Source: Squalus acanthias (Eukaryota). Taken from it: DNA of 64,000 nucleotides. Within the stretch, counting starts at the first letter, position 1; the number at the start of each line of letters is the position of its first letter. Location: the NCBI GenBank assembly GCA_030390025.1, contig CM059432.1:38752001-38816000 (forward strand), written 5' to 3'. Shown here one piece after another: positions 1 through 64,000 of the stretch. The notes below the pieces were generated by a model. The model saw only the letters and a program-made list of their open reading frames with translations. It was not told the origin of the DNA and searched no databases. Position numbers and translations under genes: made by a program.

Positions 1-281
1 ATCTAGAGCCATCTTTTGTTTCTTAACCTGTCCTATTACCATCTCGTCTCGCCTTGAATATCTCTTAATGTCTCTTTACTTCTCACAAACCTTCCCTTTT
101 GTTCTTTTATTCCCTCTCCCATTTCCCAGCCCCCAAACTTGCTTTTTCATCTGTTTCATTTCCTGCTTTTTTCCTCAGTTCTGAAGAAGGGTCTTCGACC
201 TGAAACGTTAACTCTGTTTCTCTCTCCACGGATGTTGCCTGGCTTGCTGAGTTTTTCCAGCTCTTTCTGTTGTTATTTCAG
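1..281 (+). mobile_element. Penelope-like pseudo-LTR fragment (in SDC2 intron 1)
   Basis: Closely similar to 17875-18137, the pseudo-LTR of the Penelope element in this window; cut by the window edge. Confidence 0.8.
177..213 (+). ncRNA. Minimal type I hammerhead ribozyme motif
   Basis: agtt-CTGAAGA-stem II (ggtc ttc gacc)-GAAAC-GTT-aact; stem I agtt/aact; palindromic stem III AACGTT. Confidence 0.75.
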
Positions 282-908
282 CTTGTGTCTTGATCCTTTC
301 ACACAGCGACAGGAGGAATTAATTTACTGCAATCTCCTTTCTACAGCCTCAGGCGAAACTACTTTTCTCCGTTCTATTGGGGCGATTAAAGAATGTAACA
401 TTCCCGCATATGTAAAGTGCATTTCTCAAGAGCGCTTTGCAACACACGCCACGGTATTGGAACCGATCCTGTGTTTGGATCGAATTCACCCAGCCTTGCA
501 ACAATCTGAAACAAGGTCGAAAAAAACCTTCCTAATGTATACAATCTCTTATAAGAAACTGGAAATAATCCACAATCCAAACACAGAAACTATTTAGGCT
601 TAGCTTACATTCAAATTGTGTATATAATTTTTACACAGTAGATGAACGTTTATTTTCTTTAAATGACCACTCATAACTTTAAAACTCTTGCATGAAAGAA
701 TCGAAACATCGGAAAAGAAAAATCGTACTCTTAACTGCACCACCACAAGTCAAGATGCGTTTACAGTATCACAAACTAGATTGCGTGCCTCGTCTGATCC
801 TACAAATTTCTCCCGATTCACATTTGGAAGTTCCATTACTCGCCCCCGGAGCAAAGCGGACTAAACAGCAAACGACCATCTCACGTTTTACCCGCTGCAC
901 GGACTCAC

Positions 909-968
909 CAGTTCTCCGTTTACCAGTGTGCAGAGTCCTAAAGTAAGGAGTATCCAGAGGTTCCTCAT
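909..968 (-). CDS. SDC2: Syndecan-2, first coding exon (signal peptide MRNLWILLTLGLCTLVNGEL)
   Basis: Resembles human SDC2 MRRAWILLTLGLVACVSAES; 60 nt, phase 0, donor gtgagt; A at -3; lies downstream of PTDSS1 on the same strand as in human. Confidence 0.92.
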
Positions 969-1520
969 CCTGCTGCCGCTGCTCTCCAGATGGCGAGAGC
1001 TCCGGCTCCGGCTCGAGCAGCTCGCGCGCGTTAGTCTGTGGAACGTCCCGGGGTTCACGCCGCGTTCGCTTCGCAAAGCCTGGCTGCTCCTGGCGGACCG
1101 GGAGTCCCGCTGCACGCTCCGCAACCTCACTCCCCGCAAACACCACTTGTTCTTCTTTAAAAGAATATTCTTCCGTGGACTTTTTCCTCACGCGCTTGTC
1201 TTGAACTTCTCTTCCCCTGATTAAATGTAATTCAAATTATATATATATATATATATATTAAAATAAACGGGCTTTTTTTGTTGTTGAAAGAAAATAATCA
1301 ATGCAATTGAACGCAAAACGAGCTTCCTTCTCAAGAGAGTATCACACTTCTTACCTAACCCTCCTGCAATAACCTCTAAATGCGTCGGCTGTGCGATTTA
1401 AGTGGGAAAAAAACGATCCTGGAGCGAACCAGACTGCGTGCGCAGCTCTGCTCCAGGGGTGTGGCGAGCAGCTTGATTTGATTGACATGACCAATAGAGA
1501 TGTAAACTTACCTTATTGGA
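969..1520 (-). promoter_or_regulatory. SDC2 5' leader / promoter, CpG-rich
   Basis: High CpG density ~880-1200 and ~1380-1470; CCAAT at ~1491-1495 (+) and ~1515-1519 (-); no minus-strand ATG between 969 and ~1485; TSS not determinable. Confidence 0.6.
1238..1258. repeat. (TA)n microsatellite
   Basis: About 10 TA units. Confidence 0.95.
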
Positions 1521-2770
1521 CAGGGTTTTTAATATATAAATGAGTGATAAGATTTTATTTTTCTATTTTTTAAAACTCTTATGCTGGTAAAAGCAGGCCT
1601 TACGCAACAGTTCAATGTCACTCAAGACCCAGATACAGCAACCGCACTTATGGATTCCCTAGCTGAATGGCGAGAAACCACCGAAAACCTGGATTTCTCA
1701 CACTCCAGCAGGAAACCCTGGAACCTGCTCTGCTGGCTTGGTGCTGCCTTACTGCCCCTATGTGAGGTGCCAAAGGTCAGTGCAGATGCCATTGTGGCCT
1801 GCCTCCGAACCAACTCAAAGGTAATGATTATCACCGAAAACAAATGCTGAAAAAGTTGCTTAAGCTCTCTCTGCAAAAAGCCGCTCCGCACACCTCCGAA
1901 GAGGTGGACACAGCGCTGAGAGCCGCCAAGTCTGGGAAGGCCGCCAGGATCAATGGCATCTACCCAGAATTTCTCAAGAACCAAGGCCCAAATGGACGGA
2001 TGTAATTGCCAAACTTGCCTCCAACATCCTTGATACTGGGATTATAAGAACATAAGAACATTATTCGCAGAAGTTTGGCGCCATTCAAAAGTCATTGCTT
2101 TCCTAAAGCCAGGAAAACCAACCAACGATCCCAAAAGCTACCGCCCCATCGCCCTTTGGTCTATAGTCTACAAGGTGGTCCAACGGCTCATCCTTAACTG
2201 GATAAAACTGGCTTTAGAAGCCGCCTTCCCAAACGAGCAGTCGGGTTTCAAGAGAGGGAAGAAGCTGCTCTGACCAGGTCCAACATTGAAGCAGGGTCCC
2301 AGAAGTAGCTGAAGACTAGCGCTGCCTTCATAGACTTGTCATCGGCATACAACACTGTCTGGCGCGAAGGTCTGCTATTAAAGCGTTCAATAATAATCCA
2401 ATGCTGCAAGACTGTCAGGCTGATCAATGCCCTAACAAGCAACCGTAAGTTCAGCATCTATTTTGGTGACAAGACCAGCCGAGCACTGACGCTCAACAGT
2501 CTGTCACAGGGGTCGGTGCTCACACCAGACTTTTTCAACAACTATGCGGCGGACATGCCCTGCACCAAATCCTGGAAGTTTGCATATGCTGATGACATGG
2601 CACTGCAGACGCAGGCATCAACACTAGAGGAAGCAAGTAGGACGATAACAAGCAACCTGGACATACTGGAACACTACTTCTGGACCTGGTGCTTCCGCCC
2701 CAATCCAGAGAAGACAGTTGTGTCAGCGTTCCATCTGAACAACAACGTCGCCGGGAAAGAACTCAACATT

Positions 2771-4570
2771 TCAGCTGCCTCTGCCACTTCCCTTCCTTCC
2801 ACTAGCCCACTGGACCAAACTTCCTTTAAGGGTCCCCCCCGCCCAAGCCCTGAACTCACATCTTTCTCCAGTTTCTCTCCGATCTCCCCTCATGACCTCT
2901 CTGTGCTCATCTTGTCCATGAGACCCACCTCCTGCTCCCTCGACCCTATTCCCACCAAACTGCTGACCACACAACTTCCTTTTCTGGTTCTTATGTTAGC
3001 TGATATTGTTAACGGTTCTCTCTCCTCAGGTACTGTCCCCCTCTCCCTCAAATCTGCCGTCATCACCCCTCTCCTCAAAAAACCAACCCTTGATCCCTCC
3101 GTTCTTGCAAACTACCATCCAATCTCCAACCTCCCTTTCCTCTCCAAAGTCCTTGAACTTGTTGTCGCCTCCCAAATTCGTGCCCATCTTTCCCGCAATT
3201 CCATGTTTGAATCCCTCCAATCAGGTTTCCGTCCTTGCCACAGTACTGAAACAGCTCTCATCAAAGTCACAAATGACATTCTTTGTGACTGTGACAAAGG
3301 TAAACTATCCCTCCTCGGCCTTCTTGACCTGTCTGCAGCCTTTGACACGGTTGAACACTCTATCCTTCTCCAACGCCTCTCCACTGTCATCCAGCTGGGT
3401 GGGACTGCACTCGCCTGGTTCCATTCTTGTCTATCTAATTGTAGCCAGAGAATCACCTGCAACCGCTTCTCTTCCCACTCCCGCATCGTTACCTCTGGTA
3501 TCCCCCAAGGCCCCCTCCTATTTCTCATCTACATGTTGTCCCTTGGCGACATTATCCGAAAACACAGGGTCAGTTTCCACATATACGCTGACGACACCCA
3601 GCTCTACCTCACTACCTCTTCTCTCGACCCCTCCACGGTGTCTAAATTGTCAGACTGCTTGTCTGACATACAGTTTTGGATGAGCAAAAATTTTCTCCAA
3701 TTAAATATTAGAAAAACTGAAGCCATTGTTTTCGGTCCTGCCACAAACTCCGTTCCCTAGCCACTGACCCCATCCCTCTCCCTAACATCTGTCTGAGGCT
3801 GAACTACACTATTCGCATCCTTGGTGTCATATTTGACCCTGAAATGAGCTTCCGACCACATATCCGCAGCATAACAAAGACCGCCTACTTCCACCTCCGT
3901 AACATCATCCATCTCCGCCCTTGCCTCAGCTCATCTGCTGCTGAAACCCTCATCCATGCCTTTGTTACCTCTAGACTTGACTATTCCAATGCACTCCTGG
4001 CTGGCCTTCCACATTCCGCCCTACGTAAACTTGAGGTCATCCAAAACTCGGCTGCCCGTGTCCTAACTCGCACCAAGTCTTGTTTACCCATTTCCCCTGT
4101 GCTCGCTGACCTACATTGGCTCCTGGTTAAGCAGCCCCTCGATTTCAAAATTTTCATTGTTGTTTTCAAATCCCTCCGTGGCCTCACTCCTTCCTATCTC
4201 GGTAATCTCCTTCAGCCCCACAACAACCACCCCCCACCCCCACCCCCGAGATATCTGCGCTCCTCTAATTGTGCCCTCTTGAGCATCCCTGATTATAGTC
4301 GCTCAACCTTTGGTGGCTATGCCTTCTGTTGCCTAGGCCCTAAGCTCTGGAATTTCCTGCCTAAACCTCTCCGCCTCGCTACCTCTCTTTCCTCCTTTAA
4401 GATGCTCCTTAAAACCTACCTCTTTGACCAAGCTTTTGGTCACCTGCCCTGATTTATCCTTATGTGGCTCGGTGTCAAACTTTTTGTCTTAAAATACTCC
4501 TGTGCAGCACCTTGGGACGTTTTACTACGTTAAAGGCGCTATATAAATACAAGTTGTTGTTGTTGTTGTT
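2771..4570 (+). mobile_element. L2-clade LINE, 5' truncated, nested in the Vingi-like element
   Basis: RT motifs QSGFRPCHSTETAL, LLDLSAAFDTV, YADDTQLY, HAFVTSRLDYSN; 3' end aaaggcgctatataaatacaag followed by (TTG)n. Confidence 0.9.
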
Positions 4571-5143
4571 TCCTACTGCAGAAGGTGACGTACCCATGGA
4601 CCCCACCCAAAATACCTGCGCGTCACCCTGGACAGGACTCTAACCTATCAGCCTTATCTCACCAACACCAGCCAAAAAGTAAAAACCAGGGCGAACCTGG
4701 TCCAGAAACTCGCTGAAATGTCATGGGGGAGCACAGCCAGAACACTTCGCACCGCAACAATGGCCCTAGTCTACTCTGCTGCAGAATACTGCTCTGCCTC
4801 ATGGTCCTGCAGCCGCCACACAAAGATGGTGGACGTGCAGCTAAATGCCGCCATGAGAGTGGTGTTAGGGACGCTCAAGCCCACTCCACTGAGTGGTTCC
4901 CGGTGCTGTCCCACATTGCCCCGCCTGCCATTCGCCACGACGCCACTGTGCTCCTCCGTGAGATGGAAAAAATCATGAGCAACATCGACCTTCTCATTCA
5001 TGAAGACTTGAAAATCTCACCACGAAAGCGCTTAAAATCGCACCGGCCATTCTGGGAAACAGCAACCAATATTCATGCAGCTGGTATTGACCCACTATCC
5101 AGATGGACAGAATCATGGGATGCATGCAACATTAAGAACCAAC

Positions 5144-5270
5144 GAAGAGTCATCGACCTGAAACGTTAACTCTGTTTCTCTCTCCACAGATGCTGACTGA
5201 CCTGCTGAGTATTTCCAGCATTTTCTGTTTTTATTTCAGATTTCCAGCATCTGCAGTATTTTGCTTTTGT
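5144..5270 (+). mobile_element. 127-bp Penelope pseudo-LTR-derived insertion with 13-bp TSD
   Basis: ATTAAGAACCAAC at 5131-5143 and 5271-5283; insert begins inside the hammerhead core. Confidence 0.85.
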
Positions 5271-5614
5271 ATTAAGAACCAACATCTCATCACTGACCCA
5301 ACAGCAGAGGTCCTTGCCTTTGACCTCCCTTGAAGAGAGTGGACAGCATTCAACTGAATCTGCACAGGGCATGGACGATGCTGCCACCTGCTCCACAAGT
5401 GGAAGATGAGGAATGACCCAAAGTGTGACTGTGGTCATGAGTCCCAGATCATGGAACACATCACATCAACCTGCCCACTAAGATCTGTTGCGGGAGGTAC
5501 CTAATTTCTCCACTTGGCATCTCAGGAGGCCATCGAATGGATAGCCAAACTAGATATCCTATTATAAGCTTTTCCCGTCGTACGAAACAACATTAACATA
5601 ATGTTCATGTGTCT

Positions 5615-6270
5615 TGCAGTTGGGTCTTTCACAAATCCATGCTGGCTCTCTTTGATCAGCTCATACTTGTCCAAGTCAGTCTGTATTTGATGATGGATTC
5701 CAGTAACTTCCTGTTAAACTGATATTTTTGTAGTTACCTGGTTTCTCCCTCTCTCCATTTTTAAATAATGAAGTGACATTTGCAATTATCCAATCCAAAG
5801 ACATAATTCCCAAATCTAGAGCTTTGGAAAATGATGACTAGCACATCTGCAATTTCCTCACCTATTTCTTTTAATACTCTGGTGGTGACCATCAGATCCT
5901 GGAGATTTGTCTGTATTAAGTCACATTATTTTCTCCATTGCCATTTTTTAAACTTGTATTAAATCCACTAACTTCCTCCCCATGACTTATTTTTAGGTTC
6001 CTTTTTACAGCTGATATTTTGTCCTCTTCCTCTACTGTGAAAACAGATACAAAGTACTCATTCAACAAGTCTACCATTTCCTTTTTGTCTATTATAATCT
6101 CACCAGCATCTGCCTTTAATGGACCCACCTTCTCCTTTACCACTCTCTCTTAATTTATTTATATAAAAACTTTTGTTGTTACCTTTGATATCCCTTGCAA
6201 GTGTTTTTAATATTCCCTTTTTGCACTTCTTATTAGTTTCTTTATATCCCATTATCTGTCCCATTTGTTT
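5615..6270 (-). mobile_element. CR1 LINE ORF2 fragment, degenerate
   Basis: VGPLK..GEII...EMVDLLNEYFVSVFTVE. Confidence 0.75.
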
Positions 6271-7589
6271 TGAAGTTGAATGATGATACAGAAAATGAAG
6301 GATATAGAGACAGATGACAACAGAGAGAGATGGAGAGAGAGACTACAAAAATGTGTTGTCATTGAAGAATGTATTCTCTCTTTATCAACTGTAGAGTTAT
6401 GTTTCGAAGCAGGAAACAACGTGGATTACTTTTTTCTCGTATGCTCTTTAGGTGACAGTATAAGTTTCCATTTTGTACTGTTATAATTATGTTAGAAGAA
6501 GAGTTATTCTTGGTAAATCTACTGTCTTCCAAACTGTTGTCAAATAATTTCTAGGGAATAAAGAGGTATTTTGTTGGTGAAACATAGGGGCTTACATTAA
6601 ATCTAAACTGCTCTTACATGTAGTTTGTGTTTATTTGGAACTCATTGTTGTCATTTAAGTTCATTATTACATACAAATACGGATTATTGAGTCTGACATA
6701 ATAAAAGTAATGCATGAGTATATGATACTTTTTGTAACCAAACAAATGAACATTAAGAACTATATTTTTAAAAAGACAAACTAAAATAATGAAGGTGGTA
6801 TTTGGAGTGATAAGAACAAAGATAATTATGGTTAGCACAAATAATACTAATTCAATACTACTACCTCGTAAAAAATGCAAATATTTTGATTTTGCTCAGT
6901 GCTTTCAAACTGACCGGCACCAATGCCCTCCATCGAATCTGGTCCTCATATGGCTGAACTACTTGAGTAGGGCTGGCCCATCTCCCATTTTGGTTCTATT
7001 ACAGTGGCTGTGATCATACTTGTTCTGTAAGCAGAGCATTTTAATGATGATGTTAGAAAATGGCTGCACACAAGAAACATCAACTCCATCTTGTCCACCT
7101 CCCTCTCTTGGCTGAGATATCTCCCATCTCTCATGGTGTTCTCTCATGCCATACTCTTTTGTACATAACCTGTAAAGAGCTCCATGCATGGAACTATTTT
7201 CCTGACTGGCAATGTGCTCTACAACTTCTGTAGAATGATGGTGAACAAGAAAAACGGGACAATACAGTCTGGTACCTTTGCAGCTGATCTCCCTGAGAAT
7301 ACAACAGTTGGATAATTACATTCTTTGTATGAAGGAAGAACATGTATGTATGCAAAAGTTGCTACACTCACCTTAGCACTTCTTGTGATGCGACAGAACT
7401 CCTTCATCATTTGTTGCAATGTATGGTGGAGCTGAGAGAATTCATGGACTTGCTCCTCCGCCTCCACCTCCACCTCCACCTAGAGTGTTTGCGCCTGTGC
7501 TTTCAGAGTTCCGCACCTTCTGCCTCAGAGTTGGCCACCTTTCTTCACCACACCATCTGCAGCGAGATCTCTAGGCATCATTAGAGAAT

Positions 7590-9778
7590 GCCGGGGAGAA
7601 AACATTGTGGCCGCCACGAGAGTTGCCAGTGCTACCCAAGAAAAAAATTCACGCTGGGGGCTAATGATTTTTAGCCCAACTAAACTTACTGTGTAACGCC
7701 CTCCTGGTGGCGTTAGTGCAGGCATGGAAGTCGAAGTTCCCGTCCTGAAGCTTCTAACAGCCTCTGGGAGCGAGGCTATGGAGTTCGCAAGGAATTGTGG
7801 GCAATTAAAAGGGCTATGAATTAAAGGGGCAATGCGTTCAGAACTAACAAAAATTACAATGCAGTGAAAAAATGCAGTTTTAGCCCTTACTGCCTTAAAA
7901 AAAATATTAACATTAAAAAGAAATCCCAAATGGGAGTCTTCAGCATTTAAAGCTGAATTCCCTCCCGAACCTCAAAAAATGGGAAAAGTACTTCAGCACT
8001 AACACAAATGGCTCAGCAAGCCAGGGAAGGGGCACCCAGGGTCTCGCACGCAGCACTCCAGCTTCATGCAGGGGTTAACACTGCAAAAGAGGTCTTCTAC
8101 CCACAGGAGCCAGGAGGCCCTCCAGAAAGAACGATGTGAGACTAGATCACCAAGGCCGTCACTGCCAGCAGTGTCACCCCCACCACCTGGCTCCAGTGCC
8201 CAAAGAAGATTCATGACCTCAGATCACTGGCCAAGGTCAGTGAATGCATCTTCAAAAGCCGTCTCCTACCAACTGAATCACAAGCCTCACACACTGCTCA
8301 TTGCACGATTCCTCCCTCCCCCGCCAATCACTCACCTAACAACAATCTGTACCAATCACGAGGCACATCTCCTATTCCTAGCCTCACCTCACTCCCTTGG
8401 AGGAGACGGTGCAGGCCAGTTTTGGCAGGGGCATGGCTGAGCCCTTGGCCAGAGGTGGGGCTGAAAGGATACAAGATGTTGGTATCCTCATACGTTATCC
8501 TCCTTCTGGCATGCACCTCTTGCTTTCCTGCCCTCCCCTCACCACAACTCTACCCTTGTGCCTTCCTCATTTCACACACCCAAGAAATGCAACTGCCCAG
8601 CCAGTGGTTGGCCAAGAAGAGGGAGAGGAGAGGGAAGGAGAATAATAAGAAGAAGAAACACCATCACTTGATTTGACACTCCCAGCCGCCAGCTCCTAAA
8701 GGTCGACCAGCAAGGCCATTTGCAGTGTCCCCCACTGAAAGTCAGCTGCCTTCCACCAGCCATGCTGCAGCCACTGGGGTAGCACTGCATAACATCAGTA
8801 GGATAGGCAAATGCACACACAAGACAGTCACTAAGAGAATGCATAAGGGTGATGAATTGATTTCTTGATGTCATATTGGATGGATAGATGTATAAAGTTG
8901 GATTGGAAAGTTTGCTTTGTGGTGGCTTTTATTTCAGCATTGTGGCCAAGAGGACGCTGTGATGGTCAGTAACAGAGGGAAGGTAAGGTGTGGGACAAAT
9001 GTTAAAAGGGGAATTAGGGTTGTGTTCACTGGGACCGCAGGTGGATGATTTCATCCTGGATATCCCACCCAGAAAGGGCTGTCTGCATTGCATCCTTCCT
9101 TCTGCTTCCTCCCCTTCTGTTTCCCCCTCTTCTGTTTCCCCCTCTTCTGCTTCTTCCTCTTCTGTTTCCTCCTCTTCTGCACCTTCCCCTTCCCTGTGCA
9201 AGCGGATGCTGGAAATCTGAAATGTCAGCAGGTCAGGCAGCATCTTGACATGTTTCTCTCTCCACGGATGTTGCCTGACTTGCTGAGTATTTGCAGTTTT
9301 TTCTGTCTTCTCAGAGGCCTTCCTTTATCATCTGAGGCCTTGCAAGTGTCCAGCAGCACTCCCTACAGACTTGAAAAACTTTAAAATTCTATTGCAGCAA
9401 GCCACTACTTCAGGAACATTTTAAAAAAGTCCAAAAGCTTACATGAAAACTTACATAAAAGATGTGTATGTCCCTTTAAGAGGTGCTGACAGCGGCTCTG
9501 TGAGTCTGCTTGCATGCTGGGTTTACCTGGCTTGATTAGGACCCCTGGGGTCGAATTTCGCCATGGTGATGTTAAGTCAGCGTTGCACGCCAACTGACGG
9601 CACCACTCCGCCATTTAAATCTGAAGGGCGATACTTCTTAACGGCAGTGCTGCCGGACCTGGGAAAATGGAGGACGCCGCGGGACCCACCACCAGCTGGC
9701 GAAAGAGCGGCAGCTGCCCTCTTTGCGCCATTTTTTGCTGGCAGCAGGTGGCATAAAGCCCCTGAATTTTTAGCCCCC
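7590..9778. mobile_element. Harbinger/PIF-like DNA transposon remnant
   Basis: Minus-strand Glu-rich run followed by a degraded transposase-like C-terminus (~9027-9190); ends in aatttttagcccc like the other 3-bp-TSD elements here; boundaries uncertain; contains a small Penelope-derived piece at ~9200-9305. Confidence 0.45.
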
Positions 9779-10449
9779 AGTGTCTTCCCCATTTCAAGTA
9801 TTGCGCTCCATTTTACCCGTCTCTGGCAATCCATTCACACTGAGAAACTTTGGTGAACTCCCCTTTAATTACCAGCAACAACCCTCAAACAGCAATTGGC
9901 TGGCCAATTTTTCAACTGGCAGCCAATCAACTTCCAGGCATCACCCCCTGCACATGTTTTCCATGTTCTTTTTCACACAGATGTGTGCAGTCCCCATTTT
10001 CCTGAACTTGGGAAAGTGGGCCTTATAATCTGTTCCGATGATGTTGTACATTAGCTGGTAGCAATGGGAAAACAAATGTATTGCGGAAATTGTATAGGTG
10101 TAACAGCAGTTTATGTAATTTGTACTGCAGATGAACAGGATCATATGATAGATGCTGGTTCTATAACAATGGCTGGAATCTCTAACCCGCTCCCTCATTG
10201 ATAGTCTATAGGGGAAGATTTCAACCATTGCATTTATCACAAGGTTACTGAGAAATAACAAATACAATGACATATTAACCATATGCAACTGTCACAGAGA
10301 GTAAATTTGCTGATCAATAGGAGATTATATTTTATAAATATTATGCTCACGTTGCAGAGCTTTTCCCATTTGGGACGCAAAATCAGCCTTGAGTGTTGAT
10401 ACCATAAACATTTCTGTTTTGTCCTTGAAAACACAGTCATAGAGTCATA

Positions 10450-11307
10450 GGCCGGAATTTTGCCAGCGCTCAGGGGGCGGGTTTGGAGTTGGGACATCCG
10501 GTAAAATCGCAAAGATTGACAGCGGGCAGGAAACCTATCAATCTTCCCAAGTGTCGGGTCCCTGATTTGCGCATGGACCCGACACCGAGCGGCGGGAAGA
10601 GAATTATAGCCACTTAACTGCCTGTTAAAGGCTGTTAACAGGCAGTTAACAGGCTCTTTTGCAATTTTGACACTTCTACTTCGGGCTTCCCGAAGTCCGG
10701 ACAACACACCAGGTAAATGTGGCGTGTTGTGAGTCTGCTGTAATGTTTCTGCATTGATGACAGCTGCAGAAGTGGTGTGAAGGATCCAATGGTGCACTGG
10801 TGAGTTTCAGAGGTAAGGAAATGTTGGGAAATTCATTTTTGATGCATTTAGACTTTTCTGTAGGTAACAAGATTTGAATTGGTTGTCTAGTCCCACCTCA
10901 TTGGGAGAACCTCTCTCGCCAGTGACAGATCGCTTCTGTAACCTCACCTGCAGCTGCCATCTGTTCTAGTCCAAGGAGGGAGTCACTGGAGAGTCTGGGT
11001 GCAAGAACTCACCTGTGAACAGCCATTGTCAGTGTTTGCAGCACCTCAATGCTGTCAAACACTGAGAAATCAGCTGTCAAAGAAAAAATGTGTGTGGTCC
11101 CTTTAAGAAAACTGGCAGATGACGCGTCATCAAATGACGTCATCTGACCGGCTTCTTCGTAATTGGCCGGCAAGCCTGCAGGTTGGGCTTAACAAGACCA
11201 ATTGACGTAAAATCACGTCCGTGGGCCGGATGAAGTTGGGGGCGGGACTGGAACCCGGAAACCAGCTGACCCGCTCCCAAGCCGCATCGATCGATAAAAT
11301 CGCGCCC
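10450..11307. mobile_element. Non-autonomous DNA transposon (Harbinger-like MITE)
   Basis: Imperfect TIRs ggccggaatttt / aaaatcgcgccc; 3-bp TSD ATA; inserted in the octamer tail of the adjacent CR1. Confidence 0.7.
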
Positions 11308-11310
11308 ATA

Positions 11311-12630
11311 GAGTCATAATGGCACAGAAGGAGGCCATTCAGCCCATCGGGTCCGTGCCGGCTCTCTGTAGAGCAATCCAGTCAGTCCCATCCCCTGCTC
11401 TATCCCCGTAGGTCTGCAAGTTTATTTCCCTCAAGTGCCTATCCATTCTCCCCTTGAAAACATTGAGTGTCTCCGCTTCCACCACTTCCTTCGGCAGCGA
11501 GTTCCAGGTCCTCACCACTCGTTGCGTAAAAAAGCTTTTCCTCACATCCCCCCTGTATCTCTTGCCCAAAACCTTAAATCTGTGTCCCCTAGTCCTTGTT
11601 CCATCAACTAGTGGGAACAGCCTTTCCCCATCTAGCCTATCCAAACCCACCATAATCTTGTACACCTCGATCAAATCAACCCTCAACCTCCTTTGCTCTA
11701 ATGAAAACAAATCCAGCTCCTCCAACCTGTCCTTGTAGCGAAGATCCCCCATCCCCGGAACCATTCTGGTAAACCTCCTCTGCACCCTCTCAAGGGCCTT
11801 CACATCCTTCCTAAAGTGTGGTGACCAGAACTGGATGCAATACTCCAGTTGTGGCCTAACCAGCGCTTTATAAAGGTTCAGCATAACTTCTCTACTTTTG
11901 TACTCAATACCTCTATTTATGAAGCCCAAGATCCCATATGCTTTGCTAACCACTCTCTCAATATGTCCTGCCACCTTCAGGGACCTATGCATATTAACTC
12001 CCAGGTCCCAGGTCCTTCTGTCCCTGCACATTCTTTAAAACTATGCCATCAAGTGTATATTGCCTCTCCCTGTTCCCTCTGCCAAAATGCATCACCTCAC
12101 ACTTCTCTGTATTAAATTCCATCTGCCACTTGTCTGCCCATTCTGCTAGCCTTTCTATGTCTTGTTGCAGTCGATTGGTATCATCATCACTGTTTGCCAC
12201 ACCCCCAAGTTTGGTGTCATCGGCAAATTTAGAAATTCTACTCTGTATTCCAATATCCAGGTCATATATCAAAAAAAGCAGTGGCCCAGCACTGACCCTT
12301 GGGGAACACCACTGTCTACCATACTCCAGTCTGAAAAACAGCCATTTACCACAACTCGCTGTTTTCTGTCCTTAAGCCAATTCCTTATCCAAGCTGCCAC
12401 TGACCCACCTATTCCATGAGCCTCAATTTTGTTAACCAGCCTTCAATGTGGTACTTTGTCAAACGCCTTCCTAAAATCCATGTAGACAACATCCATTGCA
12501 TTTACTTCATCAATCCTCCCTGTTACTTCATCAAAAAATTCAATTAGATTAGTCAAACACGATCTGCCTTTTACAAATCCATGTTGGCTCTCCTTAATTA
12601 GCTTAAACCTCTCCAAGTGCCCGTCAATTT
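11311..12630 (-). mobile_element. CR1 LINE 3' portion
   Basis: ISKFADDTKLGG, LVRPQLEYCIQFWSPH, FFTQRVV; (atagagtc)n tail. Confidence 0.93.
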
Positions 12631-13596
12631 TGCTGAGGTAAAATGCCTGTAAAGGACTGCATGGCCTGTTGCTGGAATGAGCTTGACATAAGCAGCATGC
12701 TGTATCGACATCAACAGCAGGCCAGTGGAGTGCAGCATTTGATGTAAGCCGATGGTCAATGGGTAAGTGAAAGAATGCAGAAAAAAAATTAGAATTGTGC
12801 TTTTTTCTGGTTGATTTTATGTTTACCCGAAGTTTGTATTTTGGAGTGGATACAATGTTTCATAAATATTACTCCAGTGCAAAATGTCATGACATAGTTA
12901 AAGTATAATATGTTCCTGTCACAGTCCCCATTATATTTTCATTGATTGGACTTTTTTTGCAGGGGAGATTTTTAAAATCATTGACAAGACTACAGCACCC
13001 CCTAAAGGTAGGTCAAGGAATATCAAAGTGAAACATTGGACAAGTTTAAAAAAATGCCCAAGTAATGTATTAGTTTTCTGTTCAATATTTGTGTATTGAG
13101 AAACCTCAATTATTTAGTGCAATTTTCCTTATCATCTCTGATTAAATTTAACTTGTGCTACTAATCGCCGACATCATACATCGTTCCACCTATAAATGAG
13201 AAAAAGATTGAGACAGTGCATAATAACACAAAGTACGAAACAACAGAGGCCACTGTGCATACACAGACCATGTATAATTTGAATTAGAGTTTCCTACGCA
13301 ATTTCTTTAATGTCCTGGGAGAGGTGACTAATCACAGCTAAAACAATTCTCTGAGATTTCTTTCTCGCCTCCAAAGGTCATATAGTGAAATGCTAGGATA
13401 TTAGTCAAATGCTCATTACACTGCACCAAGTATCAACAGTATATAGAATCATAGCATTGTACAGCACAGAAGCACACCATTCAGCCCATCACACTAGTGC
13501 CAGGTCTCTGAAAGAGCTATCCACTTAGTCTTATTCCCCTACCCTTTTAGATCTTTCTTTCTGAAATATTTATTCACTTGCCTTTTAAAAGCTAAT

Positions 13597-14359
13597 GGCC
13601 CAAAAATTAAACCTAATACGCGAGAGTACGCACTGTGTACTCTCGCGTATTAGATCCCGAATTGCCGGTTTCCTGCATGCACTGCGCATGCGTAGGAAAC
13701 CGGCACTTCGTGAATTGCAAAGGGGGCGGTTCCTAAGTGAACCGCGTGCGCGCTACAGGTTGTGCGCACGCAGTGCACTTAGTTTTTTTTCAGCTTTGAA
13801 CGCGCAGGTAAGTGGTGAAGATTTTACACATAAAGAAAGCAGGCGTAGGACCCCCTTTTAACAAGGTAAGTAGTTAATTAAGTGTTATTTTAAAATTTTT
13901 TCAACAGGTTTATCTTTTTTAGAGACTTTAAAGAAAGGTAAGTTTATTTTTATAACTTTTAAAAAGATTTTAAATTTTTTCAAAAATTTAATTTTCTGTT
14001 TAAAGTGGTTAATTTATTTAACCATACTTATTTTATTAATGTGATGGCTTTTTTTAAAATTTAATTGAGGTTTAGCTGTTCTTTTGGGGGTTTGTAGTAT
14101 TCATAGCTTTGACAGCTCTTGCTGTCAAAACTATGAATGAAAGATGGTGTGCTGCCATTGGCTCTAACTGAATCACGTGATCCCAGAGCTCGCACGAACT
14201 AATTGCGCCTCTGGGATACGCACACACTGCGCGGTTGCAACAAGAAGAGGCTCTGAAACTAAAGTTCGTGTGGGCCCCAAACAAAAAGGTAGGCGCGGAG
14301 TGCGATATCGCGGGGAATCCTTACCCCCGCGGGAACCATCGATGTTTAATTTCTGGGCC
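13597..14359. mobile_element. MITE inserted in an old CR1 fragment
   Basis: TIRs ggcccaaaaattaaac / gtttaatttctgggcc; flanks aat/att (or a TA TSD if the TIR is extended by 2 bp); CR1 3' remnants at ~13440-13590 and ~14360-14720. Confidence 0.75.
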
Positions 14360-15189
14360 ATTATATATTCTCAATGTAGGGCATTCCATGTCCTAGAACC
14401 CCCTGCTTAAGAAACTTATAGCCTCTCCTTTTAATCTGAAAATTATGTCCTCTATTTACTAATTCATCAATCCGTGGAAATAACTTTACCCCATTCACGT
14501 TATTAAAAACTCCTCATAACTTTGAACACCTCTATCAGATCTCCTCTTTCTGTTCTAGTCAAAATTTGAGTTACAGTTTCACCAGTATCTTCTCATAAAC
14601 AAAGCCTCTGATTCCTGTTATCACCTTAGTTAATCTCTCCTATACCCTTTCAGTAGTCTTGACATTTTAAGATGGGCACCCAAAACTGCCTAAATCCTAA
14701 TATAATACTCAATATCCTAACTGTGGCCTCAGGAATGATTGAAGATCTAAGACTGGTGTAAGTGAGATTATGCTGGCATTTTCCACTGCTGTTCAGTATT
14801 ACATATTGCATAGAATCTACAGCACAGAAACAGGGCATTCAACCCAACTGATCTATGCTGGTGATTATACTCCAGACGAGTCTCCTCCCTCTCTAATGAC
14901 CTCTTCCCGTCCTGCCCCTGCACCCCTCTATTCCCTTCTCCCTCACAGGTGCTTATTGCAAAAGTCTGGCCGGAGACCAGAGCAAGCAATAGTACAGGCA
15001 ACGAAAGCCTCACCTCGCACCCCTTACACTGTTCACCTGTAATTTTTCGATCCCCGCCCATAATAAAGGATGTAACTTGAGCCCGTGGGTTTCCATATGG
15101 CAATTCCTCTTATGCCATGTTGAGGAAAGAGGAGGAGGAGTCCTGATGGGAGCAAAGGAAAGTGTGGCATAATATGAGAAGGAGGAGAG

Positions 15190-15490
15190 CAGTCTGGCCA
15201 TCCAGCACTATTCAGCGAAGACATTCAGGTGTCTGGATGGATTCCGGGCATCACCGCCTACCCCTTGATCCCTTTGCTCATGACTTCCCTTCAAGCAGCT
15301 GAACATTCGTACAATGAACCATATTCAGCCACCAGAGTGGTAAATGAGAGGACTATTGGTGTTCTGAATGCAAGGTTTCTGATTCCTTGATAAATCAGGA
15401 GAAACACTGCAGTATGTTACTGAGTGGATCTTCTAACATTGTGGTTGCATGCTCTGCCCTACACAACTCTGCAATTCAAAAGGGACTGGA
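15190..15490 (+). mobile_element. HARBI1-type (Harbinger) DDE transposase remnant
   Basis: YPL.PLLMT, AEHSYNEPYSATRVVNERTIGVLNARF, LDKSGETLQY, IVVACSALHN, with frameshifts. Confidence 0.8.
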
Positions 15491-15855
15491 CTGGAAGTCC
15501 TGGCTACTGCTGGGGCAGAGACACCTAAACCCCAACATGAGGAGGATCTTGATTCAAAGGATGCTACCATCCTGGCTCATCTAACTTCTTTTCAGAGCAT
15601 GATCATAAGATCTGACTCCACTGGCTCCTCAGCCATGGTCTTTGAAATCTTTTCCGTTCTTTCGTGCTCTGCGAATCTCAGTGCTAATTCCTTATTCCCA
15701 CAATCTTTCTCCCCTGGGGTATGTCTTTGAGCTGGTGAGTGAGAAAGAAAGGGTGAATGACACAGGAGGCAGTGGCCAGAAGATGATCTGAAACAACAAC
15801 AGAAAACGCTGGAAAAACTCAGCAGGCCAGGCAACATCCGTGGAGAGAGAAACAG

Positions 15856-15891
15856 AGTTAACGTTTCAGGTCGAAACCCTTCGTCAGAACT
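15856..15891 (-). ncRNA. Minimal hammerhead ribozyme motif
   Basis: Reverse complement reads agtt-CTGACGA-agggtttcgacct-GAAAC-GTT-aact. Confidence 0.75.
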
Positions 15892-18035
15892 GAGAAAAAA
15901 GCAGGAAATGAAACAGATAAAAAAGCAAGGGGGAGGCTGGGGGGAGGAATAAAAGAACAAAAGGGGTGGTCTATGGTAAGTAGAGACATTAAGAGATGCT
16001 CAAGGCAAGATGAGATGGTAATAGGACAGGATAAGAAACAAAAGGTGGCTCAGAAGTGTGAAGTGTGAAATGCTGGCAGAATGAGAGACAGCTGCCGTGG
16101 GGGGAGAGACTACCGAACATCAAGCCACCGTTTCCAAGACCGTCACTGACCTCATCTCCTCTGGAGATCTTCCCCCCACGGCCGCCAACCTCATAGTGCC
16201 CAACCCCGCACAGCCCGCTTCTACCTCCTTCCCAAGATCCACAAACAGGACTGCCCTGGTAGACCCATCGTTTCAGCCTGTTCTTGCCCCACGGAACTTA
16301 TCTCTTCCTATCTCGACTCTATTTTTTCTCCCCTTGTCCAGTCTCTTCCCACCTACATCCGCGATTCCTCTGATGCCCTCCACCACTTTAACAGTTTCCA
16401 GTTTCCTGGCCCCAACCGCCTCCTTTTCACCATGGACGTACAATCCCTCTACACCTCCATCCCCCACCAGGATGGCCTGAGGGCGCTCCGCTTCTTCCTT
16501 GAACAGAGGCCCAACCAGTCCCCATCCACCAGCACCCTCCTCCGCCTGGCTGAACTTGTTCTCACATTGAACAACTTCTCCTTTGACTCCACTCATTTCT
16601 TCCAAATCAAAGGTGTTGCTATGGGTACCCGCAAGGGTCCTAGCTATGCCTGCCTTTTCGTGAGATATGTGAACACTCTTTGTTCCAGTCCTACTCAGGT
16701 CCCCTCCCTCACCTCTTTTTCCGGTACATTGATGACTGTATCGGTGCCGTTTCCTGCTCTCGCCCTGAACTAGACAATTTCATTCACTTTGCCTCCACTT
16801 TCCACCCTTCCCTCACCTTCACATGGTCCATCTCCGACTCTTCCCTTCCCTTCCTCGACTTCTCCGTCTCCATTTCCGGGGATAGGTGATTGACCAACAT
16901 TCACTACAAGCCCACTGACTCCCACAGCTACCTGGGCTACACTTCCTCCCACCCCGCCTCCTGTAAGGACTCTATTCCCTTCTCCCAGTTTCTCCATCTC
17001 CGCCGCATCTGCTCCGACGATGCCACCTTCCATACCAGTGCTTCTGACATGTCTTCCTTTTTCCTCAACCGAGGATTCCCCTCTACCGTGGTTGACACGG
17101 CCCTTGACCGTGTCCGTTCTATCTCCCGCACTTCTGCCCTCACCCCTGCCCCTCCCTCCCGGAACCATGATAGAGTTCCTCTTGTCCTCACCTTTCACCC
17201 CACCAGCCTCCACATTCAACGGATCATCCTCTGCCATTTCTGCCACCTCCAATGTGATCCCACCACCAAACATATCTTCCCCTCACCTCCCCTTTCAGCA
17301 TTCCGTAGGGACCGCTCCCTCCGAGACACCCTAGTCCACTCCTCTATCACCCCCAGCACCCCTTCCCCCTCGCCCGGCACCTTCCCGTGCAAACGCAGGA
17401 GATGCAACACCTGCCCTTATACCTCCCCCCTTCCCGGGCCCCATACACCCCTTCCAGGTGAAACAGCGATTTACTTGTACTTCTTGCAATTTAGTATACT
17501 GTATTCGCTGCTCACGATGTGGTCTCCTCTACATTGGGGAGGCCAAACGCAGATTGGGTGACCGTAAGGGTGACCCCGAGCTTCCGGTCGCTTGTGATTT
17601 TAATTCACCTCTCCACGCCCACTCAGACCTCACCGTCCTCGTGCATTGTTCCACGTAAGCTCAGCGTAAGCTCGAGGAACAGCACCTCATCTTCCGATTA
17701 GGCACTTTACAGCCTTCCGGACTCAATATCGAGGTCAACAATTTCAGATCATAACCTCGGCCCCTACCACATAGATATACATTTTATCCACCCTTTTGGT
17801 TTGTGCCTTTTCCCTTTTCTTTCTCTCTCTCCCCCCACGGCAGCTGTCTCTCATTCTGCCAGCATTTCACACTTCAGAGCCACTTTTTGTTTCTTAACCT
17901 GTCCTATTACCATCTCGTCTTGCCTTGAGCATCTCTTAATGTCTCTACTTACCATAGACCACCCCTTTTGTTCTTTTATTCTCCCCCCAGCCTCACCCTT
18001 GCTTTTTTATCTGGTTCATTTCCTGCTTTTTTCTC

Positions 18036-18071
18036 AGTTCTGACGAAGGGTTTCGACCTGAAACGTTAACT
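18036..18071 (+). ncRNA. Minimal hammerhead ribozyme motif
   Basis: agtt-CTGACGA-agggtttcgacct-GAAAC-GTT-aact in the Penelope pLTR. Confidence 0.78.
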
Positions 18072-18341
18072 CTGTTTCTCTCTCCATGGATGTTGCCTAG
18101 CCTGCTGAGTTTTTCCAGCGTTTTCTGTTGTTGTTTCAATTTTCCAGCATCCGCAGTATTTTGCTATCGTATTAGTGCCTTATCTGAACCTTGGTTAGCA
18201 AAGACTTGCGAAGCTAGGGAGTAAATGAGCAACCTGCCATGTCAAGGTGCCACTGCTTCATTGATTTGGAGGTTATCAGGAGTACCAACAGGGTTGTGTG
18301 AGGTCATTGACATCAGAAGGGCTAAACTCTTGTAACACAGA

Positions 18342-20095
18342 TTGGCCAATAGAATTGACAGTAGTGGGAACTTGTGCATGGAGTCAGAAGAGATAGGAGA
18401 GGTGATGAATGAATACTTTTCGTCAGTGTTCACCGAGGAGAGGGGCCATGTTCTTGAGGATGAGAGTGTGATAAAGGTGGATAGGCTGGAGGTGGTAGAT
18501 GTTCTGAGGGAAGATGTTTTAGCAATTTTGAAGAACCTGAGGGTCGATAAGTCCCCTGGGCCAGATGGGATATATCCTAGGATTCTTTGGGAGGCAAGGG
18601 AGGAGATTGCAGAGCCTCTGGCTTTGATCTTTGGGTCCTCACTGTCCACGGGAATGGTGCCAGAGGACTGGAGAGTGGCGAATGTTGTTCCTCTCTTCAA
18701 GAAAGGAAATAGGAATGACCCTGGTAATTATAGGCCGGTTAGTCTTACTTCGGTGGTTGGTAAGATAATGGAAAAGGTCCTGAGGGATAGGATTTATGAC
18801 CATTTGGAAAGGGGCAACTTAATCAGGGATAGTCAACACGGATTCGTGAAGGGTAAGTCTTGCCTAACAAATTTGATTGAATTCTTTGAGGAGGTAACTA
18901 AGTGTGTAGATGAAGGTAGAGCAGTTGATGTCGTATACATGGATTTTAGTAAGGTGTTTGATAAGGTTCCCCATGGTCGGCTCATGAAGAAAGTAAGGAG
19001 TTGTGGGATAGAGGGAAATTTGGCCGATTGGATAAGTAACTGGCTATCTCATAGAAGGCAGAGGGTGGTGGTGGATGGAACATTTTTGGACTGGAGACCA
19101 GTTACCAGCGGTGTGCCACAGGGGTCGGTGCTGGGTCCTCTGCTGTTTGTGATTTTTATCAATGACTTGGAGGAGGGGACTGAAGGGTGGATCAGTAAAT
19201 TTGCTGATGACACCAAGATTGGTGGAGCAGTGGATGAGGTGGAGGGCTGTTGTAGGCTGCAAAGAGACATTGATAGGATGCAGAGCTGGGCCGAAAAATG
19301 GCAGATGGAATTTAACCCTGATAAGTGCGAGGTGATTCATTTTGGTAGGGCAAATTTGAATAAGGATTACAGGGTCAACGGCAGGGTTCTGAGGAACGTG
19401 GAGGAGCAGAGGGATCTGGGGGTTCATATCCACAGATCTCTGAAGGTTGCCACTCAAGTGGATAGAGCAGTAAAGAAGGCCTATGGTGTGTTGGCGTTTA
19501 TTAACAGAGGGTTTGAGTTTAAGAACCGTGAGGTTATGCTGCAACTGTACAGGACCTTGGTGAGACCACATTTGGAATATTATGTGCAGTTCTGGTCACC
19601 TCACTATAGGAAGGACGTGGAAGCATTGGAAAGAGTGCAAAGGAGATTTACCAGGATGCTGCCTGGTTTGGGGGGGGGGAGGTCTTATGAGGAAAGATTG
19701 AGGGAGTTGGGGCTTTTCTCTTTAGAGCGGAGGAGGATGAGAGGCGACTTAATAGAGGTTTATAAGATGATGAGGGGGATAGATAGAGTGGATGTTCAGA
19801 GACTATTTCCTCGGGTAGAGGCAGCTGTTACAAGGGGGCATAACTATAAGGTGCATGGGGGGAGATATAGAAGGGATGTCCGAGGTAGATTCTTTACTCA
19901 GAGAGTGGTTGGGGTGTGGAATGGACTGCCTGCTGTGATAGTGGAGTCGGACACTTTAGGAACTTTCAAGCGGTTATTGGATAAGCACATGGAGCACACC
20001 AGAGTGATAGGGAGTGTGATAGCTTGATCTTGGTCTCGGACAATGCTCGGCACAACATCGAGGGCCGAAGGGCCTGTACTGTGCTGTACTGTTCT
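18342..20095 (+). mobile_element. Young 5'-truncated CR1 with uninterrupted 561-aa RT ORF (18342-20027)
   Basis: KSPGPDG, NYRPVSLTS, SQHGF, GVPQGSVLGP, KFADD, RPHLEY; no stops; no endonuclease domain. Confidence 0.95.
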
Positions 20096-20101
20096 ATATA
20101 T

Positions 20102-20145
20102 ATAAAAATCACACAGAGAATCTTTTATTCCCCAAGTGTTTTATT
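20102..20145 (-). terminator. Probable PTDSS1 polyadenylation region
   Basis: AATAAA on minus at 20145-20140 and 20129-20124, followed by GU/U-rich ctctgtgtgattttt; ends ~1.4 kb of apparently repeat-free AT-rich 3' UTR; other AATAAA hexamers exist further upstream. Confidence 0.55.
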
Positions 20146-21498
20146 TGGAACCACTGTCTATTTGTTAGTATCACAAATGTAACATTTTCCTGAGAAAAGA
20201 CAGTCAGTTTTCTTAAGAAATTTCATGTTATGATAGGCAGGTTCACTATACAAGTAACACTGTGCATACTGCAGCAGATGAACAGTGTTTGGGTTTTTGA
20301 TAGTGAACTATACCACCCAATGGTTCAAAAAGGTACACATGGTTTCAGACAGAAATTATTTTGCAAACACACAGTGGCATCAAAACTACATTCTGCATCG
20401 TCCTGCATTTCACCACACAAATCTTCTGCAGGATTATTCTCACTCGATATGAAACTTACAAATGGGCCATGGGATTGACCTAAAAACAAAAATGAGTAAT
20501 CCATGCTTCTTGGAGGGAGAATTTGAGATCGAATTTTGCTCATTATACCAGGGATGGCAAGTTAACCGCATCCATCCATGACTTGCTCTTATAAAAGAGG
20601 GAGTAAGGATAATAAAAAAATTTATTTCATTCTCTTCAAAATAGTGACACAAGATTAATAGTTGATATATACCATTGACTGTATAAACAAATGCACACAA
20701 AGCTGAATTTCTCCTTTAAACTGGATTGAAGTGTACAGCAGCATTTAATTTGTATTGTATCCCTCTTTCAATTTTATTGTGTATATATTATCTATTGGAT
20801 AAAAATAGGTGAAATGTTCAAGAATTAAAAGAAATTATTTGGGGAAAAAAATTCAATCTGGAACTAAACTTATAAAACCATTTAAGCACAGTTGGCAAGG
20901 GTTGTGCCTTCATAAACCAAGCAGTATTAAGCAATTTTGGTCAATGCAAATTGAAATCAGTCACAGCAGTATTTGGTACAATCAATAGGTACAACTGAAG
21001 CATGCTTTGCGCAAAAGGCTATGATTTTAATACATAGCAAATGTACAGGATGAGAATGCTGCAGCAGATACTAGTTAGAAAGTGCATAAAGCATGTGCTT
21101 TGCTAAATATTGTTTGCTAATTTTGCCTGCTAAACTAAATACAGGTCAATGTTGTTAACGCTGTAGTCAGTTTTATTAACTAAAAAAAATTGCCTGCAAA
21201 AACTTAGTTAAAAAAAAAATAAATACAGAAAAGGCTTCCAGCATTTCTTCCTTATGTCATACCTTAAAAAAAATGCAAGATCTAATGTAGGACCATTTTA
21301 CTGTTATGTAAGCCTATGAATTGCTCTCTGTAGCAAAACAGCTAAACTGCTTAGTCTTCAAGCACCAGCCCTTGGCTACTGAAACAATCAATTATTTCAG
21401 AGACAGTCTTTTCCTTGTGCTCGTTGGCATTCCAAATGCTTTTGGATCCAGCTCCAAATTTCCTTGTGCAGGGCAGTCTCCAGCTCTCTGAAACCACC

Positions 21499-21611
21499 TT
21501 ACTTCCTGCCGAGACCATTACTCACTTTATTCTCAGCGAAGAATTTTTTCCGTTTTGTTACATTCTTGTCTGCTGCATTTGGGTGCAACAAGTCTTCAGA
21601 GTTTCCTTCGC
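21499..21611 (-). CDS. PTDSS1: PTDSS1 last coding exon (human exon 13 equivalent)
   Basis: (G)EGNSEDLLHPNAADKNVTKRKKFFAENKVSNGLGRK*; compare human ..KSKVTNGVGKK*; acceptor ttttcttaactag; phase 1 fits the previous exon. Confidence 0.9.
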
Positions 21612-23221
21612 CTAGTTAAGAAAAAAAAAAGACTATTGTTTCTGTGAAAGAAACAAAATGGAAGGCTATCTTTTACCAAGTTTGCATTACCCACTTTGAT
21701 TTGTATGTGTGCTGAGTATTTCATTTATAAATGACATTTGAAGCCCGCATATAAAAAACATGTTTCTGTTCATAGTGCTGCATTTAGCTCAAGTTAGTCA
21801 TTCTCATTTTAGCTACTAGCCTAAATTTATCAATGAAATTATACGAAGCTCAGTCAGTTAAAAATGCACACACAAGAGCAATTTATTTACTACCTTGGTT
21901 TGCAGAAATATATGAGCAAGCACATCTCCAAGGTCAAGAAAGCTACCAATAAAAATAACAAAAACACAACATTTTGCTGAACTTGCTCCTGGTATACTCA
22001 ACAGCAGTAGTTTAAAACCAGAAATTGGCAAGTGTCCATTACCACTATCTGTCTGTGTGTGAAGGAATAAGCAATATACCTATTCAGAAAAATACACCAT
22101 TCTATAAAAGAATTCTGACTTTATTAAAACATGACATACTAGGTTTGAAAATCTAAAAACCTTACAATGGAAAAGCTATGAATAGCATTCAGGCTATTGA
22201 CATAAGATAAGTTGTTGACACTGAATCAATAACCTTACTGAAACAGGAGGTTGGAGGTTCCTGAAAGTCTGAAGCTTTGGAAAGAACACAATGGTATACC
22301 CTGTTAAGGTGTCTTAAACCAACACTTTCAAATGAAACACAGAAAATTAAAGAAACATATGCCTCCGTAAAAATGACATCAAATGAAAGACAGGAGACAC
22401 GAGTCTGCATTGCTACCAGCTGATCTGACTAAGAATAGCAGGGGTCAACAGAAAAATGACTAAATAATTAGCTTACATCTGCAGAAAACTTCAAAAGGAT
22501 ATACCACTGAGAAAGGGTATAAAAATTGAACGATAGATTTGCTGTAAAGGGGCAAAGTGATTCTCGGCTTCAGAGGCAAGCTCTGTAAGTCTTCAACTCT
22601 TTGTATTTCGGGGATCAAGGTATTGTATTTGATTTGGTGGATATCCTGGAATAAACTAAGAACTGTAAAACTAGCGAAGTTAAGATTTGAGAATAAGGAT
22701 CTCTGATAATAGAATTAAGATTTTTGTATTTGGAATTGTTAATGTTGCGATTGAAACACCAACTGTAAATTACATGTCGGTTCTTTAATAAATCTATATA
22801 TTTTTAGAATTGTCTCACATAATACTTCTGTATCAAACTCGCAAACTCAATCTCTGTACACTCTTTGGTGAGGAGTTGCAGAATTCTGAGGGAGTTTTCC
22901 GGACCCTCATAATATCCGGAACGTTACAGTCTAGCTAAACTTATTAAAAGTGCTATCTGGAGGACGGAAACATCTTCAGGTTGTTCCTTTCCTTTAGGGA
23001 GAGATAGTCTGGACCTTTAGACCCAATTAAGCGCCTTTAGGATTCGGCTACCTCAAACTTTAGTTGAAAGTGAACGTCTGGGGAATACGCCTGATCCGGG
23101 GTAGCCCTAAAGGGGCTAGGACTAGTAATTATCCCGTCATGTGAACGTTGCTTTGCAATTCTAATCACAAAGTATTTTGCATCAAATAGTTTCTCTGAAG
23201 CTACAACTCTAAAGACATCAA

Positions 23222-23466
23222 TACAATAGCAAAATACTGCGGATGCTGGAAATTGGAAATAACAACAGAAAATGCTGGAAACACTCAGCAGGCCAGGCAG
23301 CATCCGTGGAGAGAAACAGAACCTCTGCACCTGCTTAAAATCTGTTACATCTCCAACTTTTACCAGTTCTGGCGAAGGGTCTCCGACCTGAAACGTTAAC
23401 TCTGTTTCTCTCTCCATGGATGCTGCCTGGCCTGCTGAGTGTTTCCAGCATTTTCTGTTGTTATTA
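23222..23466. mobile_element. Short Penelope-derived insertion (inverted + direct pLTR pieces) with 13-bp TSD
   Basis: CTAAAGACATCAA at 23209-23221 and 23467-23479; hammerhead-like motif 23365-23401 with mutated core CTGGCGA. Confidence 0.85.
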
Positions 23467-23979
23467 CTAAAGACATCAAGGCATTTTGTCAGGAATACCT
23501 AAAATTCCTCTTTTTGGTTGCTTTATGCCATAAAATAACTGGTAAAAATGAATCCCTCATGTTCTTGAGTGCTAAGATTAAGACTCATCGACATTTCTTC
23601 TTCTATCTGTATCTATTTGTTTGGTAAAAAAATAAATAAAAGGACTTTTTGTTTTAAGAGAAAGGTCATTACTAATATAGGTTATGGAGCAACAAATCAG
23701 CACTTCCATTTTTCAAATGTGTTGTCAGATGTTACAACCAATTTCCAACTCATTTTAGAATATAAAGCTGGAAAAAAACTGGAGCAGCTCTAAGCTATGT
23801 GCCAATGTAGGAAAGTTGAAACATTTTAAATGATTATTCTTACAATTTGGATTCATTTTCTCCTTTACGAAACAGGACATTTACTGTGAGCAGTGCAATA
23901 GGATATTCACTATTATAAAAACGGGTACGTCTGACATGTATTTCCTGGCCTTCATACTTCAAGGTCCCAATGACATCAG

Positions 23980-24466
23980 GGGACCCCGATTTGAATATAT
24001 TCATCGAGCACGCGCCAATTTCCAGCGGGTGCGTTTGCCACCTCAATCAGTGGCTCCATCAAATTTGTGATCAAGGAGTTTGCAGCAGGAATGGGGTGGT
24101 AAGTAGATTCCTGTGATTTTAACTGCTCACCCTCCCAGTTCCTGCCGGGCGGGTAGGCAAGCACGGTGCTGTGTGTTGCGGGGCTCCGTGAAAAGATTCA
24201 GTTTAGGGACTGGATCTGCTCTGGACCAGTGCACGGGTTGCACAGCCCTAATGCCATCCCTGACTTCGCTGATGATGGGCAACAGCCATACAGACCAGTC
24301 GTGCAGAAACGAAGTATGTCAGGCCAATACGTTCAGCCTGCCTGGGCTGACCAGTAGCGGCCGGTTACTGGACCCATTCGGGTCCCTAACAGGCTTGGGG
24401 TCAGGGATTCCACGCAATTGCATGGCCCCAATGCTGCCCCTGCGATTAGGGTTAAAATCAGGGCCT
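23980..24466. mobile_element. Harbinger-like MITE
   Basis: Imperfect TIRs ggaccccgatttgaa / gttaaaatcagggcc; CAG on both flanks. Confidence 0.55.
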
Positions 24467-24772
24467 CAGTGCCAGCATCAAGTGCTCCCAGGTTAAGTAT
24501 GGCATGGTTTGATGCAAAATAAAACACTCTAAACTGTCCCAAAATATACTTCAGAAGACCATCTCCTACTGCACCAATTTTCGGCACCCTAGCCATTGTG
24601 TTTGAGTGCGATACCCAAATGGGAATTTCCAATTCGCAGTGTTATATCAAGGGTAGTTTTCTACTATGAACCCATTCCGAAAACACAAAACTGCCTCCGA
24701 GATGGTACTAAATCATCAATTTCAATAGACTTACATAAGATCTTTACATCATCAACAGTCTAAGAAGATATT

Positions 24773-25516
24773 GGCTCGGATTTTGCGGTAAGAATAACGG
24801 TGAGGCTATCAGCACTCGCCATTATTATGGAGTAAATCGGACAGCAACATCTGGCGTCCACACATGCGCAGTTAAACGCGAAAAGCAGGAAGTTGATGTC
24901 CGATTTGCCCTGCTCCTCCAGAAGCTTCGCTACACCGGTATATTGCCGAGAGATTCGGCATTCAAACACGTGAAGTTGCGGTATTTAATCACTAGATACC
25001 CACTAAACACGCCAGAAAAAGTTAGGGCTTATCCATCCAAGTGTAAGTGAATTTTTAACAGCGTAATATGTCTCAATTACTATCAAACAACCTCTCTGGC
25101 ACTGAAAATTTACTTTTACAAGAATGGAGTCTCATTCCTTCAGATTTTAATTATTGTTGGAGATTTTTTTTTTAAATGAAAGATTAATTTTTCTTTTTAC
25201 TTTTCTTTCTGTCTCTTATGTCTCCCTTAAACCCATCTTTCTTTCCCTCTCTTTATTTTGCTTTCTGTACATGATTTTACATTGAATTAAATATTCTAAC
25301 TCTGGTTTAGACTCTGCATGCCTCAGTAAGGATTCTTTGATCTGATTGGTTGAAGAGACTAGCTGTTGCTTGCCCTATTTACACAGGTCCCAGATCCTTT
25401 GTAGAAGATGTTGTGCTGAAATGGATCTCTAATTAGCATAAGTTGCCTCGCTAAAAGTCTGTGGGCAGCTGTAAGCGTAATGAACAGCGAGTGCCGCTGA
25501 CTGCAAAATCCGGGCC
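24773..25516. mobile_element. Harbinger-like MITE
   Basis: TIRs ggctcggattttgcggt / actgcaaaatccgggcc; 3-bp TSD ATT. Confidence 0.8.
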
Positions 25517-27426
25517 ATTAATTCCATCTGTCTGGGCTGTATTTGAACCAGGTCCCAGAGGTAAAGGACCAGTGTCCAACCCACTGTAGCACCCAGTTAA
25601 ACCGCAAATTTTGTTTCTGAATTCATTAAACATTAAGAAAACAACACTGCTTTAGTAAATATACATAAAAATGCAATGTAATGTCAGCATCAAAGACGAC
25701 AGGGAAGTCCGTCTCAATTTGCCAAGTTATTGAGAAGAATCGAGTCTCTATAAAGGAGACCAAAAATGCAGATCACAAAAGGTCAAAGTACCCCTCCCCA
25801 TTTTCCAGAGCAGTATTTAATTTTAAAATCCACATTTAAACTATACAGCCTTCAACTGATGTCTAAAGGAAGCTGATGGCTACAGTAAATTAAAAGCTGT
25901 AGCGCCAATGTGGCAGAGTAAGCAAAATCAACGAATGAGGAACAAAATGCTCACCTCTGGAGACTGGGTTTACATTGTGGTATGTTTCTGAGAGAGAGGC
26001 AGGAATTATCCTTCATACTGTATTCTTGCCTAATTTGGCTCTTTTAGCAGTAATTGTATTTTTAGAGTACTTATCACCAGTTTGCATTGTCTGTACCGAA
26101 TTAAACACAGCTGTAATACACTTGTGCAAACATCAATTATTAGGCATCGCCTGAACTAAAATAAGCCAAATTGGAATTCCCTACTGTTATTGTGCCCTTT
26201 AACTCTTCTTTCAAGAGAGTGTAATACCTCCTACAATGTCAGACTAACCATTAATTACAAATCTCCCATATATACTTTCCTACAAATTTTTGCAACTGTG
26301 ATTTGTATAATTATAGCAATTAACATACATACATGCCGAGTAATTCTAAGATTTCAAAACTAGCCCATATTTTAAAAAAATATTCACATTTATATCAGAG
26401 TTGGTCTAACCCTTAGTGTTATGACCGAGTCTGCTGAGGAGTTCACCTGTCCACCAAAATTCCTTCCAGTTTTTGATATATTTGACGGGTCACACTGATC
26501 TGGATGTGCTTCCGACCATGTCTATAGTCAGTACCAGGCTTTTCGATGGCAGGAAGTGGGTAAAGATGGTCACTGGAGCTAGAGTTTAGTCTATAAAAGC
26601 CTATTTCCTTTGGCAGTAAGCAAAGAAGCAGAAAAAGGCTTTAAAGTTAGATTTTAGGAAAATGTACAGAAAGACAGATTTAATAAGAAAAAAAGGAAAT
26701 TAAAGTTTTAAAAATTAAAATTTGAATTGAAGGGTTTAGTTTAGTTATAAAACTACTCCTGATATTTCTGTAGCTTGGTGTTTATTTTAGCATCACTGCA
26801 TGATGCGAACATTTAAGAAACCAACTGGGAGACAATTAAAGGTCCAAGGGCTAAAAGGACAGTAGCAAATATAAATTAAAAATTGCACTTTTTAATTCAA
26901 AGGTAATGCTTCATTATCCTTCCTTTCTACACACCAACTGTGGCAGAGGACAGGCAGTCACCAGGCCCCTCAGTCCTACTCTGGACCAACTGATTGGAAA
27001 TCAACAAGAGTGGCCCAATGATGACTTGTCCGGTGATTTTCCCACTTTCCCTGTGGCAGGGTGCACGTCCCCATAGCGGAGATAAGAAACTCTGTAGTTT
27101 TGAATTCCAGACATGAACTTGGGTCTCTACTCCATGACACCTCACATTGTGGCTGCAACATACTAGGTCTCTGCCGAGCTACTTTTGTTTAGTGGCACAA
27201 AGCACGCTGTACCGATTATTAAAGGAACAGAGTTCTTGAAGAACCCAGTTTGTTCCATTCAGTTTTTGTGCAAAAGCGAGTCAAGAAAAGCTCTGTAAAT
27301 ATAGATTACAAAATGTAAACCTATAGAGCTGTTCAATGGAAAAGTGTTCATCACTGATAATAGTTTAGCAAGTCATCTTAAGTAGGCTGACGACAGACAC
27401 TAAAACAATTTAATATTCTTTAATTT

Positions 27427-30400
27427 AGAGGAAGTAAAGGGAGTAAGTTAAGGTTAGGACATGACTGGGCAGCTGGGCAGCGTGGAGTGCTCCTCCTCTG
27501 CTATGTGGGAAGTCAGGGACACTTTCGGTGTCCAGGGCGAACACATGTGCAGGAAGTGTCTCCAGCTGCAGCTACTCGAAATCCGCGTTTCGGAGCTGGA
27601 GCTGCGGCTGGAGTCACTGTGGAGCATCCGCGAAGCTGAGATCTTCGTGGATAGCACGTTTAACGAGGTGGTCACACCGCAGGTAAAGAGTGCACAAACA
27701 GACAGGAAATGGGTGACTGCCAGACAGAGTAGAAGAACTAGGAAGGTAGTGCAGGAGTCCCCTGGGTCCATCTCCCCCTCCAACAGATTTTCCGTTTTGG
27801 ATACTGCTGGGGGAGATGGTTTCTCAGGGGAATGCAGCAAGAGCCAAGTCCTTGGCACTAAGAGTGGCTCAGCTGCACAGGAGGGGAGGAAAAAGAGTGG
27901 GAGAGCAATAGTGATAGGGGCTTCTATCGTAAGGGGAACAGATAGACGTTTCTGCGGCCGCAGACGTGACTCCAGGATGGTATGTTGCCTCCCTGGTGCC
28001 AGGGTCAAGGATGTCACTGAACGGCTGCAAGACACTGAGGGGGGAGGGCGAACAGTCAGAGGTCGCGGTTCACATTGGTACCAACGACATAAGTAGAAAG
28101 AGGGATGAGGTCCTGCAACAAGAATTTAGGGAGCTAGGTAGCAGATTAAAAAGCAGGACCTCAAAGGTTGTAATCTTACTCCCGGTGCCATGTGCTAGTG
28201 AGTATAGGAATAGGAGGATAGAGCAGATGAATGTGTGGCTAAAGAGTTGGTGCAGGAGGGAGGGCTTTAGTTTCCTGGATCACTGGGTCTGCTTCTGGGG
28301 AAGGTGGGATCTGTACAAGTCGGACGGGTTGCACCTGAACCGGAACGGGACCAACATCCTTGCGGGGAGGTTTCCTAGTACTGGGGGGGGGGGTTAAACT
28401 AACTTGGCAGGGGGATGGGATACAGAGTGGAGCTATAGTAGGGGGTGATGCACAGCCAAATATAGAGGGAAAAACAAGTCAGCCTGGAAGGCAGAGCAAA
28501 TATGTATTGGCACAAGGGAGTATGGCAATTGAAGGTGTTGATGAACACATGGGAGTATGATATTGTTGCTATCAGAGACATGGTTGAGGGAGGGGCAGGA
28601 CTGGCAGCTCAATATTCCGGGGTATAGAATCTTCAGGCGAGACAGAGGGGGGGTGTAAAAGAGGAGGGGGTGTCACAATATTAATCAAGGAGTCAATTAC
28701 TGCTGTAAGGAAGGATGATATCTTAGCAGGTTCCTCTAATGAGGCCATATGGGTAGAACTTAAAAACAAAAAGGGGGCAAGCACTTTGCTGGGAGTGTAC
28801 TATAGGCCCCCAAACAGTCAGGGGGAGATAGAGGAACAGATATGTAGGCAAATCTCAGAGAAGTGTAGAAATAATAGGGTAATAATCGTAGGGGATTTCA
28901 ACTTCCCCAATATTAACTGGGATAGTCAGAGTGTGAAAGGCTTAGAGGGTGCGGAATTCTTAAAGTGCATCCAGGAGAGCTTTTTGAGCCAGCATGTAGA
29001 AAGTCCTACAAGAGAGGAGGCGGTACTGGACCTAATTCTAGGGAATGTAGCCAGGCAAGTGGTAGAAGTGTCAGTAGGAGAGCATTTTGGTGACAGTGAC
29101 CATAATTCGGTGAGATTTAAGGTAGTCATGGAAAAGGACAAAGATGGAATAGAAATAAAGGTTCTAAATTGGGGGAAGGCCGATTTTAATATGATAAGGC
29201 AGGATCTGGCCAAAGTGGATTGGGATAAGCTACTTGTAGGAAAATCCACATCAGAGCAGTGGGAGTCTTTCAGAAAGGAAAGAGAGAGTACAACGCCAAC
29301 ATGTTCCCGTAAAGGTCAAGGGTGGGACCAACAAGCCCAGGGAACCCTGGATGTCAAGGGATATACAAGAATGGATTAGGAAAAAAAGGGAGGCTTTTGG
29401 CAGATACAAAGGACTAAAAACAGTGGAAGCCCGAGAGGAGTATAGAAAGTGCAGGGGGGTACTTAAAAAAGAAATTAGGAGAGCGAAGAGGGGGCATGAA
29501 AAAACACTGGCAGGCAAAATAAAGGAAAATCCCAAGGTGTTTTAGAAGTATATTAAAGGCAAGAGGATAACCAGTGAAAGAGTAGGGCCCATTAGGGACC
29601 AAAGTGGCAATCTGTGTGTAGAGCCGGAAGATGTGGGTGAGGTTTTAAATGAATATTTTGCATCTGTGTTCACTATGGTGAAGGACGATGTAGGCATAGA
29701 AATCAGGCAGGGGGATTGTGATATACTTGAACAAATTAGTATTGAGGGGGAGGAGGTACTAGCGGTTTTAGCGGGCTTAAAAGTGGATAAATCCCCAGGC
29801 CCAGACGAGATGTATCCCAGGCTGCTGTGTGAGGCAAGGGAGGAGATTGCAGGGGCTCTGACACAAATTTTCAGAACCTCTCTGGCCACAGGGGAGGTGC
29901 CAGAGGACTGGAGGACAGCTAACGTAGTACCATTATTCAAGAAGGGTAGTAGGGACAAACCAGGGAATTACAGGCCAGTGAGCCTAACATCAGTGGTAGG
30001 GAAATTATTGGAAAAAATTCTGAGGGACAGAATTAGTCTCCACTTGGAGAGGCAAGGATTAATCAAGGATAGTCAGCATGGTTTTGTCAGGGGGAGATCA
30101 TGTCTGACCAATTTGATTGAATTTTGAGAGGGGATGACTAGGTGTGTGGATGAGGGTAGTGCAGTTGATGTAGTCTACATGGACTTCAGTAAGGCTTTTG
30201 ACAAAGTCCCGCATGGGAGACTGGTCAAGAAGGTAAGAGCCCATGGGATCCAGGGCAATTTGGCACATTGGATTCAAAATTGGCTTAGTGGCAGGAGGCA
30301 GAGGGTGATGGTCGAAGGTTGTTTTTGTGACTGGGAGCCTGTGTCCAGTGGTGTACCGCAGGGATCGGTGCTGGATCCTTTGCTGTTTGTAGTGTACATT

Positions 30401-31336
30401 AATGATTTAGATATGAATGTAGGAGGTATGATCAGTAAGTTCGCAGATGACACGAAAATTGGTGGAGTGGTAAATAGCGAGGAGGGAAGCCTCAGGCTAC
30501 AGGACGATATAGACGGGTTGGTCAGATGGGCAGAACAGTGGCAAATGGAATTTAACCCTGAAAAGTGTGAGATGATGCATTTTGGGAGGACTAACAAGGC
30601 AAGGGAATACACAATGAATGGTAGGATCCTAGGGAGGACAGAGGAACCTTGGTGTGCATGTACATAGATCCCTGAAGGCAGCAGGACAGGTAGATAAGGT
30701 GGTTAAAAAGGCATATGGGATACTTGCCTTCATTAGCCGAGGCATAGAATATAAGAGCAGGGAGGTTATGATGGAGCTGTACAAAACGTTAGTTAGGCCA
30801 CAGCTGGAATACTGTGTGCAGTTCTGGTCGCCACACTATAGGATGTGATTGCATTGGAGAGCGAGCAGAGGAGATTCACCAGGATGTTACCTGGGCTGGA
30901 GCGCTTCAGCTATGAAGAGACTGGACAGGCTGGGGTTGTTTCCCTTAGAGCAGAGAAGGCTGAGGGGGGACCTGATTGAGGTGTACAAAATTATGAGGGG
31001 CGTAGATAGAAAGGAACTTTTCCCCTTAGTAGAGGGGTCAATAACCAGGGGGCATAGTTTCAAGGTAAGGGGCAGGAGGTTTAGAGGGGATCTGAGGAAA
31101 AAACTTTTTCACCCAGAGGGTGGTTGGAATCTGGAACTCACTGCCTGAAAGGGTGGTAGAGGCAGGAACCCTCACAACATTCAAGAAGCATTTTGATGAG
31201 CACTTGAAACGCCATAGCATACAAGGCTACGGACCAAGTGCTGGAAAATGGGATTAGAATAGATAGGGCTTGATGGCCGGCACGGACACGATGGGCCGAA
31301 GGGCCTCTTTCTGTGCTGTATAAATCTATGACTCTA
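27427..31336 (+). mobile_element. Near full-length CR1 LINE (ORF1 zinc finger/zipper + SGNH esterase; ORF2 APE + RT), frameshifted
   Basis: ORF1 from 27461: C..RKC, IVIGASIVR, VHIGTND, DGLHLN; ORF2: YYRPP, GDFNFP, SDHN, FADD; ctatgact tail; possible TSD TAATTT. Confidence 0.95.
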
Positions 31337-31429
31337 TAATTTTGGTCGTATTAACCTGTAGTTACCTTCTCCTTAATAACTAAAAACCTAGGAATAGAAG
31401 TGTTTCAAAGTGTATACAAATACACAAAC

Positions 31430-31514
31430 CTTTAGCGTATGTGTCCCAATGTAATGGTGAGGAATCGGTGCTGTTGATTGTCTCTTCATATTCACACTCA
31501 CATTCAGAAAAGGT
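31430..31514 (-). CDS. PTDSS1: PTDSS1 exon 12 equivalent
   Basis: TFSECECEYEETINSTDSSPLHWDTYAK(G), compare human TYSECEDG..; 85 nt, phase 0 to 1; ag/gt boundaries. Confidence 0.85.
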
Positions 31515-33147
31515 CTTAAACACAGAAAACATTGAGCAGTGAAATCAGTATAACGCAGCCATGCTCAGTAATGGTAAAGCAAGATTAACGGTCAATATTT
31601 TGCATATACATGTATTAAAACTTTGGTTGAACAGTCAGCTCCAGAGTGCAGTTACACAGAATTTACAGTACAGAAACAGGCCATTTGACCCAATTGGTCT
31701 TTGCCTCTTTATGCTCCACAAGAGTCTCTTCCCACCCTACTTTAACTAACACTATTAGCATATCAAAAAACAGTTAAGAGTTGAAGTGAAACACCATTGT
31801 ATTTACAATAGCACTGGCCAAACTGTAAATTACTTTTTCTCTAACTCCTCTCTTGTAGGCTGTGATGGATTCTGCTATAAAAGGTTCCATGGGTGCAAAC
31901 AGGCCTTTTGCACCTCACTCAAATAGTAATTAGTCACATGAGCTCCAACAGCTACGGCTAGTTTTCCCTCTTTTGGCGTAACTTACGCCAGAATGGCTAC
32001 TGACAGATTTTAGACAGACTCAAATGGAAGTGGGTTGTTCACATCCGGTTTTTCTGTCAGCTCATTAAACATAACTTCAGGTGCAAACTTGGATGGATCT
32101 AAAGAGCAGAATAGTGGTGGAAGAGAACGGCTGAGGAAGCATACAACACTACAGTTAGTTAGATAGTCACATATCTTGGTGGAGGTCCGCAGGCACATCT
32201 TTCTCTGGGAGAAGGAGCCTACGCCAGCAATACATCAGACAAAGCAAGGTCATTTCATCTTTGTCGATAGATGTGGGTGCAAAGGTACTGGCAGCTGGGC
32301 ACAGAACATCTCTTGTGCAGCCTGACATCAGTCCTTCTCTTCAAGATATGTCAGTTAAGGGGGAGGGGGGATTCCCACCGGGATATCCAGTGGTGCCTGC
32401 TGTCCCGGGGAATGGGGGGGGGAGGGGATAATTTATATCAATTGGCATAAAGATTTATTACAATCTAAATGCCAAGAGGAAAAAAATATTAAAGATTAAT
32501 GGTCGAGTGATGCCAAAAATACATTTACCTTTATACTGCTGTGTCTTTTCCATTGCCTCCTGATTGCTTACTAGCCACCCTGAATGCCTATTCAGTATGA
32601 ACGTGCTTCTCATTAGACATCCTGCAAACCAGTGCAGTAGAGACTGGCATGCAAGCCTGACACACCTTCATTTTAATATTAAAGTGAAGCACCTCTGAGG
32701 CAGGCGCTTCCAATGCGACTGGTACTGCCGACCATAAAAATGAGTGAGGACGCAAACCCATTTCTGGTGGGGAGGAACTTCGCTTGATATTTCCAACCTT
32801 CTCCGGTGTTGCCAGAAAAGGCAGCGGAAAATATTACTTCTGGTGTTGGCAGGCTATTTGTGCATGCCAAGAATCACAGCCGAGGAGCGGAAACCTGTTG
32901 GTTTTCCCCTTCCTAGCCCAGGAACACGAAGGCAAACTGGAACCCTCCTGCTGCTGGCCTGGCAGCGATCAAAAATCAAACCAGGGGTTGAACCGGAGAT
33001 CTTGCTCATTTCTATGGTTATGTACGACACCCTAAATCTAAATAACCTTAATGCATATAAAGTTCATCAGATGCAACTTCCCTGTATGCAAAACAAAAAA
33101 CTGCTCATAAGCACGAAGAGGAGTGAACGTCCTGTTCAAAAACGTAC

Positions 33148-33216
33148 CTTTTCACGTTGCCCAGAATGTTCAGCGTACCATACCATTCCAGAAAGACAAA
33201 GGAAGGTAATGAAAGC
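33148..33216 (-). CDS. PTDSS1: PTDSS1 exon 11 equivalent
   Basis: [23 protein letters not shown]; 69 nt; ag/gt. Confidence 0.95.
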
Positions 33217-34971
33217 CTGAAATGAACAAAAAGCCTAATTAGATAGTCTATACTCCCTTTTCAGGCTCCAAATCACACACAACTTCACAAAAATAGGCAG
33301 TTACCATCTAATATGTTTTCATTTATTTTTGACATTTTACAAAACCGATGCAGGACCACAAAACAATAGTATTCCTGCTGCTGGCCTGGAGGTGAGCAAA
33401 CTCAGAAAAGACCACGTATCTTTCTCATCTCTGGTTATGTACAGCACTGCTTAGAGGTTTTTTTAAAACTCCCCCCATCCCCCCCTCACCTTTAAAATAT
33501 AATATAAAACTTGATTTGTGAATACATTATTCTGGTCTATACACACTATGAAAATGATATAATAATCAAATCACCCAATTTGTTCAGAGACTTATCAGCA
33601 ACAAAATGATGCTTAGTGAAACAAACAAAAAATGCTGGAAATACACCGCACTTCATTCAGTGTCTGTGCAGAGAAAACAGGCTGGGAAGGGACCTGCCCG
33701 AAACTGTGACTAGCCTTTCCTCTCCATGGTTGCTCATGGACCTACTGTGCAGATACAGAATTTTCTGCTTTTGTTTCAGATTTCCAGCATTTGGAGTTTT
33801 TTTGCTTTTTATTTATATGCTTAGTGAACTCTGCAAATATTTTCCTTTGCAAGAACAAAACAACACGCTTTTAATATGTTGGCCCTTAAAGTTGAGCACT
33901 TTAAGCTTAAAATCCTCTGGGTCCAATTGATTAATTTAAAAAATGATGGTATCAAGTAAAATATTTAAGGCCACATTGCATTTTTCTTAATGTTATTGTC
34001 ACATTTATGAGTGAATGCTAGATATTCTACTTGGGTTCATCATCACCACATCCACGCCAGTAAGCAGACCTTGTGTCCCCTAGGACCTGGAGTGTACCTT
34101 TACTGATCAAATATCTAGGTAAGCGACAGCAAGACCCAGGGATCGAATAGGGAACCCTTTCCACTGTACAGTGGCTTCCGGGAATGTACCATGTGTCACC
34201 ATGTGATTCTCTTGGTCTTCGTAAGCAGATTGAATCGGTACGGTGGTAGGTTAAAATTAAAAAAATTATAAACCAGACCCCAAGCTGCCTCGAACGTGCC
34301 CACTTCTGGGTTGGGGGGGGGGGGGGGGGTGCTGGTGGGGGTGTTGGCGGGCGACTAACCTGCTCTCAAGAGGCGGGGCAGTTATTTAAATACGCCAATG
34401 AGGCTGCCGGCCTCAAATTTCAACAGACTTCTAGATTTAACGGCTGCGGGCCAGGTTTCCCAGGACTCAGGAAACCAGACAGCTGAGGGGAGGTGAGAGC
34501 AGCTGGATTCAGCGGGTAAGTGCCTTTCCAGCACTGCTTGTGGGCCAGGAAGAGTAGCAGGGCTTCACCCCAGCCCCACAAGCAAATCTGCTCCCTACCC
34601 CGTGATCTCCACTCCCCCCCCCACGATCTCTTTACACCCCACTCCAGTGATCTCTCCCACCCTCCTCTCTGCTCTGCTCCCCGGCTGTGGCCTCCCAGCA
34701 CAGGCCTTCCCGCCCGACAGCCAGCCACCCTCTCAATCTGACTGGCTGCCAGCTGGGAAACGGGGAAAGAAATTATTTAATGATGTCCTGCTATTAAATT
34801 CGGCAGGACCTTCACGTGAGCCGCATTTCACCGCCGCTACGACCCCCCCACCCCCACCGTAAATATCAAGGCCTTAGTTACCAATCCAGGCTCAAGGTAG
34901 AATATAGGTCCTTGCTGGAACCTGCTATTAATGTGGAATTTACCAGAACAATAAGCAATGAACTTTCTTAC

Positions 34972-35071
34972 CATGCAAATAAGCCAAAGGATGATGTACG
35001 GTACCACAGTTTTGGAGAACAAATCTTGACCAGACTTGATGCACACTATTGCTTCCAGAAAGGAAATGGCA
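34972..35071 (-). CDS. PTDSS1: PTDSS1 exon 10 equivalent
   Basis: [33 protein letters not shown]; 100 nt; ag/gt. Confidence 0.95.
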
Positions 35072-36164
35072 CTGTTAACATTTAAAAAAAAAGTTAGACA
35101 GATCCCGTCAATTCAGTCTAAGTCACAACCAGGTCCACAGTCTAATGTTTTGGGGATTAATTTAGTTTTCTGGGCGTCACAAAATGCATTTAATAAAAAT
35201 AAATTATTTCAAGCTCTAAAAATAGTTTGATATAATAAATTTCATGTAGTGTTGTTTATGGTGAGTCAGAAATGAGACTTGCAATGGGGTGTGGGAGTAC
35301 TTGGGTGGGCTTGGAGCGGGGAACTACATGAGAAGGTCAAGGTTTGGGAGGATTGGAGGTTAGGGGAACTGGTATGTGGGAGATTTATTTACATTATATA
35401 CAAGTCCTGATGTCGTGAATAGTGTAAACACAATTGGTTGCACAAGAAAACTGGGAGCAAGCTGATGAGAAGGCTGAAATTGCAGTTGGCTGGCTGTAGT
35501 GTCGGGAAAGCCCCTAAAAGCAAGGGAAGACTGGGACAGAGGCCTAGGTTGTGCATGGTGGAGATGAACGACTAGGAATGGTCAGCAGACAACAGCAGGA
35601 TGGGCACCTCTGGAAGGAAGGGCCAGTGCTGGCCCTGGTCAGTAATCAATCCCGAGAGAAGATGCCACAGTTGAAGCACTTAACACCTCAAACATTTTCA
35701 CCTCTTCAGACGTATCAGCAGCAGGAGCTGGTGCCTGGGGTGCAAGTACAACTAAGCTGATGCCAAGTTGCGTCCTATAACCCCACTTGCCTCTGCCTTA
35801 TTTGCCCCCAGCAATACCAGCTTTACCCATCATCAGCAGCAGCTCGTTTCGTGACAGTTGAATATTTGAGCAAATCAGCATATTAATTGAACAGATAGTG
35901 GTTATTTAAGTCAGTCAATCAGAACAACACTACATATGCATTTAAGCTGTGACTGATATAGATGAAAGTAATAAGCACTAGATACAAAACTTAATTATAT
36001 AGATAGATGGATAGATTTGGAAGTAAACACAGGCATACACGTACATTGCACAAAGCTTATTTACGGTTTTGGTATCGAGCTTCAATGAAAAACTTCACTT
36101 CAGCTAATATCCTTCAGCACTGTGCCAGTACACTGCTTGTGTGATGCTCATCAACTCCCATCAA

Positions 36165-36960
36165 AAAGAAAACGAACGACTTGCATTTATATAGCGCTTT
36201 TCATGACCTCACGACATCCCAATGAGCTTTACAGCCAATGAAGTACTTCTTAAGTGTACTCACTGTAATGTAGGAAAGGCAGTAGCCTATTTGCACAGGA
36301 AATACAGAAGCCTATTTGCACACAGCAAGGTCACACAAACAGCAGTGTGATAATGACCAGCTGTTCTGTTTTAGTTATGTTGGTTGAGAGATAAATACTG
36401 GCCAGGACACTGGGGAGAAGTTGCCTGCTCTTTTTCAAAATAGTGCCATGGGATTGTTTACGGGCACTTGAGAGGGAAGATAGGGTCTCGGTTTCACAGA
36501 ATCACAGAATCCCCACAGTGCAGATAGAGGCCATTTCGGCCCATCGAGCCTGCACCGACACATATCCCACCCTATCCCCATAACCCCACATATTTAATCC
36601 CCCTAACACTAAGGGTCAATTTATCATAGCCAAATCAACCTAACCCGCACATCTTTGGACTGTGGGAGGAAACCGGAGCACCCGGGAGGAAACCCACGCA
36701 GACACGGGGAGAATGTGCAAACTCCACACAGACAGTCACCCGAGGCCGGATTCGAACCCGGGTCCCTGGCGCTGTGAGGCAACAGTGCTAACCACTATGC
36801 CACCGTGTTGGTTTAAAGTCTTATCTGATAGACGGCACCTCAGACAGTGCAACACTCCCTCAGTACTTCACTGGAGTGTCAGCCTAGATTTTGTGCTCAT
36901 GTCTCTGGAGTCGGACTTGGACCGACAACCTTGTGACTTGGAGGGGAGAGTGCTGCCATT
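36165..36960 (-). mobile_element. Deu-domain SINE (SacSINE1-like) with L2-type tail, interrupted by an HE1 SINE
   Basis: Deu-like core (atcccatggcactattt on minus); 3' end resembles the L2 terminus at ~4505-4560. Confidence 0.75.
36495..36809 (-). mobile_element. HE1-like V-SINE
   Basis: tRNA-like head with B box ggttcgaatcc; V-domain gtggagtttgcacattctccccgtgtctgcgtgggtttcctc; (gattctgt)n tail; TSD GGTTT. Confidence 0.88.
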
Positions 36961-37837
36961 GCCGACACATCAAAGTCATAAATCTCTAACTAGTAGTACA
37001 TCATTCTGTGTTACATTACTCAAACACACTATATAACACAATGGAAGCACAAAACTTGTTGTCTAATTGTACCGCTGAATGTTTTTCACTTTCAGGTGAA
37101 CAAAGTGCAAAAATTGGGCTTTACTAAAATCCTAGTGATAAGACTGTTATGGAAATTCATGAAGAACAGACTGGAATCCTCAGGAATATTTGTGGCAGAG
37201 ACACAACTTGCTTTGGCTATTGACAACATGGTGCAATTTGAAGGAGCACTTTCCTCGTAAAACTGGGCTTGACAAAGTTTTTTTTTGGGGTGGGGGTGGG
37301 GGGGGGGGGGGAGAAGAGCCAAAAGGACTTCAGCTCAAATATCTAGAAGTTGATACCAATGTTGTAAAATCTGATGTCCTTAGAACACAAGAACAATTAT
37401 GGACAAGAAAAGCCCAGTCTCCTTAATACTCGAACTCCCATCACTGCGTCCAACTGGATGTTGAACATCTCTAAGATTTTGCCTCTATTACCCCTGCTTC
37501 AGTAAAAAAAAATCTTCCTGATACATTTGCTTTAATCTAGGATTACATTAACTATACCTTTTAATATATCCCCTATAATTCAAGTTCTACGAAGTTGAGT
37601 GAAATGTAGTTAGATGCAATGGATGATGTACTCAACAGCTGCAATAACTGTAATCATTTCACAGGTTAATTATGCCAGAACATTTTTAGCTTTTAAATAA
37701 AATATATCAATGACAAAACTATCAGCTATTGTACAGTTTCACTACATTACTACTTATAAAATTCTTCTTCTCCCTCTCCAGACCATGCACGTCTTAGAAA
37801 AATCAAGTCAATGTTTCAACATAACAAATTCAATCAA

Positions 37838-37851
37838 CCAGCAGAGGGCAC
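37838..37851 (+). promoter_or_regulatory. CTCF consensus motif
   Basis: CCAGCAGAGGGCAC matches CCASYAGRKGGCRS; in apparently non-repeat intron sequence. Confidence 0.55.
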
Positions 37852-38180
37852 TCAAACCCTATTAGATGGGCTAATCTTTAATTCTTGATCTCCACATTTC
37901 TACATTTTTGGTCTGGTTTCCACCAGGTCCACACCTACTCTTGATCTCTCAAATAGCATGACAGATAAGTAGTAGGCTTCTGAGAAAGAGCCGAGAGAAC
38001 ATCTGCTCCCTTTTGTCCCCATCAGCTAGATGAATTGGACTGGGCCAGGAATTCAAGGCAAAGACTATATAGCTGATTAGGAGGAACATCTGGTTTTACT
38101 TTTAGCCAGTTATTGACACAAAACATCTGGGATGAAGTGTTAAATAAAATTTAAAAAGTTATAAGAAATAAACACACTTA

Positions 38181-38447
<267 letters not shown>

Positions 38448-38704
38448 TCAACAGCTGCTCTGCCAGAATATTCAGTATAACATTAAACTAAAAATAATGT
38501 CCTTCCAACTTTGGTGATGGGGTTGAATATGGGGTTTGGAGCTCCGCTCTGGGTTAAACAGGTTACCATGTGGTTCCAGCGAGCAACTGGGAATAGGGAT
38601 GGAAATGGAGACCAGTGTTCAGTTGGGCAAAGTTCTAGTTCATCTACAACTTGATGTCGTAAAAGCAATACAGCAACATGGAGGAGTTAGAGAGTAAAGA
38701 GTGA

Positions 38705-39100
38705 AAAAGAAAAAGACTTGTATTTACATAGCGCCTTTCATGACCACCGGACGTCCCAAAGCGCTTTAGCCAATGAAGTACTTTTGAAGTGTAGTCACTG
38801 TTGTAATGTAGGAAATGTGGCAGCCAATTTGCACATAGCAAGCTCCCACAAACAACAATGTGATAATGACCAGATCATCTGTTTTAGTGATGTTGATTGA
38901 GGGATAAATATTGGCCAGGGCACCAGGGATAACTCCCCTGCTCTTCTTTGAAATAGTGCCATGGGATCTTTTACGTCCACTTGAGAGAGCAGATGAGGCC
39001 TCGGTTTAACGTCTCATCCGAAAGACGGCACCTCCGACAGTGCAGTACTCCCTCAGCACTGCACTGGAGTGTCAGCCTAGATTTTTGTGCTCAAGTCTCT
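38705..39100 (-). mobile_element. Deu-domain SINE (SacSINE1-like)
   Basis: Same family as 36165-36960, well preserved; truncated by a MITE start ggggctgaattttgcc at 39101. Confidence 0.8.
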
Positions 39101-41014
39101 GGGGCTGAATTTTGCCAGTGCTCAGAGTGCGGGTTTGGAGGCGGGTCCACTGTCAAAATCACAAAGATTGACAGCAGGGTCAGCAGAACAAAGGGAGCTG
39201 GTGGATAATTCAACAGAGACAGCAACATCTTGATGGGTGGAGCGCCAGAGAAGAGCATGTTTTAGTAAGGGAGCTGTGAGCAGGGGAAGTTTCCCTCCCT
39301 CCCCCCCAACCCCAGGAGACAGAGGTCGAGGATAGTTTAGACGGTGCGGGAATAAGGAAGTAGTCACAGAAAGCATGGTTGATAATGAAAACCTCACAAA
39401 TGGTGAGGCCTAACGTGATGCCAAAGTCAAGGAGGTATGTATGGGTTGGAGAGGTTATTTGCTGCGTGAGGACAAGAGGCACAGAAGTCAGGGGAGAGGG
39501 TGGGGTAAGGGAAGTTTCAGTAAGCTGGAAGTCATTGAGGATGAGGAGCTTTTCGGTGCAAAGGCCAAGGGAGGAGAACAGGGAGATCTCTGCTTGGGGG
39601 AGGAAATTAAAAGAGTGGGTGGGCGCTGTGCAAGAGGGCGAGGTGCTCAAATGAGGATAATATGTCAGAAGAGAAGGGCGAGAGACTGAGATGAGACCTA
39701 GCCCCCACCACCACATTTCAGTCTCCTCAGTAAACAGAATATCAACACACAGATCAAAGCTTTTGGACTTAATTTGTTTACTACTTAAAGCACAATGGAG
39801 CCTAAGAATTAGGCTAATATTACAGAGCACATGGTAATATTCCTATGCGTGCAACACAAAGTGTCAGAGAGTTAGACAACACCTCTCCAGATATATAGAG
39901 ATTCTTAGACTTAGACAAACTACATTTGGATTTGCCGATACGCAAACCATTCAGTCTTCGAATGCCACTTTCAGTATCAAGTTAGCACATCAAGTAGTAT
40001 CCTTCAGGAGGAGAGTTCCACGTGAAATGCACAAGCTGCTTAATTGTATAGTCCTCGCATCGAAGCTGCCAGAAGGAGCTTTTATATTGGCTCCCCAAGA
40101 ATGAGCCTTGCTCAGCCAGTTACAAGGCAAATATAAAAGTATGGGTACTCACCGAGTTCGGTGGTTGCCGGTCTTAACGAGTCCATATGGTTTTACATTT
40201 AACTTTCAACCAGCTGCACAGGCTCTGCGCTTGGGTAGCCCAGTAGCACCAGCACAGGTCTAACACAATCTAAAACAAGCAAGAACTAGAGACCTGCAGC
40301 AAAGGTCCAGTACTTGTATCCTGAAACTTTCTGACATGGGTTCTCAATGCATTTTGACAATTTTTTTCATAAAGCAGCAACAATGATCGCTTTCAAGGAT
40401 AATTTGTCTTATTGTTTATCCAGAGGAAGCTCAAATGACTCTTTCAGTGAATCACACCAAATGCAATGACAGTAGATCTTGAATGAAACATACCTTTTCT
40501 AAAAGACAATGATGCCTCATGCTGCATAATACACATCAGATTGTTTTAAAATTATATAACACATATATATTAAAATAGTGTGATTGTCATCCAAAAAATG
40601 CTACTTCCTGTATCACTTTTTATAATGTAAACATTTATAATGAGATGTAAACATTTTAGAATGGAAAAAGCAAATGTAAACATTTTGACATCATGGTTTA
40701 TTGATGAATTAATTAAAGTACTCAAGATGTTTTCTGAAAAAAAATCATCCGTTTCCTGCACCCCCCCCCCCCGCCGGGTAACAAATTTCTAACGTCCAAA
40801 ATAATATTTTAACAAAATAAAAAAATTACAAATGACATGTTTCATAATAACATGATTATTTTTATCCATTGAATTGTTTTTGTACCTTTAAAAACCTTCA
40901 TTAGGGTTTTACTTGAAAGCTTCAACCTCTCCTAAAAGCCTGGGCTTGGCCTCGATATTTCTTACTCTCCCACCACGACCAGATCCCAAGCCAACTTCGA
41001 GCCTCATAAATGCA

Positions 41015-41990
41015 TAAACAACAACTTGCATTCAAATAGCAACTTTAGTGTAGAAAAATGTTTCAAAGCATTAATTAAAAAAGTGAGTCAAAGGAGGAGT
41101 GACCAAAAACTTAATCAAAGAGGTGGGCTTTATGGAGGAGGAGAGCTGGAGAGGTTTAGGGAGGGAATTTCAGAGCATGGGTTTAGGCGACTATTGGTGG
41201 GGTAAAGAGAGGAGGAGATGCGCAAGGCGCCAGAGTCAGAGGAATGGAGAGTTTGGGCGGGCGCGGGGGGGGAGGGGCATTATAGGGATGGAGGAGGTTA
41301 CAGAGATAGGGAAAGGTGAAGCCACAAAGAGATTTAAACACAAGAATAAGAATTTTAAATCGGTGGTGATGGGTTTGAGGGGTTAGCAAAGACAGAGATG
41401 AAGTCTGAATGGGACTCAGTGCAGGACAGAATATGGGTAGCAGAGTTTTGGATCAGTTGAAGTTTACAGATGGTGGAGGAGGAGTGCCTGGTTGGAGAGC
41501 ATTGGAATTATCATCTGAAGGCATGGATGAGAGTTTCAATGGTATATCGACTGAGGCGGGGACAGAGGCGAGCAAAGTTACAGAGATGGAAGTAGGCAGT
41601 CTTTGTGATGTAGAGGATATGGGGTCAGAAGCTCAGCTCAGGGTTGGATAGGACACGAAGGTTGCGAACAGTCTGATTCAGCCCGTCACAGTGGCTAGGG
41701 AGGGGAATGGGGTTTGTGACAGGGGTCTAATACAAGGCTTCAGTCTTCCCAATGTTTAGGAAATCACAGCTCATCCAAAACTGGATGTTGAACAGGCAGT
41801 TTGATAACACAGAGGCGGTGGAGGGAGTCGAGAAAGGTGGTGGAGAGCTATGCGTTATCAGTGTACATGTGGAAGCGTAAATGCTCTGACGATGCTTGGA
41901 TAGGTAAAAGTGAGGGTAGTCCCACCAAGCTGGACAACAGAGGAGAGGCTTTGGAAGAGGATGGTGTGGTTGACTGAGGTAGGAAACTTT
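41015..41990 (-). mobile_element. Degenerate L2 LINE 3' portion
   Basis: FKILILVFKSL, LSNCL..IQFWMS, LNIGKTEA; (ttg) tail near 41020; another L2 piece at ~39290-39720. Confidence 0.75.
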
Positions 41991-42339
41991 GGTCAACGAT
42001 TGATCAAAGGTATAGATCAGCACTAAAAAAATCTGACCGCCCAGCACAAAACACTGTTGCTGTCTGTGTTTGTCTCACAAATAGAAATGCACAATTTGTG
42101 ACATCACTTCATCCTCTCTGGAAAAATGGTTATAACCAACATGGCACTCACATGAACTGACCCCCCCACCGTGTTATTCTTGTCATCATAACTCACCAGC
42201 ATTACAATTCACTGAACCTTTTGGTGTCAGATGACTATTGTATAGCAAAGCAACAGTCCACCCCAACAACTGCACTTACTTTTCGCATGTCAAATTTAGT
42301 CATACCAACAGACTATATTGTGAATTATTTACCATACAG

Positions 42340-42562
42340 ATATGGCTGAAGCCTACATGAAAACCAATGTACACAAACATACACTTTCTTGATCATGAGC
42401 ATGGCATTTCTCGTGGCACTGGTAAAGAATGGTGTGTTCCTCCACTTGGTCATTTACCTGAGTTAGCACGACTCCAATGGTAAGTTCTTGGGTATAATCA
42501 AGACTGGCTGAAATAGGATTTCCACACAAAAACTCCTTCATCTTTTTAAAACACATCCTCAT
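42340..42562 (-). mobile_element. Gypsy-type pol (RNase H region) remnant
   Basis: FKKMKEFLCGNPI..LDYT...IGVVLTQVNDQVEEHTILY resembles Ty3/gypsy RT-RNase H. Confidence 0.5.
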
Positions 42563-44511
42563 GCATGTAAAATGTCAATTCAAAAGCAATATTCCGATGC
42601 AAATAAATTTTGATTGCAAAACAAGTGGAAACCACTTAACGCAGACTCTTGCTTTGTCATATCAATCAAATCAAGGTAAAGCATAACACAAGCAAATTAC
42701 CTCACAACTGGATAGAGTTCACTAAACCATTGTTAACTTGATAAATTTAGGTCAACTATGAAACACACTTTTTGTTCCCCTGTATTCTAGTTTCCAAGTT
42801 CAAAGGGTACAAGAAAGAGGTTCATCTCAGGCGGCACGCTGCCAATTAGTTTGTTCTTCTTGGATCACTGTAATGCAGCTCAAAGGGAAATACTTTGGTG
42901 GAGCTCCTTGGGCCAGTACACATCCTGCATACAAGAGTTACAGTACGAATGCTAGCCCAGGTTAAATCTCATCAGTAGAGTTAATGAAGTGTTATTTTTG
43001 TACCCAAGGAAGGGAGCAACAGTTAAAAGTGCTATAATAATAGTGCCAAGTGTTGCAGTGGTTCCTGTGTATTGCTACTGCTTATCTGTTCAATAAACAT
43101 GATCTGCAGTTCATAGCCTAAAATACAGTAATGATAGCGCATTTATTTTTCCACTATCCAAAGCCTACAAGATCACAAGAGAATTCAGGTCATGCCCAGT
43201 AAGCCAAGTACAGCAATAGGAGTTTGTGTTTTTTATCCTGACCAATTGTATAATACCAATTATTCAGTTTGTAGGAAGCAAAAGCTCACGTACAAGAATG
43301 GACATTGACACTGAACACAAGAGAAAATATCTAATGAACCCCATTAAAAACTTAACAAGGGCATTAAATAGAAAAGCAAGGAACTGATGATGAATCTGTA
43401 TATCGTTAGGGCACAGGAGGACTTCTGTGTGCAGTTGAGTAGCTCACTATTGGAAGGATAATGGAGCCATGGAAAAAGTTTACTAGGATGCTACCAGACT
43501 CAAAACTTCCTTTTTAGATCCTCAGGTCCACCCTGCTCTCTACTTGCACCAGTTTTATGTCCCACTCGGCTGTTTCCCTGCTCTAGTTTTTGGCCTTGGG
43601 ACCCAATATTAACTCTTCATTTCAAACCTCAGATCCTGAAGCCTCACTGCTCGAAGACCCACCACCATTTTCTTTCACACCCACGAGTGTTGCAGTGGTT
43701 CCTGTATATGCTAGTACTGATCAGGACCACAGGTCCAAATCCACCACAACATCAACAGGATACCATCTGACCCAAAGGTACAAGGCCACAGCTCTAGGTC
43801 CATCATTCTGTGTCAGGTCAGAACTTGGTGTCTCTTGCTCCCTCCCAGCCAGGCTCCAACCTGCCATCCACTCTCAGCCCAGCCCTAATCCTACTACTCC
43901 TTCCCAACGAGGGGCCCCAAACTAACCCCCCCCCCCCGCCACTTCCTACCAGCCCAAGTGTTCTGTTCCCTCGCAGCCGAGCCCCAAGCCCTAGTTTCTC
44001 GCACACCCATACGTGTTGCAGCATTTCCCTAGATTGTCTCTTCTGACCAGCTATGGCCCATCCCTGCTCATCCCAGATCCCTCCTCTGACTGAGTAAACA
44101 TTGGCTTTCAACCAGTTATGTGACCCACTTTTTAAAAATGGCGACACCCAAAATGTAGTAAAGGAACATATAGGAGTTACAGAATATGTGGAGGTGACAG
44201 TTAGAGGGCAGAATGAGCAAAATAAAAACAGTGAGGTAAACAGGGGAATGAGAGATGGTGTGTAAAGTTGATACAGGGAGAGCAAAAAGGAAAGGGGAAA
44301 AGGAAAAAAGAGTGATGGAGAAAAGGAAAGAGAAATATGAAAAGGAAAGAAAGGGAAAAAGATGGAAGACAAATAGAAAGACAGACAGGGGAGCAACAAA
44401 TTAGATAGCAAATGACAAAAACCAGAAAGTAAACTATTTTTAATTTTATGCATAAGCAATGCCTCAGGAGATCAATGGGTAGGTTTAAAAAACTGTAATA
44501 AAGCTGGCTTA

Positions 44512-44625
<114 letters not shown>

Positions 44626-44708
44626 CTAAATAAAGAACAGAAAAAATACATAACAGGTTTAATGATCTCAAACAATTCTTTAGCCGTTAACATTATGTAA
44701 AGGATTTA

Positions 44709-46445
44709 TAAGAACATAAGAAATAGGAGCAGGAGTGGGCCATTCGGCCCTTCGAGCCTGCTCCGCCATTCAATGAGATCATGGCTAATCTTCTGCCTCA
44801 ATTCCATTCACCGGCCCTATTGTCATATCCCTTGATGCCCTTACTAGTCAGAAATCTATCGACTTCTGTTTTGAATATACCCAATGACTGAGCCTCCACA
44901 GCCCTCTGGGTACAGAATTCCAAAGATTCACTACACACTGAAGAAATTTCTTCTCATCTCAGTCCTGAATGGCCTACCCTTTATCCTGAGGCTGTGGCCC
45001 CTGGTTCTAGACTCCCCAGCCAAGGGAAACATTCTTCCAGCATCCACCCTATCAAGCCCTGTAATAATTTTGTATGCTTCAATGAGATCCCCTCGCAATC
45101 GTCTGAATTCAAGAGAATACAGGCCTAGTTTACTCAATCTCTTCTCATATGACAGTCCCGCCATCCCAGGATCAATCTCGTGAACCTTCGTTGCACTCCC
45201 TCTATGGCAAGTATATCCTTCCTTAGGTAAGGAGACCAAAATTGTACACAGTACTCCAGGTGTGGTCTCACCAAGGCCCTATATAATTGGAGTAAGACTT
45301 CTTTACTCCTGTACTCAAATCCTCTTGTAATGAAGGCCAGCATACCATTTGCCTTCCTAATGGCTTGCTGCACCTGCACATTCACTTTCAGTGACTCATG
45401 TACAAGGACACCCAGGTCCCTTTGAGCATTTGCATTCCCCAATCTTTCACCATTTAGGAAATACTCTGCCTTTCTGTTTTTTCTACCAAAGTGGATAACT
45501 TCACATTTATCCACATTATAATCCATCTGCCATGTTCTCATCCACTCACTGAGCCTGTCGAGATCCCCTTGAAGCCTCTTCACATCCTCTTCGCAACTGA
45601 CACTGCCACTTAGCTTTGTGTCATCAGCAAATTTATAAATGTTACATTTAGTCCCCTCATCCAAATCATTGCTATAGATTGTGAATAGCTGGGGCCCAAG
45701 CACTGATCCTTGCGGTACCCCACTAGTCACAGCCTGTCATCCTGAAAAAGACCCGTTTATCCCTACTCTTTGTTTTCTGTCTGTTAACCAATTCTCAATC
45801 CATGCTAGTATATTACCCCCAATTCCATGTGCCCTAATTTTGTTCACCAACCTCTTGTGTGGGACATTATCGAAGGCCTTCTGAAAATCCAAATACACCA
45901 CATCTACCGGTTCCCCTTTGTCTACTCCACTAGTTACATCCTCAACGAACTCCAATAGGTTTGTCAAACAGGGCTTCCCTTTCATAAATCCATGTTGACT
46001 CTGTCCAATCTTAGAAACTAATAGTAAGTGCCCAGTTATTGTATCCTTTTATAATAGATTCCAGCATTTTCCCAACTACTGATGTGAGGCCAACAGGTCT
46101 GTAGTTCCCCATTTTCTCTCTCCCTCCTTTCTTAAATAGCGGGGTTACATTTGCTAACCTCCAATCTGCAGGAACCGTTCCAGAATCTATAGCATTTTGG
46201 AAGATGACAACCAATGCGTCCACTATCCCAATGGTCACCTCTTTCAAAACCCTAGGATGTAGGTCATCCGGTCCTTGAGATTTAGCGACTTTTAGTCCCA
46301 TTAATTTTGCTAGTACTGTTTTTTTTTACTAATAATAATTTCTAAGTTCCTCATTCTCGCCACACCCTTGGTTTTCTTGTATTTGAGAGGTTTTTTGTGT
46401 CTTCCTCCGTGAAGACAGAACCAAAGTATTTATTTAATTTCTCTG
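44709..46445 (-). mobile_element. CR1 LINE 3' portion
   Basis: RT motifs in ORFs 44931-46301; (ataagaac) tail. Confidence 0.92.
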
Positions 46446-46836
46446 CCATTTCCTCATTCCCCATATGAAACCCGACAACCAGCAGTCCCGCCCCCAACGA
46501 CAAAATCCAGCCTTTTGTTTTCTGTTAGTTAGCCAATCCTCTATCCATGCTAATATATTACCCCCATCCCCGTGAGCTCTTATCTTGTGCAGTAACCTTT
46601 TATGTGGCACCTTATCGAATGCCTTCTGGAAATCCAAATACACCAGCATCTACTGGTTCCCCTTTATCCAACCTGCTCGTTACAGCCTCAAAGAACTCCA
46701 GCAAATTTGTCAAACATGATTTCCCTTTCATAAAACCATGCTGACTCTGCTTGACTGTATTATGATTTTCTAAATGTCCTGCTACTACTTCCTTAATAAT
46801 GGACGCCAACATTTTCCCAATGACAGATGTTAGGCT

Positions 46837-48234
46837 TGTAGGGTTCTCAAAATTCCCACATTCCCCAGAGTTATTAATAAGGGGTACCCTGGACAAAGTG
46901 GCTTCTAGACCTCATGGCAGAAGCCTGCGACATTGAACAGAAACCAGGGCCCTGCAAAAACAGCAGGCAAGGTGACATGCCCAGGTCTGTAAGAGAGTTG
47001 CGAAATTCCCAGACCCCCAAAAGACTCAGAGGAAAAGAGAGACCCTAAGAAAAAGGGGCTTTGGACATTTTAAAACCAATTGCTTTACCCTGGCCTTAAA
47101 TCTATTTGATTTCCAGCTCTTCCCAGTTCTGATGAAAGGTCATCGACCTGAAACGTTAACTCTCTTTCTCTCTCCACGGATGCTGCCTGGCCTGCTGAGT
47201 TTTTCCAGCGTTTTCTGTTGTTATTTCGGATTTCCAGCATCCGCAGTATTTTGCTATCGTATGAGTATATTGGACCTTGGGACATTTTAAAACATTTTTA
47301 AACAGACCTCAGAGGCTGCCAAAGGAGGCGGGGCTGGCCTCTACAGACAATGTTGTATATTCGACCTATCTCCAGCCCCATCAAACTGTTTAGCATTTAT
47401 ACAAAGAAGTAAAGGCAACACAAATGAACAACCATCAGACCAGCAATCATCCTCCACTTAACAAATATTTAATATTGTTAAAGGCCATCTCCTGCCATTA
47501 AAAGTTAACTACCTTAACGAGCCGACGAGAATTAAACAGAGCACTGGGAAGATTTGGCGGCCAAATAAGGAACAATCGAACAGTATAACTTTAGACTGGA
47601 ACAAGCCGGAGGGGGAGAGAGACGAGTTCTACAAGCCGGGGGCTACAGAGACCTATGCTGGAACAAGCAGGAGTTCTACACAGACAGGCTACAAGCAGGA
47701 CAGCTGAAGCACAGGAGTTCTCCAGTACACAGGTCAACAGAAGGAAGACCGTTCAACAAAGAAGGCCAGCAGCTCCAGAAACAGACCGACACGCAAGAAA
47801 CCAGAGCAACAGTTCCAGTGACCATCAAACACCTCGAGGCACAAGGGCCTTATGAAACTTTTTACTTAAAAAGGACTTTAAACCATATCCTCAACTGTCA
47901 AAGGATTCGTTTGGTGAGCATTATCCCTGGTCCTCAAGAGTCTAACTTAGCTAGTAAAGTGGGGTTGGGAGGGGTGAGGTATTGTTCTACTGTCATTTCC
48001 CTCGTTTATACCGAAGTTAAGATTGACATGTTATGTTTCATCTCTGTTAAATAAACATTGGTTTTCCTCGCACCAATCCACGGGTCTGTTCGTTTGTCCT
48101 TATCGCCGCTCGATAAGTCCTGGGCTCAGAACTAATAAGGGGATAGCGATTTGCAACCGCACAGCGGGCAAGGACAGTCCAGGAAAACAGAACTGGCTGA
48201 CCTACAAATAAGCCCGAGACAAAAACCCCTTACA
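46837..48234 (+). mobile_element. Solo LTR (Gypsy or ERV)
   Basis: TGTA...TACA termini; exact 4-bp TSD GGCT (46833-36, 48235-38); AATAAA at ~48049; splits the CR1 reading frame. Confidence 0.82.
47125..47161 (+). ncRNA. Minimal hammerhead ribozyme motif in a pLTR-derived insert (~47077-47279) within the solo LTR
   Basis: agtt-CTGATGA-a-aggtc atc gacct-GAAAC-GTT-aact; flanking repeat GGACATTTTAAAAC at 47063-76 and 47280-93. Confidence 0.78.
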
Positions 48235-48892
48235 GGCTAACTGGTCTATAGTTTCCTGCTTTCTGTCTCCCTCCTTTCTTAAATAGGGGCGTTACATTTG
48301 CGGTTTTCCAATCCGCTGGGACCTCTCCAGAATCCAGGGAATTTTGGTAGATTGCAACCAATGTATCCACTATCTCTGCAGCCACTTCTTTTAAGACCCT
48401 AGGATACGGGCCATCAGGTCCAGGGGATTTGTCCACCTTTAGTCCCATTATTTTACCGAGTACTTTTTCTCTAGTGATAGTGATTGTTTTAAGTCCCCCC
48501 TCCCTATAGCCCCTTGATTATCTATTATTGGGATGCTTTTAGTGTCTTCTACCGTTAAGACCGATACAAAATATTTGTTCAAAGTCTCTGCCATTTCCCT
48601 GTTTCCCATTATTAATTCCCCAGTCTCATCCTGTAAGAGACCAATGTTTACTTTAGCTACTCTCTTCCTTTTTATATACCTGTAGAAGCTCTTACTGTCT
48701 GTTTTTATATTTCTTGCTAGTTTACTCTCATAGTCTATCTTCTCTATTTTTTTTTAAGTCATCCTTTGCTGGTTTCTAAAAAATTCCCAATCATCTGGCC
48801 TACCACTAATCTTCGCAAAATTGCATGCCTTTGTTTTTAATTTGATACCATCCTTTACTTCCTTAGTTAGCCATGGATGGTTCATCCTTCTC

Positions 48893-49192
48893 TAGCATAG
48901 TGGTTTGCACTGTTGCCTCACAGCGCCAGGGACCCAGGTTCGAATCCGGCCTCGGATGACTGTCTGTGTGGAGTTTGCACATTCTCCCCGTGTCTGCGTG
49001 GGTTTCCTCCGGGTGCTCCGGTTTCCTCCCACAGTCCAAAGATGTGCGGGTTAGGTTGATTTGGCTATGATAAATTGACCCTTAGTGTTAGGGGGATTAA
49101 ATACTTGGGGTTACGGGGATAGGGTGGGATGTGTGTCGGTGCAGGCTCGATGGGCCGAAATGGCCTCTTATCTGCATTGTGGGGATTCTGTG
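48893..49192 (+). mobile_element. HE1-like V-SINE
   Basis: Closely similar to the reverse complement of 36495-36809. Confidence 0.88.
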
Positions 49193-50984
49193 TGAGTCTT
49201 TCCTTCTCACTGGAATATATCTATGCTGAGAGTTATGAAATATCTGCCACTACTTATCTACCGTCTTACCCTTTAATCTATTTTCCCAGTCAACTTTAGC
49301 CAACTCTGCCTTCATACCTTTATAATTGCCTTTATTTAAGTTCAGGACACTGGTTTGAGACCCAAGTTTCTCACCCTCAAACTGATTTTGAAATTCTATC
49401 ATGCCATGATCACTCTTTCCTAGAGGATCCTTTATTAAGATAATGAATTAATCCTGTCTCATTACACAGTACCAGATCTAAGGAGCCTGCTCCCTGGTTG
49501 GTTCGACAACGTATTGTTTTAAGAAACCATCCCGAATACACTCTATGAACTATTCCTCAAGGCTACCTTGGCCAATTTGATTTGTCCAATCAATATGAAG
49601 ATTAAAATCGCCCATGATTATTGCAGTACCTTTCTTACAAGCCTCCATTATTTCTTGATTTATACTCTGTCCTACAGTGTAGCCACTGTTAGGGGGCCTA
49701 TAGACTACTCCCACCACTGACTTCTTTCCCTTATTATTTCTTATCTCCATCCAAACTGATTCTACATCTTGATATTCTGAGCCAATATCATTTCTCACTA
49801 CGGCACTGATCTCATCCTTTATTAACAGAGCTACCCCACCTCCTTTTCCTTTCTGCCTATCCTTCCGAAATGTCAAATACCCCTGAATATTCAGTTCCCA
49901 GCCTTGGTCACCTTGCAACCAAATTTTGTTGGATAGACAAGCAGCTCTTCACCATGAAATCAGTATGTATCAACGTTTTTACTGAAATCGTTAACATGCT
50001 GAAAGAGTGCAGAATTAATCACAAGAGCAGTTTAAATATTCACCTTTATCTTTTTAAACCCGTGTTCATTGATTACAGGACTAATAAAACTGCATGTTGC
50101 TGGTGGAAATGTAAATCATTCGTCAGCTCTGTTCTTAACTCATCACACATAAAAATTGAAAATAAACAAACAGTGAAACTTGATAAGACCATATCATTCA
50201 GATAGCACAGAATTATGATATGAACAGTCTGTCCCAGTATTGTGCATGGGAAATTAAATATGCTGCAGAGAGGGTTGCCATCCTGGCGATTTAAGAGACT
50301 TTCCACTTGAATATAGTAACTAAAGCACCCAAAACACTCAATATAAAGTACTCTCTTTCTTCCCCCCCTCCCACGCCCCCGATTTAAAATTCAGTTTCAA
50401 CTCCTACACGCCAAAAGATACTTCAATTATCAGTTCATCGTCCCACCAGTTCAAGTCTCCACATTCAGCAGATGTTAGTCAGAATTTCCATAGGGAACAA
50501 CACAGTCTCACATACTTTGTATGTCCTGAGCATCGAACAGGTGTCCAAGCTAGCAAATATCAGCAGAATGCTCAACTAATTATAATGCAGAACAGTGATT
50601 TTCAAACTACTGCAGGTTAGGCCCCACCAAAAAGATTTTAATAGCTCTCGTGCCACTAGTTATAGAAGTCTGCAAAAAAAGTCTTTGGCTTTCACGGTCA
50701 TCATACTCGCACTTCTGCACCTCTATTTCGCTCTCCTTCACTTGTTTTTCTCTCTTGAAAGGTTGTTTTCTCATTCCCATTCTTCTCTGTTCTACTATGC
50801 AATAGGACTAGGTTTATATAGAATATTGCCTTACAAGCTGAGATAAGTGATGTATGTGATTTATGATACAGACAGAGCTAAGCTGTTCCACAACCAATGG
50901 ATCAGGACAAAGTTCTCTAGCCCTACCAAAGCCACTCAAAAATGGTAATGGATAACCAGGCAACTAACAGGAGAAGGACACTAT

Positions 50985-52110
50985 GAAACTAGGGTCTATG
51001 AACAAAGCTAACTATGCAAGTATGAGGGGCGAGTTGGCTAAGGCAGATAGGGAAACTAGATTAAAAGATAATGAAGATAAGCAATGGCAAACATTTAAAG
51101 AATTCATTCATAATTTGCAAAGAATATACATTCCCTTAAGGAATAAAACCCCACGAGAAAAGTGGTCCAACTGTGGCCAACAAGAGAAGTTAAAGATAGT
51201 ATTAGATTAAAGAGACTTATAATGTTGCCAAAAAGAGTAGCAAGTCTGAGGATTGGGAGGATTTTAGAATTCAGAAAAGGATGACCAAAAAATTGATAAA
51301 GAAAGAGAAGAGAATATGAGAGCAAACTACCAAAAGACATAAAAACAGATTGTAAAAGCTTCTATAGGTATGTAAAAAGAGATTAGCAAAAGTAAACGTG
51401 GGTCTCTTAAGACAGGAGAAATTGTAATGGAGAATGGCAGAGACATTAAAGGATACTTTGTATCTGTCTTCACGGTAGAAGACACAAAAAACATAGAGGA
51501 AAACAAATGGTATGTTAGCCTTTATTACAAAGGGATTGGAGTACAAGAGCAAAAAAGTCTTACTACAATTATATAGGGCCTTGGTGAGACAAACCTGGAG
51601 TACTGTGTACAGTTTTGGTCGCCTTACCCAAGGAAGGACATACTTGCTATAGAGGGAGTGCAACGAAGACTCACTAGACTGATTCCTAGGATGAGGGCAT
51701 TATCCTATGAGGAGAGATTGAGTAGACTAGGCCTATATTCCCTAGAATTTAGAAGAATGAGAGGTGATCTCATTGAAACATACAAAATTCTTAAGGGGCT
51801 TGACAGGGTAGATGCTGGGAGGATGTTTCCCCTGGCTGAGGAGTCTAGAACTAGGGGTTGCAGTCTCAGAATAAGGGGTCGGCCATTTAGGACTGAGATG
51901 AGGAGAAATTTCTTCACTCAGAGGGTTGTGAATCCTCTACCCCAGAAAGCTGTGGATGCTCAGCCATTGAGTATAATCAAGACAAAGATCTATACTAAGG
52001 AAATCAAGGGATATGGGGATAGCGCAGGAAGGTGGAGTTGAGGTCAAAGATCAGCCATGATCTTATTGAATGGCGGAGCAGGCTCGAAGGGCCTAATCCT
52101 ATTTCTTATG
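50985..52110 (+). mobile_element. CR1 fragments with internal deletion
   Basis: LYSLEFRRMRGDLIETYK, FFTQRVV; CR1 3' end. Confidence 0.85.
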
Positions 52111-52431
52111 TACATCTCCATCTCACGCCATTGTAGAGCCCAGCATGTGAGGCACTAACAATGGAGAAAATGCAAATCGTTCATTATAAATTCAAGTCAT
52201 TCAATATGTATTGCAGACATTATCTGTTAGGGAGTCACAGCTACTGTCCTCCTTGCGCCCTGCTGCTAATATCATCGCGCGCACATCACTCTCTCCCCCC
52301 ACCAGCGTAGGTCTCTCCTGCCATAGCACAACTATACTAAAACATCAGTCGTGCCCGAGTGCAACCTAGCTAGCAACGTAACCGAGGAGGCCAAATTACA
52401 AAGTGATTTCAGAAATGCTGTCCTGTAACTA

Positions 52432-52584
52432 GGAGACTTTCAACTTTGGCGGGGGCATAAAACAGGCGGAAGCGGATCAGCCGCCCGTTATACACCTGAA
52501 AGGAAAATCGAGCGGGGTGTATAATGAATGGGTGGCTGATCAGCTACCGCTCGTTTTACAAACCGAAGTTAAAAGTTCCACCCC
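52432..52584. mobile_element. Short palindromic MITE-like element
   Basis: Arms gatcagccgcccgttatacacc / ggtgtataatgaatgggtggctgatc, and actttcaactt / aagttaaaagt. Confidence 0.65.
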
Positions 52585-52651
52585 ATAAGTCATAAAGAAG
52601 CATCTTTATCAGAACGAAAGCTCATACATGCTTTCTAGGTTTGTTCTTTAC

Positions 52652-52793
52652 CTGCCAGATAATTAAGAAGAGGTAAATTCCAGCCACCCTCTGAAAGGAA
52701 GATTTTGGGTCAAACCAGCGGACGTATGTCCAGCTGGCCGGAGTAAACTGCAGTACTGCTCGTTTCAGCTTTCCACTCGTGGTATGAATTGCC
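52652..52793 (-). CDS. PTDSS1: PTDSS1 exon 7 equivalent
   Basis: [47 protein letters not shown]; 142 nt; ag/gt. Confidence 0.97.
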
Positions 52794-55458
52794 CTGATAA
52801 AGACACATTTTATTAGTGTGACTGTACCACAAAACAGAAAGCCCCTCCATCCCCCAAAACAAAAATGCATCATAACTTACTGGAAATCATTCTAAATAGC
52901 ATCTTATTATTTATTGCAATAGCTTTAATACTGTAATGTGACACAACTCGCAGGAGAGTAACTTTAGGGGAATCATCTAGGCAATAGCGATCACAACATA
53001 AGGTTTAAGATAAAGATTGAGAAGGACATAAGACAGACAAGACCAAAGTAATGAATTGAAAAAAATAGATTTTAAGGGGATGGGAATGGAACTAGGGAAA
53101 ATAAACTGGAAAAATTTACCGACAAAGAAATAGAGCAGTAGTGGAAAACATTTAAAACTGTGATAAATAGAGTGTCCAGGAGAAATATATCGCTCTAAAA
53201 AACAAGAACAAACTAGCCAGCATGGATGAATAGGATGAACAAAGAAATAAGGGCAAAATTAAAACTGAAGAAAAGGCATACATTAAGTAAATGGACAACA
53301 AAGGAGGATAACCAAAGGGACTAGGAAAAGGTTAGGAAAGTTTTTTTTTAAAATTAGGAAGGCAAAGAGAAACTACAAAATTAAATTATTAATGAATATA
53401 AAAAGAAATAGTAAAGTATTCGACAAAGACATAAATTACAAAAGAAAATTCAGGATAGGGATAGGGCCACTAATGGATACAAACCATAAACTCACAGGTA
53501 ATGACAGCAAAATGGCAGAAATATTAAATAATTACTTTGCCTTGGTATTTACCAGGAAAAGTAACATGGTGGACATGACATTAGAAGAAGAGATCAAAAA
53601 AAAAAAAATATATATATATATTATATATATATATATATATTTTATTTTATTCACGGGATTTGGACGTCGTCGGCAAGGCCAGCATTTATTGCCCATCCCT
53701 AATTGCTCTCAAGAAGGTGGTGGTGAGCCGCCTTCTTGAATACCAATACTGGGCCATTTCAGAGGGCAGTTAAGAGTCAACCACAATGCTGTGGGTCTGG
53801 AGTCACATACAGGCCAGACCAGGTAAGGATGGCAGATTTCCTTCCCTAAAGAACAATAGTGAACCAGATGTGTTTTTACAACAATCCGATAGTTGATGTT
53901 GTGTACATGGACTTTCAAAAAGCATTTAGTAAAGTACTACATACTAGGCTGGTTAGCAAAATTGAAGCCCATGGGAATAAAAGGGGCAGTAGCAACACAG
54001 ATACAAAATTGGCTAAGAAAACAGAGTTGTGGTGATTGGGTGCTTTTCAGACTGGAGGGAGGTATACCCAAGGTTCAGTAAGAAGACCAACGTTCTCTAT
54101 AAGCTGCGCAGCCTCGCAGCTCTCTGCCGGTCCCGCACAGCCGTTTTTGATATACCTTAATGACTTAGACTTGGGGGTACAGGGCACAATTTCAAAATTT
54201 GCAGGTGACACGAAACTTGGAAGTGTAGTAAAGAGTGAGGAAGATAGTAATAGACTTCAAGAAGACATAGACAGGCTGGTGGAATGGGCGGACACATGGC
54301 AGATGAAATTCAACAGAGAAGTGTGAGTCGATACAGTTTGGTAGGAAGAATGAGGAGACCCCATACACACTAAATGGTACAATTTTAAAGGGGGTGCAAG
54401 AACGGAGACACCTGGGGTGCTTGTGCACAAATCTTTGAAGGTGGCAGGACAGGCTAACAAATAGTTAATAAAGCATATGGGATCCTGGGCTTTATAAATA
54501 GAGGCACAGAGTACAAAAGCCAGGAAGTTATGCTAAACCTGTATAAAACACTAGTTCGGCCCCAGCTGAAGTATTGTGTCCAATTCTGAGCACCACACTT
54601 TAGGAAGGACGTGAAGGCTTTGGAGAGGGTACAGAAGAGATTTACTAGAATAGTTCCAGGGATGAGGGACTACAGTTACGTGGATAGACTCCTTGGAGCA
54701 GAGAAGGCTAAGAGGAGATTTGATAGAGGTGTTTAAAATCATGAAGGATTTAGATAGAGTAAATAAAGAGAAACTGTTTCCAATGGCTGATGGATCGATA
54801 ACGAGAGGACACAGATTTAATGTGATTGGCAAAAGAACCAGAGGCGACATGAGGAAAAACTTTTTTACGCAACGAGTGGTTAGGATTTGGAATGCACTGC
54901 CCGATAGGATGGTGAAACAGATTCAATAGTAGCCTTCAAAAGGGAATTAGATAAATACTTGGAGAAAAAATTGCAGGTATCTGGGGAAAGAGTGGGACTA
55001 ACTGGTTTGCTCTTCGAAAGAGCCGGCACAGACTCGATGGGCTGAATGGCCTCCTTCTGTGCTGTACTATTCTATGATTTTATGTGGAGTCAGGGAACAA
55101 GTAGCAGAATGGATAGCAAGCTAGCTACAAAATAGAAAACAGAGAGTAGGGGTTAAAAGTAGATTAGCAAATGGTGAGAAGTGGTGTTCCACAAGAACTG
55201 GTGCTAGGACCACTGTTGTTCACCATTTACATAAACGATTTGGACTTGGGAATCATTAGTACAATTTCAAAATTTGTGGATGACACCAAATTGGAGGATG
55301 TATTTAATACAGTGGATGACTGCGACAAAATACAGAAAGACATTAATAAACCTGTAGAATAGGCGTTCAATTGGCAAATGAACTTCAATATAGATAAGTG
55401 TGAGATAGTACATTTTTGTAGGAAGAATAAGGAGGCCACATACACCTTAGAAAATAAG

Positions 55459-56007
55459 GGGGCGATTTTGCCAGCCATGGGAGGCGAGTCTGCCGGGAAA
55501 ATGGCAGAATTTGGGGACGGGTGCCCAACCCACCTCCATGCCATCTTCCTAGGAGGAGTTAGGTAGTTAACAGGCAGAAAATAGAATTATCCCCTTTTTG
55601 CCCTCACAAGTGCGGGCTTCCCGAAGGCTCCAAAACCCGCCAGGTCAGCGAGGCGAGTACTGGGTCTGCGGGGGTCGGGGTGCAAAAGTGTGCTGTGAAG
55701 GTAAGTGATGGGTGCAGGAGTGCAAAGACCTCATCAAACTACAGAGAATGTCACTGTTTGACAGTTTCACAGAGCTGTCAGACGATGACAATTCATCTGT
55801 CAAAAAATTGACAGATGAAACGTCATATGTTGACGTTCTCTGCAACCGGCTTTCCCTTAATTGGCCTGCTAAGCCCGCTGGGCGGGCTTATCAAGGTCAA
55901 TCAAGAGAAAATAGCGTGGGTTTGCCACAAATCGATGGAGGCGGGACATCGACCTGCCAAGCAGCAGTCCCGCCTCCAACGCACCCCCATTAACAAAATC
56001 GCCCCCC
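55459..56007. mobile_element. Harbinger-like MITE
   Basis: TIRs ggggcgattttg / caaaatcgcccc; TSD AAG; internally related to 10450-11307. Confidence 0.78.
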
Positions 56008-56369
56008 AAGTGTCTAAATGGGATAGAGGTGGGAAGAATGAGTCAAATCAGTTGTGACAATATAAATTTGGCCAAGTTAGAATAAAGGTAGGATGACCAC
56101 AATAAATTTGACAAAGCTAACGTGACAAAGGCCACATACTCCTACGGAAAACAAGTGTAATTGGGTAGAGGAACAGAAGGATCTGGGGGTACAGACACAC
56201 AAATAACTAAAAGTAGCAAAACAGGTTCATGAGGGCCATAAAAAGCAAACAAAGCTCTGCGGTTCATTTCTAGAGGGATAACATTGAAAAGCAGACAAGT
56301 AAAGTTAAACTTGTATAGAACCTTGGTTAGACCACACTTAGAATACTGTGAACAGTTCTGGTCTCTATA

Positions 56370-56732
56370 CAGGAAACTCTTTATTAACCGGCACCGACGG
56401 GACCGGCGTGGTGCCGGTTAATCAAAAAGTCCGGATAACGGAGAGTTATATCTCCCAACGTACGAGAGCCCCGTACACATTGACATGCGCCTGCAATCGG
56501 AGCTCCGTCTCCCCGGGGACCGCCAGCTGACCATCTGTCGTGTCCGCTGCCTACCCGGGCTGCACATTCCCCTCCCAATCTACACGCTCCGATACAAGGC
56601 AAACGCCTCGGGGTTTTTTTTAAGTTAATTTTAAACGAGAGATGAAGGAAAACCCCGGTTACCTACTCAAGAATTTTGCCGGTTAAGAGAGATTTCCGGA
56701 TATTTGGGTGCCGGTTAATAAAGAGTTTGCTG
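56370..56732. mobile_element. Tc1/mariner-type (pogo/Tigger-like) MITE
   Basis: 26-bp TIR caggaaactctttattaaccggcacc / ggtgccggttaataaagagtttgctg (1 mismatch); TA TSD. Confidence 0.88.
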
Positions 56733-57261
56733 TATTATAAAACGAATATGGAAGCCCTGGAGAAGGTGCAAAAAAGATTTACTAGAATTAAACCAGAACT
56801 GAGAGGCTATACCGATCATGAAAGATTGCAGTTTGGGGCTTTTTTCTCTAGAAAAGAGGACCAAGGGGTGACCTGATAGAGGTCTTTAAGATTATGAAAG
56901 GGTTTGATAGGGTAGACATAGAGGAGATGTTTCCACTAGTGGGCGAGACCAGAACTAGGGGCCATAAATATAAAATAGTCACTAATAAATGCAATAGGAA
57001 ATTCAGGAGAACCCCTTCTTTACCCAGAGAGTGGTGAGAATGTGGAACTCACTTCCACAAGGAATAGTTGAGGCGAATAGTATAGATTTATTTAAGGGGA
57101 AGCTAGATAAGCACTTGAGGCAGAAAGGAATAAAAGGATGCGTTGATTGGGTTAGATATAGAAGGGTGGGAGGCTCGTGTGGGGTATAAACACCAGCATG
57201 GACCGGTTTCTGTGCTGTAAATACTTTGTAATGTGGAACAAATGACAACTAAGGACACTTA

Positions 57262-59500
<2,239 letters not shown>

Positions 59501-60882
59501 ACAGGGCTGGCCATTGGGGAATTGCTTTGTCCTCTCCATGCCTCACTGAAAAGTAACTTATCCCTGCAGCCCAGCTGAGACATGGAAAAAACAGCTCAGG
59601 TGAATAAACAGGGTCTTGCCAGCATAGATCAGGAAAGCCAATTAAAAAAAAAATAATTTCCCCGAAGATGATGCTATTCCACTCCTCAATTCTGACATAA
59701 AAATGGGATTCTTCACCACAAGTAATACAAGGTTGCAGAATACTTTCTGCATGTCCAGAAACAATAATTCTAGTAGAAAATGCAAATCCACATAATATTC
59801 TCCAGTGAATAGTTCTTGGGTCTTTCACTAATTGTTTTGATGATCATTTGTAGCTGAGACAATATCTATTGAACATCTGCTCCAGTAACTGACCTGAGAA
59901 CTCAACAGTTGCAATAGACTCCACTACACTAAAGCATTGCTCCTGTCTGAATGTAACCTTGCAGGAAATGGAGTGCAAACTGTATCCGAGGAAGCTAAAC
60001 TAAAAAGGGGTTTCAGAAATGCTGCACATTACCCTTTATAATAAGCTCCCACCACCGGCGCGGTTTTTAAAAACTCAAACAATTTGAAAATTCATATGGA
60101 TTTTCTATTTTTTGCAGACATTAATATTCTTATATAAACAGATGCAGAACTTGATATTGCCTTTGCGGCATTAATTTTCCCCTCTACTCCTGAAGGAACA
60201 GACTCTTGTTGAGGTATGGTTCCATGGGTGTCAGCAGCTCACCAGAATGGCCATTCTTAATGTGCCCTAGACCAAGTGCCATCAGGCTATTCAACTGCAG
60301 AGGGAATCACAGCCATGCCAGATCACATTTTCACCGCCAAGCATGCACTTACAATAAGAGACCAGATTGTAATCAGGAGCAGGAACTTTGACTGATTTTT
60401 CCTTCCCTAGTCCAGGGACATGTGCTACAATTGTCCTCAACAACTGCAGTCCTGGCTGAAAATCAGCTAACTCAGCACAGATTGGGACAGAAACCTGGAT
60501 TATTTAACAGATTCTCCTTATTCAACCTTCATTCTCCAGATTTAATTTGTGCAGAAATCAAAATAATATAATTAGCGCGAACCATCTGCCAGCCACAGGG
60601 TCGTGAATTAAGAGCAGCAGAACATTTACTGTCACTTTGTCCCTCAGTTTGGTGGTGGGGGAGAATACCTTATTTCTATTCTGTACCTTTCCCCATCCCA
60701 AACTGACCCAGTTGAGATTGAGAACTCAATCTGTAGACTTTGTCCACAGCACAGCACCCTCGTATGTGCTTATCTTCTGGAAAGAACACAGCACTACTTC
60801 TTGTAGCTACTGTTCAAACAATGTCATCTGTAATTTGGCTAGTACAACTTAACAATTTGCATTGGCAGGTATGATTCTGTTA

Positions 60883-61050
<168 letters not shown>

Positions 61051-62807
61051 CTATTAAAAAACAAAACACAAGGAAATTACTTTAATCTTTGAAGTTATCC
61101 CTGATAAAAGACTGAAAAATAATTGGTTTATCCAGCATTCTTCACATATAATTTCAAGATCAGAGAAAAAAATAAAATGAGTTATTTTAGTAGCAGTGAA
61201 GCAGACCACTAAATAAAACAGGAACAGTTGTACAAAGACGTCATCAGTCTAGTACAAGGGATTGATTACTTGATCTGGATTTCTGTTCACGTGGTTTGAA
61301 GTCAGTTAAACAGCCAACACAATAACCAAGTTGTTGAGCTGTTATTATATACAGGTACCTAAACTAAAGGAAGACATGATAAATATTTTCAAAAAGAATC
61401 TTACTGAGAACCACACCCATTTTCTGAGATAAAAGTTCTAGCTTGTGCCAGCTTAAAATAAGAAAACTATCCTGGCACTAGATGCACAATTTGATGCTGT
61501 GGTTTTGTTAAAAGCCAATGTTTGTTCAGCATAACAAATTCTCTTCCTTCCCCTCACCATGGAAAATATAAACCTTAGGAACACATTTAATGCAATTTAT
61601 GTACAGGGCACCTAGGGGATAAGGAGTCTCTTGACCTGATACATAAGATAACTGTATGGGACAGACTGATCTTTTCCTGTCTGACGTTTTTGTATGTTCG
61701 TATGTAAAAGGAATCCAATATCTATAAAGGAAGGAGGATAAAATCCTGGAACTAGAAAATGGATCAAAAAGTATAACATTTAGAGCATTAGCCTTTTTTT
61801 TGTTTCTTCTATCCCACGCACTATCTTTCCCAATCAGCAAACAAGCATCACCCAACCCAGACTTCTCCACAAAGTTGTTAATGCTGCTCCTGGATTGAGC
61901 CAGTGGAAAGTGACTGCAGCAAGAACCACTCATCTTCCCTCCCTGCAATAATGTAGTTTTATCTTTCTCCCTAAAATTATATGGTAGAGATTGGAGAAAC
62001 TGATCTAAAATGGGAAGAAAGCTCAAATACAAAACACTCGTCATGACCAAAGCCGAACTTGGGGTCTTCTTGCTGGGAATTGATTTACATTATAACTAAC
62101 CAGCAACCTTAACCAGGAACGTCCATAGAATTACTCTTCAAAGGCTACTTATTTATGACAGAATAAGTAGGCCTGAATCCAAACTATGAAGTATCCTTCT
62201 CAGCTCCTTATGGTCAAGATTTACACACCGGATTTATGTACTTAACTTCGAGTTCTGGGCTGTTAAAGAGCAACATTATGAGGAGAAAGAAGAGCTATTT
62301 AAAAATTGTTTATCTTGCAATAATTAAAAACACTTTTTCCACACATTCTGGTTACAAGTTTAAAATGTAACCACTATTGCTATAAAAGTGCTATTGTTTG
62401 TGTTCCTCAGGCCATAACTGCATCAATGCCTATTTATTAAACTGAGTCTTGATTGACTCCAGAACATTTATTTAAGGTAGGGCACATTTGCAATTAATTT
62501 AATACTGCAAAACAACATCTACTCCACTCATCCTTGAAGTAATATTATGACCACTTGAGAATTGAACTTTGGGTCTACTGAAACAATAGAACACCTGATG
62601 TTTACAAAAATCATACAAGTCAGGAAACTTGACTAAGCATGAAGTTAAATTACGAATTTTCAAAATACAGCTGGATACAGTAAATGGGTGCATGAAGGAT
62701 GAACTTAAAATGGGGAAAATAACCTCTATACATTTTGGATTTTTCTCCTCATCTTAAAACATCAAAGAATAACTAGTGGAATGAAAAAAATTAGTTCCAG
62801 GCTTTTA

Positions 62808-63128
<321 letters not shown>

Positions 63129-63744
63129 TTATAAAAAAGGCGCATGTTCACTGATCTACAGCTTTTAGTAAATGCAATCAATCACCAAACAGCAAAATGG
63201 TTTAGAATAAGTGAACCTTGTGTGGGAAAGGAAAAGCTTAGAGTTTACTTAAAACATTTCAAAAGGGAATTTTGAATCATTTAATGACCACAGATCAGAA
63301 CTGTACACCAATATAAAAATACATTACAAAAAGACCATTGTAAATTCATTAACAAGCAATAGCTCAGAAGTTAAATTAAATTTCACAATTGGGATCACCC
63401 AGTTTGCAGTTGCGATGCCAACAGAAAACGTGGCGGAGATCTGTTATGCCAGGTAGCCTCCTATTTTGCGTCACATTCAATTTCCCATGTCAGGGATCGG
63501 TGGTTTAAGAAGTACATTTGGGGGGTAAATGCCCAACATTTCCATGTGACATGGGTGTTCAAAGTTGCTAGACAGCTGCAAGTCATGGAAAAGATTAATA
63601 TTAAGGCAACTGTATTTCAAGTGATTGATGCAAGAAGTTGAATGGACGCCAGCACCTACCAGTGGAGTGACCAGGAACCAAGCATTACAACAGTACTCAG
63701 CATGTACACCATAAGAAACTTTCGCTTTTCTTCTTAAAACTACT

Positions 63745-63940
63745 CACGAAGGCTGAGATGTTAAGTTTGCCTGCTCAGCTAGATGTAAAGGATTCCATGG
63801 CACTATTTGAAGAAGAGTGGGAAAGTTCTCAGAGTATCTTGCCTAACATTTGTTCCTCAACCAAAGCCACTAAAGCAGATTATCTGGTCATTTATTTATT
63901 GTTGTTTGTGGGACCTTGCTGTATGTAAATTGGCTGTACA
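63745..63940 (+). mobile_element. Deu-domain SINE fragment
   Basis: ggattccatggcactatttgaagaagag core. Confidence 0.7.
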
Positions 63941-64000
63941 ATAAAACTCAACTGCTTGACGAAGCTTTTGGTCACCTGTCCTAATAGCTCCTTATGTGGC

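Follow-up and report, generated by a model that had tools for sequence, protein, structure and literature searches.

Minimal hammerhead ribozyme motifs in the pseudo-LTRs of a Penelope-like element family in Squalus acanthias

The hammerhead motifs in the window, i.e., the entire analyzed stretch of 64,000 nucleotides of Squalus acanthias DNA, are very probably minimal type I hammerheads that belong to the pseudo-LTRs (pLTRs) of an endonuclease (EN)-bearing Penelope-like element (PLE) and are proposed to cut as tandem dimers. Directly supported are the motif itself, its proximity to a PLE open reading frame (ORF; 285 nt), target-site duplications, inverted pLTRs, two classes of 3' ends, and the retention of core and palindrome in distant PLEs. 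The copies in the window would be 5'-truncated and fold-back insertions scattered from a parent PLE and, as lone copies, are likely inert. In the parent element, the ACGU palindromes of two motif copies within one tandem transcript would likely base-pair with each other and thereby form the missing helix III, and the paired dimer would cut weakly after GUU, likely aided by the element's protein. The PLE-borne motif class and the dimer model are already known, and the family is one more example, likely of cartilaginous fish. These particular copies add another example only, but a very abundant family of low divergence would be convenient material for testing whether, and to what end, such motifs cut in vivo.

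Motif copies and the insertions that carry them

Six motif copies (at 177, 5144, 15856, 18036, 23365, and 47125) are present and read as the first-pass annotation had described them. Four have an intact core (C3 U4 G5 A6 N7 G8 A9; G12 A13 A14 A15.1; U16.1 H17), namely 177–213, 18036–18071, and 47125–47161 on the plus strand and 15856–15891 on the minus strand, with predicted cleavage after 209 (GUU), 18067, 47157, and 15860, respectively. The core at 23365–23401 (plus strand) reads CTGGCGA (A6 to G) and is predicted to be inactive, and the copy at 5144 is truncated, beginning at G8. A pattern of core, spacer, and GAAACGTT matched exactly the four intact copies (181, 18040, and 47129; 15860–15887 on the minus strand) and had no match in dinucleotide shuffles (0/100), whereas a 17-mer of the 3' half had six matches with zero mismatches at an expectation of 0.14 matches with up to three mismatches. 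Searches against Rfam gave no hammerhead match in the whole window (E ≤ 5) or in 47050–47300 (E ≤ 10).

All five full-length copies show type I topology, with a stem I of 4 bp and a stem II of 4–5 bp, and all six copies carry an extra A after A9 and the palindrome A-C-G-U (15.2–16.2) and lack helix III. Variation had been placed mostly at the free N and around the stem II loop, and it was indeed found there: N7 of the five full-length copies is A/C/C/T/C, and the loop reads TTC at 177 (stem II of 5 bp), ATC at 47125 and 5144, and TCC at 23365. The motifs at 15856 and 18036, which are identical, have one base fewer, resulting in a 4-bp stem II with a TTCG loop. However, the first base of stem II, which that description had left out, varies too, being G in five copies and A in 47125, opposite U throughout. 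The pair 10.1–11.1 is G.U in five copies (among them 177) and A-U in the one at 47125, and does not match the consensus G10.1–C11.1 of the published minimal hammerheads (min-HHR). Stem II of the 5144 copy contains an A.C mismatch.

The proposed origin from Penelope pseudo-LTRs holds, the motifs being located in the 3' pLTR of a PLE. The four intact copies were counted correctly but are not independent: since a single insertion carries those at 15856 and 18036, one at each end, the motifs represent only five independent insertions. At the window start lies a clipped pLTR piece with a short 3' end (1–280, plus strand; 87–88% identity to 17876–18138 and 15788–16051). The 5144 insertion (5144–5270, plus strand) starts inside the core, has a long tail, and is flanked by a 13-bp target-site duplication (5131–5143/5271–5283). 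The large insertion (15786–18176) has an inverted 5' pLTR (15786–16109, minus strand; 95% identity to 17826–18138 over 321 bp) and a direct 3' pLTR with a long tail (17826–18176, plus strand); only a 7-bp candidate duplication was found for it. A fold-back insertion at 23222–23466 consists of an inverted long tail (23222–23320) and a direct pLTR end with a short 3' end (23338–23466) between 13-bp duplications (23209–23221/23467–23479), and a solo pLTR-end insertion at 47077–47279 (plus strand) has a long tail plus 17 unexplained bases and a 14-bp duplication (47063–47076/47280–47293). Family pieces without an intact core comprise, besides 23222–23320, a small fold-back insertion at 9202–9306, which contains tail pieces only (inverted at ~9202–9244, direct at 9251–9306), lacks a core, and showed no target-site duplication of at least 7 bp, and a fold-back insertion at 33621–33816 that belongs to a related family, is older and diverged, and has a decayed core remnant at ~33697–33704 and a 12-bp duplication (33609–33620/33817–33828).

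Duplications of 12–14 bp were thus present at four of the six insertions examined; the longest word shared by random flank pairs (n = 1000) was 11. The pLTR and tail architecture comprises direct or inverted pLTRs, fold-back copies, and an optional tail of ~34 nt, as the 3' ends fall into a short class (~+69 after GUU) and a long class (~+103 to +105). These two classes match the optional 30–40 bp tail of PLEs (PMC8557442, PMC3846280, PMC11167929). No insertion in the window holds two motifs on the same strand, the nearest same-strand neighbors being 5.0, 5.3, and 23.8 kb apart and two of them defective, and a tandem array of the motif unit is absent from the window. ARAGORN found no tRNA.

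The associated Penelope-like element and its relatives

The large insertion contains a dead, 5'-truncated PLE ORF (16115–17755, plus strand) with RT, thumb, a CX4CxxC linker, and GIY-YIG. YIDD is located at 16725–16736, the linker at 17388–17414, and GIY-YIG at 17494–17541, continuing to the stop at 17755, after which the 3' UTR begins (17756); frame changes occur near 16200, 16670, and 17455 and in-frame stops at 16887 and 17656. The best named matches are cartilaginous-fish proteins (72–78% identity), and full-length matches carry RVT_1 and GIY-YIG and align collinearly across 16115–17750. Pfam yielded only a weak RVT_1 match (E = 0.0019) and no GIY-YIG match for the ORF fragments, so that the alignment of homologues was needed to place the domains. 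The hammerhead core at 18036 lies 285 nt beyond the ORF stop, and the core is also found in the inverted 5' repeat. [quoted passage not shown] The CX4CxxC motif between RT and EN has the form CX2-5CxxC of the Neptune/Nematis linker, the clade being judged from this linker and not from a tree. The start codon of the element likely lies 23 nt after the cleavage site.

The family is very abundant, of low divergence, and common to several organisms. Twelve sequencing runs contain half or more of the sampled words, and in one run 22,757 contigs align to an 801-base stretch; from the raw-read run X21 came no more than 24 reads, most of them partial and uninformative. No RNA run was among those listed, X15 and X17 being presumed RNA at most. 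In a few contigs the tail is followed by the motif or the GIY-YIG region again, which indicates that head-to-tail arrangements exist outside the window. A structure descriptor run on 80 metagenome loci with related ORFs gave 10 matches in nine loci and none in five shuffles, and all 10 matches have a palindromic helix III segment and stems that are unrelated yet pair. A scan for core plus palindrome was positive for 7 of the 41 related metagenome loci that hold the ORF end versus 1 of 820 shuffled stretches. The stems of these seven distant loci are unrelated but able to pair; the remaining 34 lack such a motif within 700 nt.

The min-HHR described from pLTRs of metazoan PLEs (Cervera and De la Pena, 2014; PMC4209133) share with the window motifs a CUGANGA core in type I topology, one additional base between positions 9 and 10.1, a short stem I, the lack of helix III, a palindromic 15.2–16.2, a U-rich 5' flank, the location in pLTRs, and many solo and opposite-strand copies. 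The window family differs by G.U or A-U at 10.1–11.1, where the min-HHR consensus has G-C, a pair found in over 80% and not obligatory. Since Fig. S3 of that paper includes members with G.U (Latimeria 1, Xenopus 1, Lottia) and A-U (Latimeria 2, D. willistoni), the departure does not speak against membership in the min-HHR. R.U at 10.1–11.1 and the AACGUU palindrome were considered as novelties and rejected, as the same figure already has both, with C-G-U-U after GAAA in, e.g., Tetraodon, Clonorchis, and Alatina; cartilaginous fish are absent among the Fig. S3 rows and Table S1 entries examined. Compensatory changes at G10.1–C11.1 occur in cricket motifs (PMC2837043), and the extra A10 is treated in PMC1636495, the consulted text of which holds no GUU data. 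A search of open-access papers listed no publication on the motif of this shark-type family.

PAc, the Poseidon PLE of Anolis carolinensis (Frangieh et al., 2024; PMC11167929), is likewise a vertebrate PLE with a pLTR hammerhead, and its tail marks two internal reverse-transcription starts, comparable to the two 3' end classes ~34 nt apart in the window. PAc falls into the Penelope/Poseidon clade, with an ORF that begins at stem II, whereas the linker of the window element is Zn-finger-like, as in Neptune/Nematis. Neptune/Nematis-type EN+ PLEs (PMC8557442) share with the latter RT, the CX2-5CxxC linker, C-terminal GIY-YIG, 5' truncation, an inverted 5' copy, and a tail at one end, but the window copy, unlike them, is dead.

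Dimer model, folding, and core conservation

The earlier statement that AACGTT cannot close stem III in a monomer was borne out, since A15.1 and U16.1 enclose just two bases, so that no monomer helix III is possible. Cleavage of a dimer after GUU would follow the published model for the minimal hammerhead class (PMC4209133). By analogy with relatives in the literature, the motifs of this family may dimerize, cleave slowly or with the help of protein, and serve to trim tandem precursor RNA, and its members may insert through target-primed reverse transcription that begins at two internal sites. Published dimers and trimers of PLE hammerheads cleave weakly in the absence of protein, and of nine published Xenopus dimer elements, eight failed to cleave. 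Dimer cleavage by small hammerheads associated with PLEs was reportedly also described by Lunse, Weinberg and Breaker in 2016/2017; according to a review (PMC6765202), these hammerheads represent the same class and dimer model as the window motifs.

In a nearest-neighbor model, which has no tertiary or Mg2+ terms, the double-hammerhead fold was predicted at −3.7 to −9.7 kcal/mol, whereas the best two-strand fold reached −16.5 to −21.9 kcal/mol; four of the five full-length copies preferred a hairpin of the monomer in which the core is paired. Fold z-scores of the 36–37 nt motifs (−1.08 to 0.37) were not significant. Within the window, excess conservation was not significant in an underpowered comparison, either for the core (1/51 versus 18/315 in the tail, p = 0.49) or for core, stem I, and CGU combined (1/102, p = 0.054). 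The only stem change among the window copies was one-sided, with no two-sided compensatory change. No variants in 18015–18086 were present among the 40 of 68 variant rows listed, which is not counted as conservation as many contigs end there.

Alternative readings

It is possible, if rather doubtful, that motifs of the same origin cut only when bound by the RT-endonuclease protein, or that they are structural or binding elements that rarely cut in vivo. The Anolis PLE hammerhead, the sole reconstituted vertebrate one, needed the element's protein in order to cleave; insertion in vitro did not depend on the hammerhead, catalytic mutants still inserting, and no RNA-seq ends mapped to its site (PMC11167929). 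Naiad PLEs thrive without canonical hammerheads (PMC8557442), and the predicted folds disfavor the active dimer. Against this, weak dimer cleavage without protein is published, and distant PLEs with unrelated stems retain both the core and the palindromic helix III segment, which fits selection on catalysis and self-pairing.

The short copies might instead constitute a separate, self-amplifying non-autonomous family, SINE-like or retrozyme-like, and not truncation products, which is unlikely. Four of the five motif-bearing insertions lack an ORF, 177/18036 and 47125/23365 have different sequences 5' of the motif, and the aligned contigs reach some of their greatest depths in the motif and tail bins, a depth that is not a copy number. 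Non-LTR retrozymes (bioRxiv 10.64898/2026.07.22.740005) are pLTR-derived type I hammerhead units of vertebrates and include PLE-derived tandem retrozymes in one chondrichthyan genome. Retrozymes, however, are defined by tandem units, whereas the copies in the window occur at scattered sites as solo or fold-back insertions and form no such array. Moreover, their 5' ends fall at variable points, that of the 5144 copy lying inside the core, PLE insertions typically show this fold-back structure and such tails and duplications, and the ORF at 16115–17755 has the same pLTR attached to it, all of which argues for truncated copies of a parent PLE.

Decidedly improbable is a switched ribozyme, in which the monomer core would be locked in a hairpin and cleavage gated by splicing and the element's protein. 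The hairpin, the lowest-energy fold in four of the five full-length copies, would pair the core with CGUUA after GAAA and be kept by C or U at N7. In all five, stem I opens with an AG that follows a CAG-terminated pyrimidine tract; this AG would serve as 3' splice site, and helix I would be rebuilt once a pLTR intron is spliced out, as is reportedly the case in Drosophila virilis Penelope. None of the 15 joints listed of 22 has GT..AG ends or reaches 18038, although contigs drop rare forms, and the U-rich 5' flank is already part of the published consensus, so that the splice reading is unsupported.

Co-option of individual copies as host regulatory ribozymes, for example in introns, is very improbable: the core is intact in four copies, and a candidate first exon (968–909, minus strand) has the 177 copy ~700 nt downstream, but this motif lies antisense to the candidate gene, cores are anyway expected to be intact at 2–6% divergence, one core is mutated and another truncated, and no insertion offers a partner motif. 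A chance resemblance inside an ordinary repeat, to which the lack of an Rfam match and the non-significant z-scores might point, can practically be dismissed, since every core position is present together with the additional A behind A9, two stems, and the palindrome at the usual motif position of PLEs, and the same architecture recurs behind related ORFs.

Motif copies and their relation to known hammerheads

The window contains six minimal hammerhead motifs, at 177, 5144, 15856 (minus strand), 18036, 23365 and 47125, all with the coordinates and strands reported in the first-pass annotation. In hammerhead numbering, a full copy comprises the stem I 5' strand AGUU, the core C3–A9, one extra A, a stem II of 4–5 bp, G12 A13 A14, A15.1 C15.2 G16.2 U16.1, U17 and the stem I 3' strand AACU. 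A descriptor pattern for intact cores (CTGANGA ... GAAACGTT) retrieved exactly the four copies that had been called intact (177, 15856, 18036 and 47125), with no match in 100 dinucleotide-preserving shuffles, and the mutated core at 23365 (A6 to G) and the truncation at 5144, which starts at G8, were likewise found as annotated. The 3' 17-mer of the motif occurs six times without mismatch, where 0.14 occurrences are expected even allowing three mismatches. Of the model searches suggested as a check, the descriptor recovered the four intact copies at the scale of the window, and Rfam gave no hammerhead match (whole window at E ≤ 5; 47050–47300 at E ≤ 10).

The window motif fits the published consensus of the minimal hammerhead (min-HHR) class (PMC4209133, Fig. 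S3), whose order is U-rich flank, CUGANGAH, stem II, GAAAN, palindrome, NUH. It shares C-G-U-U after GAAA with many rows of that figure, and a G·U or A-U pair at the base of stem II with the Latimeria, Xenopus, Lottia, and D. willistoni rows. By sequence, the predicted ribozyme motif belongs to the min-HHR class of Penelope-like element (PLE) pseudo-LTRs (pLTRs) in every feature but one, the non-obligatory G10.1-C11.1 pair. Cartilaginous fish are absent from the portions of Fig. S3 and Table S1 covered (PMC4209133), and a 2026 preprint reports PLE-derived hammerhead tandem repeats in one chondrichthyan genome (bioRxiv 10.64898/2026.07.22.740005). The publications listed in literature searches include none on the PLE family of the window.

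The Penelope-like element and its insertions

Self-comparison of the window placed every motif inside a longer repeat. A large inverted repeat (15786–18176), with arms at 15789–16109 and 17826–18138 that are 95% identical, encloses a coding remnant. Of 1231 candidates for the remnant's reverse transcriptase (RT) piece, 577 are longer relatives, and cartilaginous-fish proteins are the best among those with names (72–78% identity). RVT_1 and GIY-YIG were detected in two of three relatives scanned, the remaining one being a partial protein with RVT_1 only. Matches obtained by tblastn with eight relatives were confined within the window to this coding region and ran collinearly through the RT, YIDD (16725), the thumb, a CX4CxxC linker (17388), and the GIY-YIG region to about 17750, broken by three frame changes and in-frame stops. 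Judged from these matches, the remnant is a dead, 5'-truncated, endonuclease-bearing PLE, and its linker is of the type given for the Neptune and Nematis clades in PMC8557442. The ORF stop is followed 285 nt later by the motif at 18036, whose mirror copy at 15856 lies in the inverted 5' repeat; both derive from one event, so that the six motifs represent five insertions and two of the four intact copies do not count separately. In all four copies read, a frame that continues through the tail, an optional extra stretch at the PLE 3' end, begins with an ATG 23 nt past the predicted cleavage site. This ATG may be the element's start codon, since in other PLEs the ORF start and the pLTR overlap.

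Exact target-site duplications flank four of six insertions examined (5144 and 23222, 13 bp each; 33621, 12 bp; 47077, 14 bp); among 1000 random flank pairs, the longest word shared within a pair was 11. Flank comparison revealed no long duplication at the large insertion, where there is a 7-bp candidate only, and none at the 9202 piece; the 177 copy, cut by the window start, was left out. Measured from the predicted cleavage triplet GUU, one class of 3' ends lies at about +69 to +72 and the other at about +103 to +105, and one short and one long arm occur in each of three fold-back insertions (15786, 23222 and 33621). The window insertions show the inverted pLTRs, one-end tail (30–40 bp), and short duplications described for PLEs in PMC3846280 and PMC8557442; the tail has been attributed to two internal reverse-transcription starts (PMC11167929). 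Seventeen additional bases (47263–47279) separate the long tail end from the 14-bp duplication, and a similar short addition may be present at 18173–18181.

Contigs from four sequencing runs were aligned onto 17450–18250, placing 22,757 from one DNA run; two further runs, tentatively taken as RNA, contributed 2,486 and 1,871. The placements indicate neither RNA ends nor strand nor copy number. In three runs the loose-end consensus has an intact core with N7 = C and 10.1 = A. A few contigs continue from the tail back into the motif or the GIY-YIG region, and some head-to-tail arrangements therefore exist.

Conservation and predicted cleavage

With only five independent insertions, comparisons among the window copies are underpowered: differences occur at 1 of 51 sites across the 11 core positions versus 18 of 315 in the tail (Fisher p = 0.49), and core, stem I and CGU together at 1 of 102 (p = 0.054). 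Of the stem changes, a single one preserves pairing, and it affects one side only (G or A facing U, 10.1-11.1). A distant set of 80 metagenome loci encoding related PLE proteins was searched with a descriptor combining the core, a stem I of at least 4 bp and a stem II of at least 3 bp, yielding 10 matches across nine loci versus none in five shuffles. Each of the 10 has a palindromic segment for helix III, a feature favoured by the script but not mandatory, and five lie on the sense strand 136–537 nt past the last matched ORF base. One locus (L007) has the layout of the large insertion, with a sense motif (3582, plus) 136 nt past the ORF and an inverted one (1087, minus) just before it. Core plus palindrome occurred in 7 of 41 loci that include the end of the ORF versus 1 of 820 shuffled stretches, and was absent within 700 nt in the other 34. 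Across distant related PLEs, these sequence comparisons give a clear signal that core and palindrome are kept, which would fit selection on the motif.

Only two bases lie between A15.1 and U16.1, which does not suffice for a hairpin; helix III can therefore form only between two copies, via ACGU, in agreement with the first-pass annotation, which held that AACGTT cannot close stem III in a monomer. Its dimer interpretation coincides with the double-hammerhead model, in which two copies pair through the palindrome (PMC4209133 and the review PMC6765202), and is already published, not new; cleavage itself is only predicted. In an active element, a tandem transcript with two pLTRs would provide both partners, whose pairing would permit a cut after GUU. 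Nearest-neighbour calculations, which include no tertiary terms, gave −3.7 to −9.7 kcal/mol for the double hammerhead versus −16.5 to −21.9 kcal/mol for the best two-strand fold, and preferred a monomer hairpin pairing the core with CGUUA in four of five copies. Published dimers and trimers cleaved weakly, and cleavage was absent in eight of nine dimer elements from Xenopus. For the Anolis motif, PMC11167929 reports cleavage only with the element's protein, insertion in vitro without the motif, and absence of RNA-seq ends. None of the window insertions holds two same-strand motifs; the nearest such motifs, separated by 5.0, 5.3 and 23.8 kb, include the truncated or the mutated copy, and reading through the large insertion yields one sense and one antisense motif. 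On these grounds, we regard the window copies as inert leftovers of retrotransposition. In a master element, the motif of the family would be a weak ribozyme that depends on dimers and is probably assisted by protein. A hairpin-locked ribozyme gated by splicing is very improbable: in every full-length copy (177–178, 18036–18037, 23365–23366, 47125–47126) the stem I AG is preceded by a pyrimidine tract with CAG at its end, resembling a 3' splice site, and the tail has two further such tracts, but the joints listed for the contigs aligned to 17450–18250 include no supporting splice joint.

Host gene candidate and other repeats

On the minus strand, 968–909 may be the first coding exon of a host gene (ATG in good context, 20 signal-peptide-like codons, GTGAGT donor); the surrounding sequence is rich in CpG (o/e about 0.8 over 1–2000). 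If real, the gene extends past the left window end and the 177 motif is antisense in its first intron. Many decayed LINE fragments with RT (11307–12632, 18336–20097, 28588–31330, 44973–46754, 53891–55445, 58148–59499; Pfam RVT_1, up to E = 1.8e-36), 63–81% alike in self-comparison, are presumably CR1-like by their motifs; they include an APE-type endonuclease piece (28588–29376) and a 563-codon open frame (18336–20027) starting about 160 nt past the PLE tail. Another type of RT-bearing LINE remnant (2309–4452, RVT_1 E = 4e-34; partial copy at 41217–41874) we take to be L2-like. A 299-bp repeat with a tRNA-like internal-promoter head, present in two copies (36503–36800 and 48895–49192, 96.7% identical), is likely a young SINE; its first copy splits another repeat, one also present at 38704–39102.
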